In this document: one piece after another, positions 1 to 64,000 of the stretch | How the letters are laid out: each line of letters opens with the position of its first letter | Position numbering within the stretch: the first letter of the stretch is position 1 | Assembly (NCBI GenBank): GCA_031375155.1 | Contig: JANMHM010000012.1 | Span: forward strand, 2,343 to 66,342 | Length of the DNA: 64,000 nucleotides | Reading direction: 5' to 3' | Source: Candidatus Altimarinota bacterium | Lineage (GTDB): Bacteria > Patescibacteriota > Gracilibacteria > BD1-5 > UBA2023 | Notes under the pieces: model-generated | Databases searched by the model: none | The model's input: the letters and a program-made list of their open reading frames with translations, nothing else | What the model was told of the DNA's origin: nothing | Translations under genes and position numbers: made by a program

Positions 1-1
1 C

Positions 2-157
2 GCTCATGATACACTCATGAGCTGGATCGACGAAGCAAAATCGAAACTCACGACCGCTCATACAGCGATCAAGTCGAAGCTCGACACTCCAGTCGCTGCG
101 AAGCCAACTCCTGCGAAAAAAGCTCCCGCAAAGAAACCTGCTGCACCGAAAGTATAA
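2..157 (+). CDS. 3' end of an upstream gene (partial), Lys/Ala/Pro-rich tail
   Basis: Frame 2 is open from the window edge to TAA 155-157. The tail reads ...AAKPTPAKKAPAKKPAAPKV. Confidence 0.4.
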   Translation, partial: AHDTLMSWIDEAKSKLTTAHTAIKSKLDTPVAAKPTPAKKAPAKKPAAPKV

Positions 158-172
158 TCTCCTCTGACCGTT

Positions 173-216
173 CCTGTCATTTCGACCGAAGCAAAGCGGA
201 GCGGAGAAATCTTGCT
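173..216. repeat. Hairpin repeat unit CCTGTCATTTCGA...GAGAAATCTTGC (intergenic copy)
   Basis: It shares a 12-nt left end and a 12-nt right end with the copy at 18549-18578, and its left end with 27627 and 55708. Confidence 0.6.
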
Positions 217-250
217 CTGTTTTCTATTTTATATAATTTATTATATCCCC

Positions 251-775
251 ATGACCACACAAGATCCCAACAATACTGACCCAAAAACCGTCGAAGAAAC
301 TCTCGAAGAAATCGTCTCTGAGGAGGCAACACTCGACCCTAAGACTGATGCATCTGATGAAGTCACTCGACTTAAAGATGCCCTAGCGCGTGCTCAGGCG
401 GATTACCAGAACTTCGTCATGCGTACCGAGCGAGATAAGGCAGATATGGTCCACTACCTCTCTGCGAAGATGCTCATGCCACTTCTGACCCAAGTAGATA
501 ATCTCGAACGTGCCGTGAAACTCAAAGCATGAACTGAAGGTGATACTTTCGTCGATGGAGTCCGCTCAGTGCTCTCAAGTATGGAGAAATATCTCGAATC
601 TCAGGGAGTCGTCGCATTCACCTCTTTGGGTGCTGAGGTCGATCCTGACCGACACGATGTGATGACTGAGTGACCTGGTGAAGCTGGGAAGATCGTCACT
701 GAGTTCGAGAAATGATATATGCTTCGCGATCGCGTTCTCCGACATGCGAAGGTAGTGGTTGGGAATGGTAACTAA
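251..775 (+). CDS. grpE: Nucleotide exchange factor GrpE
   Basis: ORF 212-532 continues in the same frame through 3 TGA codons to TAA 773-775. The C-terminus reads ...GAEVDPDRHDVMTEGPGEAGKIVTEFEKGYMLRDRVLRHAKVVV, which is GrpE-like. Confidence 0.9.
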
Positions 776-784
776 TCTTTTTTT

Positions 785-1420
785 ATGAAAAAATATAGTA
801 TTCTTTTTTTAGTATTTCTCGGATGTATACCATCAGTTTTTGCTGGCACAGATACAGATGCGATATGTGCTGATGATATGCTTCAGGGACTCATCTACAG
901 AAATATATCAGTAAAATATCCAAATGAGGAAGTAGAGGTAAGTAGAATATGGAAACAAATGCATTCTCTGGGCGTCATGGAAGGTCCTATCGATCCCAAT
1001 GAGCACTATAGTCTCTACTATGTAGTAAATGTACGACAGGGCACTCATTATTCGCGGTCAGAGCTATACTCCTATAATTGTAAGTCAAAGGCAGTAAAAA
1101 AACTACTTTCTCTCCCTATTGATCACAAGAGTGTAGATTATTATCAGGTGGATTATATGAATGATTCTAACCTCATAGTCACAGGACGAGTACCCTGATT
1201 GACAGAGTGATCACCAGAAGTTACTGTAGGATATAATGTGGTGAAGAATAAGAAATTTTTTACTCTCAAAAATACTCCCGCCCTATTTCCTGATGGGGCT
1301 GTATCTGGATTTGTCTCGTGAAAAGAAGCATGGTATATCTATTTTGATAATTCGAACTACTCTGGTATATCATCCCTTTTTCGTATAGATAAAAAGACTA
1401 AAAAAATAACTAAACTCTAA
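785..1420 (+). CDS. Secreted hypothetical protein
   Basis: Signal peptide MKKYSILFLVFLGCIPSVFAG. The frame continues through 3 TGA codons to TAA 1418-1420. Confidence 0.6.
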
Positions 1421-1421
1421 T

Positions 1422-2384
1422 ATGCTCCCAAAACTTCTCGATAGCCGACTCCGTACCATCCTCGGTGAGGAGTATGATGGTGTGATGACTGCTTTTTCTC
1501 TGGAACGAAAATGATCTTTTCGTATCAATATGCTCAACTGAGATGGAAGCGCTGTCATGAAAGAGCTCGCAGAAAAGTGAATTGCAGTCGAGAAATTCAC
1601 AGGATTCCTGCCTCCGCAGGAATGACGAGCGACTGAGGTATATCTTTTCGATAAGACTCACGAGTATGCTATGAAGGGAACACGAGCATTCTATGATGGA
1701 CTTATCTATCTCCAGTCACTCTCCTCACTCCTTCCAGCGCTCGTCCTCGATCCAAAATCAGGAGAATCTATCCTCGATGTGTGTGCGGCTCCCGGATCCA
1801 AGACGACACAGATCGCTATGATGATGGAAAATACAGGAAAAATCGTCGCCCTCGAGCAAAACCAGATCCGCTATGATAAACTCATACATAACTGTAAGCT
1901 CCAGTGAGCGACGATCGTGGGATGACAGAAGCTCGATGCACGACACTATTTCGATCGTACTCCAGAAGAGGTTTTTGATCGTATCCTCTTCGACGCTCCA
2001 TGTAGTGCTGAGGGCCGCATATCTCTGACGAATGAGAAGACCTATGGCTTCTGGTCGCTCGAGAACATACAGAAGAAAGCAGAACTCCAGTATGAGCTTC
2101 TCACCCTTGCATTCTCAGCATTGAAAAAATGAGGAACACTCGTCTACTCCACCTGTACCCTCGCTCCCGAGGAGAACGAGTGAGTCATCTCTGACTTCCT
2201 CGAGGAGACTCCGAGCGCTTCTCTCGAACCGATCGATATAGGACTTTCCGACAAGCCATGGTGGAAGCGCGGTATCCAGAAATTCGGAAAGACAGAGTAC
2301 TCTGAAGAACTCCAGAAAGCCGTACGCATACTGCCTGGAGCGGAGACGGAGGGGTTTTTCGTGGTGAAGATCGTGAAAAAATAG
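1422..2384 (+). CDS. RsmB/RsmF (NOL1/NOP2/Sun) family RNA m5C methyltransferase
   Basis: One frame from ATG 1422 to TAG 2382, with several in-frame TGA. Motifs DVCAAPGSKT, FDAPCSAEG and YSTCTLAPEENE. Confidence 0.8.
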
Positions 2385-2386
2385 AT

Positions 2387-2782
2387 ATGTTCCTTCGATT
2401 TATCACATCATTCATTGACGACGATGGAGAAAAGAAAATAGGAGTATTTCAGGCTATGTACTATTTGCGGAGTAAAGATGCTTTTCTTTATGGGGATGCA
2501 GAAAAAATCAATGAACTCAGAAACTGGTTTGATCAATATCTTGAACCACCGACACAATTTACTAAAAGAAGGACAAGCAAAGAGACTGGCACTGCAGTAT
2601 CATGGTATCATGACAGTGCAAAAGAACACATCGCCAAAATGTATGAGATGTCTCGTATCCTTGAACGATACGGCATCATCGTCTCAGTCGTGAAACGGGA
2701 AGATCCTGGATATATCGTCTATGAAGATGAGTATCAGGTAGCGGCTATACCGTATCGAGAAGATCGAGAGAAGGTTATATAA
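2387..2782 (+). CDS. Hypothetical protein
   Basis: Uninterrupted 131-aa ORF, tightly packed after the methyltransferase gene. Confidence 0.5.
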   Translation: MFLRFITSFIDDDGEKKIGVFQAMYYLRSKDAFLYGDAEKINELRNWFDQYLEPPTQFTKRRTSKETGTAVSWYHDSAKEHIAKMYEMSRILERYGIIVSVVKREDPGYIVYEDEYQVAAIPYREDREKVI

Positions 2783-2944
2783 ATCCCCTATTTTTATAAC
2801 AATTTAGGATCTAGACTAACACAAATTTTTCTATCCGAGATTCTCGAATATTTACAAAAATCATAAAAAATATATACTATGGAAGTTTTAATATAGAAGT
2901 TTTTTGAATACGTATTCTTTCTATATAGCTTACTATTTTTCTAT

Positions 2945-3796
2945 ATGCCTCGTCTTCTCATCACCTGTTTCCTCATCTCTGCAATTGGTATCGGGACTTT
3001 CTACTTTTTCACGCATACGACTATGACTTCTCCAGAATCTCTTACTCCCACTCTTTCACAGAGCGTTGCTCGGAATACCAGAACTATCGCTGTCAGTGGC
3101 TACGCCGAACTCCCCATCGAAAATGATACACTTCTCTCCTTTACCATCTACTATGGTGATAAAAAACAGGAAGATACTGGTCCTGCGAAGATCATAGAGC
3201 TCCAGAAAGCCCTCGCGCCATATTATCTTTCGGGAGTGACGCTCAGTATCGGAAAGATAGAGAAGCGTGGAGCGATACCGACATCGAGTACTCAAGTGTC
3301 AAAAAAAGAAGTGGTAGGAGATGTCGTATTCGAGCCAGAACCAAATACCATAGATACCCCAGATGGTACTATTCCGATAAGATGAGCTTGGTATCATGGG
3401 AATGGTGGTACTGGAGATCTGCAGTCAGTACAGGAGATTACCCTCCTCCTCCCTACAGAGTTCGATAGCGCAAAGAGAGGAGAAATAGAGGGAATTATAA
3501 AAAATATTTTTGCCTGAGCTGTCTCGACGGGAGTCTCTATCCGAGTCAAGAGTATCACGAGAAAAAACGATACTGTCAGTACGGCGCTTCGAGAAATAGC
3601 CCTTGCAGATGCTCGGAAAAATGCTGAAGGTATAGCACTTCTCCTCTGAGGAAGTCTAGGAGATGTCATCACATATGCTGAAGGAGGATCAGAGACAGCA
3701 GTATACCAGACGATAGCCTCACAGTATCCCAATCCTCTAGAACCACAGAAATACTTCCTCACAGTACAGATGGTCTATGAGCTCGCCTCAAAGTAG
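2945..3796 (+). CDS. Membrane-anchored SIMPL/DUF541-like protein
   Basis: N-terminal TM segment. ORF 2945-3385 continues through 3 TGA codons to TAG 3794. The C-terminal ...ARKNAEGIALLLGGSLGDVITYAEGG resembles the BP26/SIMPL family. Confidence 0.5.
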
Positions 3797-3877
3797 ATAT
3801 AAAATATATCTTAAATTTGCATCATAATAAAAAATATGATACCATATATTCACTTATTCTTTAACTTATATAAGTAT

Positions 3878-4288
3878 ATGGGACTTCTCGAAAAAAGAGC
3901 TTTTCAAGCATTTCTGGATACAGATGGAAAAAATCTCATGAATGAGATCAATACACTCGCAGGATTCACGGTCGAGTTCGATATCTTAGGGGATACTCTC
4001 ATGAAAGATGATCGTATCGATCTTTATACTGAGGGATTCACGAAGGTATACTTCACTCCTATTATCGAAGCTCTGAAAGTCATCACTGTCGATGATATGG
4101 GAAAGAAGGCACTGAAAGACACACTCAAAAAAATAGTAATGAAGAATGAGAAGGATGTGACCTCGGGTGACTACGCTTATACATTCGCTGATGGGGTCCT
4201 TACAGTGGATCACAATCCATTTACGAATATCGATAACATTGATGTACGAACAAAGGCCCTCATAGCATGTCTCTCGAAAGGAATGTAA
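3878..4288 (+). CDS. Hypothetical protein
   Basis: ORF 3836-4288. The internal ATG 3878 (MGLLEKRAF) is the preferred start. Confidence 0.45.
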   Translation: MGLLEKRAFQAFLDTDGKNLMNEINTLAGFTVEFDILGDTLMKDDRIDLYTEGFTKVYFTPIIEALKVITVDDMGKKALKDTLKKIVMKNEKDVTSGDYAYTFADGVLTVDHNPFTNIDNIDVRTKALIACLSKGM

Positions 4289-4300
4289 TCTTTCTCTTTT

Positions 4301-4522
4301 ATGCCAAATATCCCTTGCCAATCTTGCCTTACAGAATATCCCACTTCATGGAACTGGTATATCTGTGATACGTGTAGTTTCAGAGTATGTTCTCCTTGCC
4401 TCTCAAAGCATACAGGAAAATATGGGAATGGAGGATTCAAGTGCAGTCAGTGTATGTTTGGTCATATGCAGTCATCTCAAGGGCTCAAACCCCAGATTAC
4501 TATGCCCCTAAAGGAAGAGTAA
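4301..4522 (+). CDS. Small zinc-ribbon protein with four CxxC pairs
   Basis: 73-aa ORF with CQSC, CDTC, CSPC and CSQC. Confidence 0.5.
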   Translation: MPNIPCQSCLTEYPTSWNWYICDTCSFRVCSPCLSKHTGKYGNGGFKCSQCMFGHMQSSQGLKPQITMPLKEE

Positions 4523-4541
4523 ATCTCTCTCGATATACTAT

Positions 4542-4575
4542 AAAAATATACCTCTAAATTTAGAGGTATATTTTT
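4542..4575. terminator. Bidirectional rho-independent terminator
   Basis: AAAAATATACCTCTAAATTTAGAGGTATATTTTT sits between convergent genes and overlaps the rsmA 3' end. Confidence 0.6.
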
Positions 4576-5471
4576 ATCCAATCCTCCTTCCTCACCGCCT
4601 CTGCCCGCACTTTCTCATCGTACCCACATTCTGTGAGCCATTTTTTCACTTCCTCGATATCGTAGTGACTTCACTTCAGATTGGAGAGGAGTGTTTTGCG
4701 TGGGTGGGTGAATGCTACTCTCCAGAGGGCGAGGAGTTTTTCTTCCCCGATTCGGTCACGAGATTTCTTCACCGAGAACTTCACCACGATAGAGTCCACT
4801 TTCGGTGCTGGGTCAAACGAAGCTCGCCCTACATACCGCACGATCTCGATATCTTTGCACGCGAGCTCCATAGCGAGGGAGAGATAGGAGTAGTGCGGTT
4901 TTTTCGCGCGTCAGGCAAGGATTTTTTCTCCTACTTCCTCCTGCATCATGATCACCATGGCTTCAGGTGGTGTAAGCCTCCTTTGTAAAGGAGGTGCCGA
5001 GGTACGAGGCGGAGGATTTTGCTCAGAAATCAAATCCCCCCTTCCCCCCTTTACAAAGGGGGCTTCGGGATACAAAAAATGAAATAATATAGGACTCGTG
5101 ATATAGTACGGGATATTCGCGATGACCGAGTAGTCGTCATATGGGGGAGTGAACTGGAGGATGTCCTCATGGTGGATGGCTATCGGAGTCGTCTTTACGA
5201 GATTATTTTCCTCTCCTTGTATCACTGGTGCGACTTCATCGCCCATATATCGTTCATCGAGGATCTCGATCATATCAGGATCGAGCTCGACGAGGTCGAG
5301 TGTGAGGGGATGATGCGAGAGGATATATTCGGTGAGTGCTCCATACCCAGGTCCGACTTCGATCACATGCCTACCTGCGAGCTCTATGGAGTGGGCGATA
5401 TCTCTGAGCGCCTCCTCGTCGATGAGGAAGTTTTGTCCGAGGGATTTTTTGGCTTTTATAGTTTTTTGCAT
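4560..5471 (-). CDS. rsmA: 16S rRNA (adenine1518/1519-N6)-dimethyltransferase RsmA/KsgA
   Basis: ORFs 4911-5471 and 4671-4871 are in one frame joined by TGA, with stop TAA at 4560. Motifs SLGQNFL, VIEVGPGYGALT, ANIPYYITSPIL and FDPAPKVDS. Confidence 0.9.
4968..5060. mobile_element. MITE-like palindromic element inserted in frame in rsmA
   Basis: 18-nt termini CCTCCTTTGTAAAGGAGG (4977-4994) and CCCCCTTTACAAAGGGGG (5045-5062) are inverted copies. Direct repeats GGCTTCAGG (4959) and GGCTTCGGG (5061) flank it, 102 nt apart. Confidence 0.6.
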
Positions 5472-5488
5472 AGTTTTTATAAATTGTC

Positions 5489-5517
5489 TTGACAGAGAGA
5501 GAGTTTCGTGATAAACT
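5489..5517 (+). promoter_or_regulatory. Sigma70-like promoter (TTGACA-17-TAAACT)
   Basis: TTGACA at 5489-5494, 17-nt spacer, TAAACT at 5512-5517. Confidence 0.45.
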
Positions 5518-5547
5518 CCTATTAGTTTATTTACTATATTTTACTAT

Positions 5548-5727
5548 ATGGTCTGAGATACAAATACTCCACCTTCAGATAATACATCCTATGGATATCC
5601 AGGGGAATGATGCGATACAGATACAAAACCGCCGACTCAAAAAACACTAACTTTAGGATGTTATACTGTAAATCAGGCACGAGCTATGTGCAGAGAATCT
5701 ATAAGAGAAGCTGTACAGGGCTCATAG
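5548..5727 (+). CDS. Candidate 59-aa small protein (or part of an ncRNA)
   Basis: ATG 5548 to TAG 5725 with 2 in-frame TGA. It follows the promoter at 5489, and a weak hairpin plus T-run lies at about 5744-5775. Confidence 0.25.
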
Positions 5728-5901
5728 TAAGCTTAGACAACTGAACGGATCGCTTCGTGCGGGTCATTCTTTTATTATAGTATTCACGATTCTTTTTTTA
5801 CCAAATCGAGAATTGTCTACATTTTTTATACGATTTTTCATCCTACATTCGACATTATCTCTATATCTAGAGAGACAATCTGAGTTTTTCTAAAAAACAT
5901 T

Positions 5902-5929
5902 TTGACATTCATATACTCTTTCATATAAT
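5902..5929 (+). promoter_or_regulatory. Near-consensus sigma70 promoter of the ribosomal-protein operon
   Basis: TTGACA 5902-5907, 16-nt spacer, TATAAT 5924-5929. It lies about 140 nt upstream of rplC. Confidence 0.6.
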
Positions 5930-6068
5930 CCCGTCACTTTTGTATAGCTCTCCGCTTTTCTCCCCTGAGGGAAGCCAGATCCACTCATAGTGATGTTGCC
6001 GGGTAACCATTCGATTACGAATGCCTCCTGACAACCTCTCATTTTAATATCTCTCTCACCATCATCCT

Positions 6069-6623
6069 ATGGCTGGTATAATCGGAAAAAAACTCGAAAT
6101 GACTCGTGTCCTTCATAATGGCGCGTTCACTCCTGTCACTCTTATCAAGGTTCCTACTCTCACTGTTGCCCAAGTCAAAACTCTGGAAACTGATGGCTAT
6201 ACAGCTATCGTCATTTCTATGAAAGACGGGAAGCAAGAGACACTCCGAGAAGTATCTATCACAGGAAACTTCACGGATCTCGAGAAAGGATCTGAGATCA
6301 CTCTCGATATGCTCGAAGGTGTCGTGAGTGTCAATGTAGTCTCTATATCTAAGGGTAAGGGTTTCCAAGGTGCTATGAAGCGCTGGAACTTCTCTGGAGG
6401 TCCTGGAGGACACGGACATAAATATACTCGTTCCCTCGGTTCTATCGGTACACGAAAACCTCGTCGTACAAAACTCGGAAAGAAGATGCACGGACATATG
6501 GGTCTCGATACGATCACCCTGAAAGATGTCCCACTTATCCTCGTGAATAAAGAACTCCGAGTGATCGCTGTAAAAGGTCCAGTCGCTGGCGCACGAAACT
6601 CACTCATCACTCTTACATTTTAG
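6069..6623 (+). CDS. rplC: 50S ribosomal protein L3
   Basis: Intact ORF starting MAGIIGKKLEMTRV. First gene of the cluster. Confidence 0.95.
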   Translation: MAGIIGKKLEMTRVLHNGAFTPVTLIKVPTLTVAQVKTLETDGYTAIVISMKDGKQETLREVSITGNFTDLEKGSEITLDMLEGVVSVNVVSISKGKGFQGAMKRWNFSGGPGGHGHKYTRSLGSIGTRKPRRTKLGKKMHGHMGLDTITLKDVPLILVNKELRVIAVKGPVAGARNSLITLTF

Positions 6624-6633
6624 TTTTTACTTG

Positions 6634-6677
6634 CCTAAGACCTAAGACCTAAGACCTAAGACCTAAAACCTAAAACC
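6634..6677 (+). repeat. Tandem heptamer array (CCTAAGA)x4 (CCTAAAA)x2
   Basis: Read directly. It ends 7 nt before the rplD ATG. Confidence 0.9.
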
Positions 6678-6684
6678 TCTCTCT

Positions 6685-7308
6685 ATGAAAGCTCCTCTCT
6701 TCGACACTCACGGAAAAAATAAAGGTACTATCGACCTTGAGGCTTCTCACTTTGGAGTCACTCCAAATGAAGGACTCATGCATCGACTCCTTATCCTTCA
6801 GCAGGCTAATGGCCGTATCGCTATAGCTCATACTAAGCATCGTGGTGAGATCCGAGGATCGACAAAGAAGCTTTTCAAGCAAAAAGGCACTGGTAGTGCT
6901 CGTATGGGTGATCGTCGTTCTCCTATGCGTCGTGGAGGAGGTGTCGTCTTTGGTCCTCGAAATGAGAGAAACTTCTCTGTTTCTATGAATGCCAAGGAAC
7001 GCCGTCTAGCTCTCCTTTCTCTTCTATCGACAAAAGCTACAGCAGAAAATATAAAAGTCGTTGAATCATTCGGAAAGGATACTGCGAAGACAAAATGAAT
7101 GGTAGCATTTCTCTCTACTATGGAGGCAAAAAAACCACTCATCGCTATTACTCGTGAAGAGAGATCAGAGATCGCAGGAGCGATGAATCTTCCAGAGCTC
7201 AAAGTCGTCAATATCGAATATCTCAATCCACACTCACTTCTCAAGTATACAGATCTCGTTCTCTCTGAAGCAGCTCTCAAGCACCTCTATACTCACTTTT
7301 CAAAATAA
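6685..7308 (+). CDS. rplD: 50S ribosomal protein L4
   Basis: ORFs 6685-7098 and 7099-7308 are in the same frame, joined by TGA. Confidence 0.95.
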
Positions 7309-7311
7309 ATC

Positions 7312-7400
7312 ATAGAACTTAGAACTTAGACTTTAGAACTTAGGAAAAACTCCGTTCAAATTCTCAGACTCTAAGCTCTAAACTCTAAATCCTAAACTCT
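7312..7400 (+). promoter_or_regulatory. Long imperfect intergenic hairpin (TTAGAAC arm versus CTAAAC arm)
   Basis: The left arm AGAACTTAGAACTTAGACTTTAGAACTTAGG pairs with CTAAGCTCTAAACTCTAAATCCTAAACTCT. I traced about 20 of 30 pairs by hand. Confidence 0.4.
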
Positions 7401-7405
7401 TCCTT

Positions 7406-7699
7406 ATGAACTCTCTCTATTCCGTCATCAAGCGATTCGCTGTCACCAATAAATCTACCGATGGTGAAGTACGTGGTGTATATACATGTTTTATAGATCC
7501 AAGTGCTACGAAGATCGATGTAAAAAATGCATTTAAAACTCTCTACGGAGTCGAGGTCGAGAAAGTAAACGTTCTCATGACTCGCGAGAAATACCATAAT
7601 ACAAAAATCTGAGTGGCTCGAAAAAAAGGCTCAGAAAAGAAAGCTATGGTCACCCTGAAAAATGGTGCAAAAATCGTAAATTTCGACGTCATACAGTAA
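7406..7699 (+). CDS. rplW: 50S ribosomal protein L23
   Basis: ORF 7406-7612 continues through one TGA to TAA 7697. Confidence 0.9.
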
Positions 7700-7732
7700 T
7701 CCTTCATTTCTTCTCTTCTCACTTCCACTCCT

Positions 7733-8575
7733 ATGTGAATCAAAAAGTATAAACCAACTACCCCATCTCGCCGTTTTATGACGGGACTCACCTATGAGGA
7801 GCTCACTACCAATGAGCCATACAAGCCACTTACGACTTTTAAGAAAGATCAAGCAGGCCGTAATCACGCTGGACGTATTTCTGTACGCCATCAGGGCGGA
7901 GGACACAAGAAGCTATACCGTATCGTAGATTTTATCCTCGATAAGTATGATATCCCAGCTCGTGTCGAGAGTGTCGAATATGATCCGTATCGATCTGCAT
8001 TTATTTCTCTTATCTGCTACCGTGATGGAGAACGTCGATACGTCCTCGCTCATACAGAGACTAAGGTCGGAGATGAGATCATCACAGCAAAACTCGCAAA
8101 ACCAGTCCCAGGAAATCGTATGGAAATCGGAAATATCCCGACAGGTCTTCTCGTGCATAATGTAGAAATGATTGTCGGACAGTGAGCTTCTACTATCCGT
8201 TCTGCTGGATCAAGTGCTCTTGTCCTCTCTCAGGAAGGTGAGTATACTCAGCTCAAGATGGCAAGTGGAGAAATCCGTCTTATCCATAAAAATTGCTTTG
8301 CTACTATCGGAACCGTATCGAATGCAGACTGGGATCAGATCACTATAGGTAAAGCAGGACGCAGTCGCTGGATGGGAAAGAGGCCTACAGTTCTCGGATC
8401 ATCTATGAATCCTGTAGATCATCCACACGGAGGAGGTGAAGGTCACCAGTCAGTCGGTCAGAGAAAAGGTCCAAAGACTCCATGGGGAAAACTGGCTCGC
8501 GGTGTCAAGACTCGCTCTCGAAAATATACTGATCGTTGGATTCTGCGTACTCGTGCTGGAAAACTTCAAGGCTAA
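7733..8575 (+). CDS. rplB: 50S ribosomal protein L2
   Basis: ATG 7733, with TGA as codon 2 (MGIKKYKPTTPSRR). ORFs 7778-8185 and 8258-8575 are in the same frame. Confidence 0.95.
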
Positions 8576-8603
8576 TTCTCTCTAAAATCTAAATTTCTCT
8601 CCT

Positions 8604-8867
8604 ATGACTCGTTCGCTCAAAAAATGACCATACATCGACCCGCGTGTGTCGAAAAAAATCGATGCACTCAATGCGAGTGGAAGAAAAAATGTCATCAAGA
8701 CATGGTCTCGAGCCTGTATGATTGCTCCTGAATTCGTCGGACATACCTTCGGTGTGCATAACGGAAAACAACATGTTCCTGTCTTCGTTACAGAAGATAT
8801 GGTAGGACACAAGCTCGGAGAGTTTTCATTTACTCGAAGATTCCAAGGTCATTCCGGAAATAAATAA
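8604..8867 (+). CDS. rpsS: 30S ribosomal protein S19
   Basis: MTRSLKK-G-PYIDP, with TGA 8625-8627 at the conserved Gly. Joins ORF 8646-8867. Confidence 0.95.
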
Positions 8868-8870
8868 TTA

Positions 8871-8975
8871 CCTAAGAACTTAGAACTGAGATTTTAGAAC
8901 TTAGGTACTCCTATGATTCGATCTCAGCTCTAAATCTCAAGTCCTAAGTCCCAAGATCTAAAACCTAAAATCTAC
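8871..8975 (+). promoter_or_regulatory. Long imperfect intergenic hairpin
   Basis: CCTAAGAACTTAGAACTGAGATTTTAGAACTTAGG faces CTCAGCTCTAAATCTCAAGTCCTAAGTCCCAAGATCTAAAACCTAAAATC. Confidence 0.35.
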
Positions 8976-8980
8976 TTTCT

Positions 8981-9307
8981 ATGAAAGCTTCCGTACAAAA
9001 TGTCCGCATCTCACCTAAAAAACTCAATGTGATTGCGTTCATTATCAGAAACATGACAGCAAAAGATGCTCTCGATACTCTCCGATTTATGCCAAAAAAA
9101 GGAGCTGATATCATGCTAAAGGTCCTCTCAAGTGCTGTGGCAAATGCGACTCATAATGATAGTCAAGTTCTCACTGATCTGACGATCTCTTCTGTGAGTG
9201 TCACACAGGGTATCGTCTATAAGCGTATCAATCCAGTTTCTCGAGGACGCGCTCACCGTATCCTCAAGCGTACATCTCATGTCGATCTCTCCCTTTCTGT
9301 AAAATAA
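8981..9307 (+). CDS. rplV: 50S ribosomal protein L22
   Basis: Intact ORF in the conserved position. Confidence 0.9.
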   Translation: MKASVQNVRISPKKLNVIAFIIRNMTAKDALDTLRFMPKKGADIMLKVLSSAVANATHNDSQVLTDLTISSVSVTQGIVYKRINPVSRGRAHRILKRTSHVDLSLSVK

Positions 9308-9326
9308 TTTTTTCTCTTACTCACCT

Positions 9327-9965
9327 ATGTGACACAAAGTCTCACCTCTTGCATTCCGCATCGGATACATCAAAACATGGCGTACTACAGGGTACTATGA
9401 CCGTAATGATTATGCTCTCCATACAGCTCAAGATGTAGCTATCCGTGCACTGGTCATGAAGCACTTCAAGAATCTTCCTCTTGCAAATGTATTTATGAAT
9501 CATAACGGAAATAGTCTCCTTTCTATTATCCTCTTTACTTCTCGTCCTGCGGTGATCCTCGGAACGAATGATGATAATATAAATGGTCTCAAGGATATCC
9601 TCGCAAAGAGATTTCCTGGATATACATTTTCTCTCGAAGTGAAGGAAGTGAAAAAACCGGAGCTCTCAGCTCAGATAGTAGCAGACTCTATCGCTCGTCA
9701 GATCGAGAAAAAGATGCCATATCGTCGAGTGATCAAAAATGCTATCGCAAAAACTATGGAGAAGGGAGGTCTCGGTATCAAAGTAAAACTCGGAGGTCGA
9801 CTCAATGGAGCAGAAATCGCTCGTCGTGAAACCTATAAAGATGGAAGCATCCCATCTCAGACTATCCGGGCTGACGTAGAATTTGCTTACGAAAGAGCAG
9901 AAACTCCATCAGGTACGATCGGACTCAAGGTCTGGATCTATAAAGGTGATGTTTTCAAAAAATAA
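9327..9965 (+). CDS. rpsC: 30S ribosomal protein S3
   Basis: ATG 9327, TGA as codon 2 (MGHKVSPLAFRIGY). Same frame as ORF 9456-9965. Confidence 0.95.
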
Positions 9966-10010
9966 ACTTGCAATTCCGAATTTTTATCTATAATCTTAAC
10001 GATTCTTCTC

Positions 10011-10427
10011 ATGCTACAACCGAGCAGAACAAAATATCGAAAGGCGCAACGTGGAGTCATCAAGGGTCTTGCCACTCGTGGTTCAGACATATCCTTTGGT
10101 GAATTTGCCCTTAAGACAACCGAATCTGGTTACATTACATCTCGACAGATCGAGAGTGCCCGCAAGGCTATCGTCCGCTTTCTCAAGAAGGGAGGACAAC
10201 TCTGGATCCGTATATTTCCTGATAAACCATATACAACTCACGCTGCAGAAGCTCCAATGGGTGGTGGTAAAGGAAGTGTCGAAATGTATCGTGCCCCTGT
10301 AAAACCTGGACGTATTCTCTTTGAAATGGGAGATATCTCTCCAGAAATTGCTAGGGAAGCATTTACGATTGCATCGCATAAGCTTCCGGTAAAAACAAAG
10401 ATTCTCATGTCAAAGAACGAATTCTAA
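10011..10427 (+). CDS. rplP: 50S ribosomal protein L16
   Basis: Intact ORF starting [11 protein letters not shown]. Confidence 0.95.
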
Positions 10428-10461
10428 TATTCATCTGCGACCATCATTACACTCTCTCTTT

Positions 10462-10671
10462 ATGGCAAAAGCAAAAAAAACATCTAAGACTCCAAAAGAC
10501 TTCAAATCTCTCGATAGAGCCGAGCTTACTACAGAGCTTATGGCTTCGAGAAAAGAACTCTTCTCGCTCCGTATGAAGCACTCACTCGGTGAGCTCAAGC
10601 AGCCTCATCTTGTCCGTGTCGCACGCCGAAGTGTGGCTCAGATTTCTACGGCTCTCAGTTCCTCAATCTAA
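10462..10671 (+). CDS. rpmC: 50S ribosomal protein L29
   Basis: Intact 69-aa ORF in the conserved position. Confidence 0.85.
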
Positions 10672-10691
10672 TTTCTTTACTTCAATTTCCT

Positions 10692-10940
10692 ATGCGTACT
10701 AAGACCGGTGTCGTCACAAGTACTAAGATGCAGAAAACTATCGTCGTCACTGTCGATACGTATAAAACGCATCCAAAGTATCAAAAGCGCTACAAATCTT
10801 CTGTAAAATTTTATGCTCATGATGAGAATGGACTCGCAAAACTCGGTGACACTGTCACAGTGAGTGAGACTCGTCCTCTCTCTCGTCTTAAGCGCTGGTC
10901 TCTTATAGAAGATTCTATCGTCTCTACCTCTAGTAAATAA
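10692..10940 (+). CDS. rpsQ: 30S ribosomal protein S17
   Basis: Intact 82-aa ORF in the conserved position. Confidence 0.9.
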
Positions 10941-10952
10941 TTTTCTCACTTT

Positions 10953-11321
10953 ATGATTCAGGCAGAAAGCAGACTCGTAGTCGTGGATAATACAGGTGCT
11001 AAAGAAGTACTCTGTATCAAAGTCCTCAAAGGATCAAAGCGTCGTTATGCGAGCGTCGGTGATATCATCGTCGTCTCTGTGAAGCGTGCACTTCCTAATG
11101 GAAACATCAAAAAGAAAGCCGTATGTAAGGCCGTCATAGTCCGTGTTTCGAAAGAAGTACGTCGTGACGATGGTACTTATGTACGATCAGATGATAATGC
11201 ATGTGTGATTATCGACGATAAGCTCGAACCAAAAGGAACTCGTATTTTTGGACCTGTCTTCCGCGAACTCAAGGCGAGAGGATACCAGAAGATCGTGTCT
11301 CTTGCTCCAGAAGTTGTATAA
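10953..11321 (+). CDS. rplN: 50S ribosomal protein L14
   Basis: Intact ORF starting [18 protein letters not shown]. Confidence 0.95.
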
Positions 11322-11362
11322 TTTGCCCATAAAAAGTCTCTAAAAATATTTCTATTCACTCT

Positions 11363-11665
11363 ATGAAAATCCACAAAGATGATCAGGTCATCGTCATTTC
11401 CGGAAAAGATAAAGGAAAAAAAGCAAAAGTCCTTCGAGCTATTCCTGATAGTAGTACTCTCGTCGTCGAAGGTGTAGGAGTCGTCACTCGTCACATGAAG
11501 CGTCAGGGATCTACTCCTGGACAGAAAGTCACTTTTGAAAAACCGATCAGTGCTTCCAACGTCATGCTTCTCGATCCAAAATCAGGAGAGCCCACTCGTA
11601 TCGGATACAAGATCGAAAATGGAAAAAAAGTCCGATTTGCAAAAAAATCAGGAACGACTCTCTAA
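11363..11665 (+). CDS. rplX: 50S ribosomal protein L24
   Basis: Intact ORF starting MKIHKDDQVIVISGKDKGK. Confidence 0.9.
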   Translation: MKIHKDDQVIVISGKDKGKKAKVLRAIPDSSTLVVEGVGVVTRHMKRQGSTPGQKVTFEKPISASNVMLLDPKSGEPTRIGYKIENGKKVRFAKKSGTTL

Positions 11666-11717
11666 AAAAACACTCATCGTATTATTTACTCTATAGTACA
11701 CCCTTAATCCTCTTCTC

Positions 11718-12257
11718 ATGACTTTCAAAGAACAATACATCAAAAAAATCCTTCCTGAACTTGCAAAAGAACTGGGTATAGAAAATGCTATGCAGATTCC
11801 TCATATCGAAAAAATCGTTCTCAATATGGGTATCGGTACCTATGTGGCTGCTGGGAATAAAGATTTCTCTAGTCTTCGCAATGATCTCGCACTTATCTCA
11901 GGACAACTTCCACGTATTAATCATGCACGTATCGCAATCTCGAACTTCAAACTTCGCGAAGGTATGCCTGTCGGAATGATGGTCACTCTCCGCGGTGAGC
12001 GTATGTTTGCTTTTCTCGAAAAACTTATCGCTATCGTCCTCCCTCGTGTCCGTGACTTTCGTGGTGTTTCTGCTCGTGGTTTTGACCAAGAGGGGAACTT
12101 CAATTTTGGAATCAGAGAACATACGATCTTCCCAGAAGTTCCTCAGCTTGACGTCGTCAAGTCACACGGACTTCAGGTGACGATCAAAATGAAATCATGA
12201 ACTCCAGCTCACTCGAAGGCTCTTCTGGAAAAAATGAGTTTCCCCTTCAGTAAATAA
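11718..12257 (+). CDS. rplE: 50S ribosomal protein L5
   Basis: ORF 11718-12200 continues through TGA to TAA 12255. Confidence 0.95.
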
Positions 12258-12286
12258 TCTTCCCTCTAAAACCTAAATTCCTCTCT

Positions 12287-12511
12287 ATGGCTCGAACAGC
12301 TCTCGTCAATAAATGTAGAAATGCTCAAAATGCAGCATCTCGCGCTCATGACCTCGGTAAAGAACCAAAATTCTCTACTCGACTCTACCACCGTTGCTCA
12401 CACTGTGGTCGATCGAACGGATATATCGGAAAATTCGATCTTTGTCGAATCTGTGTCCGCGAGAAGGCAAATGCCTGAGAACTTATGGGTGTTCGTAAGT
12501 CAAGCTGGTAA
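12287..12511 (+). CDS. rpsN: 30S ribosomal protein S14 (zinc-binding type)
   Basis: CSHCGR...CRIC. Continues through TGA to ...[11 protein letters not shown], with TAA at 12509. Confidence 0.9.
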
Positions 12512-12558
12512 TAGTCGAACCTGGATATACTTTTTACTTCCGTTTTCTCTCTCTTTTT

Positions 12559-12945
12559 ATGATCATCGATCCTATCGCAGATCTTCTCACTCGTATCAGA
12601 AATGGCTACCTTGCTCGTCTTTCGAGTATCGAGGCACCATATTCAAAAATCAAGGCTGAAATCCTCCGAATTCTCAAGAAGAATGGGCATATTGTAGAGT
12701 TTACTCTTTCTGAGGAGACTCATACATTTGTGATCACACTTCATGATGTTCGTAAGACAAAATATGTTCCATCATTTCGTCGAATCTCTCGACCAGGACA
12801 GCGTATCTACGTTCGCTCTACAGAGATCAAAAAATCACGAAATGGAGTCGGTATATTTATCCTCTCTACCCCCAAAGGAATCGTCACAGGATATGAGGCA
12901 CACTCTCTTGGAGTAGGCGGAGAACTTCTCTGTGAGGTGTTCTAG
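12559..12945 (+). CDS. rpsH: 30S ribosomal protein S8
   Basis: Intact ORF starting MIIDPIADLLTRIRNG. Confidence 0.95.
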   Translation: MIIDPIADLLTRIRNGYLARLSSIEAPYSKIKAEILRILKKNGHIVEFTLSEETHTFVITLHDVRKTKYVPSFRRISRPGQRIYVRSTEIKKSRNGVGIFILSTPKGIVTGYEAHSLGVGGELLCEVF

Positions 12946-12980
12946 AATGATAAACCTTAAAAACTTTTAACTCAAATTTT

Positions 12981-13532
12981 ATGTCTCGAATCGGAAAACA
13001 ACCCGTCAAACTTCCTGCAGGAGTTTCTGTAGAGATCACTGCTACGGAAATACAGATCAAAGGATCTAAGGGGAATCTCATGTTTAATATCCTCGAATGA
13101 GTAGCTGTAACGCAAGAAGGAGAAACTCTTCTCGTATCAGTACAAAATCCTGAGAATAAACAACAGCGTGCCTACTGGGGCCTTACTCGTGCCATGCTTC
13201 AAAATATGGTCGTAGGAGTTTCAGATGGATATACGAAGAGTCTCGAAATCATCGGAGTAGGGTATAAATTCGATGTGAAAGGTCCACGAAAGATTGAGCT
13301 TGCTATAGGATTTTCCCATAAAGTAAATGTCGATGCTCCTGAAGGTATCACTATCGAGGCAGATAAGGAAGAAAAAAATAAAATCCACCTTCGTTCTCAT
13401 GATAAGCAACTTCTCGGATACTTCGCTGCTTATATCCGTTCTTTGAAAAAACCAGAACCGTATAAAGGAAAAGGTATTAGATACGTCGGTGAATATGTCC
13501 GCAGAAAGGCAGGTAAGACTGCTGGTAAATAA
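12981..13532 (+). CDS. rplF: 50S ribosomal protein L6
   Basis: ATG 12981 (MSRIGKQPVKLPAGV), one TGA, same frame as ORF 13194-13532. Confidence 0.95.
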
Positions 13533-13568
13533 TTATAGATTCTATTATAAATTATAAAATTACGTTTT

Positions 13569-13910
13569 ATGTTACAGAAAGTCCAAAATCGTCTTCGCCG
13601 AGCCAATCGTGTACGTGCTCGTATCGAATGAACTGCTTCGAAGCCTCGCCTCAGTGTATTTCGTAGTAATACGCATATCACAGCCCAGGCTATCGATGAT
13701 AGTACAGGAGCTACTCTCTGCAGTGCTCATGATATCGCAGCGAAAAAAGGCACAAAATCGGAACGCGCACGTGAAGTCTGAGCTACTATCGCAAAGACTA
13801 TGCTCGAAAAAGGGATCACGGCATGTATATTCGACCGAGGTGGATATCTCTATCACGGACGAGTCAAGGCTCTTGCTGAAGGTGCTCGTGAAGCTGGACT
13901 CACTTTCTAA
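13569..13910 (+). CDS. rplR: 50S ribosomal protein L18
   Basis: ATG 13569 to TAA 13908 with 2 TGA. Motifs [15 protein letters not shown] and [24 protein letters not shown]. No matching L18 ORF appears in the standard-code track. Confidence 0.9.
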
Positions 13911-13946
13911 TACGATCTATTCTCTTCTCTTAATAACTCTCTTTCT

Positions 13947-14747
13947 ATGTCAGATACCCAGAACCAAACACTTCCTGAAAACCCAGAAACTTCTGTAGTA
14001 GAGACTCCTGTCGACACTCCTGTAGTCGCTGAAAAATCATCTTCAGAACGTCCATCTCGTGATGGAGATCGAAAAGATCGTGGTGGTGATCGTCCTCGTG
14101 GACCTCGCCGTGATGGTATGCGTGAAGAGGAAAAAGAATTTAAAGAAGAGATGCTCGAGATCGCTCGTGTGACACGTGTCACGGCTGGAGGTCGTCAGAT
14201 CCGATTCCGTGCGTCTATCGTCATCGGTGATGGAAAAGGTCGTATCGGACTCGGTGTCGGAAAGGCAGGAGAAGTCCAGATGGCTATAGAGAAGGCGATC
14301 CGTGATGCGAAGAAAAACCTCATTACCTTCCAGATCGTGAACGGTACTATCGCTCATGAAGTGACTGTAGAGTATAAGGCATCAAGTCTCCATATCCACC
14401 CAGCTCATCCAGGTACTGGTATCATCGCTGGAGGTGCCGTACGAAAAATATTCTCCGTCTCAGGTATCAAGGACATCATCGCCAAACAGCATGGAGCTCC
14501 CAATAAGATCACCAATGCTCGTGTCGCCATGAAGGCACTCGCATCTCTGAAACCTACAGGACTTATCATGAAATTCGCTTCGAAGAATGAAGGAAAGGAA
14601 GGAGGAGAAAAAATAGCCAAAACTCCAGAAGCAAAAAAAGAAAAAGTCACTGTAGCAAAAAAGGCTCCAGAAGCAAAAAAATCTACTCCAGTAAAAGCAG
14701 AAAAACCAGTAGCTAAGAAGACTCCAGCGAAAGCTAAGGCAGCATAA
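13947..14747 (+). CDS. rpsE: 30S ribosomal protein S5 with long N- and C-terminal extensions
   Basis: 266-aa ORF. The S5 core is flanked by an Arg/Asp-rich N-extension and a Lys/Ala/Pro-rich C-tail. Confidence 0.9.
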   Translation: MSDTQNQTLPENPETSVVETPVDTPVVAEKSSSERPSRDGDRKDRGGDRPRGPRRDGMREEEKEFKEEMLEIARVTRVTAGGRQIRFRASIVIGDGKGRIGLGVGKAGEVQMAIEKAIRDAKKNLITFQIVNGTIAHEVTVEYKASSLHIHPAHPGTGIIAGGAVRKIFSVSGIKDIIAKQHGAPNKITNARVAMKALASLKPTGLIMKFASKNEGKEGGEKIAKTPEAKKEKVTVAKKAPEAKKSTPVKAEKPVAKKTPAKAKAA

Positions 14748-14779
14748 TCCAAAGAATAAAAATCTAAAATCTACTTTCT

Positions 14780-15235
14780 ATGACAACTCTCACTACACTC
14801 AAGCCTACTCCAGGTTCTCTGACTCGTCCACGTCGCGTCGCTCGCGGTGTGAGCTCTGGTCTCTGAGGGACATGCGGACGCGGTATGAATGGTCAAAACT
14901 CTCGTACAGGAAAAGGAAAGCGCTATCCTACATTCGAAGGAGGACAGACTCGACTCTTTATCCGTACTCCGAAAAAGAGAGGATTCACTGCATACGCTCC
15001 GAAGGACTTCGTCACGATCAATCTCGATCAAATCCAGAAGCTCGCTGATGCTGGTATCACGACTGTGGACTACGCAGTCCTCTACGAGCGTCGTATGATC
15101 CGAGAGAAAGGAAAGCTCCTGAAAGTCCTCGGACGAGGTACTCTCACATCGAAGATCGAGCTCATGGCTGACTCCGTCTCTGCTGGTGCTCGTACTATGA
15201 TCGAGAAGGCAGGAGGTAGCGTGACCGTCGCATAA
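14780..15235 (+). CDS. rplO: 50S ribosomal protein L15
   Basis: ATG 14780. SSGL-G-GTCGRGMNGQ with TGA at a Gly position. Same frame as ORF 14885-15235. Confidence 0.95.
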
Positions 15236-15250
15236 ATCAGATATATAAGA

Positions 15251-15279
15251 AATCCCTCACGAAAGTGGGGGATTATTTT
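15251..15279. terminator. Rho-independent terminator (bidirectional position)
   Basis: AATCCCTCAC-GAAA-GTGGGGGATT followed by ATTTTA. Confidence 0.6.
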
Positions 15280-15664
15280 AGATAATAGCATTTATATTAG
15301 TTCGATGAGATTTTACTGCTTTCTCTGCTTGCAATTCCTTCCTAAGATCTCAGGATACAGCATTTGCCAAATATATGCCTAAATCACACTTTCAGTATCC
15401 TAGAGCACCGCTACTATTCTTAAACTGGAATTGCACTATCCTATTAGTTTTATTGATCGCTATATCAAAAATCCAAAGTGGATATATTGTCTCTGTGCGT
15501 GTATCTGTATCGAATAATGGAATAGGAGATATAAAAGTAGCATTATCGATTTTTTGACGCTTCCATTCGCTACTTTCGATATCTAAAAGTAAATGTGATT
15601 CTTTACTATCAAATATCTCGGGCAAGATTTCAGAGGTATCGGGCGTATCAGCAAGAGTAGTCAT
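15278..15664 (-). CDS. Hypothetical protein encoded antisense inside the rplO-secY gap
   Basis: ATG (reverse complement) at 15662-15664 (MTTLADTPDTSE). ORF 15392-15748 continues through 2 TGA to TAA at 15278. Confidence 0.5.
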
Positions 15665-15801
15665 ATAATTAATTTTAAAATTAAAATGTATACTTAGACT
15701 ACCACTCTCTCTCTCTCTTGTCAAATTTCTCCGTACTTTCCTTTGCATTTTCTCATTTTTTCCCTAGAATACGCGAGAATTTCTATTTTATTCTACTCAC
15801 T

Positions 15802-17121
15802 ATGATCGCTAATATCCAAAAAGTCTGGGCAACAGAACATATCCGCAAGAAGATACTCTTCACGCTCGGTATCGTTATCGTCTATAAGCTCCTCGCGACT
15901 ATCCCTGTTCCATGAGTCAATATCGCTCTTCTCGATGCTTTTACTGAGCAACTCCGGGCCAATACTCAGCTCGCGTTTTTCGGCTCTATTATGGGAGGTG
16001 GACTCGAGCAATTCTCCATCATTCTCATGGGTCTAGCACCGTATATCAATGCGACTATCATCATCCAGCTTCTTACTGTGATCATCCCTTCACTTGAGGC
16101 ACTGAAAAAAGAAGGTGAACAAGGACAGAAAAAAATCAATAACTATACTCGCTATCTCACCGTCCCTCTCGCTCTCGCTCAGAGCTATGGTATGATCTAC
16201 CTTCTCAATACTATCATCGGTACAGGAGAAGCTGGAGCGAGTATCATCGATACGACGAACTTCATGGGAGTCGTACTTCCAGCTATGCTCGCGATCACTG
16301 CAGGTACTATGGTACTTCTCTGGCTCGGTGATCTCATCACAGAGTCTGGTATAGGAAATGGGAGCTCGATCATCATCTTCGCCTGAGTCCTCGCAGGAGT
16401 GCCACAGCATATCTTGAATTATATCAGTACACAAAACTATGGACTCCTTCTCGTGCTGGCTATCCTTACGATAGCAGTGATATTTATCATCGTGAAGTTC
16501 ACAGAAGGATATCGTAAAGTGCCACTTATCTATACTCGTACAGGACGTGATGAGCGATCCTACTTTCCTATCCGAGTCAATCAAGCGGGTATGGTGCCGA
16601 TCATCTTCGCGGTCTCTCTCATAACATTCCCTTCACTGATCGGGCAGATCCTCGCGAAACGTGGTACTGGTATGAGTGCTACAGTGGGTGAGTGGCTCGC
16701 GACCAATCTCTCTATGCAAAATCCTGGATGGGTATATATCGCAGTCTACGCTCTTCTAGTTCTTGGATTTGCATTTTTCTATGTATCTATCACGTTCAAC
16801 ACGACTGAAGTCGCAGAAAATATCCAGAAACGCGGAGGATATATCCCAGGAGTACGTCCAGGAAAGGAAACAGCCACGTACTTACAGAAAGTCTCTGACA
16901 GACTCAACCTTTTCTGAGGAGGGTTTCTCGCACTTATCGCAGTATTTCCCTATCTCGCGACCAAGCTTGCTCCGATACTCGGATTTCCCTCTCTCGGAGC
17001 GACACAGATCGACTTCCTGATCTCTGGTGCTGGACTGATCATCGTCGTCGGAGTGATCCTCGATATTATCCGTCGTATCGATACAGATATGAAGAGTTTT
17101 GATTATAAGAAATTCCACTAA
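15802..17121 (+). CDS. secY: Preprotein translocase subunit SecY
   Basis: ATG 15802 (MIANIQKVW). Four ORF-track fragments lie in one frame, joined by TGA, ending at TAA 17119. Confidence 0.95.
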
Positions 17122-17267
17122 AAATCCCTGAAAAACTTCGAATTTCGTTGTCAGAAAAAAGTTTTCTTGATCATTTACAGCTTAGTAAACTCACTTCGAA
17201 AACTTTTTTCTTCCTTGAATTTCTTGTTTTTTAGGAATTTTCATTTCCATAAACTCACTAAATATAT

Positions 17268-17867
17268 ATGAAAATCTGCGTGTGGGATACAGAGACTACA
17301 GGATTCGCGACAAAATGAGGAGACCTCGCTCGACAGCCATATATCATCCAGTTTGCAGCGATCGAGTGAGAACTCGAGGGTGATGTATATCGTGAGATCG
17401 CACGTCACGATATCATGATCAAGCCATTTATATCGATCCCTTTCTGAGCTTCCCAAGTCAATGGTATCTATGATAAAGATGTCGCTGACTGTGAACCGAT
17501 GAATGTACATATAGATACCATACTACGTATACTCAATAATGCTGATCTCGTCTCAGGGCATAATATCGAATATGATGAAGATATCCTCTCCTACGAGCTC
17601 GCAAGACTCGGAAAAAGTGGAGAGTACTCTCCACAGAAGACGGTCTGTACTATGAGATCATCGACAGATTACTGTAAGCTCCAAGGGAGAGGATTTGCCT
17701 ATAAGCCGCCGAAACTTTCCGAGCTTCACAAACATCTTTTTTGAGAGTTTTTCGAATGAGCTCATGATGCTCTCATCGATGTAGAGGCGACTATGCGATG
17801 CTTCGTCGAGCTTGTCCGTAGATGAGTGATCGTCCCAGAGACATCGAATGTGATGCGATTGTTCTAG
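17268..17867 (+). CDS. DEDDh 3'-5' exonuclease (DnaQ/epsilon-like)
   Basis: Exo motifs VWDTETTG, GHNIEYDEDIL and HDALIDVEAT. Several in-frame TGA. TAG at 17865. Confidence 0.75.
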
Positions 17868-18997
17868 GAAAATTCTTCTATAATTCCACTTCCTATGACG
17901 ACGTCTTTATCGTAGATCACGCAGATCTGTCCTGGACTAATCGCGCGTTGGGGAACTGTAAACTGTAAACTGTAAATTATAGATTCAGCACCATTATCAT
18001 TTATAATTCATCATTTATAATTCATCATTACTTCCTGATCCTCCTGACGATACCGTATTTTCGCTCCATATCTTTTTCCTTCTTCTGGTAGAGTTCCTAC
18101 CCAATCTGTGAGAGTGCATTCACTTCCATAAAGCTCGAGCTCGTTCTCATTTCCTACGGTGATAGTGTTATTTTTCACATCCTTCGCTATTACGAAGAGT
18201 GCTGGTCATCATCCTACTTGTATACCCTTTCTTTGCCCGATAGTATAGGAATAGGCTCACTCGTGTTCCCCGATGACTATTCCAGATGTATCGAGGATGT
18301 TTCCTAGTTTTTTCGGGATCCTACGTTCGAGAAATTCTTTCATGCTCACTTTTCCGATAAAGCAGAGTCACTGTGAGTCTTTTCTTTCTGCATTGGGCAG
18401 TCATGCTTTTTTTGCTATGGCTCTGACTTCTGACTTGAGGAGGTGCCCTATCGGGAAGAGCGCATGTGAGATCTGGAATGGGGATAGTCGCGAGAGAAAG
18501 TATGATTGGTCTTTGTTTGGATCGACTCACTTCAGAAGTTGTATTTTTCTGTCATTTCGAGCTTGCGAGAAATCTTGCTCATGTATTCAGAGCAGGATGT
18601 CTCCTTTGTCGACATGACAGGTACGAGCATAGTGACCCATCGCGATACCATCATATCCGAGCGAGAGTGCTTCCTCGAGGAAGAGATCGAATTTTACGAG
18701 ATTGTTACAGAAAACGTCAGGATTGGGCGTCCTTCCCGCCTCATATTCACTATAGATGTATTCGATGATGCGTTTCTCATACTCTTCTCGATAATCGAAG
18801 GTGTAGAGAGGAAGATCGAGGTACTTTGCGACTTTTTTTGCCTCTTCGAGGTCTGCGAGCGTCGGACATGATTGTGGAAATTCCTCATCGAGATAATTGA
18901 TCATGAATCCACACGTCACTTCATGCCCATCTTGCTTGAGAAGATAGGCTGATACGGCAGAGTCTACTCATCATGAGAGTCATACGAGGATTTTCAT
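17864..18997 (-). CDS. mnmA: tRNA-specific 2-thiouridylase MnmA
   Basis: MKILVGLS-GG-VDSAV, with the PP-loop written TGA-TGA. Motifs [18 protein letters not shown] and [10 protein letters not shown]. One frame from 18997 down to TAG at 17864. Confidence 0.9.
18549..18578. repeat. Hairpin repeat unit CTGTCATTTCGA...GAGAAATCTTGC inside the mnmA coding frame
   Basis: Both 12-nt ends are identical to the intergenic copy at 173-216. It is translated as part of ...[19 protein letters not shown]... Confidence 0.6.
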
Positions 18998-18999
18998 AG

Positions 19000-19629
19000 T
19001 TATTTTTGGAGTGAGGCTATTATTTCTTCCCAATCCTTTACCCGATAAAGAAGTGGATGTTCGAAGTGTTCATTCCTATTCCAGGGCTTTTCCAGAAGTA
19101 TACAGGCGATACCATGTTCTATGAGATCGAGAGCATTTTCTATATGGTCATCGATCATCATACTGATCCCGAAACTTTTACAGATATCTGATTTTGGCCT
19201 CGCATCTTTCGAGAAATGATTCACGAAATATACATTTTTTATCGTAGGAAGGTGTGTATGAACCCAATGTATGGTACGAGGTTTTTTCCAATCTTGGTCA
19301 TCAGATCGAGCCGTGATAATAGACAGTTCTATCCCTCGTTTTTCGAGAAGTTGTACTCCATTCTTTGCGTTTTGCATGAGGGGGATACTCTGTGGATCGA
19401 GAGTTTTTTGCCCATAGGATTCCCAGACGAAACTGCTATCAGCTTCCGTGAGGGTCGGATCGAGCCCGAGAAAATCATACTTGGTGATATCTTCGAGAGA
19501 TCTGATACCGAGAAGCTTTCCGTGCGAGTGAGCCTCATCGAGCATCCCCATGACTGTACTCGCGAGCGTCTCATCGAGATCGAGACCGATATGGTTATGT
19601 TGTGCCCAGTCGAGGCGTGTGAGAGACAT
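19000..19629 (-). CDS. HAD-superfamily 5'(3')-nucleotidase-like hydrolase
   Basis: DLDETL (DxDxT) motif. The start could be 19629 or 19692. The rest of ORF 19000-19995 is antisense to fur and was rejected. Confidence 0.55.
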   Translation of the reverse strand: MSLTRLDWAQHNHIGLDLDETLASTVMGMLDEAHSHGKLLGIRSLEDITKYDFLGLDPTLTEADSSFVWESYGQKTLDPQSIPLMQNAKNGVQLLEKRGIELSIITARSDDQDWKKPRTIHWVHTHLPTIKNVYFVNHFSKDARPKSDICKSFGISMMIDDHIENALDLIEHGIACILLEKPWNRNEHFEHPLLYRVKDWEEIIASLQK

Positions 19630-19676
19630 GCCGAGAGTATAGGGAAAAATAAGAGAAAGTAAAAAAATTGATTTCC

Positions 19677-19691
19677 TGAGATTTTTTCTCA
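19677..19691. promoter_or_regulatory. TGAGA-N5-TCTCA palindrome upstream of fur
   Basis: TGAGATTTTTTCTCA, 11 nt before the fur ATG. Confidence 0.45.
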
Positions 19692-19701
19692 TAATACGTT
19701 C

Positions 19702-20040
19702 ATGCGCAAACACCAGTATCGAGACATCATCTGTTCTACTTGTGAGTGCCGGCATCTCTCCGCTGAGGATATCTATGAAGAAGTGAAACGAAAAAGTCCA
19801 GATATCGGGCGCGCGACGGTATACCGCAATATCGAAGCCATGGCAGAAGAGGGTATGCTCAGGCGATTTCCAGGAATCCACGGGAAGACCTACTACGAGT
19901 GCAACCCTGCGACTCACGCTCACCTCGTCGATGAGGCAACAGGGATTTTCTGTGATTTCCCGATCGAGAATGTTTCTATACGAGAACTCCCACAAGGCTA
20001 CAAAATATCAGAAATCCGTATCCAGATAACCCGCGAATAA
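19702..20040 (+). CDS. fur: Fur-family (Fur/PerR-like) transcriptional regulator
   Basis: 112-aa ORF with wHTH ...GRATVYRNIEAMAEEGMLRR. Its neighbours are oxidative-stress genes. Confidence 0.7.
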   Translation: MRKHQYRDIICSTCECRHLSAEDIYEEVKRKSPDIGRATVYRNIEAMAEEGMLRRFPGIHGKTYYECNPATHAHLVDEATGIFCDFPIENVSIRELPQGYKISEIRIQITRE

Positions 20041-20041
20041 C

Positions 20042-20773
20042 ATGCGACACGCTCTCGAGATCCATCACCTTACCAAAAAAATCTGAAAGGCGATATTGCT
20101 CCAAGATATTCACTTCTTTCTCGCGAAGGGGGAAGTGTTTTGATTTCTCGGGCCCAATGGCGCTGGAAAGACCACCACGATGAAGTGTATCCTCGGTATC
20201 ATGCGACCGACATCAGGCGAAGTCAAAATTCTCTGAGGTTCTATCGATGATGCAAATATTCGCAATAAGTTAGGATTCATGCCAGAGAATACGTATCTCT
20301 ACAAGTACCTCACAGGAGATGAGTTTCTCGACTTCAATGCTTCCTTCTACCATCTCACATGAGAAAAACTCGAAAAGAGAAAGACCGAGGTTCTCGAAAA
20401 AGTCGGACTCACTCATGCTCGTGGGAAACGACTCCAGACCTACTCCAAGGGGATGCTCCAGCGTATCGGACTTGCTCAAGCGATCCTGCATGATCCAGAG
20501 GTTGTATTCCTGGATGAGCCTATGAGTGGGCTCGACCCTGTCGGTCGCAAGATGGTGAAAGACCTCATGCTGGAACTGAAGTCTCAGGGAAAAACCCTAT
20601 TTTTCAATACCCATATCCTCTCTGATGTCGAGGCGATCTGTGACCGATTTGCTATCATATCCCGCGGAGTCATCGTAGCCAATATGAGAGTATCAGAACT
20701 CGATAAGCCTATAGAAGACTTCTTCATGGAACGTATCATGAGTCATCAAGGAGAGGATTTCCGAGGAGAATAG
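20042..20773 (+). CDS. ABC transporter ATP-binding protein
   Basis: ATG lies 1 nt after the fur stop. Walker [10 protein letters not shown], signature YSKGMLQR, Walker B VVFLDEP. 4 in-frame TGA. Confidence 0.85.
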
Positions 20774-20788
20774 TGAGAACTATTCTCA
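20774..20788. promoter_or_regulatory. TGAGAACTATTCTCA operator-like palindrome upstream of dps
   Basis: Exact reverse complement of the site at 21349. TTGATT follows 7 nt downstream. Confidence 0.55.
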
Positions 20789-20894
20789 TTTAGACTTGAT
20801 TTTCTCAGTAAAATGGAAATACTGTCTTTATTATTTCTTTGTGATTTTTGCTAAAATCTATAAAAATACTACCTACCCCTAACCCCCTATTTCT

Positions 20895-21335
20895 ATGAAT
20901 ACCAAAAATCCTTCGCTCGATGTGCTGAATCATCTCATCGCTGCCTATACTATCGCTTCGCAAAATGCTCGATTTTGTCACTGGAATGTCGTCGGTCCTC
21001 ACTTCGAAGATGATCATGAGCTCTTCGGGGAACTCTATGATGAGCTCTCAGAAGAGGTAGATCTCTTTGCTGAGCGTATCCGTGCACTCAGGCTCAATCC
21101 ACTTTCTCGACTCGTCGATCTTCTCGCAGAAACCAAACTCCAGGAATACGAACTTCCTATGACGGCTCGTCAGATGCAGAAAAATATGCTCAAAGACTAC
21201 GAACATATCTCAGCTGAGATGACAAAATTCATCCAAGAGACAGATCATGATGCTGTGACCCAGGATATCATCACGGGTTCTCAGAGACAGATCGATAAGC
21301 GTGCCTGGATGATGCGGTCGATGCTCGGAGAATAA
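20895..21335 (+). CDS. dps: Dps-family DNA-protection/ferritin-like protein
   Basis: 146-aa ORF with ...HWNVVGPHFEDDHELFGELYDEL... Confidence 0.8.
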   Translation: MNTKNPSLDVLNHLIAAYTIASQNARFCHWNVVGPHFEDDHELFGELYDELSEEVDLFAERIRALRLNPLSRLVDLLAETKLQEYELPMTARQMQKNMLKDYEHISAEMTKFIQETDHDAVTQDIITGSQRQIDKRAWMMRSMLGE

Positions 21336-21348
21336 GAAATAGTTATTA

Positions 21349-21363
21349 TGAGAATAGTTCTCA
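21349..21363. promoter_or_regulatory. TGAGAATAGTTCTCA operator-like palindrome upstream of ahpC
   Basis: Palindrome 7 nt upstream of the -35 TTGATT. Confidence 0.55.
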
Positions 21364-21370
21364 TTTTGAT

Positions 21371-21398
21371 TTGATTTTACATTAGATTTTCATATACT
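21371..21398 (+). promoter_or_regulatory. Sigma70-like promoter (TTGATT-16-TATACT)
   Basis: TTGATT at 21371-21376 and TATACT at 21393-21398. Confidence 0.5.
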
Positions 21399-21418
21399 TT
21401 TTTTGTTCTATTTCTCTG

Positions 21419-21567
21419 TTTTGTCATTTCGTAGTGACCCGTCCTCCGCAGAAGCCCTGCTTCGGAGGATGGAAACGGAGAAATCCCTTTTAAAGTCATC
21501 TTATAAGAAATATATAAAAATATCTCTTGAGAGAAAAATATAGGGATGCCTACGGCATGACAAAATG
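21419..21567. mobile_element. 149-bp MITE-like element in the ahpC 5' UTR
   Basis: Terminal inverted repeats TTTTGTCATTTCGTAG (21419) and CTACGGCATGACAAAA (21552-21567). 14 of 16 positions match after reverse-complementing. Confidence 0.55.
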
Positions 21568-21639
21568 GTACCTGCCCAATAACTAATTACTATTTTCTAA
21601 TCTACTACTTTTATGTCTTGCTGACACGACCACGAATAC

Positions 21640-22233
21640 ATGTTCGAACAGGTAAAAATCGATACTCCTGCACCAAATTTCGACCTTCCTGCCTATGACC
21701 CGGTGAAAGATGACACTACCAATGTCTCTCTCGCTGATCAGAAAGGGAAGTGGACAGTACTCTTCTACTATCCTGCTGACTTCACTTTCGTCTGTCCGAC
21801 AGAACTCAAGGATATGGCAGATGCGAAGGCAGAGTTCGACGCACTCGCAGTCGATGTCCTCGCGGTCTCGACTGATACCGTCTTCTCTCATCGTGCATGG
21901 GTGAAGCACGAGGGGCTTATGAAAAATTTCCCATACCTCATGCTCGCGGATCATAGTACAGAGGTCGCCGACTCGTATAATATCCTCGACGAGAAGTCTG
22001 GGATCGCTGGACGAGGAACATTTATCATCGATCCTGAGGGAGTCTGCCGTGGTATCGAAGTGACCTCTGGTCCACTCGGCCGCAATAGTGAAGAGCTCCT
22101 TCGCAAGATCGAAGCCCTCCAGTTCATGACGGCTCATCCTGGGACTGCATGTCCTGCGAAGTGGAAAGCTGGTGCGAAGACCCTTACTCCATCGATCAAG
22201 ATCGCGGGGGAGGTCGAAGGACAACTACGGTAG
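21640..22233 (+). CDS. ahpC: 2-Cys peroxiredoxin (AhpC/Prx1 type)
   Basis: FTFVCPTE peroxidatic motif and a C-terminal ACPAKW. Confidence 0.9.
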   Translation: MFEQVKIDTPAPNFDLPAYDPVKDDTTNVSLADQKGKWTVLFYYPADFTFVCPTELKDMADAKAEFDALAVDVLAVSTDTVFSHRAWVKHEGLMKNFPYLMLADHSTEVADSYNILDEKSGIAGRGTFIIDPEGVCRGIEVTSGPLGRNSEELLRKIEALQFMTAHPGTACPAKWKAGAKTLTPSIKIAGEVEGQLR

Positions 22234-22246
22234 TATTTCAATTTCT

Positions 22247-22280
22247 AAAAAATCCTCTTTCACCTGAGAGAGGATTTTTT
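22247..22280. terminator. Rho-independent terminator
   Basis: AAAAAATCCTCT-TTCACCTG-AGAGGATTTTTT. Confidence 0.7.
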
Positions 22281-22296
22281 AATAGTATTGAGAAAC

Positions 22297-22698
22297 TTAT
22301 TGTCGAGTCTCTTTCTTATCCATACTGAGCATAACTGCTCGTAACAGAGCATTATGCGAAGCAATACTTCTTTCAGAATCTTTCCCAAGCATATGTTTCA
22401 CATTTTCTAGACTAAATCATGACTTATCCAGCGTTTCTTTATTAATATTTGTATTATAGGTGTCGTCCGCATTAAATATGAGAGGACGAAGCTGGTCTCC
22501 CATTGCTTCGATAACATCACCAAGCACAGCACTTTCTTTGGTTAAAGGAAGAACGAAAGCTCGTAGCAGATAGTCGTCGAGCGCTATGAGATATGATGCA
22601 TAATTACCAGATTTTTCTCATTCCATCCAGAGTTCCTCTACTTTTCCAAATTCGTTACGGCTTTTCTCAGGGGTATTGACTCATATTGCTTCAGACAT
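22297..22698 (-). CDS. Hypothetical 133-aa protein (not in the standard-code ORF track)
   Basis: ATG (reverse complement) at 22696-22698 to TAA at 22297. 3 in-frame TGA and no TAA/TAG over 134 codons. Confidence 0.5.
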
Positions 22699-22915
22699 AA
22701 GTAGGTTATATTAAGAAATATGTAGATATTATATTTTAAATACTTAATTTGTCAATTAATTAATTCACCCTTTTCTTATTTGATTATCTCTTTGTCTTAC
22801 TTTTGTCTTTTCATAGAGAAGAATATTTTTTATACTATCGTAAGAAGTCTACTATTTCTGATAAATAATCGAAAATGGTCTTCCTTCATTTTTTTATATT
22901 CTTAACCATACATAT

Positions 22916-23161
22916 ATGGTCACTCAAGAGACAGTTGCAATTCGGGATGGCGATTCAGGAACGAATAGCATCCTTATAATTCTTATAGTTCTTATCATTG
23001 TAGGACTCGGGATTTGGTGGTATTCGGTAAATGGAGGGAATCTGTCCAAATCACCATGAAGTTCTAACTATAATATAGATGTAAAACTCCCAACTACTCC
23101 GAATCCTACACCAGCACCGGCTTCCCCAAGCCCTACACCTGCTCCCACTACGAATCCGTAA
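22916..23161 (+). CDS. Small single-pass membrane protein with Pro/Thr-rich tail
   Basis: ATG 22916 to TAA 23159 with one TGA. TM segment ILIILIVLIIVGLGIWWY. Confidence 0.45.
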
Positions 23162-23207
23162 TTGATACAGCATTATAGAGGCTTTTACCTTATGGGCAAA
23201 AGACAAC

Positions 23208-23245
23208 AAAAACCTCCTGAAGCTTCAGGGGGTTTTTGTTTTTTG
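23208..23245. terminator. Rho-independent terminator
   Basis: AAAAACCTCCTGAAGCTTCAGGGGGTTTTTGTTTTTT. Confidence 0.7.
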
Positions 23246-23397
23246 ACATTTCCCGACTTTTCTATACTATCTCCTCACATTTTCGTATGAGTTCTTACGA
23301 GCTCTCGTATTTCTTATTGTCGAAATACGAGATTTTCGCGAAGTGAGAAAGCCAAGAACGTTATGACTTCGAAGCCCTCATATATAACCCCTTTTCC

Positions 23398-25854
23398 ATG
23401 ACTCCTCCAGCAAATCAAGATGACTACTACGCTCAGGTAAAAGCCGCAGGTGCATCTGGTACCGATGATAAAAAACCACTCAAACTCAAGCTCAAGGCTG
23501 TCGTGAAAAAACCGATAGAAGAAGAAATTCCACAAAAAGAGGAAGATATTTCCCCGCGTGAAGTCGTACAAGAGGAACGTCCGAAAGCACGTCTCGTGGA
23601 GCGTGAGCATGCGAGCTCTGGACTCATGCGAAGCGTGATGAAAGGAGGTGATGATAAAAAATGAGACCAGAGAGATAGTCGAGAGAGAAGTACATTTCCG
23701 AAGATATCTTTCGCGAAAGCAGAACACAAGGTAAAAATCCTCGAAAATCGTCCTGTCATGCAAATTCCGGATGAAGTCCCGAAGAGGCGCACTGACGGAA
23801 CTGCTCCAGTCGGTGCAGGAGCAAAACGTCTTCGCGATGACTCGAAGCCAATGTTCCAGAGAAATATCGCCTTTGCAACACCGCAGAAAGATGGTACCGC
23901 GAAAAAATGAGGAAAATGAAAGTGAGGAAAGGACTATGTCATGGAAGATGGAAAGAGAAAAAGTGTGAAGACGATCGGAGGAGTGGCAGACGATGGATCA
24001 TTTCGCCGATCAGGAAAACTCGGAAAGAAAAAGTGAGAAAAAAATATCGAAGATCTCAAACAAATTCTCGTCGACCGTACGGGACAAGAGGTCTCTGTCG
24101 GTGATGTGATATCCGTGAAAGAGTTCTCAGATAAGATCGGTATACCAGCGGTGAAGGTGATCGGAGAGCTCATGAAAAACGGAGTCCTCGTCAATCTCAA
24201 TGCTCCTATCGACTATGATACGTGTTTCCTTATCGGAGAAGCATTTGGTATCAAGATCACCAAAGAAATCTCAGAAAATGCATCAGTATCAGACCTCATG
24301 GATGGGAACATCGACGAGATGATAAAAGAAGAAGATAGCTCCCGCCTCGTCTCTCGCTCACCGATCATCTCCGTCATGGGACACGTCGACCATGGAAAGA
24401 CCTCGATCCTCGACTACATCCGGAAGGCATCGGTCGTATCAGGAGAAGCATGAGGTATCACTCAGAAGATCGGAGCGTATCAGGTCGAGAAAAATGGAGG
24501 GAAGATCACCTTTCTCGATACTCCAGGACATGAGGCCTTCACTATCATGCGAGCTCGCGGAGCCAAACTCACAGATATTGCTGTCATCGTCATCGCCGCA
24601 GACGAGGGGATGAAACCACAGACCATAGAGTCGATCAACCACGCGAAAGCTGCAGAAGTCCCGATGATCATCGCGATCAATAAGATGGACAAGCCAGGAG
24701 CTAATATCGACCTCATCAAATGACAAATGGCAGAGCAAGGACTCCAGCCAGAAGATTGGGGAGGCAATACCGTCGTCGTACCTGTCTCAGCGCATACAGG
24801 ACTCGGTATGGACTCTCTCCTCGAGATGATCCTCCTCCAGGCTGAGATGCTCGAACTGCGAGCCAATCCTGACCGTGGTGCTATCGCAACGGTCGTCGAA
24901 GCGCATCTCGATCAGAAGCTCGGATCGGTCGCTACTATCCTAATCAACACGGGAACTATTCGCAAAACAGACAACATCGTCTGTGCAGGAGCATATGGAA
25001 AAGTCCGTACACTGAAAGACTACAAGGGGAAAAATATCGACTCAGCAGGTCCAGGAGTACCAGTGCAGATCACGGGTCTCTCTGATGTCGTCCAGGGTGG
25101 AGATATCCTCCAGGTCCTCTCGACTCCAGAGCTCGCGACGACTCGTGCGAAGGAGTACTCTCTCGCGAAAAATAAAAAATCGATCCACGCCTTCGAATGA
25201 GCCTCTCTCGGTATGCTCATGAGTCGACTGAAGTCTGGAGCCCTCAAACAGCTCAAGATCGTCCTCAAGACGGATACCGGAGGATCACTCGAAGCGCTCA
25301 AGGCTTCTCTCACGAAGCTCTCGACTCCTGAGACACAAGTCGTGTTTATCCACTCGGCAGTCGGAGATGTGAACCAGTCTGATGTCATGATGGCAGGGAC
25401 TTCACAGGCGCTCCTCATCGCGTACAATGTCGGAGTCAATCCTGCTGCGAAGTCAGCACTGTCTCAGTCGAAAATAGAATTTATCGATAAAAAAGTCATC
25501 TATCACGTCATCGAGAAAGTCGAATCTATCATCACCGGTATGATCGACATCCGCTACGAAGACCTCGAGCTCGGTGCGTCTCTCGTGAAAGCGATCTTCT
25601 TCACTGGCAAGAACAACTCTATGATGATCGTCGGTATGGGAGTCACTTCAGGAAAGATCGAGAACCGAGCAAAAGTCCGTGTCATCCGCGCAGGGTCCAA
25701 GGTCGGAAGTGGTGAAGTCGTGAATCTGAAGATGGGTCCACTCGATGTGAACGAAGTCGAAGAAGGAAATGACTGTGGTATCAACTTCAAGGGAGACGTG
25801 CAGATCATGGAAGGTGATGTGCTCGAGTTCTATAAGATGGTACAGAGGAAATAG
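23398..25854 (+). CDS. infB: Translation initiation factor IF-2
   Basis: Fragments 23398, 24106, 24727 and 25213 are all in one frame joined by TGA. Motifs [25 protein letters not shown] and NKMD. Confidence 0.95.
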
Positions 25855-25879
25855 AGATTAAATCTAACCCCTACTAAAT

Positions 25880-27202
25880 ATGACTAAATATTTCATTATT
25901 TTCATTACATGTTTTTTTCTATTTGCTTGCTCAAATAAGGATATTCTTATAGATCAAGATTCTCATACTTCCTCATGAAAAGAGATGAATATATCTAGTA
26001 CGTGAACTATATCAGGAGAAATTTTGATAAAACGTATTATCCCAGTGGGAACAGATATTGAATATGATAACATATTTGAGCAGTTTGATGATGTAGCACA
26101 AAAATACCAAGATGCTCGTGAGAGACAGGATTATACGTTTTCGAGACAAAAACAGGATGCAGATATTATAGAAAAAAATAAAAATACCTTTATACGACTT
26201 TTTCAAGAAAATAAACTGCCTATTCTACATACTCTAAAAATAGGAGATAAAAAAGTATTTATATCAGCGCCATATGGTAATCATCCAGTAGAAATGTATC
26301 CAGAATGATATGTTTCTTGTTGATTTTACTTTAGTCCGTGAGGATCTTCCACGCATAACATCTGTATGGCATTTACAGATTCAATCGATACAAAACTCAC
26401 TACAGAAATGGTGTTTAGTAGTAGTAACGTAAATTATAATATAATTGCTACGGGCTCTTTCTTTATAAACCATTACTCAGATGGTGATATGTGTGCGAGC
26501 TGAGGTAATTACGCATTATTCGATGAAAATCTAGTAACCATAAGAAACTTAAATTATGTTAACAGTTCATGTAATTTTGTGAGGACATCCTTTTCAAAAA
26601 ATGGATATACTATAGAGTTTCTCGATTCTCACGCAGAAAATCCTTTCGCGACCAGCTCATGAGTCTATATTCCTCGCGCTTCCCATATGAGGATACTCAG
26701 TGGTAGTTTATTCACGGAAAGAGTACTCTATGAGTATGTCTCTCATAGAGTTTGATTCACTTTTGATCCTATAGAGAATACTTTGAATGGTGACACTTTT
26801 GATTTTACTTTTTGATGAAAAAACTTTTCCCTTACTAGAAAAGATATAGAATCTTTCGCGCCATCTTTTATTACCGATGCAAACAAACTTCGTTATCAAT
26901 TTACTCTTTCGGGAGAAGAATGAATTGATGAGGAAATATATGGTCGCTTAATGTGATCTATAACAACCCCAGAAAATAATCGTTATTATGATATTATTTC
27001 GAATATTTCTGTACTATCCTGCCAAAAGAACTCATCACAATACGACGATGAGCCTTATACGCTCTTAACTTATACATGAGGTGAAGTATTTCGATATAAA
27101 ATTGATACAAAATTTTGAAATAAGTGTCCTATTCCATATAATTTTTCTTTTAAAAGTAGTTCGGGAAATACATTTAATACAGCAGTAAAAATAGTCAGAT
27201 AA
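25880..27202 (+). CDS. Hypothetical lipoprotein (440 aa)
   Basis: Lipobox MTKYFIIFITCFFLFAC. I checked frame 2 line by line to TAA 27200. About 16 in-frame TGA. Confidence 0.65.
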
Positions 27203-27317
27203 TTATAGACAGATAAACTTGCATGAAATATGTAATTTATGATATAAAAAGTTTGATTTCTCGGAAAATCTGATATAATAATCTCGTCTTCCAAGATAAA
27301 GGAAATATATCTCCTTT

Positions 27318-27350
27318 GAAAAATCCCTCTGTCACGAGGGATTTTTCTTT
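27318..27350. terminator. Rho-independent terminator
   Basis: GAAAAATCCCTC-TGTCAC-GAGGGATTTTTCTTT. Confidence 0.6.
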
Positions 27351-27560
27351 GTTGATCTTAGCGTTTCCGCTTCACAACTCGCTCATAGATACCAGATATT
27401 TCTATCCGTATCAAGCGATGCTTCCAGTAGGGAAGTTCCAAGATAAACTTCTTCATAAGAAGAAATGGTTAGGAGATATATCTCCTTGCTCCTTCTGGAA
27501 GCAAGGAGCTTCGAAATTATATATTTTTCTTCGAAAAATCAACTTTACCAAAATACATCA

Positions 27561-27607
27561 TTCTGACCACAAAATTTGCTCACACTTTTCCCTTCAGGAA
27601 GCCATAG
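27561..27607 (+). repeat. 47-bp direct repeat, copy 1
   Basis: TTCTGACCACAAAATTTGCTCACACTTTTCCCTTCAGGAAGCCATAG, identical to 31718-31764. Confidence 0.9.
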
Positions 27608-27626
27608 CATACAAGTATCTAGTGTT

Positions 27627-27669
27627 CCTGTCATTTCGAGCGGAGATGATAAGTGAAGTCGAGAAATCC
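27627..27669. repeat. Hairpin repeat unit CCTGTCATTTCGAG...GTCGAGAAATCC
   Basis: Same termini family as the copies at 173, 18549 and 55708. Confidence 0.6.
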
Positions 27670-27731
27670 TTCTCTCAAAAAACTCCTCTTTCCTCGGTTT
27701 ATTATTTTAACTGCTCGAGTCAATAGTTAGT

Positions 27732-28991
27732 TTAGGGTGCGTTTTTTATCACGAGCTCTATGGCAGATATATAATCTTCTATAAAACTGTTTTCAAATAA
27801 GTCTAAAGATTGTGCCTCAGACACATAAATCTCTATAACTCCTATAGGATTTTCAGCTCTACCAAGAGGTATAATCATCACGCCATATATATTGTGATGA
27901 GACTTGATAGATGAAAATTGTTCGAATTCACCATGTTTTTCAGGCTCAACTATTTTGATACTTTTCCCTTGGTTGATAGTATATTCTGTAGCGCTTCCAC
28001 TATATTTTTTCTTTGTGCCAGTAGGGAGTATTTGTATTTTTCCCATAGCACCATCGAGAGTCATATTTCATTTCGTATCGCACTTCCAGAGCTGTACGAG
28101 TTCACTATCTGAGATAAAAAGGATCGATCGAAGAATGAAGTCATAAAAATTCATACGAGACCAGTACTGCCCTCGTCAGAACTTTATAATATCCTGTATA
28201 TAGTCAAGCTGTCTTTGTAGCAGTCCTATCTGAGTATAGGCATCGCGTATCTTCACACAGTGCTTATCAATTTGCTCTTCGATCTTGATCTGTCTAGTGA
28301 TATCTCGACCGATGAATAGGTATTCATGATCCTCCTCGTCTGTACTCATAGATGTGATAGCTCCAGAAATCATGAGAGCATTCCCAGTCTTATCTACAGC
28401 ATGAAATCGTATCTGACTGAAGTTATCTATGGGATGTGTGAAATTTTCGAGAGATTCTTCTGGAAATAGCAAGCTAATACCAGAAGCCTCTAGTTCAGAG
28501 AGTTTATATCAGAAGATTGTTTTTGCACCCTTATTCCATGAGGTTATTTTTCCATTTTGGGAATAAGAAAAAATACAATCACTTGCCATACCGACAGCTT
28601 GTGATATGGCTTTTTCTTTTTTCTGGAGTTTTTTATATTCCCTGAGATCTGTCATAATCCCTACAGTTCACCCTCCTGGTATAGGTGACCCGCTTAGAAG
28701 TACAGGTATCTTCTTTCTTGACTTACTAAGTAATATGCCCTCATAGTTCGATCTGACTCATTGCTTTCTTTTCGTGGTGTTTGTATTTCGTACTGTTGTA
28801 GCACTCTCTTTATCCCAGAAATCATATGACTCTCTTCCTATCATCTCATCGAGAGTATACTCCATAATTTCACAGAATTTCGGATTTGCAAAGATGGTTC
28901 GTTCGTGCTCATCTCATACCCACACTGCTTCATTCATCGTATCGATGAGATCACGGAAAAAATGTTCAGGAACTTTTTCTAAATGAGGCAT
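27732..28991 (-). CDS. PAS-PAS-GAF sensor protein with no recognisable output domain
   Basis: ATG (reverse complement) at 28989-28991 to TAA at 27732, one frame through about 7 TGA. PAS-like LIDTMNEAVWVGDEHERTIFANPKFCEIMEYTLDEMIG and AVGMASDCIFSYSQNGKITSWNKGAKTIFGY. GAF-like C-terminus. Confidence 0.65.
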
Positions 28992-29048
28992 AATATAATG
29001 ATATGTGAAGATACTCTATGGAAAAATGCGAAGAAGTAAAAAGTTTTC

Positions 29049-31517
29049 TTACCCTCATTTCATTCGGAGAGTTTCTGGCTTCCTCCGCCCCTTTCATCAT
29101 ACTTGTGAGCGTTCGAGGGGAGCCTCAAGTATAGCCATCGCACTCTTAAGAGGAAGCAATTTTCCATCATGGGCCTTTATGCTACGATCAACAAGCCTCT
29201 GGATATGTGCTGTGATCTTGGCTATATCTGGAGGAGACTGGGCATTTTTTACAGAGAGATGGACGAGTATTCGTACGATCATACTCGCACTTCAGAGCGA
29301 CCCATGGATACTCTCATCTATGATCTCATGTACTCTACTATCGAAGTTCTCTGGACCTATCTGGTCACGTACATACTGTCGAGCTTGATTGCGTCGATGG
29401 TACTGGTATCATGCCAGTACACCATTTCTTGTAGTTACAGTATTACGTTGCTTATTGATATGAGCTTTCTTAGAGTCTTTCTCTATCTCGGTGAGAGAGT
29501 ATCATGGTGTGAGCTCTGCACGCAAAAAATCGGCTACACGGAGATCTCTCTCTTCATCATGAGATTTCTTATAGATGACTATCGATATGACTTCATATTC
29601 GAGATTGCATACTATCCAGAGCTGAAATGATGAGTCCTCTAGTAACTCGAGCTTATCTGAGTCCAGGCGAAGCACTCGAGTATATGACTGACGTATGCCA
29701 TCACTGATGTAGACTCATCAAGCTTTAAGTGTTTTTGCGGTATCGGAGAGTCACTGGTAAAAATCAGCATCATCTTGATGTGAGGTGGATCGTTTTGAAA
29801 CGATCATATCGAAGCTATCATTTTTGTATATTTGCGGTATATCACGGAAATCTCACCAGGTAAAATGAAAAGGATAACCTCCATAAGGAAGAAGTTCTGT
29901 AATATTTACATTTCCGAAAGCACGCACAAACTCATTACTATTCAAGATTATTGCATCTGCACCTTGATTCTCCCTTAAGAGTGCATCCATAAAATCTCTA
30001 TCAGCATCTCACTCGAATTCACCATGTGTATCTATACGGAGAGGTTTTGTATTGAGACTCATCTTTTTACACGCCGAGTTGATCTTTCTTACGATATCCA
30101 TGATCGTGGGTGGATCGAGAGACATATTCGTCGGGCGAACGTCGATACTCCCATACTGGTTGGCATTATCGTGGCGATACTTCTGACGAAGCGCATCTAT
30201 GATATGATATGCTATATACTCTCGCAGATAGTTTTTTCACTTTATTTTCGGTATTATTTCTCCTATTTTTACTGAAAATACCCGTACCATATCTATGTAG
30301 AGATTATCACCGATTCATTCTACGTGGCACTGAGGAAAAGTTTCTCAGGCAAGGGCTGATTGGTTATTCCCAGATCATTTTACGAGTATTTTTATAGAAT
30401 CTGTACTTTCAGTATGATTATCAAGAAAACTTTGTAGACCATTCGGAATAAAACCGAGCGATTTATCGAGCTTCCCACTTCATACAGACCAGTCTGGAGC
30501 CAGGTTTGGCGTGAGAAATCCAGCATCATTGAGCGCCTGTATACATGTGGATGTCAGATTTCTATTATCAATATTTTCGAGCCATTTCTGATACTGAGCT
30601 GGCGTATCTATATTATCTTGTTGAAGTTTCATATACCACTCTAGAAACCCTACAGTATTCATGATATCCATATGCGTGAGAACTTGTCATTGCTCTCTTT
30701 TTGTACGTTTCCTCGGGAGTGTTCTCGCCTTTCGAAACGGTATAGCATCCTCTTCACTCTTGTCGATTCTTGGATTCCTGCTTTTATGTAGATCACCAGC
30801 TACATATACTCTCTCTCAATCCGGTGTAGAGATTTCCTGACCAGAAAATCCGAGCGTCATATGGAGGAATGCTTTATGAGTATCTTTTCCTATGGGGAAG
30901 GCTATCTCGTTACCATGCCTCATGTGTTGTGTTCATCCTGGAGTATGTAGTGATGTCGGAACGAAGATGCACATACCTGGCAATTCTGCAGCTCCACTAT
31001 CATCCCCCGTGATACTTACTACTCCTGTTTGCGCCTTGATTCCAGAAAAATCTAGGTGATATCATTTGTACTTCTGGTTTATTGTTTCTATCTGTGCCGT
31101 TATAAGAGAGTCAGTCGTGAGGCCATAGTCTACCATACTTGTCGCATTGACGCATGTCACTGTATACTGTATCTTTGGATTATTCTCTAACGATACTCGA
31201 ACGAGAGTATTGGTAAACATATCTTTTAGCTCGTCATCAGTCATGCTGCATATTTCTAGTGGTCGATACTGTTTACCAACATTCTTATGTAACATCAGAG
31301 TTATTACTGCAAGTGCGTACTCTTCAGGAATCACCATTCCTATATAGGGCGTGCCAGTATTATTTTTCCACTTCTTGCTTCGCAGGCGCTCTACCCGGAG
31401 TGGAAGTGGTTTATTTATGATTGCAAGAAGTTGTCATTCAGATTGATACTTCTGAGAGAACGTCTCTATTTTGCTTTCGACTACTTGTCTTACTTGAGTA
31501 CGGCGTTCGGACAACAT
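29049..31517 (-). CDS. Large orphan protein (about 822 aa) with a C-terminal Rossmann/SAM-methyltransferase-like region
   Basis: I traced a single minus frame codon by codon from ATG 31515-31517 (alternative 31569-31571) to TAA at 29049, with many TGA. It links ORFs 31062-31337, 30480-30671 and 29097-29282. ...FDMIVSKRSTSH...LKAGGVYISD is methyltransferase-like. Confidence 0.6.
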
Positions 31518-31717
31518 ACGTAAATATTTTTGTGCTCACGAAGAAAGAGATAGTGACTGCAGTGGTCACATTGCTTGTGGTTCAGGACGTGCAGAAGACG
31601 ATGATAATGACACTTAAAAATATTTATAAGAGAGAATATCAGTATATATTACATTTAAATTTTATTTGTCAATATTATTTTCACACTCTTCCGAGAAAGA
31701 CGTACAGAAAGCCACAC

Positions 31718-31764
31718 TTCTGACCACAAAATTTGCTCACACTTTTCCCTTCAGGAAGCCATAG
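31718..31764 (+). repeat. 47-bp direct repeat, copy 2
   Basis: Identical to 27561-27607. Confidence 0.9.
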
Positions 31765-31880
31765 TCAGAGTATACAGAAGAGAGCGCAAGAGATTTTTCG
31801 AAATTGATTTGCATTTACCCCTCTTTTTTATATACTACACGAGCTTATTTTTGTATTTTACTCACCTTTTCAGCATCAGT

Positions 31881-32159
31881 ATGCCGAAAGACGACAAGAT
31901 CGAAGTTGAGGGAAAAGTACTAAAAGCCCTCCCATGAGCCATTTTTGAAGTAGAGCTCCCTGAAGCTTTCTCAAATATGGTGATACGTGCGTATGTCGGT
32001 GGAAAAATGCAGAAAAATAGGATCCGTCTCATCCCCTGAGATACTGTCACTGTCGAGCTCACTCCGTATGATCTTACCCGTGGTCGTATCACATTCCGCA
32101 AGCCAAATGCGAATGCCCCAGTGAGAGTCCCAGGAACCAATAGCAACAATCGTCGATAA
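31881..32159 (+). CDS. infA: Translation initiation factor IF-1 with a C-terminal extension
   Basis: MPKDDKIEVEGKVLKALPGAIFEVEL...RGRITFR, with 2 TGA. About 20 extra C-terminal residues. Not in the standard-code track. Confidence 0.9.
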
Positions 32160-32184
32160 TTCTTTCCTCTAAATACTTACTTCT

Positions 32185-32298
32185 ATGAAAGTCCGTCCAT
32201 CTGTCAAAAAAATCTGTGAAAAGTGTACTGTTATACGCCGTAAAGGTGTAGTACGAGTGATCTGCCAAGAACCAAAACATAAACAACGCCAAGGGTAA
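32185..32298 (+). CDS. rpmJ: 50S ribosomal protein L36
   Basis: [37 protein letters not shown]. Confidence 0.9.
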
Positions 32299-32304
32299 TC
32301 CAAT

Positions 32305-32385
32305 AATTGTAAATGATAAATGTTAAATGATAAATTCATATACCATTCCTCATTTATAATTTATAACTTATAATTTATAATTTCT
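32305..32385 (+). promoter_or_regulatory. AT-rich imperfect intergenic hairpin/repeat region
   Basis: TGTAAATGATAAATGTTAAATGATAAAT faces ATTTATAATTTATAACTTATAATTTATAATTT. Confidence 0.3.
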
Positions 32386-32393
32386 GAAATATT

Positions 32394-32759
32394 ATGGCTC
32401 GTATCGCCGGTGTCAATCTCCCAGACGGGAAACATGCTGAAATCTCTCTTATGTATATATATGGAGTAGGACGTTCTCTCGCACAGAAGATACTTACGAA
32501 AGTAGGAATCGCCTGGAATAAAAAAATGGGTGAACTCACAGAAGCTGAGCTCGACCTTATCCGTGAAGAGCTCAAGGGCTTCATCATCGAAGGTGATCTC
32601 AGACGAGAAGTCTCATCGAATATCAAACGTCTCCAAGATATCGGATGTTACCGAGGATCCCGCCACAAGAAGCGACTCCCAGTCCGTGGTCAGCGTACGA
32701 AAACGAATGCTCGTACTCGAAAAGGAAAGGTTATGACCATCATGAATAAGAAAAAGTAG
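32394..32759 (+). CDS. rpsM: 30S ribosomal protein S13
   Basis: Intact ORF starting [10 protein letters not shown]. Confidence 0.95.
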
Positions 32760-32886
32760 TCAAAATCACAAGAAGTCGAAAAACTCTTACAGGCATGTTT
32801 CCTAAAAAGAAATCTCGCCGAAGCGAGATTATGGGTACTTCCCAAGAACAATACAATACTTCTCTATAAATTTATAATCACTCTCT

Positions 32887-33279
32887 ATGGCAAAAGCTAC
32901 ACTCCGCCGCTCAAAAAAAACTCGTAAAAATGTCCCTGAAGCTGTCATCAGCATCACGGCAACTCTCAATAATACGCACGTCGTCGTCTCTGACCTCTCA
33001 GGACAAGTCCTCACATGGTCTACAGGTGGTACTGCAGGATTCAAAGGAGCACGAGAAGCGACTCCCTATGCAGCTCAGATCACGAGCGAGCAGGCAGTCG
33101 GAAAAGCAAAGACTCTCCATAATGTAGAAAAAGCTCATGTCTACGTGAAGGGTATCGGTGCTGGTCGTGAGCAAGCTATCCGTGGCATCATCAATGCCGG
33201 AGTCGAACTCATCGGTATCTATGATATCACTCCTGTTCCTCATAACGGATGCCGTAAGCGAAAAGCTCGAAAACTCTAG
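32887..33279 (+). CDS. rpsK: 30S ribosomal protein S11
   Basis: Intact ORF with ...PYAAQ...GIGAGREQAIRG. Confidence 0.95.
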   Translation: MAKATLRRSKKTRKNVPEAVISITATLNNTHVVVSDLSGQVLTWSTGGTAGFKGAREATPYAAQITSEQAVGKAKTLHNVEKAHVYVKGIGAGREQAIRGIINAGVELIGIYDITPVPHNGCRKRKARKL

Positions 33280-33315
33280 TCCCAATCCTTCAATTCTACA
33301 TATTAATCTCCCCCT

Positions 33316-33936
33316 ATGCGATATACTGGACCTAAAATGAAACTCTGCCGCCGTGAAGGATACAACCTCTTCGGTGTAGAAAAGTATAATCTCGAAAATA
33401 ATCACCGTAAAGTAAAACGTGCTGGAAAGCTTTCCGAGTTCGGTGTCCAGCTTCGAAAGAAGCAGGCTGCAAAACGTCAGTTCGGACTGACAGAAAAGCA
33501 GTTTTCTCGATATTATTCTCGAGCTGCAAAGACCAATGAGATCACTGGTGATGCTATGCTTCGTCTTCTCGAAACACGCTTCGATACTGTAGTTCTCAGA
33601 GCCAATTTTGCTCGTACGATCATGCAGGCTCGCCAGTGTGTCGGACATGCTCACTTTCTCGTCAACGGAAAAAAAGTAAATATCCCTTCATATGAACTCA
33701 GCGTCGGTGATGTCATCACTCTCAAGGAGCGTATGAAAGAATCAGGACTTTATAAGTCTCTCGTCGAAGAATTCCAAGCTTTTGCTACTAAAAATGCTAC
33801 TGCTCAGGTAAGCGCATCTCGTTGGCTTGCAGTAGATCCAAAGAAACTTTCTATCACGGTCACGGCACTTCCTGAAAAAGGTGATTTTGATCAGATGATC
33901 GATGTCCAGCGTATTGTGGAGTTTTACTCGAAATAA
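33316..33936 (+). CDS. rpsD: 30S ribosomal protein S4
   Basis: Intact ORF starting MRYTGPKMKLCRREG. Confidence 0.95.
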   Translation: MRYTGPKMKLCRREGYNLFGVEKYNLENNHRKVKRAGKLSEFGVQLRKKQAAKRQFGLTEKQFSRYYSRAAKTNEITGDAMLRLLETRFDTVVLRANFARTIMQARQCVGHAHFLVNGKKVNIPSYELSVGDVITLKERMKESGLYKSLVEEFQAFATKNATAQVSASRWLAVDPKKLSITVTALPEKGDFDQMIDVQRIVEFYSK

Positions 33937-33999
33937 TCCCGATATTACTCTTTTCAGAGAGTATCATTTGTCTTTACTCCCTTATTTCCCCTTCGAACT

Positions 34000-34977
34000 A
34001 TGCATATTCTTCACAACACTATCGGAGTTCCAAAAATTCGACGAGAAATCGTCTCTGCTACAGAAGAGCGTTTTATCATCGAACCACTTCCGAGTGGATA
34101 TGGTGTCACTCTCGGTAACTCTCTCCGACGTGTCATGCTCTCATCTATACCAGGAGCACGTGTCACAGGGATCAAGGTCGCAGGTGTTTCTCATGAGTAC
34201 TCGACCCTTCCTGGAGTCCGGGAGTCTATCCTCGATGTGATGCTCAATATGAAAGCTCTTATCGTATCAAAGGACTCTCTCGAGATCGAATGGCTCTCTC
34301 TTTCGAAGAAAAAGGGTGGAGTCGTCACTGGTGCTGATGTGAAGTGTCCTACAGGTGTCACTATCCTCAATCCTGACTGCTATATCACGACGGTCGATGC
34401 TGGATTCGACTTCGCTATGCAGATACGAGTCGAGAAAAATGTCGGGTACGCATCTATCGAAGATCTCAAGAAGCGTGAAGATGATGTCGAAGTTCTCGTA
34501 CTCGATGCGAGCTTCTCTCCGGTACAAAATGTAAAATACGAAGTCAAGACAACTCGCTACGGTGAGATCACGTCTCTCGACTCTCTCGAGATCACTGTCC
34601 GTACAAACGGAGTCATGTCTCCTTCTGAAGTTATGAAGTTCTCTTCGAAGATGCTCGAGTCATACTTCTCACTCTTCAATGAAGATCGTCTTCAGGTGGG
34701 TGGTGAATTTATCTCTGATATCCGTGAAGTGATCGAGCGTGAGAAACAGGAAGTGAAGGCTGATCTCGAAAAGGAGACCTACACTCCGATCGAAATCATG
34801 GGACTTTCTCCTCGTACACTTAATGCTCTTGTCAACGGAGATATCCTTTCTATAGAACAGCTCACAAAATGTACAGAAGCAAAGCTCTCTTCTATAAAAG
34901 GATTTGGAAAAAAAGCGATGACAGAAGTCCGTGATTGCCTCAAGACACGAGGACTCAAACTTCTCTGAGATGACTAG
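34000..34977 (+). CDS. rpoA: DNA-directed RNA polymerase subunit alpha
   Basis: ORF 34000-34968 continues through TGA for 2 more codons to TAG 34975. Confidence 0.95.
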
Positions 34978-35019
34978 TCATTCTCACGTAACTCCCTAAA
35001 AAACTAACAATTCCCCCTT

Positions 35020-35379
35020 ATGCGACACCGAGTCAAAAAACATCTCCACCTCAATGGAAAAGATACAAACCACCGAAATGCTGTGGTCAGAAACCTCCTT
35101 ACGAGTCTTTTTACTCATAAGAGTATCGAGACAACTGAGAAGAAAGCTCTTGCTATGGAAGGAAGCGCACATAAACTCATCGAAATAGCGAAGTCTGAAC
35201 AGACTGACTATAATAAGATCCGAGCTATCAGTGCTGAGCTCTTCACGAAAGAGGCTGGAGTGTCACTCATGACTCTCGCACAAAACTATAAGAATGTACA
35301 CGGAGGATATACTCGTATCACTCCTATCAAGCTTCGTGATGGAGATGCAGCAAAACTCGTAAAAATCGAACTCATATAA
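35020..35379 (+). CDS. rplQ: 50S ribosomal protein L17
   Basis: Intact ORF starting MRHRVKKHLHLNG. Confidence 0.9.
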   Translation: MRHRVKKHLHLNGKDTNHRNAVVRNLLTSLFTHKSIETTEKKALAMEGSAHKLIEIAKSEQTDYNKIRAISAELFTKEAGVSLMTLAQNYKNVHGGYTRITPIKLRDGDAAKLVKIELI

Positions 35380-35454
35380 ATATAAAAGATTCTGAGAAAT
35401 CCCCATTTCTGCCTTCACAGAAATAAAAAAATCTAAAACTCTAAAAAACTCCTT

Positions 35455-35886
35455 ATGAAAACTCTCGTCGCAAAACAAGTCCTCGGTCACGATAGAAAAT
35501 GGTTTATCGTCGATGCTGCTGGAAAAAATCTCGGACGTCTCGCTACTGGGATCGCTCGACTGATCGCTGGTCGAAATCGAGTCGACTATACTCCACACCT
35601 TGATAACGGTGCCTATGTCGTGGTACTTAATGCTGAGAAAGTGACAGTGACAGGAGCGAAGGAAGCCGTGAAGATGTATCGTACTCACTCACAGTATATG
35701 GGTGGACTCAAGGAAACTCCTCTGGCAAAAATGCGTGTAAAAAAACCAACTCACGCTCTCGCTCATGCGATCGAAGGAATGCTCCCAAAGAATAAGCTTC
35801 AATCAAACATGTCGAAGAGACTCAGGCTTGTTATCGGTACAAATCATGAATATGAAGCCCAGAAGCCAGAAACGATCACTCTCTAA
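35455..35886 (+). CDS. rplM: 50S ribosomal protein L13
   Basis: Intact ORF with ...KWFIVDAAGKNLGRLAT. Confidence 0.95.
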   Translation: MKTLVAKQVLGHDRKWFIVDAAGKNLGRLATGIARLIAGRNRVDYTPHLDNGAYVVVLNAEKVTVTGAKEAVKMYRTHSQYMGGLKETPLAKMRVKKPTHALAHAIEGMLPKNKLQSNMSKRLRLVIGTNHEYEAQKPETITL

Positions 35887-35910
35887 TTCTACACTTAATA
35901 CCTACCTTTT

Positions 35911-36306
35911 ATGTCAGAGAAAAATTATACATACGCTGTCGGTCGTCGTAAGACGGCAGTCGCTCAAGTCCGACTCTATAGTGGGAAATGAATGAATACA
36001 GCAAACGGAATGCCACTTGAGACATACGTAAAACGAGCAGATCTTTTTGCTACGATATACGCCCCACTCAAGACTGCAGGAGTCTATGAATGATTTCACT
36101 TTGATGTAAAAGTAGAAGGTTCTGGAGAATCTGCGCAAGCAGAAGCTATCCGACATGCTATCACTCGTGCCCTCGTCGAATCTGATGAAAATCTGAAAAA
36201 AGCACTTAAAGGAGCAGGATTTCTCACTCGTGATCCACGACAAGTCGAGCGTAAGAAGCCAGGTCGTCCAAAAGCACGTAAAGGTCCATCTTGGTCAAAG
36301 CGTTAA
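35911..36306 (+). CDS. rpsI: 30S ribosomal protein S9
   Basis: ATG 35911 to TAA 36304 with 2 [13 protein letters not shown]...[25 protein letters not shown]. Not in the standard-code track. Confidence 0.9.
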
Positions 36307-36339
36307 AACTCGTTATAAAAATTTCAATTATTTTCTCTC

Positions 36340-36759
36340 ATGCCTACTATCAATCAGCTCGTCCGCAGAAAGCGTAAAGATCCGTCTCGAAAGAGTAAGT
36401 CTCCAGCGCTCCAATTCACACGAAACTCTCTCAAAAAAGAGATGTTCCCCCTCTCTGCACCGCAGAGACGAGGAGTATGTCTAAAGGTGTATACTTCGAC
36501 TCCGAAGAAGCCAAACTCTGCTCTCCGAAAGGTAGCAAAAGTACGTCTGACTAATGGGTATGAAGTCATCTCCTATATCGGAGGAGAAGGACATAACCTC
36601 CAGGAGCACTCAGTCGTGATGATCCGTGGTGGACGTGTGAAAGATCTTCCAGGTGTACGTTATCATATCGTACGAGGTCTTCTCGACTGTCAGGGTGTCG
36701 ATAAGCGTGGACAGAGTCGATCTCTCTATGGAGCAAAGAGACCAAAAGTAAAAAAATAA
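36340..36759 (+). CDS. rpsL: 30S ribosomal protein S12
   Basis: Intact ORF starting [12 protein letters not shown]. Confidence 0.95.
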
Positions 36760-36861
36760 TAACCTCCCGAATCAGAATCAAGAAGTGTAAGGTGTGAGTA
36801 TAACATAGCTGTCATAATCTTCCTTCAAATATCTTAATCTTTATTCTAAATTTCCCATTCT

Positions 36862-37317
36862 ATGAGTACTAAAGGAAGCGTATCATTCGCGACACAAAAC
36901 GAAAGACTAAAAAAGTTTGTAAACTATGTTATGAAAGAGGGTAAAAAAACTCTTGCTCATAAAATCATCAATGCAACTTTTGATATTCTCAGACAAAAAG
37001 GTTATACTAATCCTGAAGAAGTCTTCGATAAGGCCCTCGATAATGTCATGCCAAAGATCGAATGTAGGCCAAAACGTGTAGGTGGATCTATCTACCAAGT
37101 ACCTACTGAAGTTCCTCCAGGACGTTCATTTGCCCTTGCTTCTCGCTGGATCCTCGCTGCAGCTCGCGGAAAGAGTGGAAAAGACTTCTCAGTCTTCCTT
37201 GCTCAAGAGATCATAGACGCAGCTACAGAAACGTGAGTAGCAGTCAAAAAGAAGCTCGATGTCTATAAAATGGCAGAAGCGAATAAAGCATTCGCTCGAT
37301 ATGCAAACAATAAATAG
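36862..37317 (+). CDS. rpsG: 30S ribosomal protein S7
   Basis: ORF 36862-37236 continues through TGA to TAG 37315. Confidence 0.9.
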
Positions 37318-37357
37318 AAATTTCATTCTATTAATAATTAACTAACAATTACAGGAT

Positions 37358-37630
37358 ATGGCACATAAAAAAGCGATGTGATCGACCTCGAACGGTCGTG
37401 ATAGTCAAGCCAAAAGACTTGGTGTAAAAATCTACGGATGACGTCCAGCAATCTCTGGAAATATCATCATCAGACAAAAGGGAAATGCCTTCTGGCCTGG
37501 TGCTGGTGTGGAACAAGGAACTGACTTCACTCTTTTCGCTGTACGCGATGGTGTCGTCAACTTTCAGGAGAAGCGTCGTGTCCGATTCGATGGACGTGTC
37601 TACCGTGATATGTACGTATCAGTAGTATAA
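37358..37630 (+). CDS. rpmA: 50S ribosomal protein L27
   Basis: [28 protein letters not shown]..., with 2 TGA. Not in the standard-code track. Confidence 0.9.
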
Positions 37631-37705
37631 TCCAGAACTTAGTATTTAGGACTTGGAGCTTAGAAATATTACTTTCAGTTCTTCCTAATTCCTAAAACCT
37701 AAATT

Positions 37706-37942
37706 ATGACTTTCTCACCTCAACAGCAACTCTCAAAAGTTCGTAGTAAAAAGCGATATTCTGCATGGGTCCGTCTCAATGCAAAACGTCTCAAAAATCT
37801 CGTCTCTCTTCAATATAATGATAAGGGTGAGGCTACTGGACTTTCTCACTTTGCCTCTCCGGTCACTGGACAATATAAAGGACGACAAGTCTTTTCTGTC
37901 CGTACAGGAAAAGGAGCTACGCCGACCAAAATTCGTGCATAG
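37706..37942 (+). CDS. rpmF: 50S ribosomal protein L32 (Cys-less form), tentative
   Basis: MTFSPQQQLSKVRSKKRYSAW...HFASPVTGQYKGRQV resembles L32 N- and C-terminal motifs without the zinc cysteines. Confidence 0.55.
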   Translation: MTFSPQQQLSKVRSKKRYSAWVRLNAKRLKNLVSLQYNDKGEATGLSHFASPVTGQYKGRQVFSVRTGKGATPTKIRA

Positions 37943-37953
37943 TATTTTTTCTA

Positions 37954-37977
37954 GGAGCCCTCTTGGGCTTCTTTTTG
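37954..37977. terminator. Rho-independent terminator
   Basis: AGCCC-TCTT-GGGCT followed by TCTTTTT. Confidence 0.55.
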
Positions 37978-38031
37978 TTGACAGAAATACTATTGTAAAT
38001 ACTCTTTTTATTAGCCTTTATCTATCATATC

Positions 38032-38496
38032 ATGATCTCTCGCCGTCGTACTCGTGAATTTCTTCTCCAGTCTCTCTACTCTCGGCATGAGCTCGGAGAT
38101 GCATTTGTTCGCGAGAGCTTCATAGAGTCATATTTCGATGAGGAGAATGTCGCTCAAATCGACATGACGTATATCGATACCATGGAGAAAGCTATCCTGG
38201 CCCATGAAGCTGAGCTTATCGGTATCGTCTCGACACTTGCTCCGAAGTTCGAGCTCTCGACTATCCCTGTCATGCATATCATGATCATTATGATTGCCCT
38301 CACAGAGATGCTCTATGCATCATCTGCAGATACTCCCGAGGCAGTCTCGGTGAATGAGGCGATCGAGCTCGCTAAGCGCTTTTCTGATGATCAGGGAAGG
38401 ATGTTTATAAATTGAGCACTTTCTGCCTTCCTGAAGTGAAAAGAGAAAGTCATCGCAGAGAAAAAAGAAGTGGAGTTTCGGGTGTTTTCGAAGTAA
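38032..38496 (+). CDS. nusB: Transcription antitermination factor NusB
   Basis: MISRRRTREFLLQSLY... ORF 38032-38415 continues through 2 TGA to TAA 38494. Confidence 0.85.
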
Positions 38497-38510
38497 GAAA
38501 TACATAAGCA

Positions 38511-38542
38511 AAATCCTTCATGCAAGTGGAGGATTTTTTTTA
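38511..38542. terminator. Rho-independent terminator
   Basis: AAATCCTTC-ATGCAAGT-GGAGGATTTTTTTT. Confidence 0.65.
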
Positions 38543-38581
38543 TTTTGGAAAAAGAGAAGGTTTCGATAGAATAATCAGGAT

Positions 38582-41074
38582 ATGTCTAAGTATTCGAAAT
38601 TCACTCCTAAAAATCATCAGAAACTCATCTCTGATCTCGAAAAAACTACGACCGAAGAAGAAGTAAAACTCTACTTTTCGAAATTTTTCGATGTGAAGAT
38701 AAATACCTGAGATCGTCATGATCTCTATACGAGAGAAGCGCTTTTTGAATTCAAGTGGGATAAAAATTTCGAAAAAATAGCTGAGCGCTCAAAAATCCTT
38801 GCTCAAGCTCTCTACTATATCCGTGAGATTAAGTATTCTACAGGAGATATATCGTCGGATAAGACGATACCACCTCACATCGTCCTCATCGACCGTAATG
38901 AAGCTATCATCGAGATTACAGCAAATTGGAAGACGTTCTATGATGATTCAAAGTATGACTGGACGCGTACACCTTCGAGTCCAGATCCTCAACTTGTCGT
39001 CGATATTTCCCGCGATAATACGATCGTGACAGCACACATCTATGATCTTATAGAAATAGAGGATTTCCGTATATTCACTGAGAAGCTCGATGATATCTAT
39101 GATCCCCAGATACGACTTGATCTCGATAATACTGATAAGAAACTCATTACCGAAGAGAATTTTGAATCCGTCTATTTCTACTGGAAAGACCAGATATTCG
39201 GAGATCGAAAGACTCATACCAAACTCCCGAATCTTTTCCTCGCGGATATCCAGGAAGGGAAAGCTATGCTCAGTCGTGAGACGGGGGATCTCTACTTCAA
39301 CCTTGGCAATACGAAGAGTGAAGTCATAAATATCACTCCAAGTGACTATGAATACTTCTGGTCACTCTATGCTCGTGTCCGCAACACGGTAACTATTAAG
39401 GGCATTATCGCAAAGATCGACCGACTCTCCGAAGACAATATCCGTCGTCGAGAAGGAGAGTTCTTCACCCCGATCCGATTCGCCACACGGTGACTTCACT
39501 ATCTCGCAGAAGTACTCTGAACTGACTGGCACAAGGAATACAAAATCTGGGATATGGCAGCAGGAACAGGGAATCTGGAACTCAATATCCCCGCAGAATC
39601 TTATCATAATCTCTATCTCTCGACCCTTCATCATGAAGAAGTAGATTATCTGGAGAGGATATTCCATGGAGCGAACTGCTTCCAGTATGACTACTTGAAT
39701 GATGACGTCGATCTCCTCTTCCGTCCTGAGAATCAAGAAAGTCTCATGAGTGATAAATGGAAACTCCCACAGAAGCTCCGAGATGATCTCGCGAATCCCG
39801 CGAATAAGTGGGTCGTGCTGATCAATCCACCATTTGCTACGAGTCAAGAAGCGGGTTCAACCAGTATGAGTAAGGAATGAGTCAGCGATACCCGAGTACG
39901 AAAATATATGCATGATCTCGACCTTGGAGAAGTCTCGCGAGAACTTTTCGTCCAATTCATCTTCCGTATCCAGAAAGAGATTCCCAAGGCACATCTTGGA
40001 CTATTTTCGAAAATTAAATACCTGAATGCTACAAATGATGAAAAGTTTCGAAGTAAAATTTTCGAGTTTGCATTTCAAAAATGATTTATTTTCTCGTCAG
40101 AAAACTTTAGTTGAACAAGGGGTAAATTTCCTGTTTGATTTCTCGTATGGAATTTAGGTATCCAAAGTAATTTACATAGTCAAAAGGTTTGCATAGATAT
40201 ATTTAATAATTCAGTTCAAAAAATTGGCTATAAGAAGATACAAACGACACTCAAATCTTGATTTTTAAGTACATGGATTGAGAGACCAAAAAATACGAAG
40301 CTATTCCCACCAATCAAATCTGCTATAAATTTTTGATTTGAAAATAAAGATGTCCGAGATCGTATTTCAGAAAACTATATCGGTTCTCTCATGTGTCTTT
40401 GAAATGATGTACTTTCGCAGAACGCTGTAGCAGTTTTATCAGCTCCATATGCAAGTGCTTGAGCACATTCAATAGAACAAAATATTTTTGAAAAGAGTAT
40501 GATCGTGCATGCGGTTCGTCGTATCCCAAAAGCGACTTGGATTAATGATCGAGATCAGTTCCTCCAACCAAATCGAGAGCTCTCTGATGAATTTATTTCT
40601 GATTGTGTGGTATGGTCACTCTTTGCAGACTCAAATCAGACGAGCTCTATGCGAGATGTGGAATACAAGTGAGAGATATATCAGATCGTGAATCAGTTTT
40701 TCCCATTTTCGAAGCGTGAGGTAGAGGAGTGGGATTGTCCGAATCCAGATATATTTCTCGAAAACTCGGGAGATAGGTATATTGCAGAGTGGCTCAGATG
40801 AACGACTCTTTCACCTGAATCAAGTGCTCTATTGAATGCAGGAAGAGAGATTTATAAAGTATTTTTCCGAGAGTGGACACACCTCGATCGACATAGCTGG
40901 AAGATCTCGAACTGGGATGCAGGGTGGTATCAGATCCGCAATGCCCTGAAGGAAAAATACGGTATGGATGAGATGAAGATACTGAAAGACGCGCACAGGA
41001 AACTCAGAGAGAAACTCCTCCCGCAGATATATGAGTATGGATTTTTGCCAGAGGAGATGGTGGAAAATAGATAA
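38582..41074 (+). CDS. Fused Type IIG/IIL-like restriction-modification enzyme (nuclease + N6-adenine methyltransferase + target-recognition region), 830 aa
   Basis: One frame through about 16 TGA. N-terminal PD-(D/E)xK-like HDLYTREALFEFK. FFTP, motif I DMAAGTGN and motif IV NPPF at 39554-39880. Confidence 0.6.
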
Positions 41075-41095
41075 AATATCGTTATAATAATCTCA

Positions 41096-42718
41096 ATGCT
41101 TACCGATCCACTTATATTTCTCGATACAATCCTCTGAAAGCCAGAAAATGAGCTTGTGGAATTTAAGCTTGCTGAGAGATGATTTAGTGAGAGAAAACTC
41201 TGGGATTACTTCTCTGCACTCTCAAATGAAGCAAATCTTCATAACAAAGAATCAGCATATTTCATACTCGGCATAGATCAGAAATCTCATCTCCCTGTTG
41301 ATACTACAGCATGGTCGGGAAAGAATGCTCTCAGAGATCTAAAAAATCAAACGCATAAAGATCTCGGCATAGGATTTAGAGAAATTTATGAGCTTAGAAA
41401 AGATAAAAAAAGGATTCTGATATTCGAAATTCCCGCTTGCCCACACTGAAATCCGGTGGCATCGAATGGATTCTATTATGCACGAGCCTGAGAGAGTCTT
41501 GTTGCATTAGACCTGAGAAAACTCGATGAAATACGAGGACAGAAAAATACTGATTGGTCAGCACTTCCATGCGTATGAAGTAGTGTCGATGATTTAGATG
41601 AAGAGGCGATTAGATTTATCAGGTGATTACTTTCCAGAGAGTATTTTGATGCCACATGGACTACAGATTCTATAGAAAAAATATTGAATCGCTTATCCCT
41701 TATGAGTAAGGAATGAGTACTCAATAATACTGCAGTTTTATTTTTATGAAAACATGAAAGCGCTATCAAATACTTACATACAGATATTTGTAAGATTACA
41801 TGGAGATATCAGGATATCAAAAATAATATTGAAGAGCGACTACATGGTCCATTATATCCCCCATTTATACTGGCGATACCAATCATTATCCAATCTATAA
41901 ATCGGTTTAATGTTACTATTGGCGACTTATCCTTGTTTCGCGAAGATATTCGCCAGTATGATGAAAAATGAATAGAGGAAATGGTGGTCAATTCATTAGC
42001 ACATAGAGACTGGGAAATACCTATGTGGAATGAAATTATACAAACGCCAGATCAATTAGAAATTAGAAATCCCGGAAAATTCCGAGCTCAACTTGATAGT
42101 GTGCTGCTCAAAAACTATGTAAGAGAATATGCATATCCCAACTTATGTGAATTTCTTACAAAAATAAAACTTATGGAGCGTGAGCGTCGAGGATTAGAAA
42201 AAGTATATAATGCTCAATTGAGAAAATGACTTCCAATTGGTAATGATTTCCTTCCGGAAAGGACGACTTTTATATTATCATGAAAAATAAAAAATATTGA
42301 TTTTGCAAAAGCCCTTCTGAATAGCACAGATATATCTTTAGAACAAATTATTATATTAGATAAGCTGATAATTTGACCAGCTGAATTAACGGATATCGAA
42401 TCGAGCAAGGTACATCTCTATGTAGAACAACAAAAACGAACAAACAGATATATTATTCGACGATCCTTTTTACAGGGCAATAATATGCTCGATGAACATT
42501 TCCTTGATTGATATTCATCTTTAAAAACCAAAGAACAAGTATTTCTAGATTTTGCTAAGAAAAATCAAGGAAAAATAACTCCACGAAATGGGTATATCAT
42601 CTTTCCGAATGATCCAAAATCTTCAGTAAGAGTTATTATTATGAATATGGAAAAAAATTGAGTTCTTGAAAAAATCAAAAGATGAGAATATCGAATAGTT
42701 AAAAAGAAAAAAGATTAA
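41096..42718 (+). CDS. AlbA_2 (Schlafen-like) / HATPase_c_4 / wHTH putative regulator (COG2865-like), 540 aa
   Basis: One frame through many TGA. N-terminus ...ENELVEFKLAE... and ...ESAYFILGIDQ... are AlbA_2-like. The middle ...VNSLAHRDWEIP...IRNPG is HATPase_c_4-like. Confidence 0.55.
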
Positions 42719-42816
42719 CAATTTATAACAATAAAAGTTTGGTTTCTTGAAAAAAAGCATTTCTCTTGGCTCTAATAAGAGAAAAAAGACTAACAATTTA
42801 TAACAATTTATTTACC

Positions 42817-43581
42817 ATGACACGCACATCACTCCGCTACGATCGTAGAGAGTTTGAAGAAAAGGTAGGAATCCTCCTCTCTTCTCTCCAGATTCTCCCG
42901 AAAAATCCTGCTCTCTACACACTTGCCTGTATCCACAGAAGCGTCCTCAATGAGGCGCATATCGGCTATAGCGAATCTAACGAGCGTCTCGAATACCTCG
43001 GTGATGCTGTCCTCGAGCTCATCGTGACAGAAGAGCTCTATCATGACTTCCCGAAAAAATCAGAAGGAGAGCTCACTGATATCCGCTCTGCTCTCGTGCG
43101 AGGACGAAACCTCGCAGAAATATCGAAAAAACTCGGATTTGCTCATGCGATCCAGCTCTCTCGAGGTGAGTCCATAGCGAGCGGCCATGATAATCCGTAT
43201 ATCCTCGCGAATACCCTCGAAGCGATCGTCGGTGCACTGTATCTCGATCAGGGATTCACGGTCACTCAGGCATTTATCCGTACGCATATCTACTCCACCC
43301 TCCCGACGATACTCGATCAGGGACTCTATGTGGATCCGAAGTCATACCTCCAGGAGTATACTCAGGCAGTCTGGGGCATCACGCCCACCTATACGGTCGT
43401 CAGTGAGGAGTGAGCCGATCACAATAAGATATATATCATCATCGCCTCTCTCGGAGATCATCTCCTCGGTGAAGGGAAAGGATCGAGTAAGAAAAAATGA
43501 GAGCAAGATGCGGCAGAAAATGCGATCTCGAGGAAGAAAGAGTGGGAAGGGGAAGTGGGACTGCCGAAGAAGATATTGTAG
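42817..43581 (+). CDS. rnc: Ribonuclease III
   Basis: NERLEYLGDAVLEL signature. Continues through 2 TGA into a dsRBD (GADHNKIY...GKGSSKKNGEQDAAENAI). TAG at 43579. Confidence 0.9.
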
Positions 43582-43585
43582 GTAT

Positions 43586-44224
43586 TTATATTTTTACAGT
43601 GCCTTCTAGATTCTCATAAGAACCATGAATAATCTTAACTCTTTCCAAAAGTTCATTTAAAGCCGAAGGTTTCTCTTCTCAGTGGAAATATCGAGCTGCA
43701 GGACATCCGACTCTTGGTGAAATCTGCGTTCCAGGGGTTCTGATATTTATAGCATCAGGTTTATTTCTTTCTAAAAACTCAATAGCACGAAATACCTCTA
43801 AAGGAAGCATAGCAAGCATACGAGTGATTTTTTTCCCTCAATTTTCTCCAACAGTCATCCTAGCAATCCGTACACCAGTTTTCCATCCTGCTCGCATACG
43901 TTGAGGTACATCAGCTATGAGAAATTGTTTAGTTTCTTCAGAAGCCTTCATATTGTCCAGTGTCCATGTGCGGTCAATAACTCAATATCCCCAATTGATG
44001 AGATCGTTATAGACAAGATCTTGGGTTCCCTATTCTCATCCTTGATATTTTTTTGCGTAAACTGTATCCCATTGACTCCAAACCTCAGGCGTAAAGATTT
44101 GTTTCAGAAAATCAGAGATTTCTATGTATGCTTTATATTTTTCCCCATCGCTTTTGAGAGGCCAATGTCTCAATAGCTCGGATAAATCTCTTGGCAGTTC
44201 ATGATGAAATGTGGCGCTAAGCAT
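43586..44224 (-). pseudogene. Hypothetical gene interrupted by an in-frame TAG (44030-44032)
   Basis: One minus frame from ATG 44222-44224 to TAA at 43586 is open except for a single TAG. Both halves look protein-like. Confidence 0.4.
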
Positions 44225-44312
44225 AATATTTATTATGATCAATAATTATATTTGTCAATCTTATTTCCCACTTTCCTTCCACTTTTCTCTGGAGTTATGC
44301 TATACTCCCTCT

Positions 44313-45233
44313 ATGATCCACCTCGAACCAAAAGACTATCCTCTCGATTTCTACTACCATCGTACTGCCTCAGCGACCTATAGAGAGTATCTCCATAGCT
44401 GTAAGCTCACGACATTCGATATCGACCACCCACCACAGTTTGCCTGGAAAAAACGTCTTTTCGGTGATGCATTTGGTATTATCAAGTATGAGCGTATCGA
44501 CGTCGAGCCGGATATCGAGTATCTAAAAAAAGTGACAGGACTCCGTCATGCCTTCGTCGTGTGGATACCGTACTCTCGTGTGGATATCAGTCGACCATGG
44601 AGATGACTTTGGCTGACGGATCACTTCGAAGAGACAGGATATGCGAAACTAGATTCTAGAGCACAGATTAGAGATTCTAGAATGGAACCACAGAGCATGG
44701 ATTGCCACGTGCCTCGCAATGACGGTACCAAAGAATCGTACCTCTCTTCTTGGAATGATCGGGCGAAACGTGCTCGTAAAAAATTCCTCGCATCAGGCTC
44801 GAGGATCGAGAGTGTGAAACCAGAGGTATTTGTCGAGGCATTTCGAACGACGAAAGTGAAACACTGGTACAAGAGTGCGTATATCAGCTACTATAAGCGC
44901 ATGGTTGCCATAGATGCGACGAAGATCCGTCAGTGGATCGCCTATGATAATACTGGAAAGGTGAGTGGAGGACTCGCGGTACATGATTTCGTAGAGGATC
45001 ACTCCGTTCACCTTGTTGCTTTTACCGACCAGAAAAGCTATCACTCTCAGCCAGGCACTGGACTCATAGATGAGTGGTTTCGGGAGTCGTATGAGCGTGG
45101 CTATAAATACCTCTCTTTCGATCAGTTACGAAATAAAAATGGTCCCAAAGATCAGAAGGGATACAGTGAATTTAAAGAAAGTTTTCTCACGGCACGACTC
45201 TCATTTCCGAAGGCATATTTCCGGTTTTTCTAA
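44313..45233 (+). CDS. FemAB-like / GNAT-fold acyl(aminoacyl)transferase, tentative
   Basis: ATG 44313. ORFs 44211-44606 and 44682-45233 are in the same frame joined by TGA. The C-terminal ...LVAFTDQKSYHSQPGTGLIDEWF... is GNAT/Fem-like. It lies next to the PBP gene. Confidence 0.45.
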
Positions 45234-45279
45234 GAGAAATATTTAGTGCTTTTTTCATCCTGTAAAGATCCTTATCAAA

Positions 45280-45365
45280 TTCACCTTATAAGAAATATAT
45301 GATTTCTTCCTTATAAGTATAAGTAAAAGAGATTCCTCCGCTTCGCTACGGAATGACAAAAAATC
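45280..45365. repeat. Relative of the 21419-21567 element
   Basis: Shares CTTATAAGAAATATAT and the terminus CTACGGAATGACAAAAAA with the ahpC-UTR element. Confidence 0.5.
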
Positions 45366-45368
45366 ACC

Positions 45369-47705
45369 TTAGGTTCCGTTATTTTTCGGGACTTTATAGT
45401 ATTCGAGGAGATACTGTGCGATCTCAGCGAAGAGTGCTGAAGATGTCGTCTCAGAGTATATATCTGACCGAGGACGATTGATCGAGACGATAAGGACAAA
45501 CTTGGGATTATTGGCTGGCGCATATCCCCCATATGAGGTGATCGTGTGACCGAGATCACTTCCGAGGATGCGGTTCTCGTATCATCCCTTCATAGGTATT
45601 TGCGATGTTCCTGTCTTTCCAGCGATCGTGTAGCCTGCGACTCATCATTTTTTCGCAAAACCATTTCGTACGCTATCGATGAGCATCGCAGTGACTTCTT
45701 TTGAGGTTTCTTCTTTTATCACTCTTCGAATCGGGGTCGGGATGGTATCGATTTTTTTGCCATCTGGATAGATGAGTGACTCGACGATATAGGGCTCCAT
45801 ATACACGCCGCCATTCGCGATCACAGAGTAGGCTGCAGCCATCTGGAGCATAGTGATATTGATCCCTTGGCCGAACGACATCGTGAAAAACTGTGTCCGA
45901 GACCATTTCTCATATGGGCTGATCTTTGCATAGTGCTCACCATCGAGAGTGATATTGCTCTTCGTCCCGAGACCGAAATCAGAGAGATATTTACTAAAGA
46001 GGGAAGGACCTATTTTTTGGATAATATCGATCATACCGACATTACATGACCAGTCGAGAGCATGGATATACGTATGCCTTCCTGAACATGTTGAAGATAC
46101 ATTTGATATTCTCCCCTTTTGTCATCAGCCATAGTCGAGCTCGACATATCACTTATCGTAGTAGGTATCATTGGGAGATATTTCTCCTGTATCTATACCT
46201 ATAGCGACAGTAAGTGCCTTAAATACTGATCCAGGTTCGTAGAGTGCCGTGATGATATCGTTGGTATAGACTCAGGCACCATATTTATTTTTGTACTTAT
46301 ACTTCGGTATTGCGAATGTCGCGATCTCATCATCACTCGCCTCTCGAAGCTTCAGTCGCTGTCCATCGATATTCGAGAAGAGTGTCCCGCTCTGCGTATC
46401 GATGACAAAAAGCGGGATACCAAAAAGCTCAAAACTGGGATTTCCATATGTAGCATAGTTTACCTTTTCCATATCATAGACATCGGTAAAGCTATTGGGA
46501 TCAAAATCTGGATAATTGACCATAGAAATGATCGCTCCTGTTTTTGGATCCATGACTATCACACTTCATTTATTTCCTCGAAATTTTTCTACAGCTCGCG
46601 CGAGGCGAGTCGATATTTCCTTTTGGATATTTCGATCTATTGTCAGCGCGACATCTACTCCACTTTTGAGCGAGACGAGCTCTTTCGATACGTATCATCC
46701 TATCGGTCTCCCGGCACTATCTTTGGTCACTCTTTGTGTCGGACTTTCTGCCTGGAGTGTATCCTGGAAGTAGCCCTCTATCCCATACTTTCCATCACCT
46801 ATACCATCGACAAATCCAGTGATCTGTCCTGTTACTTGGCGTTCTGGGTAGAATCGTACGAGGTTATCCTCGATTTTTATATAGGGAACAATAGAATTTT
46901 CCATCTGAAGCTGACCTCCTTTGATAGCGGTTCTTTCAGAGGTAAGCCTTTTTATCACCGCGTCACGCGTACTCACGCTCATTTTTCGGATGATTTCTAG
47001 GTGTTGCTTTTTTCGTATTTCGAGTTTCGGACTCACTGTCTTTATATCTACACCGAGTACGTCTGAGAGCTTCAGTGCGAGAGCAGGTCTATCTATTATT
47101 TTTGTAGGATTTACATAGAGATTATTCACGACAAAAAAGAGTGACTCGTCTTGCCATGCTATGATCCGCTCGATCTTATCTTCACTCAGGTTTTGGGAGA
47201 TTTCGACACTCTCTATAGGTGATTCTATCTTTCCAGTGAGATAGATTTTGATCCTATTTTTGAGCTCAGTGACGGTGATATCTTTCTCACTCGTGAGATC
47301 AGTACGGAGATAGGTACTCATATTTTCCAGACAAGGAGTCGTCGAATAGGTACAAAACTCTTCGAAAACGATATCAGAGAGAAATATAAGGAGCTTATCT
47401 CGGGATCACGTCTGTGATGGATCGATCGCGAGATTTCCGAGGTTGGTCGATACAGCGAGGGCTCACTTTAGCGATGCTTCTGATGAGTAGATCGTCCCTC
47501 GTGAGACAGGATTTCTCAGTATCATCGTCTGCTGATCGTAGGCGATCTTCTGATAAAAATCTCCATGGATCATCGTATAGTTAAATGTCGTAACCAAGAG
47601 AAAGAAAGCATAGAGAATTCCTATATACCAGGCCATCCCGATACGATCTAGCCGTTTGAAGTGATTATAGATGAGAGTGAGAATGTGTTCGAGTGAGATT
47701 TTCAT
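45369..47705 (-). CDS. Class B penicillin-binding protein (PBP2/FtsI-type transpeptidase), 778 aa
   Basis: Four ORF-track fragments lie in one frame. N-terminal TM, then SVFK (SxxK) and KTGT motifs. TAA at 45369. Confidence 0.85.
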
Positions 47706-47719
47706 GAGAAGTTGGACTC

Positions 47720-48673
47720 TTATTTTCGGATCGGCGTGATACTAAAATCACGAAAATTCGCAAGAAGAGAAAGTGTCGGTGAAGACGAGATGACGGTGAT
47801 ATCGAAATGATGAGAATCTGCTATATATCTGAGAATATCGAGATTTTTGATCCGTGTCGGGTACTGGTAGTATTCCATACCAAAGGCATCTTCTATATAT
47901 ATGATTTTTTTGTATCCTGAGAGATTATAGTAAAGAAGTCGTCGAGTTCAAACTATAATTCTGTATTTCCCCTCATAGATATCGATCCATGACTGAGATC
48001 TGCGAGTTGGAGTAGCCTCAGCATAGAGGATGATGGAAGAGAGAGATGGATTTTCTTTCTTTTTCTTTTCGATATTCTTCTCGATAGCACTTTCGAAGGA
48101 AGAGAGAAATATATCATCAGGGAAGATGATCACTGTACCTTCCTCGAGAAATTCTCCTATATCAGATGGACTCATGATCGTATCGACGAAATTGAGTATT
48201 TCTTGTTTTGGATTTTGCTGTCGTTCTTTCTTGATTATACATCACTCTAGGAGGTAGTTCCTCTTATCGAGACGAGACTGAAGAGGCACTGAGAAAAATA
48301 GTGAAAGTGCCTTATGGATCGGGAGAGCGTAGCGCTCTGCGATCGTGACTATCATAGTGAGTACGTAGGGTGCGAGTACGCTCACCCCAGAGATGACTGC
48401 GATGATCGGACGTATCGAGTCGAGTGGGATATCGGAAGGAGGAGTCTCTTCGATCGAAGCTATGATTCACTTCTCTGTATACACGCCGATAGCGATCTCG
48501 ACGATACCTCAGGGTACCACTTGCTCTTCCCAGATCGGAGCAACGAAGTAGGTGTATGGACGCGGATGGAGTGATCGTGCGAGAGGGATGACAGAGATAT
48601 ACATGAGGATAAGTATACAGAAATAGATATGAATACGAAACAAAAATAGAGTAGGGTATCGGTCACAACACAT
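47720..48673 (-). CDS. Hypothetical membrane protein (317 aa)
   Basis: The minus frame from ATG 48671-48673 runs through 5 TGA (48545, 48503, 48245, 48203, 47948) into ORF 47948-48175 and on to TAA at 47720. Two hydrophobic segments. Confidence 0.5.
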
Positions 48674-48783
48674 ATAATATAATAATCAATACCTTTTCTC
48701 GAAAATCTTTGTGAGGAATTGATTTATCTTCGCTGATAAGATATACTTTTCCTAGTATCATTTTTATTATTCATATATCTCCC

Positions 48784-50436
48784 ATGAAACTCTCTCTCAA
48801 AAAACGAATGTGGATCCGATATGGGATCATCAGTATACTCTCAGCAATGGTAGGGTGTGGTGTATCGTACATCTTCGCGAGTATGTCAGTATCTGAAAGT
48901 ATCACTGCTATCAATAAGATCATCTCTGATAATGCTCCGACTACCGAGCCTGATAGAGCAAACTACTTCCGAGAGGTCGCTGATGGACTCGACTCAGCTG
49001 CAGCAACTCTGAAAGCTGCAGCAGTAGAAACACGGAAGTCTAGTAGTATAGTAATAGTTTCACCCCCGACCAGTGTAAGCTGACCTTGAGAATTTAGTAC
49101 CCTGTCTACCTCGATGTGAGGTGGACTAAAGAGCGCTCCTACAACATACAGTATTGAGATGAGTACGACATCCATGAGTGTAGCAACTATTACGTTTTCT
49201 GAAAATATAGTAACAAGTGAGATTTCTATAAATGGCAATAAATTTACGGTCATGGCGCCATCTGGTCAAAATGAAAAGGGTATCGGTGGAGATATAAAGA
49301 ATCAGCAGATCATAGGACTCTATACGAACCAACTTATGGTTGGACGTCTTGATATACGCACTGTACCTGTGAGTAATAGGGATGCCTATATGACTCTCTA
49401 CTGTCCTCCGACAAATCGTACTTGAATCTCCACAGTGAGTACGGGAGTATCTGGAAACAAGTATACGTATGCTATCGCTATACTAGGATGTCCAGGTGCT
49501 ACGACATCTAATCCACCACTAGTCACTCCTCCTCCCGTTCCTACTGTAGGTGGTACTCCTACCACCAGAGCAGATGGTACGCTTATCCCTACGATCACGA
49601 TCAATGGAAGGACGATCTATCCTGGACTCGGTATCTGGCAAGAGTCTTTCGCAGAGCCGATTATCAGAACGAAGAATGGTAGCAGTATCGTATTCGCAGA
49701 AGAGTATCATTATGCTGAGGCAGCAAAATGTCAGAGTACTGAAGTATCGTGAAATGACTGTGATGCAAAGCTGAATACGCTCTGTTTCTATAACTCAGGA
49801 ATATTTCGTACTCGGACATATCAAGATTATACAGGGAAGATGGTAACTGTTTCGGAAGATGAGAAAGTGAGAAAGTGTGTCAGCTATCCTGTCCTTATAG
49901 GAAAGCTCATCCAAGCAGAAACGAGTGGTGATGTCGGAGATCCATTCACGCCCTATACGTATAAGCCTGTCGTATGAGCAAGACTCGATGTGAATGCTCG
50001 AGGAATCCTCGGAACTTGGTGTGATAAAAAAAACTTTGGAAGCTCTACGCAGTATGGATATTTCGGAGTGACCTTTGCTCAGAGAAATACTCAGGGAATG
50101 ATGCCAGATGGAGTTCTCTGAAATCTTGTAAAAGATCCCTGTGCTGGAACATCAGGCTATCCTGTCATGGCATTCTTCAATATCACAGCTACATCTGGAA
50201 GTGAGTCGGTCACAGTATGATATACTGATAAGGCAAATGATCAGTATGCGAATGCGACGTACCATGAGAAGACCTATCTCTTCAAAACAAAAATCACTGA
50301 TACTACGAAAGTGCTCTCTACCAGCCTCTACTGTGATAGTGCGAAGAATCAGGTATGGGATAAAATCACGATGAAAGATGGTTCTCTCAAATATAAATAT
50401 ACAGGATATAAATGCGGAGAAGTTTTCTATAACTAA
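48784..50436 (+). CDS. Membrane-anchored, Cys-containing extracellular protein (550 aa)
   Basis: N-terminal TM segment IRYGIISILSAMVGCGVSYIF. ORFs 48784, 49159 and 49435 are in one frame joined by TGA. TAA at 50434. Confidence 0.6.
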
Positions 50437-50456
50437 CTCTTAGTATTCTCTATAAT

Positions 50457-50485
50457 AAAAATCCCTCCGAATTGGAGGGATTTTT
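50457..50485. terminator. Bidirectional rho-independent terminator
   Basis: AAAAATCCCTCC-GAAT-TGGAGGGATTTTT. Confidence 0.7.
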
Positions 50486-50495
50486 AGAAATTTTT

Positions 50496-50960
50496 CTAGA
50501 GTCCGAGAGATTTCTTCAGATCTTCTGCTTTCTGTGCATCGGCATTAGCGACGACTTGAGCTTTCTGCTCTTCTATATAGATATCTTTGAGTTGTTCCCA
50601 TTCATTTTGCGCTTTCACGACAAGCCCCTTAATGATCTCTCCTTCTGTCGGCATGAGCTTACGGAACTCGATACGCTCGTCTTCGAATACCTTCACAAGC
50701 TCGTCAATCTGGAACTGAGAAAGTGTCGGGATAGCATCGATGACACGCTTCTTTTCGAAAGTGGAAAGAGAGAGCGAGTGTTCGAGGAGATTCACGAAGC
50801 TGGTCTCGTCGAATGTCGTGAGAGGGTGGACCAAAAACCTCTGAAAAATATCATCGTTCGCTGTCTTCGGTCGTGGGGGAGGAGGCGGAGGCATCGGAGG
50901 TCCTACTTGATCAGCTGGAGGAGTAGGAGGATTTGGCACTGGAGTAGTATCGTCTGACAT
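50496..50960 (-). CDS. Hypothetical protein with a Pro-rich N-terminus
   Basis: Intact 154-aa ORF ending in TAG. Confidence 0.55.
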   Translation of the reverse strand: MSDDTTPVPNPPTPPADQVGPPMPPPPPPRPKTANDDIFQRFLVHPLTTFDETSFVNLLEHSLSLSTFEKKRVIDAIPTLSQFQIDELVKVFEDERIEFRKLMPTEGEIIKGLVVKAQNEWEQLKDIYIEEQKAQVVANADAQKAEDLKKSLGL

Positions 50961-51019
50961 GAGTAGAGAAGTTAATTGTTCGTATTATATACTAGAGAAG
51001 AATATACGCAAATGATTTT

Positions 51020-51790
51020 CTATGTCCGAAACCGACTCGCTTCTACTTTTTCTCTGCACTTTTCCCAGAGAGCATCAGAGATATCTGCGTTGTTCCATAC
51101 AGATTCGACATCTTCATCTCACTCGAATTCTTCGAGCATTTTATAGATTTTGAGAGCATTCTCCTCATCGGTGACTTCGATATAGGCTTTCGGTATATAC
51201 TCAAAACTCCCTTTTGCTATAGCGTACCCAGCTTTTTCGAGTGATTTTCGTACCTCGGCGAACTTCGTCCTATCGGTCAGGATCTCTGCGTCACTTCACT
51301 CGATCGTATAGTCCTCTGCGGGAGTCTCCATGATCGCCATTTCGAGCTGTTCTGTATTCGAAGATTCAGAAACCATGATCACTCCGCGATACTCGAAAGC
51401 GAAGCTCGACACTGTCCCTGTCTCTCCGAGAGAGCCTCCGAATGCAGAGAAGATATGCCGCATACTCGGTGCGGTGCGGTTGCGATTATCTGAGAGGGCT
51501 CGGACGATCACACCGACTCCACCAGGAGCATATCCCTCATAGATAATCTCTTCGACTTTCGCAGATTCCTTATCCAGTCAGGCTCACCTGCGAATAGCAC
51601 GATCGATCACATCGATATTCACTCCTGCTTTTTTTGCGGTGGTGATGGCATCAGCGAGAGCATGATTTTGCCCTGGATCAGCCCCTCGTTCTGCGGCTAT
51701 GGCTATGATCTTCGAGTGGATGGCATAGATCTTCGATTTTTCTTTTGCACCGGCTTCTTTCTGAGCGGCGACAGTAGGTCAGCGTCACAT
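51020..51790 (-). CDS. yebC: YebC/PmpR-family transcriptional regulator
   Basis: ATG (reverse complement) at 51788-51790, followed by TGA, CGC, TGA (MGRG...). Motifs YEGYAPGGVGVIV and LSDNRNRTAPSMRHIF. TAG at 51020. Confidence 0.85.
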
Positions 51791-52107
51791 AAATTTGAGA
51801 ACTTAGGTTTTAGGATTGAGAACTTAGGATATGGAAAAATGGAGGGAAGGCAAGAGGAGAAAAGTAGAAAAAATGCAAAAAGTGAAAAAGTAGAAAAATA
51901 TGGGGTGGGGCATACTGGAAAATAAAAACTGCGATTCTTGTATACAAAAATTTCTAACAAATTTCTAACATTTCGGGTAGATTTTTCTAAAATACTTTGA
52001 CTCTACTCTCTCTCTCGATACTATTCGAAACGCTTCTGGAAATCTTTCTAGTGAGCCAGGAGAACATCCTGACTTCATCATACCAAAATATATAGGAATA
52101 GCTTCAA

Positions 52108-52954
52108 ATGAAAGCGTTTTTCACTAAAACTGTGACTGCGGCAGTCCTCGCAGGTATTTCTTCGGCATCCTTTGCTTTTGGCACTGGCAATATGCCAGCT
52201 GTTCCGAGCGGATGGACACTGAAGGAATCATATACGTCAGGTGCACTGAACAATATTCTCGTCTACCAAAAGACAGGCGAATCTACGTATATGCAGGTTG
52301 TGGACATCAAGAATGGGGGAAGACTTTCTTTCTTCAATCAGTCCAAGACGGGCGTAAGTCCTTTTCAATTCGGCATTGATACCATGAATAATTGGTGGAA
52401 CATGCTCCTTGACAAGAAAACCATGGTCAATGGACAGTTCTTTGCCTACGTGAATGCGTTCTACGTGCCACTAAACCCAACAACACTCTCATTTGGTGTC
52501 AAAGCCAATGGAAGTCTGTTGACGCCGGGAGCAGATAACTCTGCATATCCTGTAAGCTCAATGAGGCAAATCGAAATAACAAGCGGTGTTGGTGCAACTG
52601 TCCTCGCATGGAATCAGGCTCGCCTGAGTCCAGGGGGGTCTTCAGCCCAAAACATCATGGTTGGACTTCATCCATCACCTTCCGTTGTTACGAATAAGAG
52701 TCCTACTTCGAACATCGGTCGTATGCTGATCTGTACAAAGCCTCAAAGCGGTGCTGCATGGGTATATATCCTGTCCGCAGGAAGTCTCCAGCAACAAACG
52801 GCTCTCAACTATGGTGTCTCTTGGGGTTGTACTGAACCCTCAACTGTTGATGATGGATGGATCTGGTTCAGCTCAACTGAAGACGGTGAACTCAGGCACA
52901 CTGCTCGCAGGCGATCGCTCACTCCCGCAAGTGATTGCTGTCTACAACCAATAA
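52108..52954 (+). pseudogene. Secreted protein gene, GC-richer than its surroundings, apparently frameshifted near 52810-52830 (possible phosphodiester-glycosidase-like C-terminus)
   Basis: Signal peptide MKAFFTKTVTAAVLAGISSASFA. Frame 1 decays into ...WIWFSSTEDGELRHTARRRS. Frame 2 gives ...LLMMDGSGSAQLKTVNSGTLLAGDRSLPQVIAVYNQ and stops at 52952, just before the terminator. Confidence 0.45.
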
Positions 52955-52958
52955 ACTC

Positions 52959-52986
52959 AAGGGGGGACTAGTCCCCCCACTTTTTT
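52959..52986. terminator. GC-rich rho-independent terminator
   Basis: GGGGGGACTAGTCCCCCC followed by ACTTTTTT. Confidence 0.7.
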
Positions 52987-53000
52987 AATCAAATCAAATT

Positions 53001-53447
53001 ATGACATCCTACTTTATGACGCCAGTAATTGAACCTTCAAGTTTCTGATGAGTTATACTCTCATATGCTTATTCTTTGCAATATCATATTTATTGGTGGA
53101 TAGATACTTTCTTTTTTGAATGACCATTTCCATGGTATTGACTATATCTAGGCTCTCTTTTTGCCATTCTCATCGGTATAATTATATATTCTGTTATTTA
53201 TAGTATCCTATATTTTTTCTTCTCGAAGAAAATCCCTCAATCATCTCTTTCTAAGAAGTTAAAGTATAATAATTGGATAAATATCTTTATCCGTCTCATT
53301 CCATTGGGGTATATCATAACCAGTATCCATAGTATATCTTCTTGAAAATCATTTAAAGTAGGTTTATTGTACGAGGTAATCTATACTATCAGCACTGGAA
53401 TTATTTATTTTATAGGATACACGATTTACTACTACTATTTTCTTTAA
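53001..53447 (+). CDS. Hypothetical multi-pass membrane protein (148 aa)
   Basis: ATG 53001 to TAA 53445 with 5 TGA. Very hydrophobic and Tyr/Ile-rich. Confidence 0.45.
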
Positions 53448-53453
53448 AAACCT

Positions 53454-54317
53454 ATGAAGTCTTCCTGTATTTTCACCACATTGACATTTGCCACTGGAGT
53501 ATGACTCCTGGCATATCACTCAAATACCTCCAAACAAGAGATAACATCTACTGAAATAGCACCAGTATCTGCGAGAGTACAACATACAGTTGTAAAGTCA
53601 CTTTCATGAAATTTCCTTTCTGGAAGTCGACCAGATATGGCGTATTTTACAGATCAAGAATTACTTAGGACTATAGTATCAAAATCCTGGAATGCACAAT
53701 ACTATGAAGACTACGGAGCAAATGGTAAGACAAATATCGATATAGAAAGATATCGTGTAAGTATCGAAGGAATCGAAGAACTTCTCAGGGATAATCCATG
53801 ACTTCTCGATCGTATAGCTCACGAAATATGGTGGCAAAAATATCTCGCATGAGAGCTTGCACCAGAATATGTCCTTTTGATAGAAATGAGATCATTTCTC
53901 GCTGTGGAGAAATTTGCCTCCGAGGAGCCAGAGATATATGTAAGTATTTTAACAAAGAGCCCGAGATGGGAGACAGAATGAAGGGAAAGTGCTCAAGCAC
54001 GAGAAAATATCCTCAACCAAACTCTTATAAAAGTGAATATGACAGAAAGCAATCCATGAGTTGTGGAACGCATGACCGCATATGGCTATAACTATGATGA
54101 TATATACAGAGTAGCTTCTATAGAAGAAAGAAATTTCTATGATACACTCGATACTATACAAGCACTCGAAGATCCGAATCTTGGATATCCTGAAGTACGA
54201 GAGCAATTCTTTGCTTCAGATACTGGAAAAGCATATCTTGCCGGAAAAATAGATCCTCTTTATGCTTATCAATACTTCAATGAACTCATGATCAAGTATA
54301 CTGAAAATATACACTAA
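53454..54317 (+). CDS. Hypothetical protein with an N-terminal signal/anchor (287 aa)
   Basis: ATG 53454, same frame as ORF 54063-54317, several TGA. Confidence 0.5.
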
Positions 54318-54320
54318 ATT

Positions 54321-55205
54321 ATGAAGATTTCACATTCTCTTCTAAAAACCATCTGTTTTTTTACTTTTCTAATAGCAATTTTAGTATGATTCTGTTGGTA
54401 TAAATGTCTCACAAAAGAAACATCCTATATCACGAATATACGACCTTCTGTAGTTGATACTTACCCTACGACCACATGGTGAGAAGTATGAGCTAATCCA
54501 GAGTCTACTCGATATACTCGGGAGATGATCAAAAAAGATCCGTACTGGATTTTCTCAAGCCCTTCTGAGAATGAAATCCGTATCAATATCCCAAGATTTC
54601 TCGAACAGACTACCACTGAGAGACGCGAATTCATAGAGAAAATTGCCCACATGGACAGGTATGACCTCACGCTCCATATATCCTGATCTGAACCTATAGA
54701 TATAGCAAAGTTTATTCATTTCATGGAAGATATAGATAGATATAAGTCGATCACATTTATATTTTATGATATTCCTGAGAATTATTATGATATATTCGAC
54801 CGATTCCACTCGAACTTCGATATGAAAAATATCTCTTTTATTTTCTATGGTCAAATGTTCCCAGATGGTTTTCACCTCAATGCTTTTATAAAACATCTTT
54901 CCGAGATGGTGATGAGATCCCTCCTAGAAAATCAGAAACTTGATACACTTTCTTTAAGTTTTGAAGAGACCGCAGATTTCGCATTTATTCTCGATGAAGA
55001 AGCAGAAAATGCATTGAAAAAGATACTTATAAAAAATCTCATCTTGGAACGTATAACAATAAATGCATCGCCAATGTGACTATGAGATGATTCCAAATGA
55101 AAGGCTCGAGTAGAAAAATTCTTTCGAGAAGCTCGAGCAGAAACTATAGAAATAGACAGAGTTGGGCAAAAGAAAGACGGAAGTATTATACTTTATGGAT
55201 TTTAA
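54321..55205 (+). CDS. Hypothetical membrane-anchored protein (294 aa)
   Basis: ATG 54321, same frame as ORF 54723-55079. Continues through TGA to TAA 55203. Confidence 0.5.
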
Positions 55206-56057
55206 CTATGATTTCTGTACAGAGTACATCCACTCCTCATTCCCCGCCTCCCCAATGACACTCGATTTCTCTTTTTGCAAAATTTCGCAATTATGTAGTT
55301 CGAGAAAATCTTCCCACTCTTTTTGCCTTTTCTGTACGATTTTCTCATTTTTCACGACTCAGGTTTTCCGGAGATGTTCTCGTCCGACCTCGAACTGCGG
55401 TTTCCAGAGAAGGATGATATGAGTCTGAGTATCTGCGAATCTCAGTATGCTTGGCAAGATTCCCTGGAGTGATATAAATGAAGCATCACAGACGATGATG
55501 TCGTAGTGTGTACTGCTCTCGAACTCTCGTATATCAGTCTGCTCATAGCTGGTAACTCGAATATCGTTTCTGATGCTTTCATGAAGTTGGGCGGTTCCTA
55601 CATCCACTGCATCTACATGACTCGCTCATCGATCCAGGAGGACCTGCGTGAATCATCCTGTCGACGATCCGACATCGAGACAATACATTCATTCGATCTG
55701 CAATGATTCCTGTCATTTCGAAGTATGAGAAAGCTTCCTCTGTGTACCTTCTAGCAAGATGTCTTCATCCTTCGTAGTACTACGGAGAACAGGTCCTATC
55801 ATCGATACGACAGGCACTAATAATTCTCATTGTTGAATTCACAATTGCTCAAGAAATCCATCGAGCTTCCCTGCACTGCGAGAGACCCAATGAAGACTCT
55901 TGTCTTCAATTAAATTCACAATATCTGATTCACTCACACCGAACGATACTTTAGTGATATTGTTTCCGTTCACTTCTGCGAGTCCAGATTCGATATATTG
56001 CTTCGCTTTGTTTCTTGTGAAGCCATATTTCTCACTAATGAAGAGATCAAGTCGCAT
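55206..56057 (-). CDS. tlyA: TlyA-family rRNA 2'-O-methyltransferase with an S4 domain
   Basis: ORFs 55839-56057 and 55359-55607 are in one frame. Motifs WVSRSAGKL, LDVGSSTGGFTQVLLDRGA and KPQFEVG. TAG at 55206. Confidence 0.85.
55708..55815. mobile_element. 108-bp MITE-like element inserted in frame in tlyA
   Basis: Termini CCTGTCATTTCGA (55708) and TCGATACGACAGG (55803-55815) are inverted repeats (11 of 13 match). TCATT pentamers at 55689 and 55827 lie 138 nt (46 codons) apart. Confidence 0.6.
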
Positions 56058-56060
56058 ATA

Positions 56061-56576
56061 TTAGGATTCGATATTTTCTAAAACTTTTCCAAAAATGTCT
56101 TTTTCGAGAATTTCCCTTTCTTCTTTCGTGAACTTCGAGAGCACCCAGTCAGAGACTTCGTATTTCTCGTGTCGTCCGATCCCGATCTTGATACGCGTGA
56201 ATTCATCGGTTCCGAGCTTTGCTATGATATCGCGAAGCCCATTTTGTCCACCATGGCTTCACTTGTCGCGTTTCCGTACCTTGCCGAACTCCATATCGAT
56301 ATCATCTGAGATCACGATGAGGTCATTTTTCGTATCGAGTTTATAGAAGTGTATGAGACTCGCGACGGCATCTCAGGAGAGATTCATAAATGTTGTCGGC
56401 TTGAAGATAAGAATATCATTTCCAGCCTTTTTAGAAATAGTTCACTTATGCTTCGAGTCTTCCCATTCGCCGAAATCTCATGATTTCTGGAGGAGATCCA
56501 CCATCATAAATCCGACATTGTGTCGAGTATTTTCATATTTTTTTCCTGGATTTCCGAGTCAGACTATGATCTTCAT
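56061..56576 (-). CDS. pth: Peptidyl-tRNA hydrolase
   Basis: [23 protein letters not shown], with TGA at the conserved Gly. 5 TGA in total. TAA at 56061. Not in the standard-code track. Confidence 0.9.
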
Positions 56577-57071
56577 ATTTTGTCTGTATTTATAATGATA
56601 TATTCTCATCATCCAAATGTTTTTTTCTGATCTGAAGGGAATACTTTCAAATAGTTCATATCTACGACTAGTATGAGAGAGTGTACTCTTTCTCTTTCCT
56701 GTATTTCGAAGAAGCGTAAGAGTTTTGTGCGATATCCTCGACTATTTCCACTGAGAGAAGACTCTTCACGCACTGCATACTCTACTCATAGTATGCTGCG
56801 AATGGCAGATGCAGTAGATATACAGTTTTTCGCAGGGCTACTGTAGATACGACCGCTATATCGAGACTCAGCACTAATGTCTTCCCTTCGAAGCTGAGAG
56901 AGTAATCTTTGTTGTCGAGGATTCCAGGGAGAAAAGAGGGCTACAAGCATAATAACAATATACTTATTTATAATATTTTGTCTATATATTTTCTTGCATA
57001 AATCTCTCTTATAATTATGAGAGACTCTTAAAACATGATAGCCTATATTGGTAATCCTTATTATTGCACTT

Positions 57072-57941
57072 ATGAGATATTTTACTTTTTTGCTTTTTCT
57101 CGCCAGTATTTTTTCCTCCTCTTTGTTATTTGCATCGTCGGATACTTCAGTATATATACCAATACAAAACTCTTGGTCTTGTCTCATGACAAAATGGCTT
57201 ATAGATGGTCAAGGTAAAATCGGGATTGATGTCTTACATAACTACCTATCGAACATCGATACCGCATGTCGAAGTGATGGGGAAACGTCTCTTGTGCCAG
57301 ATATATATCATCAAGAAGTTCCAGTAGGGGAAGTGAGATATCCTGGATGTGACCAGGATAATATTACTCTCTGAAATGGTCAAGTATGGTCTTCGTGTGA
57401 TGTGGGAGCTACAAAGTCGTATATATGATTATCGGCGAGTGGAGTATTCATCCCAGCTGTGAGTCAGGAACAAGTATGATATTATTTTCAGTGGGGACAA
57501 ATGATAGGATGGTTATCGAGTAGCGGAAAACTATCAGGTCAAAGTATCTCGTATCCTTCCCTTAATAGCTCTTACTGAACTCCTCCGAATATAAATACTA
57601 CCTTGACAGTAGCAAATAACTGGTCTAATGGATTCTCACCCCAAGGTCCGTGTATGGGTGGGTATCATGTACCTTCGTCAGATGAATGGGATAGCGCCTA
57701 TGCTAGCCAATGATTGAATCAAAATACTTTTAATAATACTCTGAGACTCACTTATGACTCAGGAACAACTATTCCAGTGATTTGAACTCATTACTGGTCA
57801 TCTTCATGGGATACCCTTAACCCTGGATGGGTAGTATGACAGGTCGTTTCTGCTAATCCTTCTATGTATGGTAATGCCTACAGCAACAGTACATCTGATC
57901 CACAACTCTATGGGAGAGTGCGATGTATAAAAAATAACTAA
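57072..57941 (+). CDS. Secreted protein with a Fibrobacter-succinogenes-major-paralogous (FISUMP)-type domain
   Basis: Signal peptide MRYFTFLLFLASIFSSSLLFA. Motifs YYFQWGQ, GGYHVPSSDEWDS and GRVRCIK. About 9 TGA. TAA at 57939. Confidence 0.6.
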
Positions 57942-57958
57942 TACTATATTCTTTCTCT

Positions 57959-59011
57959 ATGGAAATCGAACGCTTTCTCACACTCATCGACGATATCATC
58001 AAAAACCATATCTCCGATCTCCACTTCACGACTGATGAGTTTCCCTATATCCGAAATGGTGTCGGAGATATGACTCCTATAGCGGCTTTCGGAAAACTCA
58101 CAGAGACAGATATAGCCACGATGATCATGCACCTTGTTGGGAGGCCATTTACTGACAGGACTATGGATCTCTCCTATGAGCGTGGTGTGACGCGATTTCG
58201 TGTCAATATTTCTCGTACGATCCATGGCGTCTCTCTGGCATTTCGTATGATCCCTTCCACGATACCAGAGCCAGAGTCGATCGGATTTCCGAAGCATCTC
58301 CTCGATCTCACTCTCGCAGAAAAGGGTATCATCCTCGTGACTGGTCCGACAGGAAGTGGAAAGTCGACGACGATGGCGGTCATGCTCGAGCATATCAATC
58401 GTACGAGTCAGAGACATATCATCACGCTCGAAGATCCCGTAGAGTTCGTCTACCAGAATAAAAAGTCTCTGATCCATCAGCGAGAACTCGGAAAGCAATT
58501 CGATAATTTTCCGGATGGTATCAGATCTATCCTCCGAGAAGATCCTGATGTCATCGTCGTCGGAGAGATGCGTGATCTTGCTACGATCAGTGCAGCCGTC
58601 ACACTTGCTGAGACAGGGCATCTCGTATTCTCGACTCTCCATACCAATGACACTGTCCAGACCGTCGATCGTATCATCCAATCATTTCCTCCTGATGAGC
58701 AGAGTCAAATCCGTATGCAGTTCTCACTCGCACTGAAGGCGATTATCTCACAGGTACTCCTTCCGAAGATGGATGGTACTGGGCGTGTCGTCGCTCGTGA
58801 GGTCATGCTCAATAATGACTCCATCCGAAATCTCATCATCCGTGGAGAGACTCATCATATGTACTCGGTCCTCGAGATCGGAAAACAAGAAGGGATGAGC
58901 CTTATGGACGACTCTATCATCGATCTCTATAAGCGAAAATATGTATCTCGTTCGACGATAGAGAAATATGTCCATGATCCTGACCGTATTTCTATGTTCA
59001 CGGAAGAATAG
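57959..59011 (+). CDS. pilT: Type IV pilus retraction ATPase PilT
   Basis: Intact 350-aa ORF with GPTGSGKSTT, Asp/His boxes and TLHTN. Confidence 0.9.
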   Translation: MEIERFLTLIDDIIKNHISDLHFTTDEFPYIRNGVGDMTPIAAFGKLTETDIATMIMHLVGRPFTDRTMDLSYERGVTRFRVNISRTIHGVSLAFRMIPSTIPEPESIGFPKHLLDLTLAEKGIILVTGPTGSGKSTTMAVMLEHINRTSQRHIITLEDPVEFVYQNKKSLIHQRELGKQFDNFPDGIRSILREDPDVIVVGEMRDLATISAAVTLAETGHLVFSTLHTNDTVQTVDRIIQSFPPDEQSQIRMQFSLALKAIISQVLLPKMDGTGRVVAREVMLNNDSIRNLIIRGETHHMYSVLEIGKQEGMSLMDDSIIDLYKRKYVSRSTIEKYVHDPDRISMFTEE

Positions 59012-59025
59012 TTATACTTACTCTT

Positions 59026-59835
59026 ATGCTTAAAAATAGTCTTTTTACATCTATTCTCTCTCTCTGCGAGAAACATGAGGTTCCTAAGAAATCTTTTCTC
59101 AAGTGAGAAATCGTACTCGATCATGAGTCTAATCATAGTCTCTACGTCTTCTCTTCTGGATGGTATAGTGTCTGGACGGTGAGTCCTTTCGGTGGACTCC
59201 ATGAGGTCTGAGAGATCGACGCACCGAGTACGCTCGGAGAGGGAGTATTTTTCTGATCATTTCGAAAGCCGGTAAAAGTCATCACAGAAGCAGCAGGAGA
59301 AGTCTATATCCTCGATGAGAAAAACATTGCTAAACTCGCTCGTCTTTATCCGACATTCCATGAGCTTCTCATGCGAGCCTGTCTCTCGACGACCAATGAG
59401 CGTGTACGAGAAGCCAATACAGAACGATCAATCGGCTACGCTCTCGTCGATGCACTCGAAACACATACATTTGGAAATATACCGACACTCCTTTCGACGC
59501 TCAAAAATACATTTTCTCTCACTGATGCCCTCTGGATAGAACGACATGAAGTCCTCCATGACCTCTTTGCTCTGAAATATCAGGAATCTCGTGGAAATAT
59601 CCCAGTGAATGAGCGTATCGATATGCAAAAATACGGAGATCACTATCTCGTAGTACAAGACTTCCCACATCTACAAGGATATGCACATATTTTCCCACTT
59701 GTTTCAAGGGGGGTATGCTATGGGTATCTCATCTATATCATGTCGAGTGATCGTATCCTTGGCTATGTGAGACGTATCACGGATGATATGATTCCCAATT
59801 TTATCCGACTTATCGAGTCAGGATGGAAGAAGTAG
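59026..59835 (+). CDS. Putative regulator: cNMP-binding-like N-terminal domain plus a GAF-like C-terminal domain
   Basis: ATG 59026, same frame as ORF 59371-59835, 3 TGA. ...LYVFSSGWYSVW...LGEGVFFG...AAGEVYILD pattern. Confidence 0.45.
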
Positions 59836-59846
59836 TGTCGTCAAAT

Positions 59847-59877
59847 CAAAAACTCCAGTAATACTGGAGTTTTTTTT
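59847..59877. terminator. Rho-independent terminator
   Basis: AAAAACTCCAGTA-ATACTGGAGTTTTTTTT. Confidence 0.7.
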
Positions 59878-59910
59878 GTTTCTAGAAAGGCATTGTGGCA
59901 TGATAGATAT

Positions 59911-62900
59911 ATGCTTCGTAGACTTCTGGCATCCTGCATGATTCTTTTTGTCCTGACTTCGAGTCTGGGGCAAGGGATTTTCGCTGAGGAAATGAATCCA
60001 ATACACTCTCTCGATACACTTCCCTATGGAGATACTGGAGAAGGTGATAGAGAAAAACTTCTCGAGACTTTAGAGTCCCTAGAGTCTGATATGAAAGCAG
60101 AGAAATATACACTTTCTGCTTCTCTCGAACTTCCTGATGAGACTATAGCGCTTCTTTCTGATAAGCGAAGCTTTGATCTCTCACCTTCTATTTTTAGCGG
60201 ATTTGTCCTGGATCCATTTCAGGGATTTTTCTCATCATCACTCGTTTCTGGAAGTGGTATCTTTTCTCTTGTGCCGACTCTCAGTGATGAGATTTCGTCA
60301 GAAATCCTCTTTTCAGATACTTCCCTGACTCGCACTCTCCGCGTCGAAAGAAATATAAAAAACCGTAAAAAAGTCTCATCTACAAAAGGATATCTTACGG
60401 TGAATCTCTTCACAGGAACGATGATTTCTACCCTTTCTGGTGAGCTCATCGACCCTGCGAAGATCGGATTTTCTCCACTCTGATCTCTCGAAAAATCCAA
60501 AGCAAAGGCAAAATATGAGAAAAAGATGAAAAATAGAGGAACAAAGAAGAAAGGTCTCGCAGAAGCGGCAGTCGAAGGATTCGAATTCGGACTTTCTGGA
60601 ACACACCTGATCTTCTCTTCGCCTGTCGAGCTCAGTATCGATACACCGAATATGGGAGAGGGCATGGCTCTCGATATCATGACGATGCATGCTGGAGATG
60701 CAGATTTCCATACAGGAGGACTCTCAGTCTCTCCAGATACTCTCTGTAACACTGATGGATCTGCGAGTATCCCCGGATCACAGGCAAGTGTAAAAAACGG
60801 AAAAGTGACGTTCTACACGTGTGGAGCATCGTCATTTACCATGAATCCGACAGGAGGTACAGCGGGATCCAATGATCTTCGCCTCGTCATCGGTGACTGT
60901 GCTCAGACACAGATCTACTACAATGGACTTGCACAGGTATACACAGGAAATCCTCCAGCAACTGGGTGTAGTACGAATTCGACTATGGATTCTTGGCCAG
61001 TACTCCGTATCGGAGGTACATCATATGGAAATGACTTCACTGCATGGACTACAAATACGACTACTGGATCAACGAATGGAAATACGTATACAGCTACTTC
61101 GACTATGACCCGCGTCGTATGATGACTTACCTATACGCTTATTATCGATTGGTCACATACTGCCCCCAATAAGTACGTAACTTGGAGTTGGCGAGTCATT
61201 ATACCAGCGGGAAATACGAACAATGTAATATTTTATTATGGTATGGATACTTTTGTTGCTGGATGAGATACTAATGATACCGGATACTATACTCTAACAG
61301 GATGACAGACTCTTGGAGTGTATGACAGTGTAGCAAATGTACTCTCAGCATTTCGGTACATGTCTGGGGTGACATGGACTGCACATCAGGCAGATAGGTG
61401 GAATAATGTACGTGCACAGATTGCTGGATGAGCCAACTTCACGAATTTTGTAGATAACGCATGAGGTGACCTCTGATTTGGTATCAACTGGAATTTCGGC
61501 ACAGGAGCAAATGTCACTTATAGTGGTACTGTCGAATGGAGACTCCTCCCGTATGTCTCTACTCCGACAGTCGATCTCATTCCAGGTATCGCTCAGCCAG
61601 AGTGACCACTTGCTGTAGGAGCACTTTCCCAACTTCCTATTACAATAGATAATATCGGAAATCTCTCTTCTAGTGGTGTCCATACTGTCGTATTCACTGT
61701 TCCGACCAATATCACTGGTCCTGCAAGTCCATTCACAGATAATGGATGGTCCTGTGGAGCTCAAGTAGGGACAGGAGTGACATGTACCAAGACGACCAAC
61801 ATCTCTGCCCCGAGTGGCACTGATAATCTCCGTATCCCCGTCACTCCTACTCTCGCAGCAAGTGGAACAAGTGTGACATTCACAGTCCGAGTGTCTAATC
61901 CATGAGATGGGAATGTCAGCAATAATACTGCTTTCGCCACCAACTCCGTAGTATGATGAGCCCCAGTAGTCGATGCCTGAGGAATCGCTGGAGAAAGCTT
62001 CTGGCTCCAGGCAAATAATAGTCGGACGAACTGTACTATCCAGTGATGTACGATCACATGATGGACCAACATCGGATGACTCGGTGCAGCTGCAAACGCT
62101 GTCGCAGGACTTGGTACTGTCACCTATGACGCTAATACGACTATCAACGGGAATCCGACAGTATACTTCAATAATGCCTCCCTCAATACTAATAGTAACC
62201 TCAATATCACGACCGCTGCAGCCTCTGTATTTGCAGTGACTCGTATCGGCACGGGGTGAGCATGGAGACTCTGACCACAGACAGCAGTCAATAATAGTCT
62301 CGACTGGATGACCACATCGATACAAGATCGATTTGCTCTGTACAATGGTGTCGTTTTCTATAGTGGCGCCAATCTCCGATCACCGAATGTTCCTGCTATC
62401 ACGAGCTCTCTCAGGCAGGCATGAGGTGCATCAGCCCAGTTTACCAATGCTCGTCAGACCCTTGCCTCAGCAACTCCTGCAACAGCTTTTGTAACAGCGA
62501 GTATAGGGCCATGAAGGTCCAATACAACGAATGCTACTCTTACGAACTTAGCAGAGATCATCACATTTCCGATAGCACTTACTCTCGCCCAAAAAAATCA
62601 AGTCGAGTCGTATCTCGCTATCAAGTATGGTATCACTCTCGACCAGACGACGCCGACGAACTACACTGTATCTGGAGGTGTGATCGTCTGGAATGCTACA
62701 CTGGCATGAGCGTTCAATAATAATATTGCCGGTATAGGACGAGATGACGTCTCAACACTCAACCAAAATCGTTCTCAGTCAGTCACGAATACTGGTGATA
62801 TCATCGTCTCGAAATCTGCTATCGCGACCAACCGTATAGCACTTACCTGGGCCCATGATAACACTCAGATCACTACATTTACTCCTACCGATGCTCCGAC

Positions 62901-63897
62901 AGGGTATCAGCGAATGACTCGAGAGTGGCTCTTTCAGGAGAAAAATGGAGACCTCGGTACAGTAAATATCTCCTACCCAGCATCATCTATCGGGACTGGA
63001 TTTACCGCACCACTCATACTCCTCGCAGATACAGATAGTACATTTTCGAGCGGAGCTACTGCCTATACAGGGACATATAGTACCGGCACCAATACATGGG
63101 ACTTCTCACTCAATATCGCTGATATGCAGTATGTCATCTTCGCGAAAACCGTCAGTATCGATACGACTCCACCGACGATCCTCTCGAACTCAGTGGCATC
63201 TGGTACACTCGCACCGATCGGTACATTTCCTATCACGATCACCTACAGCGATACAGGATCAGCGATCAATACAGGATCTCTCACAGGAGCTATCTATGCC
63301 TGGGACTCGACGGGTGCGACATGGAGCCCGACGGATATCGCATGAGCCTATCTCTCTATCGTGAGTGCTTCCACATCGACAGGAGTATTCCAGCTTACGG
63401 GACTTCCTTTCGGAAAATATAGATTCGACCTCTCGATAAGAGATACAGTAGGAAACACACAAACACAGAGCTATACATACTACATTGACGGACTTACCTG
63501 GACTATCAGCGCGCCGACCTACTCTATCTGACCAGCACAGACGAGTATACAGACATTTGGTACTGGAGAACTCCTCCTCACGGTGCAGACTGTAGGAGCG
63601 GGCTTCGACCTCACGATGCTTCGTACGACCGACCTCACATATATCACTGATGTCATCCCAGTCTACTCAGGTTCGACGGGGTGGGGATATGATAAAAATA
63701 CCGGAAGCGGGTACTCATCGACGATCACAGCTCACGGAACAACGCAGACGATCGTCTCGGTGGCAAAAGCTATCAATACCAACGGACAAAGAAATACCTT
63801 CGTCTACCGTGTGAAGTTCTGAGTCAATGCGAGTGCCAATACTCCAGCGGGAGACTATAGTGGAAATGTGCGGTTCTGAATAAATTTGACGTACTAG
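59911..63897 (+). CDS. Giant secreted surface protein (1,328 aa) with a LamG/ConA-like lectin region
   Basis: Signal peptide [26 protein letters not shown] verified frame 1 line by line from 61141 to 62940, and all fragments share that frame. About 30 TGA. ...[33 protein letters not shown] is a motif typical of LamG-type adhesins. TAG at 63895. Confidence 0.75.
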
Positions 63898-63902
63898 TGT
63901 AT

Positions 63903-64000
63903 ATGAAAATAAAAAATAGATATATACTTTGAGAAGGCGCTGAGCATCAAGTTACATCAGTAGAATGAGGAAAGTATGTGAGAAAGACTCCAATGACAGA
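63903..64000 (+). CDS. 5' end of a downstream gene (partial)
   Basis: ATG 63903, open to the window end with 2 TGA. Confidence 0.25.

Follow-up and report, generated by a model that had tools for sequence, protein, structure and literature searches.

What are the short hairpins that recur both between and inside genes across this stretch of a Gracilibacteria genome, the whole of whose 64,000 nucleotides we refer to as the window? A sequence-only reading of the window had proposed that they form a single dispersed family of repeats, and this is borne out by a covariance model, by covariation within the stems and by genic copies that stay in frame. The answer that we favour, and consider likely, is that the repeats are members of the CGTC-tagged REP superfamily, with the dRS3/NTS repeats of Neisseria, RPE-4 and RPE-6 of Rickettsia and the 'Ssn-related motifs' (SRMs) as kin, and that they are non-autonomous and probably substrates of an Ssn-type GIY-YIG nuclease. 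The repeat class has already been described in other phyla, as CGTC-tagged REPs, alias dRS3/NTS or SRM; the host here is a recoded Gracilibacteria genome, in which several copies stand in frame within housekeeping genes.

The window holds ten clear units and two degenerate ones at eight loci, on a plan that runs (C/T)GTC, a palindrome that opens with AT and closes with AT, then C. The covariance model R2, trained solely on copies from other Gracilibacteria genomes, finds ten units in the window at E-values of 1e-6 to 3e-3 and an eleventh (c13) at 0.056, and covariance-model searching found 52 further copies in 1.12 Mb of related Gracilibacteria DNA. The repeats also exceed what chance would give: GTCATTTCG occurs six times where 0.9 is expected, and there are 11 instances of YGTCAT followed by a mismatch-free stem of 5 bp or more and a C, while 300 dinucleotide shuffles gave 2.6 ± 1.7 and never more than 10. 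The exact motif is present in at least 120 metagenome stretches with a GC content of 33–64%. Every copy named in the sequence-only reading was found at its position or no more than 1–2 nt away, with a spacer of 17 rather than 18 nt at 173–216. It passed over four copies, 18587–18623 (−), 21536–21566 (−), 45249–45279 (+, degenerate) and 55749–55816 (−, degenerate). Because these are now added, four of the loci are inverted dimers, and many copies are halves of such dimers, a feature that had gone unseen. The units are, in order:

171–220, + strand: c1, single unit CCTGTC-ATTTC...GAAAT-CTTGCTC, 35.8 bits with R2; intergenic, 20 nt past the preceding gene's stop codon and some 40 nt ahead of grpE.
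1594–1631, − strand: c7, single canonical unit CGTC ATTCCTGC GGAG GCAGGAAT CC.
18546–18583, + strand: c2, left unit of a head-to-head dimer in mnmA (17864–18997, −), 37.1 bits.
18587–18623, − strand: c10, inverted partner of c2.
21418–21494, + strand: c3, long-type, whose loop encloses a GC-rich hairpin of 45 nt; left half of an intergenic head-to-head heterodimer.
21536–21566, − strand: c9, short-type, TTTTGTC ATGCC GTA GGCAT CCC, 33 bits; right half of the dimer with c3.
27625–27677, + strand: c4, single unit with a 19-nt loop, between convergent genes 25880–27202 (+) and 27732–28991 (−).
44691–44728, − strand: c6, single unit CGTC ATTGCGAG GCAC GTGGCAAT CCA, 23.4 bits with R2, E 0.0027.
45249–45279, + strand: c13, degenerate short-type, head-to-head with c5, 18.1 bits, E 0.056.
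45322–45362, − strand: c5, long-type with a GCGAAGC mini-hairpin.
55707–55743, + strand: c8, with one stem mismatch, in tlyA (55206–56057, −), 23.5 bits.
55749–55816, − strand: c12, degenerate inverted partner of c8, CTGTCGTATCGA...GACATCTTGCT.

The open reading frame at 27223–27726 that spans c4 matches nothing in Pfam and is unlikely to be a gene. The spacer between c13 and c5 carries a CTTATAAG motif in common with the c3/c9 dimer, and dimers of a long and a short unit in the style of c3/c9 also occur in three relatives (L003, L005 and L006).

In every window copy, G, T, C, A, T and the C that follows the palindrome are unchanged, and in all ten clear units the GTC is preceded by C or T; the earlier reading had missed that what stays constant is the tag, GTC and unpaired, together with this C. 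The first two pairs are A-T and T-A in every clear window unit except c8, whose first pair is mismatched, and each of the two is kept in 45 of 46 copies from other genomes. The stems covary, as ATTTC/GAAAT, ATTCC/GGAAT, ATTGC/GCAAT and ATGTC/GACAT, and at pair 4 the same 46 copies show CG 24 times, GC ten times and UA nine times. Paired cells make up 81% of the total in those copies, against 68% in shuffles, and the pairing of ATTTC with GAAAT that had been proposed is backed by compensatory changes, with 35 cells altered on both sides as against 9.1 in shuffles. Most window stems are limited to five Watson-Crick pairs (5 bp in c9; in c2, c10 and c4, five pairs, then G.A/A.G, then one pair), while c7 has eight perfect pairs and c6 eight positions with two mismatches. 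Loops measure 4 nt in c2, c6 and c7, 3 nt in c9 and c10, and 7–45 nt in c1, c3, c4, c5 and c8. The 3′ tail begins with the invariant C and reads CCA in c6 only, the others having CTT, CCT, CCC or CTC; CCAG tails are common in related genomes. All four window dimers are head-to-head with the tags outermost, and the mnmA dimer folds as DNA into one long hairpin (z −5.2); single units do not exceed shuffles in stability. The unit is an oriented hairpin of single-stranded DNA, with an unpaired (C/T)GTC tag, a stem of A-T, T-A and three covarying Watson-Crick pairs, often extended by a tandem G.A/A.G step and a further pair, a short and sometimes expanded loop, the invariant C and a pyrimidine-rich tail; such units stand singly or as head-to-head dimers, tags outermost, and a dimer can fold as one long hairpin.

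About half of the loci lie inside open reading frames, in line with what had been claimed, namely in mnmA, tlyA, an rsmB/NOL1-like gene (1422–2384, +) and the ORF at 44124–45233 (+), and the genic copies are in frame. c7, with its perfect 8-bp stem and 4-nt loop, encodes GFLPPQEG, TGA being glycine; compared with the relative L204, the DNA gap at this site is 24 nt net and the rsmB-like protein is 8 aa longer. c6, in the ORF at 44124–45233, encodes DCHVPRND. The c2/c10 dimer (about 18549–18620, 72 nt) encodes 23 residues, and the mnmA product is 18 aa longer than solved MnmA. The whole tlyA insertion, at about 55704–55835, amounts to 44 aa, and solved TlyA proteins have no residues there (a 44-aa gap). 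In two genic copies the TGA of the tag is translated as glycine, a reading open to this genetic code alone.

The same sites differ between relatives. The c7 site is empty in P0243 and P0245, whose homologues are 84–86% identical, and filled in P0241 and P0242; a close relative is without the rsmB-like copy, the mnmA copy and the copy upstream of grpE. The site of the mnmA dimer is empty in 21 relatives, and in at least eight relatives the mnmA loop carries CGTC dimers at differing offsets and in differing frames; this loop has been filled time and again across the Gracilibacteria. Unrelated repeat families have filled it too. A bolder reading, which we regard as tentative and on balance doubtful, is that the hairpins, head-to-head dimers above all, are actively mobile in Gracilibacteria and repeatedly colonise the surface loops of essential enzymes, the many fillings of the mnmA loop being independent, that recoded genomes are unusually permissive to them, and that they can spread without a resident Ssn, for example by means of an enzyme supplied by a phage or the host bacterium. 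The recoding of UGA to glycine strips the tag of its only built-in stop (ATGAC read as TGA) and therefore opens a frame that is lethal in standard-code hosts; by virtue of that frame, recoded genomes would be unusually permissive to intragenic spread.

How the repeats probably persist and move can be sketched as follows. They act like non-autonomous elements, gained and lost, that survive where the harm is small, either just 3′ of genes, where some copies possibly act as weak terminators, or in frame in the surface loops of proteins. On the model of Neisseria, the hairpin would most likely be recognised as single-stranded DNA by a small Ssn-family GIY-YIG nuclease, which would bind through the palindrome and the next C and cut a few nucleotides upstream of GTC. 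Since the 64-kb window yielded no gene for a GIY-YIG or other nuclease or for a transposase, the mobilising enzyme is one that we infer; that an Ssn-type enzyme acts on the copies in this genome is part of that inference, and so is the way in which new copies arise. The mnmA surroundings of 80 Gracilibacteria, 1.12 Mb in all, likewise yielded no such gene, except for one GIY-YIG gene in L052, which is of the UPF0213/YhbQ type and has no flanking repeats. Among the metagenome matches listed, four small single-domain GIY-YIG genes, candidates for the Ssn type, lie near CGTC hairpins, directly adjoining them in three cases (L102, L154 and L165) and at a distance of about 760 nt in L120. The T-variant that flanks small single-domain GIY-YIG genes elsewhere is the T-variant of the window.

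It is also worth asking whether the repeats owe their selection mainly to a role in RNA, as intrinsic terminators or as hairpins that stabilise mRNA 3′ ends. The intergenic c1 and c5 stand a few to 20 nt past a stop (about 7–12 nt in c5, downstream of the PBP-like gene 45369–47705, −), in sense orientation and with T-rich tails; c1 sits exactly where L204 has a canonical terminator; c5 and c9 pass a terminator-like scan; and a head-to-head dimer between convergent genes would give a sense hairpin and a T run to both transcripts. Furthermore, 62% of units are intergenic, as against 25% for random positions, and the placement is the same as that noted by Di Nocera et al. (2013; PMC3733652). We nonetheless consider this account unlikely. 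Four loci lie within genes, and termination there would do harm; as RNA, single units fold no better than shuffles (z −0.3 to +0.9 for most); conservation peaks at the unpaired tag, GTC, and at the C that follows the stem, both superfluous for a terminator; and the Rfam covariance models gave nothing at gathering thresholds and no match on the copies at E ≤ 10. A terminator role is most likely a secondary use of some copies and not the family's raison d'être.

Tagged hairpins, paired head to head in doublets able to fold as one long hairpin, with copies gained and lost between relatives, also call to mind REPs or REPINs moved by a RAYT, an IS200/IS605-type Y1 tyrosine transposase, as are the GTAG REPs of Pseudomonas and E. 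coli. That the present copies are moved in this way is very unlikely, however: the tag is CGTC/TGTC and not GTAG, no transposase is tied to the CGTC families in Di Nocera et al. (2013; PMC3733652), and a search for IS200 TnpA was negative in the window and the 80 Gracilibacteria loci. It is likewise very unlikely that the repeats are MITEs derived from a DDE transposon with TGTCAT ends, the hairpins being incidental; the dimers do resemble elements of 70–150 nt with terminal inverted repeats CCTGTCATNTCGA...TCGANATGACAGG or TTTTGTCAT...ATGACAAAA, but single 24-nt units insert alone (c7, net 24 nt), there is no sign of a target-site duplication at either c7 or the mnmA dimers, a transposase ORF is absent, and the stem covariation shows that pairing within a single end is selected or templated. 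Finally, a likeness due to chance or composition is refuted here, for although bare GTCAT is not enriched (180 observed, 169 expected) and a nusB candidate at 38137–38173 is probably a chance match, ten units score at E ≤ 0.003 with a model from other genomes, GTCATTTCG is in excess, covariation is present, and presence and absence are clean at orthologous sites.

The CGTC-tagged family that we favour can be placed beside four known systems. GTAG REPs and REPINs resemble the window in their tagged hairpin unit, in inverted doublets as the likely replicating unit and in vertical persistence with turnover; they differ in the tag, GTAG as opposed to (C/T)GTC, and in having a known dedicated Y1 transposase (RAYT), none of which was found in the window or related loci. 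Next come the Rickettsia RPEs, of which RPE-4 and RPE-6 are given as CGTC-type by Di Nocera et al. (2013; PMC3733652), with the RPE work of Ogata et al. as cited there. In both cases short palindromic repeats lie in frame in housekeeping genes of a host-dependent bacterium with a reduced genome, as inserts of 8–44 aa in loops; the RPE type of in-frame palindromic insert, with orthologues that are without it, was found here in mnmA (+18 aa), tlyA (+44 aa) and the rsmB-like gene (+8 aa). The lineage and genetic code are different, RPE-4 and RPE-6 are likened by description and not by sequence, and RPE-1 is longer and unrelated.

For the Neisseria NTS, CGTCATTCCCGCGMAVGCGGGAATCYRG, a GIY-YIG single-strand DNA nuclease, SsnA, binds and cuts the repeat; single-stranded DNA alone is bound and cut, binding depends above all on the C that follows the palindrome, the three upstream nucleotides affect cleavage, and cd10448 comprises small single-domain GIY-YIG nucleases usually flanked by SRM repeats (Chenal et al. 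2025, Nat Commun 16:2388; PMC11893778). The window shares the core CGTCATTCC..GGAATCC, c7 departing from the NTS consensus in no more than a few bases of stem and loop, as well as the conserved upstream GTC and downstream C that are functionally critical in Neisseria, and in both cases the repeats are abundant in host-dependent bacteria. The systems differ in that an ssn gene was not found in the window (64 kb of the genome) or the sampled relatives, and in that NTS are rarely genic (2% in N. meningitidis) compared with half of the window loci. The published SRM pattern, HGTCWYN(0-2)YYVSBRHN(0-5)WNVSBRGN(0-2)RNCYNB, has no match in the window, against 0.26 per shuffle, and eight in 1.12 Mb of relatives, of which three or four are real copies.

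The CGTC REPs themselves were described as families CGTC-1 to CGTC-4 by Di Nocera, De Gregorio and Rocco (2013, BMC Genomics 14:522; PMC3733652), in Proteobacteria, Chlorobi, Bacteroidetes, Spirochaetes and Thermotogae, with a tag that is often TGTC (CCTC being allowed), first two stem pairs almost invariably AT, a stem of 8–9 bp, a loop of 4–5 nt with exceptions in some hosts, a 3-nt tail that is mostly CCA, predominant head-to-head dimers and some intragenic copies. The window differs in its host, a Gracilibacterium (Patescibacteria, TGA = Gly); in its many stems of just five Watson-Crick pairs and a tandem G.A step; in loops of 7–45 nt, sometimes with a nested hairpin, in half of its units, as against the published 4–5 nt; in tails of CTT, CCT or CCC rather than CCA; and in a far larger intragenic share of loci. 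What it has in common with them is the unpaired CGTC/TGTC tag, the opening A-T and T-A pairs, the short C-initial tail, head-to-head dimers of like or unlike units, a position behind genes, now and then an intragenic copy in frame, the lack of a transposase gene nearby and, in c7 and c6, the 8 + 4 + 8 layout of CGTC-1.

The dispersed hairpin repeats that a sequence-only reading had described in this window are real and were correctly described; they add a member from a new host lineage to a kind of repeat that is already known. All the copies listed in that reading are present, both between and inside genes (four of eight loci lie in frame within ORFs). The motif exceeds chance: GTCATTTCG is seen 6 times where 0.9 are expected, and the structural pattern YGTCAT, with a perfect stem of at least 5 bp from the A and then C, occurs 11 times, compared with 2.6 +/- 1.7 in 300 shuffles. 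The reading had proposed a covariance-model scan of related genomes; such a model, trained on nine window copies (R1) and searched against 1.12 Mb of sequence surrounding mnmA in 80 further Gracilibacteria, yields 46 further copies at E <= 1. A second model, trained on foreign copies alone (R2) and hence a window-independent test, picks up ten of the window units with E-values between 1e-6 and 3e-3, plus one more at E 0.056. A candidate copy in nusB (38137-38173) reached 17.8 bits with the window-trained model and was dropped, as the independent model did not recover it. An Rfam search, at the gathering threshold and at E <= 10, gave no match on any repeat copy, and a literature search with the raw repeat strings returned only unrelated primer matches. 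Four units were absent from the earlier reading:

18587-18623, minus strand: inverted partner of the copy at 18551
21536-21566, minus strand: partner of the copy at 21423
45249-45279, plus strand: degenerate partner of the copy at 45340
55749-55816, minus strand: degenerate partner of the copy at 55712

The eight window loci comprise four single units and four inverted dimers with the GTCAT ends outermost. Invariant in the copies are G-T-C-A-T on the 5′ side, which includes the unpaired (C/T)GTC tag, and the C after the palindrome. The stem begins with A-T and then T-A, and its third and fourth pairs covary across the 46 foreign copies (pair 3: U-A 39, C-G 4, G-C 2; pair 4: C-G 24, G-C 10, U-A 9). 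Two-sided changes in these copies fill 35 cells versus 9.1 in shuffles, and the signal is lost when the partner is shifted by one to three columns. Many copies form five Watson-Crick pairs followed by a 5′-GA/3′-AG step and one more pair; others are of the type of c7, the single unit in an rsmB-like gene (CGTC ATTCCTGC GGAG GCAGGAAT CC), which has eight perfect pairs and a 4-nt loop. Several copies are closed by GC-GNA-GC, a very stable DNA mini-hairpin. With the exception of c7, the stability of single units is not unusual for either RNA or DNA; the mnmA dimer as DNA forms one long hairpin (z -5.2), and for the dimer at 21418-21566 the folding z-score is -3.7. A small ribozyme, or a pseudoknot formed between loop and 3′ flank, was considered and set aside, because tail-to-tail pairing of dimer partners accounts for the apparent second helix.

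The loop of c3, one unit of the intergenic dimer, contains a nested 45-nt GC-rich hairpin (window 21434-21478; whole unit, z -3.9). Nested loop inserts are also present at three loci of relatives (L003:829-904, L004:4645-4727 and L047:14044-14114), and L003 and L004 have another loop insert of ~45 nt in common; hairpin loops may themselves be insertion targets.

It is informative to examine where the units lie. Intergenic copies sit close behind genes: c1, the unit before grpE, lies 20 nt past a stop codon, c5 lies about 7-12 nt past the stop of a PBP-like gene in sense orientation, and both c4 and the c13/c5 dimer are located between convergent genes. Across the window and related loci, a sample biased towards mnmA, 24 of 63 units fall inside ORFs of at least 150 aa as compared with 75% of random positions, so that intergenic space is preferred, yet a large minority of units is genic. 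Within mnmA, a 72-nt dimer lengthens the protein locally by 18 residues relative to solved MnmA structures, and tlyA carries a 44-residue block without counterpart in solved TlyA. The unit in the rsmB-like gene encodes GFLPPQEG, and that in ORF 44124-45233 (no Pfam match) encodes DCHVPRND. In the mRNA of all four genic loci at least one tag is read as ...AATGAC, and in c7 and c8 (the latter in tlyA) the TGA of this tag falls in frame, where it has to be decoded as glycine.

TGA is a sense codon in this window, as long-ORF coverage is 98% when it is so read versus 68% with the standard bacterial code; no tRNAs were found in the window. The occurrence of TGA-as-Gly within copies may tie a change of genetic code to tolerance of selfish DNA. 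The proteins nearest to the window's MnmA and RsmB-like proteins are from Candidatus Gracilibacteria MAGs (70-88% identity). The lineage is Gracilibacteria, and 185,579 species genomes include no close representative, the best MnmA identity being 72%. Public contigs with identical proteins come only from one sequencing run, SRR20217215, in look-ups that included TGA-free ribosomal proteins. An independent assembly of that sample (Logan contig L203) ends at window 18575, inside repeat c2 of the mnmA dimer, as expected of a dispersed repeat. For annotation this is a practical caution: additional peptides such as ..ARND, ..PRND or GFLPPQEG that turn up in proteins of Gracilibacteria are encoded by the repeats, and the repeats also break contigs. 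Elsewhere in the window, 32325-32426(+), just upstream of rpsM, weakly resembles the Rfam family of the alpha-operon ribosome binding site leader, at a sub-threshold E of 0.14 (24.7 bits).

Comparison of relatives reveals gain and loss. The eight residues of c7 are present in the RsmB-like proteins P0241 and P0242 (80-88% identity) and absent from P0243 and P0245 (84-86%). At the c7 site the relative MAG GCA_964449265.1 (L204) shows a 24-nt DNA gap, equal in length to GTC + 8 + 4 + 8 + C, without a visible target duplication; the mnmA loop of the same MAG is empty (L005), and a canonical terminator, CCGCTTCGGCGG with a run of six T behind it, stands there in place of c1. Filled and empty sites delimit the inserts as a net 24 nt for a single unit and 69-72 nt for dimers, with an exact start at (C/T)GTCAT and end at ATGAC. 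Such clean sites define what is inserted and could guide work on the spread of this repeat class.

Among 75 Gracilibacteria loci, the MnmA segment from GHYA to KDQSYF has 24 residues, its length when empty, in 21 and up to 109 in others. Exact (C/T)GTCAT...ATGAC dimers occupy this loop in the window and in L006, L007, L010, L013, L041, L064 and L073, and their different offsets and frames argue for repeated insertion; in further lineages the same loop is filled by other, unrelated short repeats. Across Gracilibacteria, the loop GHYAR-LLKGxD (window ~18540-18640; L002-L081) is an insertion hot spot for at least four unrelated short-repeat families, and in one protein (P0042) it contains a whole DUF559 (PF04480) endonuclease domain flanked by such repeats. 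A different in-frame palindromic element lies at window 4974-5065, in the ksgA/rsmA ORF 4560-5471(-); its 21-nt inverted arms (AAGCCTCCTTTGTAAAGGAGG / CCCCCTTTACAAAGGGGGCTT) are each a mini-hairpin, and it encodes PFVKGGRGDLISEQNPPPRTSAPPLQRRL, to which the peptide type filling the L004 mnmA loop, PKIREAGRGVL, is related. Downstream of mnmA, two relatives have three to five CGTC units, of different subtypes, packed into dense arrays (L008:6240-6630 and L017:11190-11460), resembling clusters described in Neisseria and Wolbachia.

Chenal et al. 2025 showed that SsnA, a single-domain GIY-YIG nuclease of 94 residues, binds and cuts the Neisseria form of such repeats, NTS (CGTCATTCCCGCGMAVGCGGGAATCYRG), and does so on single-stranded DNA only; binding depends most on the C that directly follows the palindrome, cutting is affected by the three bases that precede it, and ssn genes are typically flanked by such motifs in an insertion-sequence-like arrangement (PMC11893778). 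The window's exact variant, CTGTCATTTCGA...GAGAAATCYT, has a very wide distribution, with at least 120 metagenome stretches on contigs of 33-64% GC and the consensus CTGTCATTTCGAGCGAAGCGAGAAATCTT. Among the matches listed (120), a small single-domain GIY-YIG gene adjoins CGTC hairpins at four loci:

L154: CGTC hairpins on either side of the gene
L165: dimer about 30 nt upstream
L102: CGTC hairpin directly downstream
L120: hairpin pair about 760 nt upstream

We infer that these genes correspond to Ssn. The GIY-YIG family is very large (at least ~8,000 candidate proteins at E <= 1e-5; 90-157 residues among the matches listed). Apparently few or none of the metagenome loci among the matches listed use TGA as a sense codon, so they are uninformative on Ssn in Gracilibacteria. 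Neither the window nor the 1.12 Mb from Gracilibacteria, a sample of only ~1% of those genomes, yielded such a small gene, and an IS200/RAYT query returned nothing in the window or related loci. The single GIY-YIG gene lying close to mnmA in L052, a distant relative, was discarded as a candidate, being of the UPF0213/YhbQ type without flanking repeats. On a metagenome contig of an unrelated organism, an IS200/IS605-type TnpA ORF (L126:2000-2368) lies ~3 kb from a CGTC hairpin, a proximity that is probably coincidental.

Each unit constitutes an oriented hairpin formed on single-stranded DNA. By analogy with Neisseria, an Ssn-type nuclease may recognise it in this organism; an enzyme of this type may also generate the new copies. 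Units are gained and lost complete, singly or as head-to-head dimers with boundaries at the tags, and persist behind genes, where some copies are terminator-like, and in permissive protein loops.

In their anatomy the repeats match the CGTC-tagged REP superfamily that Di Nocera et al. described in 2013, which includes Neisseria dRS3 and Rickettsia RPE-4 and RPE-6. Those elements have an unpaired CGTC tag, often altered to TGTC, stems that almost invariably begin with complementary A-T residues and a short unpaired tail; head-to-head dimers, with tags outside, predominate, and copies lie downstream of ORFs, some being intragenic, with no dedicated transposase (PMC3733652). Compared with Neisseria NTS, the bases invariant in the window are exactly those critical for SsnA, and 0 window copies match the published degenerate pattern of the Ssn-related motif. 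What sets the present repeats apart is that a high share of copies is genic and in frame, that one mnmA loop is used recurrently, that hairpin loops are expanded and that copies make use of the recoded TGA. The reported hosts are Proteobacteria, Chlorobi, Bacteroidetes, Spirochaetes and Thermotogae (PMC3733652); the repeats described here extend the class to the Patescibacteria (CPR), with their very small, host-dependent, recoded genomes, an occurrence in keeping with published work in which repeats of this kind reach their highest abundance in symbionts.

Follow-up and report, generated by a model that had tools for sequence, protein, structure and literature searches.

The stretch of DNA analysed here, 64,000 nucleotides in length and called the window below, carries the gene rsmA (ksgA) on its minus strand, and within the gene lies a palindromic segment of 93 nt (Table 1). 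The gene is read from position 5471 to a TAA stop at 4560-4562. Homologs of its product fall into PF00398 and are annotated as 16S rRNA dimethyltransferases, and KsgA structures in the PDB match the window protein with E = 2e-24. The RrnaAD (PF00398) fold, together with the SAM-binding GPGxG and the N(L/I)PY motifs, present here as VGPGYG and NIPYYITSP, places the protein in the RsmA/KsgA family. The rsmA/ksgA gene is universally conserved, yet it is dispensable in E. coli, and for this reason the word "essential", which an earlier reading of the sequence alone had applied to it, is too strong. Two in-frame TGA codons inside rsmA, at 4911-4913 and 4671-4673, are read as glycine. Throughout the window, the total length of open reading frames with 200 or more codons is 5,725 codons if TGA counts as a stop and 30,207 if it counts as sense; TGA is a sense codon in this organism. 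Additionally, the alignment with the ortholog L002 places a glycine codon (GGT) opposite the TGA at 4911-4913, which fits code 25. No tRNA genes were found in the 64 kb window.

Table 1. Features of the rsmA locus and of a second palindromic repeat in the window (sequences in the feature column are coding strand unless two are given, the second then being the coding strand)
Feature	Position	Strand	Evidence or remark
rsmA/ksgA coding sequence	4560..5471	minus	303 codons + TAA; PF00398 homologs, PDB KsgA matches
Palindromic element, 93 nt (31 codons)	4974..5066	minus	inverted repeat, fold, empty alleles L128/L002, five related copies aligned
Hairpin 1, CCCCCTTTGTAAAGGGGG	5045..5062	minus	self-complementary; encodes Pro-Phe-Val-Lys-Gly-Gly
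Inner stem 5' arm "S", GGGGGGATTT	5032..5041	minus	inverted-repeat detection
Inner stem 3' arm "S-prime", AAATCCTCC	5011..5019	minus	inverted-repeat detection
16-nt linker, GCCTCGTACCTCGGCA, small 3-bp stem	4995..5010	minus	typical of low-GC subfamily
Hairpin 2, CCTCCTTTACAAAGGAGG	4977..4994	minus	self-complementary; encodes Pro-Pro-Leu-Gln-Arg-Arg
Direct repeat copy 2, GGCTTCAGG / CCTGAAGCC	4959..4967		native Pro-Glu-Ala before Met
Direct repeat copy 1, GGCTTCGGG / CCCGAAGCC	5061..5069		overlaps element 5' end
Family B copy, AT-rich palindromic, unrelated to the rsmA element	17120..17245	minus	intergenic; tblastn, inverted repeats

On the coding strand the element extends from 5'-GAAGCC to GGCTT-3', between Pro135 (5067-5069) on one side and the native Thr-Pro-Pro-Glu-Ala-Met on the other. 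It is in frame and free of stops between the conserved FLY and PEAMVIMMQ blocks of RsmA, and the peptides encoded within it include GGRGDLISEQNPPPR and TSAPPLQR. From the first Pro-Glu-Ala to the second there are 34 codons, an extra segment whose length and translation are as the sequence-only reading had given them. Structurally, the module consists of a C5/G5 hairpin, a G-run with ATTT, a variable loop, AAAT with a C-run, a linker, and a second C5/G5 hairpin. The two 18-nt termini, CCTCCTTTGTAAAGGAGG and CCCCCTTTACAAAGGGGG, had been described as inverted copies of each other and each self-complementary, and the inverted-repeat analysis agrees on both counts, the arms being 21 nt long, 90% complementary and spaced by 50 nt. 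A search with the pattern CCYCCTTTRYAAAGGRGG, allowing up to two mismatches, matches only these two sites in the window (4977-4994 and 5045-5062), against a chance expectation of 0.01. The minus-strand RNA from 4950 to 5080 folds with -52.4 kcal/mol (z = -4.2), and none of 200 shuffled sequences folds as well. Among six aligned copies there are 27 consensus pairs, 9 of them with compensatory changes, and the linker pairs (alignment columns 112-126) also show compensatory changes. The sequence of hairpin 1 is identical in loci L001 and L111.

The segment is absent from the closest relatives. In the structure-database alignment, KsgA of B. subtilis (6ifs) has nothing opposite query residues 139-166, which bears out the claim that the segment is extra relative to the B. 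subtilis protein. An alignment of related orthologs had been proposed as a search for an empty site, and such a site exists: the nearest orthologs (P0002, P0005, P0006 and P0009) keep a loop of 5 residues there. The closest of them, P0002, has 88% amino acid identity to the window protein, and its flanking DNA is 85-86% identical. Judged from these alignments, the short loop is the ancestral state and the segment is an insertion.

The junctions of this insertion are unusual. The spacing of 102 nt between the direct repeats GGCTTCAGG (4959) and GGCTTCGGG (5061), with the frame kept, was confirmed, and the further claim that these 9-bp repeats are a target-site duplication was rejected, as the empty P0002 allele (CCT GAA GCC ATG) already contains the second 9-mer. 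The pair is not a canonical duplication, since copy 2 is native and copy 1 overlaps the element. Copy 2 lies 9 nt past the 3' hairpin, and its 9-mer also occurs in the empty allele L128. The GAAGCC of copy 1 is part of the extended inverted repeat of the element itself, and a GAA(A/G)CC-like sequence also lies 5' of hairpin 1 in copies within other genes. No duplication flanks the copy at L111. Relative to empty alleles, two native codons (Asp-Leu/Ile) are absent at the rsmA insertion, and four palindromic families found in rsmA all begin directly after one shared TAT codon. This geometry, with its missing codons, repeated Pro-x-Glu-like triplets and common TAT start, fits no standard insertion model.

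The module is widespread. Its pattern matches more than 119 genome loci where about 0.1 would be expected by chance, and most of these loci also have the GGGGGATTT/AAATCCCCC arms, which were absent from the search pattern; arm S, likewise outside it, is still found in most cross-phylum matches. In the form of a C5/G5 hairpin, GGGGGATTT, a loop, AAATCCCCC and a hairpin, the module occurs in Proteobacteria, Bacteroidota, Spirochaetota and Patescibacteria, with the same end motifs across phyla. The loci include half-modules, inward doublets and outward doublets, and copies lie in both orientations relative to the host gene. The 30-nt right half, AAATCCTCCGCCTCGT(T/A)CCTCGGCACCTCC, is nearly invariant at 18 metagenome loci with unrelated flanks, and the 16-nt linker hardly varies over 18 metagenome loci. 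In Geobacter and Gallionellaceae the module is nested in MITE-like repeats of about 200 bp with inverted repeats of their own. The phage collection held no match to the module, and the plasmid collection held half-module matches only, without annotation, in Pseudanabaena and Acinetobacter. Eight module-bearing loci matched no credible Rfam family, giving only sub-threshold miRNA-like hairpins, and a protein search with a 41-aa insert-peptide query returned no candidates. Clustering of neighbouring open reading frames places DUF559 nuclease genes next to hairpin modules in other phyla; no description of DUF559 together with repeats was found in the literature.

Copies also occur within unrelated genes. 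A U32 peptidase gene from a code-25 Patescibacteria MAG carries a close copy (L111), in frame and oppositely oriented; a code-25 contig (L146) has in-frame copies in uvrC; and a standard-code contig (L141) has a copy in lepA, where the match to the solved LepA covers residues 1-283 and 316-628 and skips an insert of about 32 residues. These copies, together with those in many phyla, uphold the earlier proposal of a dispersed repeat inserted in frame. Further copies of the core in the genome, which that proposal had suggested counting, were not found in the 64 kb searched, either by IUPAC search with two mismatches or by blastn-short with a word size of 7. The evidence for multiple copies thus comes from related genomes (rsmA, U32 peptidase, uvrC, lepA), with one copy in the 64 kb. 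By sequence comparison, the segment at 4974-5066 is a dispersed repeat and not a private loop.

The loop that received the element is a hot spot. In related genomes it holds no fewer than four palindromic families that are unrelated to one another. In a neighbour-joining tree of the RsmA core, sister pairs carry unlike loops: the window protein (family A) beside P0002 (empty), P0001 (A) beside P0004 (B), and P0003 (A) beside P0008 (13 aa). P0001 and P0004 share flanking DNA at 95% and 86% identity, and their inserts are unrelated. Having been entered repeatedly by several palindromic families, the loop is either favoured as a target or exceptionally tolerant of insertion.

Several observations bear on whether the segment is translated. 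In five rsmA copies, the stretch from Tyr to Pro-x-Glu-Met, element included, measures 102, 123, 114, 153 and 120 nt; the lengths differ, every one is divisible by three and no stop interrupts any of them, and the collection of these orthologs by protein search biases the set toward intact frames. The three copies within genes that came from the DNA pattern search, with no protein search involved, are likewise in frame. In an AlphaFold2 model of the ortholog P0001, the core has pLDDT above 90 and the insert, at about residues 141-181, lies mostly below 50-62, between the helix 131-139 and the strand 184-190; the homologous insert of this ortholog is therefore predicted to be a disordered loop. 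The model and the alignment gap against 6ifs both support a loop position for the insert.

An ordinary lineage-specific expansion of the loop, arising through local duplication or slippage and palindromic in appearance only, could be invoked from the varying loop length among RsmA homologs and from the single family copy in the window. We consider this highly improbable, because near-identical modules sit in other genes and many phyla, the 18-mer pair is far above chance, and the nearest relatives carry empty alleles. Assembly errors are able to produce palindromes, and an artefact or chimera would account for the segment with next to no probability: a separate Logan assembly (SRR20217215, locus L157) is 100% identical over window positions 4548-6112, although it may derive from the same sample and is not necessarily independent, and five further assemblies, produced by different projects, carry homologous inserts at this site. 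The segment might also be left untranslated, either cut from the mRNA or passed over by ribosomes hopping from one Pro-Glu-Ala to the other 102 nt downstream. In T4 gene 60 and in mitochondrial "byp" elements, ribosomes bypass the segment concerned; yeast mitochondrial GC clusters and "byp" elements are hairpin inserts inside organelle genes. The codon sets CCC GAA GCC and CCT GAA GCC, which bracket a strong hairpin at a spacing of exactly 102 nt, would suit hopping, and orthologs show weaker versions of the Pro-Glu-Ala repeat. The ribosome skips "byp", whereas all copies here keep the gap open and in frame. All examined in-gene copies are stop-free and multiples of three despite their unlike lengths, and an open frame at every length would be needless if the segment were skipped, which counts against bypass. 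Nor does a stop follow the putative take-off codon. As for removal, the related copies match no Rfam intron or ribozyme family (8 loci), and 31-34 codons are far below the size of an intein, so that a self-splicing intron, a ribozyme or an intein finds no counterpart here. Loss of the segment before or during translation is accordingly very unlikely.

Among known systems, the nearest are the Rickettsia palindromic elements (RPEs; Ogata et al. 2000). According to the summary in PMC10969869, RPEs are palindromic repeats of about 100-150 bp, with several families per lineage, found in frame in unrelated housekeeping genes of a small-genome bacterium and read through as additional peptide segments at fold-compatible positions. 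The likeness covers the palindromic repeat, the several families per lineage, the in-frame location in unrelated housekeeping genes and the small genome; the host of the rsmA element differs in phylum and genetic code, and its module also occurs, mostly intergenically, in many other phyla. The element is RPE-like as a palindromic segment of about 90-150 nt within an open reading frame that it leaves unbroken, and the comparison drawn by the sequence-only reading is apt. Membership in RPE-1 to RPE-10 is unlikely because of the different phylum. A literature search found no description of such elements in code-25 or CPR bacteria, and the RPE-like family of the rsmA element appears to be new.

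Other small repeats share part of these features. REP/REPIN sequences with RAYT (PMC3116915, PMC3733652) are likewise short GC-rich hairpins, found singly or as inverted doublets folding into one long hairpin, without target-site duplication and dispersed through genomes. Unlike them, the module has no GTAG or CGTC tag, its aligned copies ending in GAA(R)CC, and it is tolerated inside genes; no RAYT gene was seen, and the gene adjoining it in other phyla is DUF559 (a Vsr-like nuclease) and not a Y1 transposase. Bacterial MITEs (Correia, ERIC, Chunjie, Coxiella QMITE1/2; PMC10969869, PMC5896051) are also small and noncoding, with terminal inverted repeats and now and then an in-frame intragenic copy. 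The label "MITE-like" given to the rsmA element holds as far as its terminal inverted repeats are concerned; it fails for an abutting target-site duplication, a cognate transposase and a full-length parent insertion sequence sharing its ends, none of which was found, and a strict "MITE" is consequently unproven. In 124 loci, no left/right module pair encloses a gene-sized interval, adjacent modules aside, and no autonomous element was found. Coding palindromes in Nematomorpha mitochondria (PMC6649704) show hairpin inserts persisting in protein-coding genes of reduced genomes, with the difference that they are organellar.

Taken as a whole, the locus probably holds a neutral or slightly deleterious selfish hairpin repeat that inserted in frame and is translated as a disordered surface loop of RsmA. 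The repeat would be a small, non-autonomous, hairpin-forming DNA of which the window has one copy, and comparison with the empty alleles indicates that it landed in the loop codons that connect the helix behind the NIPYY active-site motif to the beta strand that follows. Since it measures 93 nt, is free of stops in frame, and TGA is not a stop, the rsmA frame remains unbroken and the repeat would be read through. Read-through would add about 30 residues, rich in Pro, Gly and charged residues and predicted to be disordered, to a surface loop, and would leave the enzyme core untouched, to judge from the ortholog model. Most likely the element is neutral or slightly deleterious selfish DNA, with selection merely filtering frame and position. 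Given that neither a clean target duplication nor a nearby transposase is seen, movement by a REP/REPIN-like or recombination route involving single-stranded hairpin DNA would fit better than cut-and-paste. The hairpin could instead be a selected cis-acting structure, working in the mRNA (pausing, stability, processing) or in the DNA (as a protein-binding or recombination site), and its strong fold, the 9 compensatory pairs among 6 copies, the near-invariant right half and the shared end motifs across phyla would agree with this. We regard such a function as unlikely: the structure is absent from close relatives, sister lineages have unrelated palindromes at the same site, copies stand in either orientation, neither strand folds better in 50 modules (Wilcoxon p = 0.26), and a recently active mobile family would likewise conserve its ends.

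A tentative and rather doubtful proposal, made by analogy, is that DUF559 (a Vsr-like PD-(D/E)xK protein) and the C5/G5 module might work together as nuclease and repeat, in a cross-phylum analog of RAYT-REP that relies on another enzyme and has colonised code-25 genes. The nuclease would act on extruded hairpins, and new copies would favour existing hairpin-forming DNA; such entry would account for modules lying within MITE-like repeats and for the rsmA loop being a hot spot of several families. With the TGA stop lost in code-25 Patescibacteria, about half of the frames through GC-rich repeats would be open, so that conserved genes could be colonised and loops added. 

The rsmA element extends the concept of selfish DNA inside protein-coding genes, best known in Rickettsia, to the candidate phyla radiation, and it suggests that genes become more permissive to palindromic inserts once a stop codon is reassigned. 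Variable-length inserts in rsmA, uvrC and lepA of these genomes are repeat copies and not lineage-specific domains, and in such marker genes they can lead sequence alignment, tree building and structure prediction astray. Together with a possible nuclease partner, the cross-phylum module offers a testable entry to the spread of REP-like repeats without a known transposase.

A few other in-gene inverted repeats are present in the window (for example, 60039-60189 and 40854-40965); as repeat copies they were rejected, resembling no repeat family and looking like chance. When the peptides of the rsmA insert families were compared with the window by tblastn, only family B was found, at 17.1 kb, the copy there having a mean column identity of 81% to the rsmA insert of L125. 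In related genomes family B lies in frame in rsmA, as seen in a four-copy alignment, and additionally at two other rsmA positions.

The 93-nt palindromic segment carried by rsmA in the window is very probably a copy of a dispersed repeat that has been retained in frame. The observations made in an earlier sequence-only reading are confirmed. Between the FLY and PEAMVIMMQ blocks there are 34 additional codons, exactly as it had stated, and the 18-mers at 4977 and 5045 form an inverted pair (arms of 21 nt, 90% complementary, separated by 50 nt); in the inverted-repeat scan, each is also self-complementary. With up to two mismatches, CCYCCTTTRYAAAGGRGG matches only these two 18-mers in the 64 kb (chance expectation 0.01). 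The spacing of the 9-nt direct repeats (4959 and 5061) is indeed 102 nt, and the predicted fold of the 4950-5080 transcript has -52.4 kcal/mol (z = -4.2). Window 4548-6112 recurs unchanged in the Logan assembly of run SRR20217215, whose source sample may be the same.

TGA is clearly a sense codon across the window, where open reading frames of at least 200 codons total 5,725 codons with TGA as a stop versus 30,207 with TGA as sense. The rsmA TGA at 4911-4913 aligns opposite a GGT (Gly) codon of the ortholog L002, a match that fits genetic code 25; no tRNA genes were found in the 64-kb window. The gene had been called essential, which is too strong, because rsmA, although conserved universally, is dispensable in E. 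coli. The rsmA stop codon falls within a perfect palindrome of 19+19 nt (ATAAAAATATACCTCTAAA / TTTAGAGGTATATTTTTAT, window 4540-4577) that lies between convergent genes and is probably a bidirectional terminator.

Features of the rsmA element and of related loci
Feature	Location	Strand	Remarks
rsmA/ksgA CDS	5471 to 4560	minus	303-residue RsmA/KsgA when TGA is a sense codon
Element proper	4974-5066	minus	coding strand ends GAAGCC...GGCTT; from filled vs empty alleles
Inner stem	5011-5019 with 5032-5040		GGAGGATTT paired with AAATCCCCC; second stem inside the 18-mer pair
Family B copy, intergenic	~17120-17245		81% mean column identity to the L125 insert
DUF559 next to modules	L035, L009, L025, L046, L049, L065, L099
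DUF559 with C-run/loop/G-run hairpins nearby	L149-L156		plasmid/chromid sample; seven of the eight, by eye

A search with the protein returned thousands of RsmA homologs, the top ones being 60-88% identical and from uncultured code-25 bacteria, one of them labelled Candidatus Gracilibacteria. Their comparison argues that the segment is an insertion and not an ancestral loop. The alignment of orthologs, proposed earlier as a check, shows the site empty in P0002, P0005, P0006 and P0009, which carry a five-residue loop (e.g., FLY-DLEKS-PEAM); P0002 is the closest relative, with 88% identity over aligned columns. The insert is also absent from B. subtilis KsgA (PDB 6ifs), as had been claimed, with query 7-138 and 167-298 aligning and the insert without counterpart. 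A related insert ending ...NP.PPPSAPPLQRRF.PPE is present in P0001, P0003, P0007, P0012 and P0021. The DNA of L128, an empty allele, runs TAT GAT CTC GAG AAG AGT CCT GAA GCC ATG, versus TAT CCC (93 nt) ACA CCA CCT GAA GCC ATG in the window, and the limits of the element proper therefore follow. The 9-nt repeat had been taken for a target-site duplication (TSD); it does exist, but behaves otherwise. Its downstream copy, 9 nt past the 3' hairpin, is native sequence also found in the empty allele, and its upstream copy overlaps an extended inverted repeat of the element itself. A GAA(A/G)CC-like sequence also lies 5' of hairpin 1 in the copies within the peptidase U32 and uvrC genes. The native Asp-Leu/Ile codons are absent from every insert-bearing allele. 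The simplest reading would be insertion between a native Pro codon and the next codon of a Y-D-I-P-N-P-P-K-E-M type loop, with a two-codon loss.

The rsmA loop itself is, judged from the alleles compared, an insertion hot spot. Unlike inserts occupy the same position in other homologs, all folding as long hairpins, and the four insert families start directly after the same TAT codon. Family B, which is AT-rich (peptide ...QKQEVRG...EVRSFS), occupies the loop of P0004, P0030, P0033 and P0058, family C (peptide ...GGSGGETVWAKK...) that of P0017, and further differing inserts are seen in P0010, P0011, P0019 and P0022. In a neighbor-joining tree of the RsmA core, sister pairs differ in state: window (family A, the element) and P0002 (empty), P0001 (A) and P0004 (B), P0003 (A) and P0008 (13 residues). 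The flanking DNA of P0001 and P0004 is 95% and 86% identical. Additional family B copies lie at a second rsmA site (L147) and at the rsmA 5' end (L148), placing this family in frame at three different positions of rsmA in related genomes. A second hot spot is located ~25 codons after VELD (L126, L127, L003), where several Gracilibacteria carry family C, a GC-rich palindromic family with the peptide GGSGGETVWAKK...FGTFG; P0019 bears large inserts at both sites and reaches 379 residues. Elsewhere in the window, a palindrome at 60039-60189 (23-nt arms 105 nt apart, fold ~-47 kcal/mol), of which no related copy was found, lies in the N-terminal region of a 1328-codon ORF with a signal-peptide-like start.

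The orthologous inserts L001, L003, L004 and L005 share a two-level hairpin fold despite differing sequence and length, and in an alignment of six copies 27 pairs are consensus, of which 9 show compensatory changes. The two-hairpin pattern (24 specified bases, ~0.1 chance matches estimated) was scanned through GTDB, one genome per species, and is present at no fewer than 119 loci. Most of the listed matches also share features that were not searched for, GGGGGATTT 3' of the first hairpin and AAATCCCCC 5' of the second. Among the matches listed there are 52 canonical modules (two C5/G5 hairpins flanking an inner stem) in 24 genomes, including 11 in Geobacter and 9 in Gallionellaceae, with other hosts in Hydrogenophilaceae, Thiobacillus, Tepidiphilus, Methylovulum, Dongiaceae, Brevinematales, Bacteroidia and Patescibacteria. 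In Geobacter sp. UBA9976 (L015-L123) and Gallionellaceae (L028-L122), the module is central in ~200-bp repeats with their own terminal inverted repeats, possibly Chunjie-like MITEs, and this position suggests one palindromic element nested within another. A copy closely related to that of the window lies in frame inside a peptidase U32 gene, in the opposite reading orientation, in L111, a Patescibacteria MAG of 38% GC with four in-frame TGA codons. A metagenome scan with the 30-nt right half specific to this subfamily found 18 loci, in which the stretch is nearly invariant and the copies are mostly intergenic. Circular permutation is frequent in these loci (AAATCCTCC, linker, hairpin, 12 nt, hairpin, extra hairpin, GGGGGATTT). 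One copy lies within uvrC, in frame, on a code-25 contig (L146), and the match to the RNase H-like domain there comes in two stretches. Another lies within lepA, again in frame, on a contig of 47% GC with the standard code (L141, 1426-1560), and the product aligns with Aquifex LepA at 1-283 and 316-628; in-frame retention is therefore not confined to code-25 organisms.

The five rsmA loop segments from Tyr to Pro-x-Glu-Met, element included, measure 102, 123, 114, 153 and 120 nt, all stop-free and all multiples of three, and the three copies inside genes that the DNA pattern alone had found are likewise in frame. Such a pattern would be predicted for a translated segment, and splicing or bypass would have no need of it. 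With code 25, stops are absent from about half of the six reading frames through these GC-rich copies, so that ~1/6 of random insertions would leave the gene intact. Translation of the segment is likely, though held somewhat less firmly than its standing as an in-frame dispersed repeat. In an AlphaFold2 model of P0001 (56-sequence alignment), the core pLDDT is above 90 and the insert (~residues 141-181), between helix 131-139 and strand 184-190, is mostly below 50-62. By Rossmann-like methyltransferase topology, we take this loop to be at the edge opposite the catalytic site.

Three known systems offer themselves for classification. Rickettsia palindromic elements, which sit in frame within unrelated genes (PMC10969869), are the closest analogue. 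REP/REPIN sequences are similar in their hairpin-doublet architecture and lack of a TSD, but their GTAG or CGTC tags are not seen in the copies, and their partner is a RAYT, whereas the recurrent gene beside modules encodes DUF559. Classical MITEs agree in size and inverted repeats; their TSD is not reproduced here, and no parent IS turned up in the module-bearing loci. On these likenesses and differences, the segment is best filed as a putative new family among in-frame, translated palindromic repeats. No Rfam family credibly matches any of the eight module-bearing loci scanned, and the literature searched has no match to the element's sequence or peptide strings; as far as that search extends, no such repeat had been described from code-25 Patescibacteria.

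No mobility mechanism can be proposed with more than low confidence. In 124 loci, no two modules bracket a stretch of gene length, and neither strand folds better among 50 modules. Clustering of nearby ORFs gave one recurrent neighbor, a small DUF559 protein (PF04480, a Vsr-like PD-(D/E)xK nuclease). A survey of this fold groups VSR and DUF559 with DUF2726, in a clade that also has a group I intron homing endonuclease (PMC3424549). DUF559 genes number 10 among ~702 ORFs of the module-bearing loci listed, and a module follows within ~170 nt of the stop in seven of them, against a rate of 17% over all ORFs (Fisher p = 3e-4); none was seen in the window or the Gracilibacteria loci. Eight unselected plasmid or chromid DUF559 genes from six phyla were displayed with ~260-300 nt on each side, and 7/8 appear, by eye, to have C-run/loop/G-run hairpins and then a further G-run nearby. 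These hairpins have a common grammar and lineage-specific loops. The association is a lead, not a finding. Directly 3' of the DUF559 gene of L009, a Bacteroidales MAG, a tandem array (2463-2850) consists of 68-69-nt units, each with one hairpin and GGGGGGATT. In Pseudanabaena galeata plasmid pPg_02 (L149, 151946-156811), an ORF of 4.8 kb with the annotation DUF559 domain-containing protein carries several in-frame C-run/loop/G-run hairpin repeats.

Follow-up and report, generated by a model that had tools for sequence, protein, structure and literature searches.

Tandem CTAAAAY heptamer leaders next to start codons in a code-25 bacterium with a degenerate anti-Shine-Dalgarno sequence

The window analysed here is a stretch of 64,000 nucleotides from Candidatus Altimarinota bacterium (contig JANMHM010000012.1), a tiny uncultured organism whose genome uses genetic code 25, with TGA read as glycine, as supported by an in-frame TGA in the conserved gene rplB and by a tRNA-Gly(UCA) encoded in the genome. 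All coordinates are window positions (C45:8976-9020 corresponds to 6634-6678), the genome is 91% complete, and genes were called with a home-made caller whose only checks were the N-termini of conserved ribosomal proteins and those genes whose start is unambiguous. An initial annotation had pointed to a recurrent motif upstream of ribosomal-protein genes and of yebC; all of the quoted sites exist, at most 1 nt from the positions given, at 6662-6674, 8581-8593, 8957-8969, 12265-12277, 14763-14774, 35431-35448 and 37691-37703 on the forward strand and at 51802-51814 on the reverse strand. The gene names L4, S19, L22, S14, L15, L13, L32 and YebC were confirmed, as was the identity of L23 (rplW).

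The sites are tandem arrays of the heptamer CTAAAAY, two to seven units long, just upstream of start codons. The rplD (L4) leader carries six heptamers, (CCTAAGA)4(CCTAAAA)2, without a partner arm (6634-6675, forward strand as are all loci below except yebC), followed by the pyrimidine run CCTCTCTCT (6676-6684) and the ATG at 6685; TRF reports period 7, 6.4 copies and 97% match for 6634-6678, and the leader has a minimum free energy (MFE) of 0 kcal/mol, with 200 of 200 shuffles folding at least equally well. The two heptamers of the rpsS (S19) leader, TCTAAAATCTAAA (8581-8593), stand 10 nt before the ATG at 8604 and belong to the same single-stranded class (MFE = 0 for 8576-8606), while in rpsN TCTAAAACCTAAA (12265-12277) stands 9 nt before the ATG at 12287, with orthologous arrays in genomes G009, G010, G005 and G006. 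Upstream of rplO the array is a degenerate two-unit one, TCTAAAATCTAC (14763-14774, ATG 14780), and the same site in relatives holds 2-4 full units plus a hairpin; the rplM leader TCTAAAACTCTAAAAAAC (35431-35448, ATG 35455) has a spacing of 8 nt instead of 7. On the reverse strand, yebC is preceded by CCTAAGTTCTCAATCCTAAAACCTAAGTTCTCAAATTT-ATG (51791-51838, MFE of the leader -0.2 kcal/mol).

At other loci the array is predicted to form the 3' arm of a long imperfect hairpin. In the rplD-rplW intergenic region, a 5' arm of the form (AGAACTT)n...AGG (7313-7344) faces the four heptamers TCTAAGC, TCTAAAC, TCTAAAT and CCTAAAC (7370-7398) ahead of the rplW ATG at 7406; the fold of 7309-7408 has -17.2 kcal/mol (z -2.7) and leaves the final 21 nt upstream of the ATG unpaired in the MFE structure. 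The rpsS-rplV hairpin (8872-8955; 5' arm CTAAGAACTTAGAACTGAGATTTTAGAACTTAGG, 3' arm TCAGCTCTAAATCTCAAGTCCTAAGTCCCAAG; -20.1 kcal/mol, z -1.8) is followed by the free heptamers TCTAAAACCTAAAATC (8957-8972), which end 8 nt (CTACTTTC) before the ATG at 8981, the final 28 nt being unpaired. Upstream of rpmF (L32), a hairpin at 37633-37705 (-14.0 kcal/mol, z -1.6) has the 5' arm CAGAACTTAGTATTTAGGACTTGGAGCTTAGAA and, as 3' arm, the heptamers TTCCTAATTCCTAAAACCTAAATT adjoining the ATG at 37706. A second heptamer family, composed of A and T only, precedes rpsM as (TAAATGA)n ... (ATTTATA)n (32305-32383, detected by TRF at C45:34652-34725, ATG 32394), with a hairpin of -15.3 kcal/mol (z -2.9) and 35 nt free upstream of the ATG. 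Genome-wide, about nine arrays form such a 3' arm, in interrupted stems of 25-35 bp that lie between cistrons or ahead of tRNAs and leave the last 13-35 nt before the ATG free; the majority of arrays lack a partner arm, and for these a fully unstructured state is predicted. Since tRNA genes lie downstream of three hairpin-type copies, one of which sits between two tRNAs, the hairpin form is not purely a translation signal.

These leaders belong to a genome in which the anti-Shine-Dalgarno (anti-SD) core of the 16S rRNA is degenerate. The 16S tail reads GGACUAUCUCUUUA, with UCUCU where CCUCC is expected, and the CCUCC core was likewise missing in 19 of 19 relatives checked, from three families of the order. 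Of the -20..-1 windows of 1086 starts, 4.0% contain an SD-like 4-mer, compared with 16.7% of random 20-mers, so that the alternative of an intact CCUCC with SD sequences at most other genes does not describe this genome. The absence of GGAGG-like elements noted initially also held in the window, GGA being found within -20..-1 at 1 of 44 starts between 6000 and 38000, the single exception being rpmA with AGGA at -6..-3.

In place of an SD sequence, leaders are short, almost free of G and unstructured, with T at -1, pyrimidines at -2 to -10 and an A-run at about -11 to -14. Genome-wide, G makes up 2-9% at positions -1 to -20, T reaches 69% at -1, and A is high across -11 to -13, with a peak of 45-48% at -11; the profile is alike whether drawn from the 392 genes whose starts are unambiguous or from all 1087. 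In a set of 29 ribosomal-protein genes, 26 have T at -1, 21 have C at -6 and 20 have A at -11. The description of the 10 nt before the ATG as almost purine-free is accurate for G (2% in 29 ribosomal-protein and rpoA genes, with 82% pyrimidine) and overstated for A, which makes up 16% in these genes and 20-39% at -2 to -10 genome-wide. Start regions (-30..+10) have a mean MFE of -2.2 kcal/mol, versus -5.7 for coding windows, and those carrying the heptamer average -0.7 kcal/mol. A subset of genes appears to be leaderless.

The association of the arrays with starts is genome-wide; a lack of such enrichment had been named beforehand as the result that would refute the motif. CTAA recurs at period 7 in 94 cases as against about 10 for every other spacing, a periodicity to which YCTAAAAYCTAAA belongs, and 47 of the 94 fall inside -40..-1 windows; CTAA-N3-CTAA is found within -40..-1 of 26 of 1086 genes, compared with 1.6 in shuffles (maximum 7). 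Within the window, YCTAAAAYCTAAA with at most one mismatch has 9 matches against 0.58 expected, a number reached in 0 of 100 shuffles. No strict cluster (0 of 28) lies within coding sequence, and the last unit ends 9-14 nt before the ATG in 15 of 27 genes; array phase relative to the ATG is non-random (p = 0.001), in a test chosen post hoc with the data already seen. Arrays are carried by 6 of 29 ribosomal-protein genes and 20 of 1057 others (odds ratio 13.5, p = 3e-5), and further carriers include tig, infC, pnp, aspS, gltX, obg, atpG, rpmB and rplJ. They are not required, since about 97% of genes, including most ribosomal-protein genes, do without.

The arrays extend beyond this genome. Three-unit arrays are present in 9 of 11 other genomes of the genus, and orthologous rplD, rplW, rpsS, rpsN and rplO sites hold 2-6 copies or none, absence in some congeners being in keeping with dispensability. 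In other phyla, at least 120 stretches of (CTAAAAT)n with 3.5 units or more were found, mostly in cyanobacteria and Flavobacterium, the Flavobacterium arrays lying 5-7 nt upstream of ATGs; of 93 arrays, 35 have an ORF start within 40 nt downstream in sense orientation, compared with 3 in antisense (p = 7e-8). CTAAAAY is itself the most frequent unit in a broader class of tandem heptamers, whose other units occur both in this genome and in its relatives. The view that the motif is a dedicated signal rather than chance therefore stands in part: the arrays are non-random, sense-oriented, bound to starts at highly expressed genes and conserved in the genus, but they are not one fixed signal, given the wider heptamer class, the variable copy number and the presence or absence at orthologous sites.

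The reading we prefer, to which we assign a probability of roughly 0.55 as a whole, is that translation start in this lineage proceeds without mRNA-rRNA pairing and that the arrays, born of slippage, free of G and unstructured, serve as leader modules for SD-independent initiation. CTAAAAY arrays would arise by replication slippage and then be retained in the SD-less start context, where they would supply G-free, non-self-pairing RNA directly 5' of the start codon, their A-runs falling in the -10..-14 window and once more 7 nt upstream. Ribosomal protein S1 and the mRNA channel, and not base pairing, would then let the 30S subunit take hold of this unpaired RNA. Retention would be preferential before genes needing high initiation rates, with slippage causing copy number to drift. 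Where an inverted array copy lies upstream, the two would form the long imperfect hairpin, which is probably an intercistronic stability or processing element outside start-site recognition; the hairpins may accordingly be processed. Position and structure are the basis for a role in initiation or processing, and from them we infer that the arrays raise initiation. S1, whose gene is present with four domains, is probably the reader. In SD-less Flavobacterium johnsoniae an A-rich stretch at -11..-14, near S1, promotes initiation (PMC6847099). Both S1 and cold-shock proteins (Csp) have been proposed as readers of the TAACTGA repeats (PMC4679880), but no cold-shock-domain gene was detected in the 91%-complete genome, which argues against Csp here. 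The sequence specificity of S1 is reported to be weak (discussed in PMC4679880), and this counts against S1 reading in that it leaves the dominance of a single unit unexplained.

A distinctly less probable, though possible, reading is that the arrays are neutral or selfish DNA, namely slippage heptanucleotide repeats together with small MITE- or REP-like palindromes with no function of their own, piling up in leaders because these are nearly the sole non-coding space, with only G-free, stop-containing units tolerated next to the start codon. The variation in copy number and presence within the genus agrees with it, as do the copies before and between tRNA genes, the many other gene-specific leader heptamers (51 lag-7 windows after removal of CTAA arrays versus 25-43 at other lags) and near-identical hairpins at several loci of one genome, suggesting paralogous spread. 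Among the long simple-sequence repeats of prokaryotes, heptanucleotides are also the most frequent kind (Mrazek et al. 2007, cited in PMC4679880), and isolates of Flavobacterium psychrophilum differ in their heptamer VNTRs, AAATCTA and ATTTTAG among them, which range from 1 to 9 copies (PMC4501049). Neutral amplification would, however, be expected to take up each locus's own word, and one unit recurs at more than 26 loci; nor does it account for the 13-fold enrichment at ribosomal-protein genes, the proximity to the ATG even in long spacers, the strong sense bias in distant phyla or the few copies beyond 5' leaders (about 8 of 51 clusters).

It is unlikely that the elements serve chiefly in mRNA processing or stability, with the hairpins as RNase III sites or exonuclease barriers dividing polycistronic transcripts into segments with defined ends and the single-stranded heptamers binding a dedicated RNA-binding protein. 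An RNase III gene lies in the window (42817-43581), the roughly nine intercistronic and tRNA-proximal stems would suit such a role, and in the hairpin family of relatives an apical UUCUA-GAAA-UAGAA mini-hairpin is kept, with one covarying pair (UA 5, CG 4, UG 3) and 83% of cells pairing in the proposed register versus 15-48% with the register slid. The long stem is nevertheless conserved without covariation, the hairpins are of modest stability (z -1.6 to -2.9), and the partner arm is missing from most arrays. A re-coded SD/anti-SD pair, in which the motif or pyrimidine tract pairs with the altered 16S tail or another exposed 16S segment, is conceivable since the tail has changed from CCUCC to UCUCU, but is effectively refuted: complements of the tail (AGAGA, AAGAG, GAGAU) are depleted upstream of starts (2.2% versus 9%), leaders have the same sense as the tail rather than its complement, and the array-tail duplex reaches -1.5 kcal/mol. 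Complementarity of the motif elsewhere in 16S, raised initially, was not borne out either, no 6- or 7-nt complement of any unit being present and the array-16S duplex (-9.7 kcal/mol) equalling the mean of shuffled arrays (-9.75).

Several known systems resemble these leaders. Cyanobacterial STRR heptamers are 7-bp tandem intergenic repeats of variable copy number, and the REP/BIME elements of enterobacteria are multi-copy imperfect hairpins between genes of the same operon, thought to stabilise upstream mRNA; here, in contrast with REP/BIME, the hairpin arms are built of heptamer repeats and the 3' arm continues, single-stranded, as the leader of the next start codon. Start-codon-adjoining heptamer repeats have been published for marine Beggiatoaceae, some cyanobacteria and Bacteroidetes, where TAACTGA units (MacGregor 2015, PMC4679880), as here, occur in tandem (2-6 copies), intergenic and in sense, ending a few nt upstream of start codons in place of an SD, inside ribosomal-protein operons and before pnp; both kinds are excluded from coding sequence because the units contain stop codons. 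The present arrays differ in their unit, CTAAAAY or CTAAGAC, and in their host, a code-25 member of the candidate phyla radiation with a degenerate anti-SD (normal in Beggiatoaceae); about a quarter of them have an inverted partner with which they form a hairpin, compared with one indirect repeat in 170 sets (PMC4679880). Heptanucleotide SSRs and VNTRs are likewise 7-bp, tandem, intergenic and variable in copy number between strains or species, the F. psychrophilum units AAATCTA and ATTTTAG being the same word as the unit here (PMC4501049); in these reports they figure as markers or mutational products, with no tie to start codons or SD loss (Mrazek et al. 2007, cited in PMC4679880; PMC4501049). 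Flavobacterium johnsoniae and other Bacteroidia share the lack of SD, the A at -11..-14 and the low structure around the start, but their anti-SD is intact and sequestered by bS21, bS18 and bS6, and they favour A at -3 and -6 (Baez et al. 2019, PMC6847099), whereas here the anti-SD is mutated, -1..-3 are pyrimidines and -6 is C in ribosomal-protein genes.

Loss of SD and anti-SD has already been published for sister lineages, with a 16S tail without CCUCC and SD in a few percent of genes, as here; the list in the consulted part of PMC10783764 includes Absconditabacteria (SR1) and Peregrinibacteria and does not include the present genus, and leader motifs are not described in that part. The CTAAAAY leaders are a further example of a repeat type known from SD-poor bacteria and not a new kind; to the list in that part of PMC10783764 the present analysis adds that anti-SD loss spans all of the relatives checked across the order.

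The genome under study (G000) amounts to 1.24 Mb in 59 contigs, of which C45 carries the window (C45:2343-66342), and it uses genetic code 25, as is apparent from in-frame TGA codons inside conserved ribosomal proteins (two in rplB); a tRNA-Gly with the anticodon UCA, the decoder to be expected where TGA is read as glycine, is encoded at C48:35476-35554. Genes were predicted with a caller made for this analysis, based on dicodon log-likelihoods, greedy selection of non-overlapping frames and iterative refinement of starts, which predicted 1087 genes that together take up 82% of the genome. As a guard against circularity, start profiles were computed both on a set of 392 genes for which no start competing with the first ATG lies within 60 nt and on all genes, the two profiles being concordant, and the starts of ribosomal-protein genes were additionally fixed by N-termini conserved in 20 relatives. 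The gene names assigned in the initial annotation proved right when checked by protein identity; the gene preceding rpmF is rpmA (L27). Two long code-25 ORFs of 440 and 540 aa (window 25880-27202 and 41096-42718), each with 14-15 TGA codons, score poorly in the dicodon model and were omitted from the gene calls; their composition may be atypical, or their origin foreign.

The sole 16S rRNA gene (C48:13757-15229, minus strand) has a 3' tail, GGACUAUCUCUUUA, without CCUCC: the gene ends in ...GCGGAUGGACUAUCUCUUUA, whereas its E. coli counterpart reads GGAUCACCUCCUUA, and the CCUCC core is therefore UCUCU in G000, so that the loss of the anti-Shine-Dalgarno (anti-SD) sequence suspected in the initial annotation is real. 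CCUCC is absent from the 16S tails of all 19 relatives with a 16S gene, across the order, their endings being UCUCUUUA, UCUCCUUA or CCUCUUUU. At positions -20 to -1, GGAG, GAGG or AGGA is found in 4.0% of starts compared with 16.7% of random genomic 20-mers. The complement of the genome's own 16S tail is depleted there as well (2.2% vs 9% of random genomic 20-mers), which rules out an altered SD pairing with the new tail. In the ribosomal-protein region (window 6000-38000), described earlier as devoid of GGAGG-like elements, GGA occurs in -20 to -1 at only one of 44 starts, namely that of rpmA, with AGGA at -6 to -3. This gene shares an atypical context, CAGGAT-ATG, with an 830-aa gene starting at 38582 (window 37318-37357 and 38497-38581), these contexts being the only SD-like 4-mers close to starts thereabouts. 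In having a tail without CCUCC and SD at 4.0% of genes, G000 resembles the SD-scarce organisms of class iv (PMC10783764). Loss of both SD and anti-SD is already known from sister lineages and is not new in kind; Gracilibacteria are also often without bS21 (PMC9297842).

The start regions are poor in G, which makes up 2-9% of positions -1 to -20 vs 21% genome-wide. T stands at -1 in 69% of starts, positions -2 and -3 are mostly C and T (65% pyrimidines and 27% A at -3), and A reaches its maximum of 45-48% at -11, with approximately 40% at -13. For the 29 ribosomal-protein and rpoA genes of the window, pyrimidines account for 82% of positions -10 to -1, A for 16% and G for 2%, meaning that the description of these 10 nt as almost purine-free is correct for G and overstated for A; positions -1, -6, -11 and -18 hold T, C, A and A in 26, 21, 20 and 19 of these genes, respectively. 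The top enriched upstream words are TTTCTC, TTTTCT, TTTCTCT, the -10-like TATACT and TATAAT, and CTAAAA. Predicted folding of 40-nt windows gives a mean MFE of -2.2 kcal/mol around the start (-30 to +10), as against -5.7 in coding sequence (+150 to +190) and -4.1 upstream (-75 to -35), and by this calculation start regions are only slightly structured.

In Flavobacterium johnsoniae, which does not use SD, an A-rich stretch at -11 to -14, sited near protein S1, promotes initiation (PMC6847099). G000 is similar to this Bacteroidia type of SD-independent initiation (PMC6847099, PMC7797042) in its A enrichment at -11 to -14 and its low start structure, but in the Bacteroidia the anti-SD is intact, with bS21, bS18 and bS6 sequestering it, and A is favoured at -3, whereas in G000 the anti-SD is mutated and A at -3 reaches only 27%. 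In another set of 46 genes genome-wide, distinct from those with the heptamer arrays described below, the ATG is preceded at exactly 6 nt by TAYAMT, a -10-like box, compared with 15, 14 and 10 occurrences at 7, 8 and 9 nt and two and one at 4 and 5 nt. This spacing would be the geometry expected of leaderless mRNAs; an example is the gene starting at window 48784 (leader ...ttcatatatctccc-ATG). A second, broad hump of TAYAMT at 22-31 nt before ATG suggests leaders of 15-25 nt.

The recurrent leader motif of the initial annotation, YCTAAAAYCTAAA, has nine matches in the window against 0.58 expected, and the regularity underlying it is CTAA every 7 nt, in tandem arrays of heptamers among which CTAAAAY is the most frequent of several units. 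Genome-wide, CTAA-N3-CTAA occurs 94 times compared with 0-14 (about 10) at other spacers, apart from the 60 at period 14 that are expected from arrays; 47 of the 94 fall within the -40 to -1 windows, which represent less than 2% of the sequence. The arrangement is present in -40 to -1 of 26 out of 1086 genes vs 1.6 in shuffles (maximum 7), and what had been noticed in the window is thereby confirmed there and holds genome-wide as an enrichment upstream of starts. None of 28 strict clusters overlaps coding sequence, and the antisense form, TTAG-N3-TTAG, is nearly missing from -40 to -1. Arrays consist of 2-7 units (period 7 by TRF) and end 1-25 nt before ATG in 26 of 27 cases; the end of the last unit falls 9-14 nt ahead of ATG in 15 of 27 genes, which places the unit's A-run in the A-rich -10 to -14 stretch, and 1-6 nt ahead of it in eight. 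The distance to ATG modulo 7 is 3-5 in 20 of 27 genes (p = 0.001, for bins picked post hoc).

Arrays are carried by rplD, rplW, rpsS, rplV, rpsN, rpmF, rpmB, rplJ, tig, infC, pnp, aspS, gltX, obg, atpG, secF, recF, yebC and a few nameless genes, with a 13-fold enrichment at ribosomal-protein genes (6/29 vs 20/1057 others, p = 3e-5). Most of them lack a partner arm, and no structure is predicted for them: the MFE of the rplD leader is 0, which each of 200 shuffles equals or betters. No GGA is found in the array leaders of the window. Once the CTAA arrays are removed, exact 5-mer repeats at lag 7 are found in 51 leaders vs 25-43 at other lags, and other leader heptamers of the genome include TTTCACT, CTTTACA (recA) and ATTCGTA (trx). 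An A/T-only heptamer family, (TAAATGA)n ... (ATTTATA)n, makes up a hairpin between rpmJ and rpsM (window 32305-32383, z -2.9); similar AT heptamers, CATAATT and TTATAAT, precede rpsN in the relatives G002, G004 and G011. A very basic 28-aa ORF (MPRLTTYAHKKLKKAVTRINKKMQKTKK), located 11 nt after a heptamer pair on the C48 minus strand (~46013-46120, minus-strand coordinates), may represent an unannotated small protein.

An inverted array is found upstream at about nine loci (rplW, rplV, rpmF, rpmB, rplJ, atpG and three tRNA genes), with an arm of the form (TTAGnnn)n or, before rpmB, (AGATTnn)n, and the predicted stem of 25-35 bp is composed of 5-bp helices with 1x1 or 2x2 mismatches between them. 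The window hairpins before rplW, rplV and rpmF have MFE values of -14 to -20 kcal/mol (z -1.6 to -2.7), and in four folds (rplW, rplV, rpmF and rpsM) the last 13-35 nt before ATG are unpaired. One hairpin sequence family, (AGATTNN)n-TTCYAGAAATRGAA-N10-(ATCTAAA)n, which may be of the REP- or MITE-like kind, is shared by the congeners G005, G006, G009 and G010 and by rpmB of G000, this being its single copy in G000, whose remaining hairpins differ in sequence. In an alignment of 12 copies from five genomes (77% column identity), 83% of the cells of the long stem pair vs 15-48% in slid registers; the apical mini-hairpin UUCUA-GAAA-UAGAA has one covarying pair (UA 5, CG 4, UG 3), and no covariation beyond conservation was detected in the long heptamer stem of this family. 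An intrinsic terminator role of the hairpins was rejected, given the missing U-tract and the presence of ordinary GC-rich terminators with T-runs elsewhere in the window. A gene for RNase III is located at window 42817-43581. Since three hairpin copies precede tRNA genes, including one amid tRNA-Arg/tRNA-Leu and one amid rpmB/tRNA-Leu, the hairpin form is no pure translation signal. Of the proposal that the motif is a dedicated initiation or processing signal and not chance, the enrichment and the link to starts have stood, while its dedication is qualified by these tRNA-associated copies.

Of the 11 other genomes of the genus, nine have three-unit arrays; outside it, such arrays occur in 6 of 13 other family members and in 4 of 16 genomes belonging to the remaining two families, mostly in low counts. 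S10-spc operons were fetched from 20 relatives for site-by-site comparison: TCTAAAA arrays precede rplD, rplW, rpsS, rpsN and rplO in many congeners, with 2-6 copies or none per site, and one genome has ten arrays within 10 kb. In other lineages these sites carry other words, among them ACTAATC/ACTATCC (G023, G002), CATAATT (G002, G004, G011) and, in a second family, TTTGTAA. In locus L021, from a genome of another family of the order (G027), (TTTGTAA)3 adjoins the rplB start; lineage-specific heptamer leaders therefore reach past the genus. Five congeners (L005, L008, L010, L011 and L013, ~7800-8010 of the oriented loci) have before an spc-operon gene a structured element that is conserved among them, GGTTGCTAGAGGATAGGGGACAGAGGATGGTGATGCTACGCCTTTCCCCCCACTC, with heptamers after it; G000 lacks this element, which may be a ribosomal-protein leader.

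A cross-phylum scan for exact (CTAAAAT)3.5, with one genome per species, found at least 120 stretches. Among the matches listed, Microcoleus, Nostoc, Calothrix, Lyngbya, Symploca and Flavobacterium account for the majority, and Chryseobacterium, Ignavibacteria, Acidobacteriota and Oscillochloris for single cases. In 35 of the 93 arrays among the matches listed, the 40 nt downstream in the sense orientation contain an ATG that begins an ORF of 60 aa or more, vs 3 of 93 in the opposite sense (p = 7e-8). In Microcoleus (loci L044-L123 being from Microcoleus and other cyanobacteria), (CTAAAAT)4-6 forms the central part of a dispersed repeat of composite make-up, GCCCCCGnATTTATCCGTGGGGTC-AAT-(CTAAAAT)n-CGAnTGAC, in which a GC-rich hairpin precedes and CGAnTGAC follows the array; where the n of CGAnTGAC makes an ATG, this ATG opens a real ORF 3 nt past the array.

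Repeats of this kind have been described from Beggiatoaceae, cyanobacteria and Bacteroidetes as TAACTGA direct repeats, which occur in 2-6 copies a few nt upstream of start codons in place of SD, within operons for ribosomal proteins and ahead of pnp, and for which S1, Csp and CsrA are candidate readers (MacGregor 2015, PMC4679880). According to work as quoted in that paper, heptanucleotides are the commonest long simple-sequence repeats of prokaryotes, possibly owing to polymerase slippage. A Nostoc preprint has reported different heptamers at start codons, with unclear effects. Our literature search on the exact heptamer word returned only a study of F. psychrophilum VNTRs, which are mostly 7-bp, intergenic and present in 1-9 copies, AAATCTA and ATTTTAG among them (PMC4501049), and found no description of heptamer leader arrays in Gracilibacteria. 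The G000 arrays resemble the TAACTGA type (PMC4679880) in being tandem 7-nt units in two or more copies, intergenic, in sense orientation and ending close upstream of start codons, within leaders without SD; they differ in the unit, CTAAAAY or CTAAGAC, and are thus of the same kind with another word. To a described but unexplained kind of repeat they add a word and a lineage that are both new, along with a hairpin variant that occurs frequently.

Several roles for the arrays can be set aside. A promoter or DNA-binding site is unlikely because many arrays lie inside the S10-spc operon. Stops in all three frames were rejected as a selected property, most arrays having just two units and published heptamers such as TTCAAAA being stop-free; the TAA every 7 nt in most units is left as a side effect that excludes arrays from coding sequence. 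Complementarity of the motif to 16S outside the tail, raised in the initial annotation, did not materialize: 16S contains no 6-mer complement of any unit, the array duplex over the whole molecule has an energy of -9.7 kcal/mol vs a shuffled mean of -9.75, and that with the tail alone -1.5 kcal/mol. Array-rRNA pairing, with a duplex energy equal to that of shuffled arrays, is thereby excluded insofar as sequence can show. A four-domain, 374-aa S1 protein is encoded on the minus strand of C16 at 4070-5377, and no cold-shock-domain gene was found in the assembly (91% complete), which disfavours a cold-shock protein, as suggested by MacGregor, as heptamer reader.

The best-supported reading of the arrays, from their sequence and placement, would be that of slippage-born, G-free, non-self-pairing leader modules. 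Such modules would hold the start region open and contribute an A-run at -10 to -14, S1 and the mRNA channel would act as their readers, and they would be kept where initiation must be high, and the hairpin versions would contribute to intercistronic stability or processing as well. In the main rival reading, the arrays do nothing by themselves and are simple-sequence or mobile DNA that the genome tolerates; however, a single word recurs across many loci, arrays are enriched at ribosomal-protein genes and placed at the ATG-proximal end of spacers, and their orientation is biased across phyla, all of which makes this rival less likely. The reading as leader modules can be taken further in a speculative form that we consider rather unlikely: (CUAAAAU)n, along with its sister heptamers, would serve across phyla as a genuine SD substitute, a single-stranded landing pad offering one heptamer per S1 OB-fold domain, with the initiation rate set by copy number and phase to the AUG and tunable by slippage, and having arisen independently or spread in candidate-phyla-radiation bacteria, cyanobacteria and Bacteroidota, lineages that have given up SD pairing.

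How ribosomes choose start codons without SD is still a question for the Bacteroidota, for many cyanobacteria and for a large part of the candidate phyla radiation. G000 is a clean small-genome case in this respect: the anti-SD has been lost order-wide (19 relatives checked), the leaders are G-free, and ribosomal-protein genes, a third of the array-bearing genes, are marked by one heptamer word. The word CTAAAAT also precedes start codons in Flavobacterium and in filamentous cyanobacteria, both genetically manipulable, and the idea is therefore testable in these hosts although the organism of G000 is uncultured. In such genomes, starts will be wrongly placed by gene callers that depend on SD motifs; for their annotation, T at -1, the context of pyrimidines and A at -11, and the leaderless signature can serve as guides.

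Follow-up and report, generated by a model that had tools for sequence, protein, structure and literature searches.

An inverted dimer of a TGTC-tagged palindromic repeat is probably translated within the mnmA gene of a Gracilibacteria genome that reads TGA as glycine

The mnmA gene in the 64,000-nucleotide stretch of DNA analysed here ("the window") contains a segment that is very probably a non-autonomous palindromic repeat, an inverted dimer of CGTC/TGTC-tagged REPs, inserted in frame and translated with the gene. The approximately 23 extra residues that it encodes are most likely a passenger in the MnmA protein rather than a functional module.

Results

Composition of the mnmA insert

The mnmA coding sequence spans positions 17864–18997 on the minus strand (377 codons plus stop) and is intact over this length when translated with code 25, in which TGA specifies glycine. 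Homologues of its product are Gracilibacteria MnmA proteins (E down to 1e-183), and the match to MnmA in the PDB reaches E=2.5e-78. Three Pfam domains were identified: PF03054 (residues 1–216), PF20259 (residues 220–282) and PF20258 (residues 298–373).

Comparison of filled and empty orthologous DNA, together with collinearity, delimits an in-frame insert at 18548–18621 that consists of two hairpin units arranged tail to tail (inverted) and a spacer. Unit B (18548–18577, plus strand) was recovered by a covariance model with E=6.6e-7; it lies antisense to mnmA, encodes ...QDFSQARND and is composed of a TGTC tag, an ATTTC/GAAAT stem, tandem GA/GA and a G(CTTG)C loop. Its sequence, CTGTCATTTCGAGCTTGCGAGAAATCTTGC, was found at 18549–18578. 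Unit A (CCTGTCATGTCGAcaaagGAGACATCCTG; 18593–18621, minus strand) lies sense to mnmA and encodes CHVDKGDIL; it scored E=8.4e-3 with the covariance model and is expected zero times in shuffled sequence. Because its stem is ATGTC/GACAT, with a compensatory G:C pair, the doublet is a heterodimer of an ATGTC unit and an ATTTC unit. The spacer (18578–18592) contains a TGA codon at 18587–18589. An Rfam search of positions 18480–18700 returned no relevant family at E<=10.

An earlier, sequence-only reading of this locus had proposed a repeat unit inside the mnmA reading frame with 12-nt ends identical to those of an intergenic copy, and unit B bears this out: both 12-mers recur at 174–185 and 204–215, and their observed counts were reached in 0 of 100 and 1 of 100 shuffles. 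Its estimate of about 19 extra codons captured a real length surplus but misplaced the boundaries, since the net gain is 66–69 nt, or about 23 codons (22–23 relative to empty Gracilibacteria orthologues), and the second, inverted unit at 18593–18621 had been missed. Its alignment of DILL with the E. coli SRLL segment fails; the native strand is KIQLLKG, and the upstream unit belongs to the insert. The possibility that an 11-residue stretch resembling E. coli RADVDGKSRLL is native was ruled out by the empty state in Gracilibacteria, in which 5–6 residues stand where the window protein has 28. The TTCAGA hexamers thought to bracket the region are indeed present at 18531 and 18586, but the second (18586–18591) falls within the inter-unit spacer and the pair does not bracket the element.

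Under the standard code the TGA at 18587–18589 would terminate MnmA. The same reading had already taken this codon as glycine, which is correct under code 25, and TGA recurs in frame throughout mnmA and is a sense codon across the gene and the genome. On this codon content the doublet is readable in this mnmA only through TGA=Gly; its translation we infer from the frame and from stop-codon logic.

Location of the insert in the MnmA structure

The insert occupies a beta-hairpin tip that belongs to the catalytic HUP domain at the N-terminus (PF03054, residues 1–216), and not between the catalytic and central domains as had been suggested. Relative to the S. pneumoniae MnmA structure in the PDB, the window protein has an 18-residue surplus at this point, and the solved MnmA structures from other phyla do not contain the peptide, so that the homologous peptide in unrelated phyla that would have spoken against an insertion was not encountered. 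We analysed the AlphaFold2 model of P0002, the closest orthologue with the same insert. Outside the insert, this model matches structures 2HMA and 2DET at TM scores of 0.84–0.89; the insert itself is predicted with pLDDT values of 53–68 and is flanked by confidently predicted strands.

Orthologues with and without the insert

Of 120 Gracilibacteria MnmA orthologues, 78 have no insert of any kind at this loop. DNA of the empty orthologues aligns up to 18622/18627 and resumes at 18534/18553, breaking at the edges of the doublet. The nearest relatives carry the same insert, which occurs in the window protein, P0001 and P0002 and also in P0003, P0007 and P0008. Within the L001, L003 and L005 loci the orthologous inserts are collinear with the window doublet; stem differences among them are compensatory, and their loops differ in length by multiples of three. 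Their unit A stems read ATGTC/GACAT in L001 and L005 and ATATC/GATAT in L003. The insertion event is deduced from orthologues that are 72–76% identical. No genome more than 90% identical with an empty mnmA site was identified, the sole near-identical contig (L127) being the same genome.

These comparisons bear on whether the insert was selected as protein, for example as a lineage-specific tRNA- or partner-binding lobe for which the repeat likeness reflects origin only. Such a functional addition would agree with the retention of the insert over about 25% protein divergence, with the partly conserved peptide RH[VI]DEGDILL ... SARND[RK] and with the two short helices that AlphaFold2 predicts for it in P0002. 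However, the predicted confidence of these residues is low, the right-unit loops of the orthologous inserts range in length between 6 and roughly 45 nt, and the changes that were kept preserve base pairing, as in GTC/GAC to ATC/GAT. Most orthologues do without any insert, others hold unrelated inserts in the same loop, and the same DNA element is found in non-coding positions elsewhere. Based on this, we consider a selected functional module quite unlikely. Compensatory changes keep the intra-unit pairing, which places the constraint, or the homogenisation, at the level of the nucleic acid.

An untranslated palindrome, for which the hairpin would signal either excision from the mRNA or ribosomal bypassing, would be in keeping with the long and very stable mRNA hairpin into which the doublet folds (-29.1 kcal/mol, z=-4.5) and with the TGA that the frame presents under the standard code, but in this gene, as in the rest of the genome, TGA is read as sense, all five sequenced mnmA inserts are in frame and stop-free with loops differing by multiples of three, which is needed only if they are read, and the insert in a TlyA-like gene described below behaves likewise, so that we regard this alternative as very improbable.

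Other copies in the window

The presence of the same element in a non-coding site and in the mnmA frame, as first proposed from the sequence, could be extended. An intergenic single unit at 173–214 (plus strand; E=1.9e-5) sits 18 nt downstream of the preceding gene's stop codon, ahead of a grpE-like gene. The same doublet composite as in mnmA is also intergenic at L065, in another Gracilibacteria genome, with about 85% identity over its whole length. A further single intergenic unit at 45328–45360 (minus strand; E=1.1e-3), with an ATTCC/GGAAT stem and a GCGAAGC mini-hairpin, follows the stop of a PBP-like gene (45369–47705, minus strand) by 9 nt. The single unit at 27627–27671 (plus strand; E=0.013) has a 23-nt loop and lies in the 27203–27731 spacer, where a called ORF has no Pfam match. 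A probable unit at 21420–21488 (plus strand) in the dps-ahpC spacer, with a 45-nt loop containing its own hairpin, was detected by pattern only and not by the covariance model; the orthologous ferritin-AhpC spacer of L005 contains a unit at 4609–4631. All intergenic units of the window follow their upstream gene in sense, a set too small to count. Rfam gave no match at the gathering threshold across the whole window.

The second coding copy occupies a TlyA-like gene (55206–56057, minus strand). The unit, at 55709–55737 on the plus strand, is antisense to the gene, reads AAA TGA CAG (K G Q) in frame and scored E=1.5e-3; with its two mismatches, zero such occurrences are expected. It is part of an insert of 44 codons (residues 75–118; 55704–55835, minus strand) in the linker between the S4 and methyltransferase domains. 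In the alignment with M. tuberculosis TlyA, the query passes from residue 74 straight to residue 119 at chain residue 95, and the linker segment measures 32–37 residues in 110 of 121 homologues compared with 77 in the window protein. The insert may also contain a decayed partner unit, CCTGT...GACATCTTGCT, at approximately 55750–55790, which is suggested by end motifs only. The 98% identical TlyA protein P0121, considered as a sister strain, proved to be from the same genome; the difference is tryptophan versus glycine at TGA codons.

Structure and spread of the repeat family

A covariance model built only from copies of other phyla recovered six window copies. Base pairing is maintained in 97.4% of alignment cells, with 51 double-sided changes as opposed to 13+-2.6 in shuffles (0 of 500 reaching the observed value), and an exactly complementary right stem accompanies 47 of the 61 left stems other than TTT. 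The stem covers nine positions: it starts with A-U and then U-A, both invariant, and positions 6–7 form tandem G.A rather than Watson-Crick pairs. Of 85 units, 77 have a Watson-Crick loop pair x/x' and 68 a GNA triloop closed by C-G, the commonest loop; longer loops are also common. Fully paired 8-bp hairpins with a [CT]GTC tag, for example ATTCCCGC, co-occur in only five loci. Single units were no more stable than shuffles by nearest-neighbour energies (z ~0), so it is covariation alone that defines the stem. The unit sequence with the tandem G.A and GNA motifs is d(ATTTCGAGCGAAGCGAGAAAT).

The tag is left unpaired. All seven window units start (C/T)TGTC-AT, and the orthologous inserts of L001, L003, L005 and L006 start CGTC-AT; in a search that did not fix the tag, TGTC is present in 240 of 263 units and CGTC in 10, a count biased by the selection of loci with a CTGTC pattern. 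Most units end in a C-T-n tail and five in CCA, and L006 has ...AATCCAGG. Dimers are the commonest arrangement: about 250 units include 47–61 pairs joined tail to tail and 12 joined head to head, with pair spacers of 3–76 nt (mostly 14–40). The unit was found in many bacterial phyla, in one archaeal MAG and in viral contigs. A metagenome scan with a 24-mer of unit B returned mostly GC-rich organisms and not further Gracilibacteria sites, and Rfam searches of four multi-copy loci gave nothing relevant at E<=1.

Signatures of mobility

The best flanking direct repeats of 58 dimers were no longer than those of re-paired controls, and no target-site duplication was identified. The TTCAGA pair was also rejected as a target duplication, its second copy being in the spacer and the family being free of such duplications. 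Insertion into pre-existing hairpins was not supported, with palindromic matches in the flanks at 4.86 versus 4.68 per 10, and an orientation-dependent 3'-UTR role was rejected, the singlets by gene 3' ends being oriented 9 sense and 10 antisense. No flank signature or orientation bias was found around the units. When the 2537 ORFs of 120 loci, each of 8 kb, were clustered all against all, no linked transposase emerged, a weak test in that a single-copy gene is rarely in the flanks. No Y1 transposase was present among the scanned proteins of the 64-kb window, and none recurred in the flanks. The sole recurrent cluster near the units was a generic sensor-kinase/response-regulator.

The lack of target-site duplications and of a transposase could also be expected if the inserts arose locally and repeatedly at a hotspot loop, whether by replication slippage, by switching of templates at palindromes or by gene conversion from other copies, instead of by transposition. 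Other lineages carry at this MnmA loop a variety of inserts that includes different palindromes, heptad-like low-complexity runs and a DUF559 domain, the TlyA linker follows the same pattern, and partial tandem copies of the left arm stand beside full units in other phyla. De novo origin, however, cannot explain the identity of about 85% between the whole composite and the intergenic copy at L065 or the exact 12-nt ends common to other copies. Existing copies may have served as donors for gene conversion or template switching, and this would itself be a means of copying the same element. We regard a local origin as very improbable.

Discussion

Comparison with known repeat systems

The unit fits the CGTC-tagged REP superfamily, which was defined with families CGTC-1 to -4 (Di Nocera, De Gregorio and Rocco, 2013, BMC Genomics 14:522, PMC3733652); we matched it to the published description and to the peptides of Additional file 3 rather than to consensus sequences. 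As described there, these REPs have an unpaired CGTC tag (variants TGTC and CCTC) at one end of the hairpin, stems of 8–9 bp with A-T at the first two positions, loops of 4–5 nt, with other lengths noted in some species, and a CCA tail consensus. According to the same account they frequently form head-to-head or tail-to-tail dimers, often heterodimers, with spacers of 20–100 bp, are mostly intergenic near gene 3' ends, have no dedicated transposase and were reported from five phyla. The intragenic examples it lists are mostly dimers of 20–30 residues with peptides such as CHSRESGNP, VIPAKAGI and DSRFRGND (PMC3733652, Additional file 3). The elements analysed here share the (C/T)GTC tag, inverted dimers and a mostly intergenic placement near gene 3' ends, and resemble the described stems and tails in part, in that the stem starts with A-T and the 3' tail is short and unpaired. 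Frame-specific peptides of the forms CH.....P/I, VI......, SF...... and ...R(N/G)ND are also shared; CHVDKGDI and SQARND in MnmA parallel CHSRESGNP and DSRFRGND. No transposase was found near the units, and the mnmA dimer adds 22–24 codons in frame. In contrast to the described families, the stem is broken by two tandem G.A pairs (ATTTC-GA-xC), the commonest loop is a 3-nt GNA or, in unit B, CUUG, the tail is C-T-n, the spread is far beyond five phyla and the host uses code 25.

Palindromic elements in frame in housekeeping genes are known from Rickettsia (Ogata et al, 2000, Science 290:347; PMC10969869). These resemble the present case in their surface-compatible positions and reduced host genome, and because RPE-4 and RPE-6 are themselves described as CGTC-tagged REPs (PMC3733652), they are relatives of this unit and not just analogues. 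Differences are that RPE-1 is about 150 bp with a conserved peptide of 30–50 residues, compared with a 74-nt dimer of 28-nt units, and that the host here is a member of Gracilibacteria (CPR) that requires TGA=Gly and not an alphaproteobacterium.

REPINs and GTAG REPs, which RAYT transposases move (Bertels and Rainey, 2011, PMC3116915; Quentin et al, 2018, PMC6006769), likewise occur mostly as inverted doublets, each capable of forming a single long hairpin, and also as singlets, without target-site duplication, and in-frame REP insertions in genes have been reported (PMC6006769). GTAG REPs are species-specific and are recognised by a 5' GT[AG]G guide tetranucleotide at the hairpin foot (PMC6006769), whereas the foot here is (C/T)GTC and never GTAG or GTGG, no RAYT was found nearby and the sequence is conserved across phyla. 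MITEs, which can also create in-frame fusions (PMC10969869), are similar (Correia/NEMIS, RUP, ERIC) in being small, non-coding, multi-copy and palindromic overall, and the inverted ends of the dimer, a terminal inverted repeat criterion for MITEs, arise by construction. Unlike MITEs, the element has no target-site duplication or known parent IS, and it is much shorter than the typical 70–300 bp.

Origin and persistence of the insert

We propose that a unit of about 28 nt, with an unpaired (C/T)GTC tag, five Watson-Crick pairs, two tandem G.A, two more pairs, a loop of the GNA or CUUG type and a short tail of C-T, would have entered mnmA as a dimer in the ancestor of the window lineage and its nearest relatives. 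The landing site would have been the tip of a surface beta-hairpin of the catalytic domain, and the dimer would persist because the number of bases added is divisible by three, the loop tolerates extra residues and no stop codon is present in this organism. The lack of target-site duplication and of a linked transposase agrees with the CGTC REP literature. The likeliest route of spread may be hairpin-dependent, single-strand DNA cut-and-paste or copying by a trans-acting nuclease.

A bolder proposition is that CGTC/TGTC REP dimers are still mobile in Gracilibacteria and have repeatedly and independently entered the MnmA tip and TlyA linker loops, the reassignment of TGA to glycine having removed the unit's only stop and opened all six frames. 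We put this forward as a speculation that is rather more likely to be wrong than right; the recurrent inserts at one MnmA loop in many lineages could reflect one ancient gain followed by many precise losses instead of repeated insertion. Since TGA is the only standard-code stop of the unit, organisms with TGA=Gly can accept it in any frame, which brings together two subjects commonly treated apart. If the proposition is true, a change of genetic code would alter the tolerance of a genome to selfish DNA, and tiny code-25 genomes would be a natural system for finding out how the transposase-less CGTC REPs are mobilised.

Teaching usually presents palindromic repeats that are read in frame within housekeeping genes as a curiosity of Rickettsia. 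The CGTC REP family and its in-frame inserts are already known; what is new is the phylum, the dependence on TGA=Gly and the recurrence of inserts at the same loops. The same superfamily is present in a CPR bacterium, in two RNA-modification genes within 64 kb, at loops that hold varied inserts across the clade. Practical consequences of these inserts are inflated protein lengths, gene calls that break under code 11 and spurious small ORFs with CH..., VI... and ...RND peptides. The breadth of the family is well past the five phyla of 2013.

A tail-to-tail hairpin doublet within mnmA

The mnmA gene (17864–18997, minus strand) contains two copies of a TGTC-tagged hairpin repeat unit of ~28 nt. 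The sequence-only reading had reported one of them, CTGTCATTTCGAGCTTGCGAGAAATCTTGC, at 18549–18578, and we found this unit (unit B) in the window sequence together with a repetition of its two 12-nt ends at 174–185 and 204–215 and the TTCAGA hexamers, which confirms the sequence facts of that reading. The second copy (unit A, CCTGTCATGTCGAcaaagGAGACATCCTG, 18593–18621), absent from it, lies on the opposite strand 15 nt from unit B. In unit A a compensatory pair turns the consensus ATTTC/GAAAT into ATGTC/GACAT; 0 such matches are expected by chance, and a covariance model made only of copies from other phyla found the unit at E=8.4e-3. The mnmA insert is therefore a tail-to-tail doublet spanning 18548–18621. 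Thus the feature was real and correctly spotted, and a repeat unit does contribute extra codons to the mnmA frame, but its boundaries were imprecise: the insert is the doublet, and the extra peptide comprises 23 residues (plus an R), the native strand being KIQLLKG.

The mRNA of the doublet folds into one long hairpin (−29.1 kcal/mol, z=−4.5, 0/200 shuffles), which has mismatches where G:C of unit A is opposite T:A of unit B. Compensatory changes fall within the units and none between the dimer partners, which suggests that maintenance acts on the small hairpins.

Empty sites and orthologous doublets

The distance from GHYAR to LLK(G) is 5–6 aa in most of 120 Gracilibacteria MnmA homologues and 9 aa in one subclade, compared with 28 aa in the window protein. 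This loop is empty in 78 of the 120 homologues, carries peptides typical of the hairpin family in 10 and holds other inserts in 32; the alignment of orthologues proposed as a check of the insertion thus bears it out, with a difference in length at this loop. The DNA of two empty orthologues (L002 and L004; 72–74% protein identity) matches the window to 18627 and 18622, and the alignment restarts at 18553 and 18534, so that the surplus in the window mnmA amounts to 66–69 nt and coincides with the doublet.

An orthologous doublet is present in the nearest relatives P0001 and P0002 (75–76% identical) and also in P0003. Among these doublets the left unit is altered on both sides (ATGTC/GACAT to ATATC/GATAT), and the right-unit loop measures 6, 21 or ~45 nt, every length being a multiple of three. 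The same composite occurs between convergent genes in the Gracilibacteria MAG L065 (JANNCQ010000085), where it is ~85% identical to the mnmA doublet and shares the asymmetric pair, the G(CTTG)C loop and the CTCTGA spacer start. The whole doublet is thus a repeated element present in coding and non-coding contexts, in agreement with the proposal, made from the shared 12-nt ends, that one element occupies both a non-coding site and the mnmA frame.

The insert had been expected between the catalytic and central domains of MnmA. We place it instead at approximately residues 127–150, inside the N-terminal catalytic HUP domain (PF03054, residues 1–216), and solved MnmA structures have an 18-residue gap at exactly this position. 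In an AlphaFold2 model of P0002 (mean pLDDT 85.5), the insert was modelled with low confidence as two short helices (block pLDDT 68, 53, 65) bracketed by confident strands 136–139 and 168–171, and the model outside the insert fits 2HMA/2DET with TM 0.84–0.89.

In the C-terminal domain of MnmA, a 14-nt tandem repeat (17997–18046; two copies of TCATTTATAATTCA and a partial copy) codes for ...MMNYKGGIINDNG..., two TGA codons included. The protein is ~10 residues longer here than solved MnmA structures, and this repeat may be a second, unrelated expansion.

The hairpin family

The covariance model from other phyla found six copies in the window: two in mnmA (18548–18577 and 18593–18621), one in a TlyA-like gene (55709–55737) and intergenic copies at 173–214, 45328–45360 and 27630–27671. 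A probable seventh copy, with a long loop, lies at 21420–21488. Scanning one genome per species with CTGTCATTTCGA-N4-34-GAGAAATC gave at least 120 loci, for which we estimate a chance expectation of a few tens. Among the matches listed were Bacteroidota, Chloroflexota, Clostridia, Desulfobacterota, Planctomycetota, Nitrospirota, Verrucomicrobiota, Omnitrophota, Patescibacteria, Proteobacteria and one Methanosarcinales MAG.

Judged from these sequences, the part left free by the pattern has real structure. The most frequent form is 27 nt long, CTGTCATTTCGA-xCGNAGx'-GAGAAATC, with x and x' complementary in 77 of 85 units, a C-G closing pair in 74/85 and a GNA loop in 68/85. Of the 61 units whose left stem is a variant, 47 had the exactly complementary right stem, with pairing not imposed. 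In a 60-sequence alignment 97.4% of cells are paired, and two-sided changes occupy 51 cells versus 13±2.6 in shuffles (0/500). Nearest-neighbour energies of single units give no advantage over shuffles (z ~0), so that the support for the unit stem comes from covariation.

Pairs of units are mostly inverted (47–61 tail-to-tail, 12 head-to-head, 14 direct). We found no target-site duplication at dimers, no complementarity of the flanks, no bias in orientation, no recurrent protein family in the neighbourhoods and no Rfam match to the unit or the window doublet region. Viral or proviral contigs carry the unit on 42 stretches, some with several copies (five in L141, four in L142), and the exact 24-mer of unit B occurs on 69 metagenome stretches, often in chains of GNA mini-hairpins. 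On the GC-rich contigs L171–L238 this 24-mer is followed by mini-hairpin chains with GAA loops (CCT-GCGCGAAGCGC-A-TCCGACGAAGTCGGA...), modular clusters reminiscent of BIMEs. At L110:1730–2500, and also in L141, L142 and L059, the unit belongs to a longer, tandemly repeated module; the L110 arrays hold 4–6 units every ~170–190 nt with conserved flanks. In L012, L020, L033 and L103, 2–3 tandem partial left arms (CTGTCATTTCGAGCCAC(C/T)CTTC repeats) precede a complete unit, a pattern suggestive of slippage or of nested insertions inside the element.

Other repeats in the window

In the ribosomal-protein cluster, tandem arrays of period 7 (CTAAGAC, TTAGAAC and CTAAAAC types) occupy short spacers immediately 5' of start codons (6621–6692, 7305–7410, 8866–8990, 12259–12291, 14748–14788, 32336–32385, 37618–37658 and 51789–51829). 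A 62-nt direct repeat, 89% identical, occurs at 27546–27607 and 31703–31764, and the first copy is closely followed on its 3' side by the hairpin unit of 27627–27671. Perfect or near-perfect intergenic AT-flanked palindromes, such as AACAAAAACCTCCTGAAG/CTTCAGGGGGTTTTTGTT (4540–4577, 22246–22281, 23205–23240, 50456–50486, 59848–59874), look like bidirectional intrinsic terminators and are unrelated to the TGTC-tagged units.

The genetic code and the open frame

The window uses code 25, in which TGA is read as glycine. The minus-strand mnmA frame has many TGA codons and is intact under this reading (377 codons), and the proteins homologous to it are MnmA of Candidatus Gracilibacteria. Calling with the standard code breaks up most window genes and cuts mnmA at 18587–18589, a TGA within the frame through the doublet. 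At TGA positions, homologues in databases have W or G, according to the code chosen by the source. Read with the standard code, every unit has a stop in one of its frames, the TGA from ...AAATGACAG (60/60), whereas code 25 leaves essentially all frames open; for the mnmA doublet, the open frames are 6/6 under code 25 versus 3/6 under code 11. The TlyA-like gene's frame includes the unit's own TGA, and with the standard code MnmA and the TlyA-like protein would each be cut short by their insertion.

Recurrent inserts at two loops

Aligned with M. tuberculosis TlyA, the TlyA-like protein (55206–56057, minus strand) has a 44-aa insert in its S4/methyltransferase linker, where the alignment skips from query residue 74 to residue 119 without advancing along the TlyA chain. 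This linker segment is 32–37 aa in 110 of 121 homologues versus 77 aa in the window protein. The unit at 55709–55737 lies within the insert and is read K-G-Q through AAA TGA CAG.

In other Gracilibacteria the TlyA linker holds other hairpin dimers (e.g., SRHCDERSNP...GSLRPSRRQ), and the MnmA loop is similarly varied. It carries ATTGC-type dimers (RHCEEWND...ASQARNDG) in other lineages, and in P0082, P0049, P0017 and P0009 a different palindromic repeat family (SPLLEGEG...RRRVGDEV type), with peptides TPHPSPLLEGEG...PSPLRRRVGDEV and SSPTLLLKEKG...SLKERGLGGEV. Further Gracilibacteria have heptad-like low-complexity runs (e.g., MKNSKLKIQN...LESGILNLE), peptides related to the heptamer arrays of the window. 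In P0042 (490 aa) the same loop contains in frame a complete DUF559/Vsr-like endonuclease domain (PF04480, E=2e-25; 154 aa, residues ~128–281), edged by the palindrome-type peptides CPSPKIGEAGRGV ... PLDPPILGGDW. These inserts may have been gained in repeated events, or may go back to a single old insertion that later diverged and was cleanly lost in places. Outside Gracilibacteria, an in-frame unit of a Bacteroidales MAG lies inside a Peptidase_M3 domain that is matched over its full length (L041:3549–5600, minus strand), and a MiaB-like protein (L056:795–2111, plus strand) has one in its UPF0004/Radical_SAM linker.

Relation to known repeats and significance

The CGTC-tagged REP superfamily (Di Nocera, De Gregorio and Rocco 2013; PMC3733652) is found in five phyla without a dedicated transposase and takes in R. 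conorii RPE-4/-6. Head-to-head and tail-to-tail dimers are frequent, often heterodimers, with spacers of 20–100 bp, and dimers encoding 20–30 aa make up over half of its intragenic inserts (PMC3733652). As compared by description, the window element shares the tag, A-T stem start, dimers, intragenic dimers and, as far as its neighbourhoods show, the lack of a transposase, but differs by its tandem G.A pairs, 3-nt GNA loop and C-T tail. The published peptides (CHSRESGNP, VIPAKAGI, SFPRKRES and DSRFRGND; PMC3733652, Additional file 3) share their frame signatures with CHVDKGDI and SQARND of the window. The element lacks the GT[AG]G that defines RAYT-associated REPs/REPINs (PMC6006769) and the target duplication of MITEs. 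In-frame insertions of REPs and RPEs have been described (PMC10969869; PMC6006769), and our literature search found no report of such insertions for Gracilibacteria or CPR. One preprint ranks Gracilibacteria second-highest of all phyla in inverted-repeat density.

The mnmA doublet would have entered by insertion in the ancestor of the clade of the window protein, P0001 and P0002, and its peptide is probably translated and carried as a tolerated passenger. The family may spread by a hairpin-dependent single-strand DNA mechanism involving a trans-acting nuclease. This kind of element is already known; what is moderately novel is the phylum, the need for TGA to be read as glycine, the recurrence of inserts at the same two loops and a distribution much wider than published.

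Follow-up and report, generated by a model that had tools for sequence, protein, structure and literature searches.

Three near-identical palindromes stand beside a Fur-family gene, a dps gene and an ahpC gene in a 64,000-nucleotide stretch of DNA (the window) from a Candidatus Gracilibacteria MAG (G000; 1.24 Mb, ~92% coding), a genome that uses code 25, in which TGA is read as glycine. This raises the question of whether they constitute one operator and, if so, which protein would read it and what signal would release the genes behind it. An earlier note had proposed that they tie the three genes into a PerR-like peroxide regulon, a proposal that now finds support in the conservation of the box across genera and in its co-occurrence with the regulator.

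A classical Fur-family operator

The three 15-mers, which have no assigned strand, are present exactly where they had been reported: Box 1 (TGAGATTTTTTCTCA, 19677-19691; two mismatches to the 7-1-7 consensus) is a predicted autoregulatory site, Box 2 (TGAGAACTATTCTCA, 20774-20788; one mismatch) lies in the dps promoter, and Box 3 (TGAGAATAGTTCTCA, 21349-21363; one mismatch), the exact reverse complement of Box 2 as originally described, lies in the ahpC promoter. The pattern first used to define them, TGAGA-N5-TCTCA, matches the window three times against 0.27 expected, a count that none of 100 shuffles reached. However, the genome-wide scan that had been suggested with this pattern bore out the expected enrichment only after refinement. 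In its loose form, the pattern yields 12 matches against 8.4 ± 2.4 in Markov-3 simulations, which is not significant; four of the 12, which lie inside ORFs and have GC-rich centres, were set aside. The functional unit is instead the 7-1-7 inverted repeat TGAGAAT-N-ATTCTCA, which has the architecture of a Fur-family operator and which a frequency matrix built from 36 sites extends to atAATGAGAATnATTCTCATTat. This refined form has two perfect and five one-mismatch sites in the 1.24 Mb, against 0 and 1.1 expected, and all seven are intergenic. Two-mismatch sites in the same genome are at noise level (24 against 18.6 expected) and were dropped, with the exception of those at sufC and at the regulator's own gene, which we retained because relatives conserve them. 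The latter of these is Box 1, which taken by itself is at noise level and draws its support from its positional conservation in relatives.

The suggestion that the operator might be specific to this lineage and unlike the textbook boxes did not survive the comparison. Enterococcus faecalis has Fur boxes whose published sequences, TGAGAATGATTCTCA, TGAGAACGATTCTCA and TGATAACGATTCTCA, are identical to the boxes seen here (PMC6056675), and the occurrence of the same 15-mer in that organism means that the operator is not lineage-specific. At equivalent sites in some of the relatives we found TGATAAT...ATTATCA, the TGAGAAT half-site thus alternating with TGATAAT. The latter is the half-site of the Bacillus subtilis Fur box, from which TGAGAAT differs at one position.

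Promoters and genes of the locus

The gene for the 112-aa Fur-family regulator (19702-20040, + strand) is preceded by a promoter at 19668-19695 (+ strand; promoter scan: TTGATT, 16-nt spacer, CATAAT), with Box 1 sitting inside the -35/-10 spacer and ending 10 nt before the ATG; as the ATG itself lies 6 nt past the -10 element, the transcript may be leaderless. The core of this promoter is conserved in 15 relatives, and its geometry recurs at sufC both in the host genome and in G023. The gene for an ABC transporter ATPase (243 aa; 20042-20773, + strand), with four TGA-encoded glycines, one of them in Walker A, starts 1 nt past the end of the regulator gene, with which it probably shares a transcript, and this adjacency is kept in G003 and G023. 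Box 2 begins directly after the stop codon of the ATPase gene, 106 nt before dps (20895-21335, + strand), which codes for a 146-aa Dps/ferritin-like protein (Pfam Ferritin 3.3e-20; NCBIfam Dps 5.5e-20, below the curated cut-off).

Box 2 ends 7 nt upstream of a TTGATT at 20796-20801, and Box 3 ends 7 nt upstream of the -35 element of the ahpC promoter (21371-21398, + strand; promoter scan: TTGATT, 16-nt spacer, TATACT), such that the block said to be shared by the dps and ahpC promoters, with the box ending exactly 7 nt before TTGATT, is indeed found in both copies. The same arrangement is seen at ahpC in G003, G018 and G023. Under code 25, ahpC (21613-22233, + strand), coding for a 206-aa 2-Cys peroxiredoxin (Pfam AhpC-TSA 9.6e-38; NCBIfam AhpC 1.3e-61, below the curated cut-off), starts at 21613 and has one TGA-encoded glycine, at position 4. 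Its promoter and coding region are separated by a 149-bp repeat-like insertion with terminal inverted repeats (21419-21567, no assigned strand), which belongs to the 5′ leader of ahpC and not to the operator; the leader is accordingly about 249 nt long in the host genome, compared with 82 nt in both G003 and G018 and a range of 34-92 nt in other genomes. The 20-25 nt at the 3′ end of this insertion recur on four other contigs.

Regulon members and placement of the boxes

The genome-wide scan yielded further candidate members of the regulon. The genes downstream of the seven strong boxes are dps, ahpC, trxA, trxB, gdh, a malic enzyme gene and an aminopeptidase-like gene, to which the weaker conserved sites add sufC, preceded by the conserved variant TAAGAATCATTCTCx, and the regulator's own gene. 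Boxes at sod and gnd (6-phosphogluconate dehydrogenase) are found in G003 and G037 and not in the host genome, for which both were rejected as targets.

Three promoter geometries are apparent among these genes. In the first (ahpC, dps, trxA, malic enzyme and gdh), 7-9 nt separate the end of the box from the -35 element downstream of it; in the second (trxB), it abuts the TATAAT -10 element and covers the predicted transcription start; and in the third (the regulator's own gene and sufC), it lies within the -35/-10 spacer. The latter two are, as read from the predicted promoters, typical repressor positions. In the first, the box is centred near -50, where it has no obvious position for steric repression, and a literature search on where PerR boxes lie with respect to promoters found nothing usable. 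The trxA promoters show, by eye, a perR-like GAGATTTTTC stretch in their spacer; since this is absent from ahpC, we make no claim for a second weak box in the first geometry.

The difference in placement brings up the possibility of a dual mode of action, wherein the regulator represses at the -10 and spacer boxes (trxB, sufC and its own gene) and activates, or contacts RNA polymerase, at those 7 nt upstream of the -35 element (ahpC, dps, malic enzyme and gdh). The maintenance of the 7-nt gap between box and -35 element at many promoters in several genera is consistent with such a role, and a precedent is offered by Irr, for which positive or negative control depending on the position of its ICE box has been proposed (PMC1698941). 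Nevertheless, we regard this as quite improbable: the targets form a single defence pathway that would be expected to be induced together, and control of opposite sign at trxB and ahpC makes little sense. Moreover, Fur-family footprints reach beyond the 15-mer and could thus extend to the -35 element or block an upstream element.

The box accompanies the regulator across genomes

As the earlier note had recommended, we checked the box and its 7-nt spacing in relatives and found the box-gene pairs to be retained across genera and into a second family, and the spacing in several genera. Pairs shared with the host genome recur in G003, G018, G019, G023, G035 and G037, with the identity of the regulator falling to as low as 29-32%. 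The box lies upstream of ahpC in G003, G018, G023, G035 and G037, upstream of dps in G003, and between dps and ahpC in G018. At the regulator's promoter, orthologous sites occupy the same position within the genus, and in both G023 and G035 the regulator gene is preceded by a perfect box. Genomes with the regulator have on average 6.4 boxes versus 1.29 in those without it (Mann-Whitney p = 2e-7), a difference that persists upon exclusion of the host's own genus (Mann-Whitney p = 4.5e-4). Farther afield, the only box of the genome in G053, G052 and G165, both boxes of G060 and one of the two in G102 lie about 40-115 nt upstream of a Fur-family gene, as one of the six boxes of G168 lies upstream of such a gene. 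These positions predict autoregulation by the Fur-family gene across the class.

The host genome codes for three Fur-family proteins, namely the 112-aa regulator and two paralogs encoded elsewhere, and the match at the gene for the regulator has two mismatches; hence, one might consider the box to be read by one of the paralogs or by an unrelated protein, with its adjacency to the regulator gene being incidental. We find this highly improbable for several reasons. The two paralogs are encoded on contig C36 in a zinc-type cluster that has TGCAAA-type palindromes of its own and is adjoined by metal transport genes (ZIP and COG0523). In G018, G035 and G037, the regulator is the sole Fur-family gene, and yet each has 4-7 boxes, whereas ten genomes with other Fur genes and no ortholog of the regulator have 0-3. 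Thus, box counts track the 112-aa regulator specifically, the sole boxes of several distant genomes lie upstream of its homologs, and the 7-1-7 architecture is itself typical of the Fur family.

A minimal Fur-family protein with PerR-like features

With the 112-aa protein as the favored reader of the box, its affinities bear on the likely signal. Residues 15-109 match the Pfam FUR model (PF01475; 66.4 bits against a cut-off of 23.1, E = 3.3e-18). The AF2 model (pLDDT 78.2, pTM 0.63), together with Foldseek, displays the layout of the Fur family, with a winged-helix domain for DNA binding and, after it, an alpha/beta domain for dimerisation. All 47 PDB matches with E <= 0.001 are Fur-family chains, a comparison of folds that cannot tell PerR apart from Fur, Mur or Zur. 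The closest PDB sequence is that of a Leptospira PerR (5NL9; E = 1.9e-10).

Its residues H18, E66, H72, H74 and D85 align without gaps with the metal-site positions H37, D85, H91, H93 and D104 of the B. subtilis PerR (BsPerR), four of the five being identical and one showing an Asp to Glu replacement (E66); all are invariant in 19 of 19 orthologs. An Asp at the BsPerR D104 position is the PerR signature that confers sensitivity to H2O2 (PMC8638851), and it is this Asp, rather than a Glu, that is invariantly present as D85. In the recognition helix, the position that is Asn in PerR (Asn61) is Arg in Fur, where the Arg selects the Fur box (PMC8638851). Here it is occupied by an invariant Fur-type R42, and the box is accordingly Fur-like in the TG that starts its half-site. 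The combination of a recognition-helix Arg with a TGATAAT-type box is that of Fur proper, and together with the replacement of the BsPerR Asp85 by Glu, it makes two of the PerR signature positions Fur-like.

The structural Zn(Cys)4 site, made of two CxxC motifs in PerR, is absent: D77 and T80 stand in place of C96 and C99, the chain stops short of the second motif, and neither the protein nor any of its orthologs has a CxxC motif. It also lacks helix 1 at its N terminus and the tail at its C terminus. The accepted PerR (PerRA) of Leptospira interrogans (5NL9) likewise lacks this Cys4 structural metal site (PMC8638851) and has the Asp at the H2O2-sensitivity position; unlike the regulator, it has the Asn (N60) that is canonical for the recognition helix and is ~35 aa longer. 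The NCBIfam equivalog models for PerRA, PerRB and PerR recover the regulator at 33-48 bits against cut-offs of 180-250 (about 47 bits against 200-250 for the Leptospira PerRA and PerRB), and those for Irr (NF045677 and NF045678) at 58.4 and 55.7 bits against cut-offs of 170 and 150; in the resulting ranking, in which every match is far below threshold, Irr and IrrA come first, followed by PerRB and PerRA.

Set against BsPerR as a whole, the system shares a Fur-family protein, here a predicted repressor, with a 7-1-7 inverted-repeat operator, the gap-free alignment of the metal site, and a regulon that counts ahpC, a gene for a Dps-type protein and that of the regulator itself among its members. 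It differs in the length of the protein (112 against 145 aa) along with its missing zinc site, first helix and tail, in the Arg and Glu replacing Asn61 and Asp85, and in the half-site, which is TTATAAT in the B. subtilis PerR box and TGAGAAT here. The B. subtilis regulon comprises mrgA/dps, ahpCF, katA, perR and fur, whereas the one described here lacks catalase and heme genes and additionally contains trxA, trxB, suf and NAD(P)H-supplying dehydrogenases.

Peroxide or metal as the signal

Taken together, these observations lead us to assign a probability of roughly 65% to the reading that TGAGAAT-N-ATTCTCA is the operator of the 112-aa regulator acting as a PerR-like, metal-dependent repressor, which most likely switches on the antioxidant gene set through the conserved box. 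By PerR-like we mean a repressor that would respond to peroxide by way of a predicted H2O2-driven histidine oxidation. In the mechanism we propose, a dimer loaded with Fe(II) or Mn(II) would bind the 7-1-7 box; peroxide would oxidise the His/Asp metal site, causing the protein to leave the DNA and the regulon to be derepressed. Electrons might then flow from NAD(P)H via TrxB and TrxA to the peroxiredoxin AhpC, with the malic enzyme and Gdh (and Gnd in one relative) as plausible suppliers of the NAD(P)H, while Dps would sequester iron and Suf would repair Fe-S clusters. The regulon would form a complete detoxification chain, and both its peroxide-defence content and its autoregulation are predicted from box positions and their conservation. 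No LysR/OxyR-type HTH protein was found in a search of the host genome.

Several points count against the PerR reading: the weak site at the regulator's own gene in the host genome, with two mismatches, the sub-threshold NCBIfam scores, the service of an identical box to an iron-sensing Fur in E. faecalis, the two Fur-like signature positions, a fold shared with Fur, Mur and Zur, the placement near -50 in the first geometry, and boxes at sod and gnd that only some relatives have. In an alternative reading, the same regulator and box would respond to the availability of iron or manganese in the manner of Fur, Mur or Irr, and cellular iron status would govern Dps, Suf and the antioxidant enzymes together. 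Such a signal fits the identity of the box with those of the E. faecalis Fur, the Fur-type Arg of the recognition helix, the Glu at the BsPerR D85 position and the iron-related roles of dps and suf. Irr, the best though sub-threshold NCBIfam match, is also a Fur-family protein without the Cys4 site. Its ICE box (TTTAGAA-N3-TTCTAAA) has the same AGAA-N3-TTCT core and differs in the outer positions, and Irr regulons also hold iron storage and Fe-S genes (PMC1698941).

Still, we judge a metal signal to be unlikely. The E. faecalis Fur boxes precede the iron-uptake operons feoAB, fhu and ycl and answer to iron (PMC6056675), unlike the boxes described here, whose targets are antioxidant genes: no boxed gene is an iron transporter, and a search of the host genome recovered no true FeoB, only short GTPase-domain matches of at most 45 bits. 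Similarly, Irr senses heme and iron, and no heme-related gene has a box here. The ZIP and COG0523 genes are located with the two paralogs on contig C36, peroxide defence accounts for the core of the regulon (ahpC, trxA, trxB and the NAD(P)H suppliers), and the invariant Asp stands at the reported H2O2-sensitivity position (PMC8638851). Furthermore, a repressor that shuts off Dps in the presence of ample iron would work against the cell.

Within the favored peroxide reading, we offer tentatively the idea of a natural Fur/PerR hybrid, trimmed in this clade to a minimal core of 110-115 aa that lacks helix 1 and the zinc site. Arg42 would let it recognise a Fur-type box, and its PerR-type Asp85 site would make it responsive to peroxide; it would serve as the only peroxide regulator of these CPR bacteria and act mostly from 7 nt upstream of the -35 element. 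The rigidity of that position may then hint at non-steric control, for instance by keeping the polymerase alpha subunit off the promoter or by activating transcription.

Implications for a recoded lineage

Our literature searches on Gracilibacteria and Absconditabacteria turned up neither this box nor a PerR/Fur regulon. We take the PerR-like regulon to be real, with peroxide sensing and repression as its predicted mode of action; as the kind of control system is well known, the example, solid but fairly ordinary, should surprise a specialist little. What it offers is a testable regulon for an uncultivated, recoded lineage and a suggestion of how small, host-dependent cells might cope with oxygen, with a single switch for a thioredoxin-dependent peroxiredoxin chain, the NAD(P)H that feeds it, Dps and Suf. 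The regulator also provides a natural test of two published rules, namely that of Arg or Asn at position 61 for box choice and that of Asp or Glu at position 104 for peroxide sensitivity. Its gene has no TGA codons and is hence directly expressible in E. coli.

Motif and targets of a putative peroxide regulon

Our analysis points to a putative peroxide regulon centered on a PerR-like, 112-aa Fur-family protein (gene 19702-20040, plus strand). The three 15-mers that an earlier note had reported ahead of fur, dps and ahpC lie exactly where it placed them (19677-19691, 20774-20788 and 21349-21363), and the ahpC copy is indeed the reverse complement of the dps copy. The unit it proposed, TGAGA-N5-TCTCA, matches three times in the 64 kb window against 0.27 expected, a count reached by 0 shuffles; genome-wide this loose pattern is not enriched (12 observed vs 8.4 ± 2.4), and its matches fall cleanly into two classes, AT-centered at promoters and GC-centered within ORFs. 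In the whole-genome scan the good sites share more than five-base arms: the three sites of the note are real and the unit is larger, namely the 7-1-7 inverted repeat TGAGAAT-N-ATTCTCA, with two perfect and five one-mismatch sites vs 0 and 1.1 expected from third-order Markov simulations. All seven of these strong sites (at most one mismatch) fall in intergenic DNA, the genome being ~92% coding, and a frequency matrix of 36 conserved sites gives atAATGAGAATnATTCTCATTat.

The strong boxes lie upstream of dps, ahpC, the thioredoxin gene trxA (with a WCGPC motif), the thioredoxin reductase gene trxB, genes for glutamate dehydrogenase (gdh) and malic enzyme, and an aminopeptidase-like gene without a Pfam match, named from JGI homologs; sufC is preceded by a conserved variant, TAAGAATCATTCTCx. 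The operator said to be shared by fur, dps and ahpC is present at each, in a weaker form at fur, and extends to trxA, trxB, gdh, malic enzyme, sufC and the aminopeptidase-like gene. The boxed genes form a coherent functional chain, wherein malic enzyme and Gdh could provide NAD(P)H, electrons would pass from TrxB via TrxA to the peroxiredoxin, and Dps and Suf would deal with iron damage. No AhpF-like gene was found among the boxed genes or adjoining ahpC, and the peroxiredoxin probably depends on thioredoxin.

The aminopeptidase-named protein (contig C55; locus L004, 1044-2381) has 446 aa vs 385-390 aa in most of ~1,700 homologs and carries ~55 additional low-complexity residues. A gene whose 245-aa product matches nothing in Pfam or NCBIfam (C57:9776-10513, minus strand; locus L005, 1880-2614) is divergent from the malic enzyme gene, with which it shares the intergenic region holding the box.

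Conservation in relatives and the link to the regulator

Orthologs of the regulator, found in MAGs of Candidatus Gracilibacteria, are present in 20 of 41 related genomes. When the DNA around every box was fetched in six ortholog-bearing genomes, the same box-gene pairs recurred: ahpC in six genomes, gdh and trxB in five each, trxA, malic enzyme and dps in three each, and the aminopeptidase-like gene in two, with perfect boxes before the regulator's own gene in G023 and G035. The recurrence includes a second family (G035 and G037), whose regulators are only 29-32% identical to ours. Lineage-specific boxed genes code for SOD in G003, for 6-phosphogluconate dehydrogenase in G037, and for a small Dps-like protein in both G035 and G037. 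The 116-aa Dps-like gene of G037 is preceded by two perfect TGAGAATAATTCTCA boxes (locus L044, 1801-1873) whose starts are 58 nt apart, and its G035 homolog also has a perfect box. Within the genus the own-gene site is weaker and fixed in position, with a conserved core, TTGATTTT-yTGAGAnTTTTTCTCATAAT, and variable flanks.

Genomes with an ortholog hold on average 6.4 boxes vs 1.29 in those without (Mann-Whitney p 2e-7; 4.5e-4 leaving out the own genus), and a reversed-pattern control gives 0.24 per genome. That a different protein reads the box is very unlikely. This genome does have two additional Fur-family genes, one of the two with a CxxC motif (C36:17500-20500; loci L011, L012); the cluster around them is of zinc type and also encodes two COG0523/CobW GTPases and a ZIP transporter. 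These paralogs have TGCAAA-type palindromes of their own upstream (TTTGCA-N6-TGCAAA and GCAAA-N2-TTTGC), likely a Zur-type operator; G018, G035 and G037 hold 4-7 boxes despite lacking such paralogs, and 10 genomes with other Fur genes and no ortholog have box counts at background. In a class-level sample, moreover, one of the six boxes of G168 lies 65 nt upstream of the regulator gene, and boxes lie ~40-115 nt upstream of a Fur-family gene in G053, G052 and G165 (the sole box of each genome), G060 (2/2) and G102 (1/2).

The regulator and its signal

The regulator matches Pfam FUR at 3.3e-18, and its AlphaFold model (pLDDT 78) retrieves only Fur-family structures, leaving the subfamily undiscriminated. 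The top PDB sequence match is Leptospira interrogans PerR (5NL9), which likewise lacks the structural Cys4 site. Against Bacillus subtilis PerR (residue numbers checked against known ones) the metal site aligns without gaps (H18 = H37, E66 = D85, H72 = H91, H74 = H93, D85 = D104); other residues stand in for C96 and C99, and the chain stops short of the second CxxC. The five metal-site residues are kept in 19/19 orthologs, none of which has a CxxC.

Published criteria treat Asn61 and Asp104 as signatures of PerR, the corresponding Fur residues being Arg and Glu (PMC8638851). Our regulator combines the Asp of PerR type with the Arg of Fur type. This Arg fits the DNA: the half-site begins with TG, as Fur half-sites do, and relatives alternate TGATAAT with TGAGAAT half-sites. 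The main alternative, that the signal is iron or manganese, as for Fur- or Irr-like proteins, is rather unlikely. In its favor, Enterococcus faecalis has the identical 15-mers as Fur boxes ahead of iron-uptake operons (PMC6056675), the Irr ICE box has an AGAA-N3-TTCT core in common with our box (PMC1698941), and the nearest NCBIfam models are Irr and IrrA, followed by PerRB and PerRA, every score being far under the cut-off; against it, no iron-uptake gene carries the box, and a search for FeoB gave no true match. We favor peroxide as the probable signal; a LysR/OxyR-type regulator is absent from the genome.

The system is of a well-known type, with the Gracilibacteria instance as a new member; a literature search found no paper describing the box or such a regulon in this group. 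Precedents exist for each unusual trait: Leptospira has a PerR without Cys4, and Enterococcus has a TGAGAAT box. Of mild interest is that a 112-aa protein would pair a Fur-type reading head with a PerR-type regulon.

Promoter geometry

Three geometries recur. In the first (ahpC, dps, trxA, malic enzyme, gdh) 7-9 nt separate the box from the -35 element downstream of it; the claimed distance of exactly 7 nt to TTGATT holds for dps and ahpC, the promoter scan giving TTGATT-16-TATACT for the latter. In the second (trxB) the box abuts a TATAAT, lies 15-45 nt before the start codon and therefore covers the transcription start. In the third (the regulator's own gene and sufC) the box starts 3 nt past the -35 and supplies, with its final two bases, the beginning of the -10; at the regulator gene it lies inside the spacer of TTGATT-16-CATAAT. 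Both third-type promoters (19690-19704; C5:25560-25610; also locus L042) share the layout -35, 3 nt, 15-bp box, -10 starting in the box, 6 nt, ATG. As the ATG is only 6 nt past the -10, their mRNAs are predicted to be leaderless.

Because the second and third geometries are repressor positions, we infer that the regulator binds as a repressor at every box, from which peroxide would release it. A dual mode, set by box position, would accommodate the first geometry alongside these two and is quite improbable.

Recoding and local gene order

The assembly (1.24 Mb, 59 contigs, 91% complete) uses genetic code 25, since secY (15718-17121), mnmA (17864-19033), infB (23236-25854) and an ABC ATPase gene (20042-20773, Walker A glycine included) carry in-frame TGA codons and are intact only with TGA read as Gly. 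In standard-code ORF lists these genes are broken and long antisense shadow ORFs appear; genes beyond the window were called by custom code-25 ORF scripts, BLAST and Pfam. The local order is a 5'-nucleotidase-like gene (minus strand), the regulator gene, the ABC ATPase, starting 1 nt past the regulator's stop codon, dps (20895-21335) and ahpC (21613-22233).

An element of ~149 bp (21419-21567), with inverted repeats at its termini and a hairpin inside, lies in the ahpC 5' leader, between promoter/operator and start codon; the leader is ~249 nt here vs 82 nt in G003 and G018. The element's 3' 20-25 nt are also present on contigs C58, C4, C32 and C38, and G023 has a related insertion. AhpC itself has a conserved, cysteine-rich N-terminal extension ahead of the peroxiredoxin domain (21613-21640; loci L057, L068, L045), which reads MSCC in G003, G018 and G037; the version in this genome is MSC-TGA(Gly)-H.
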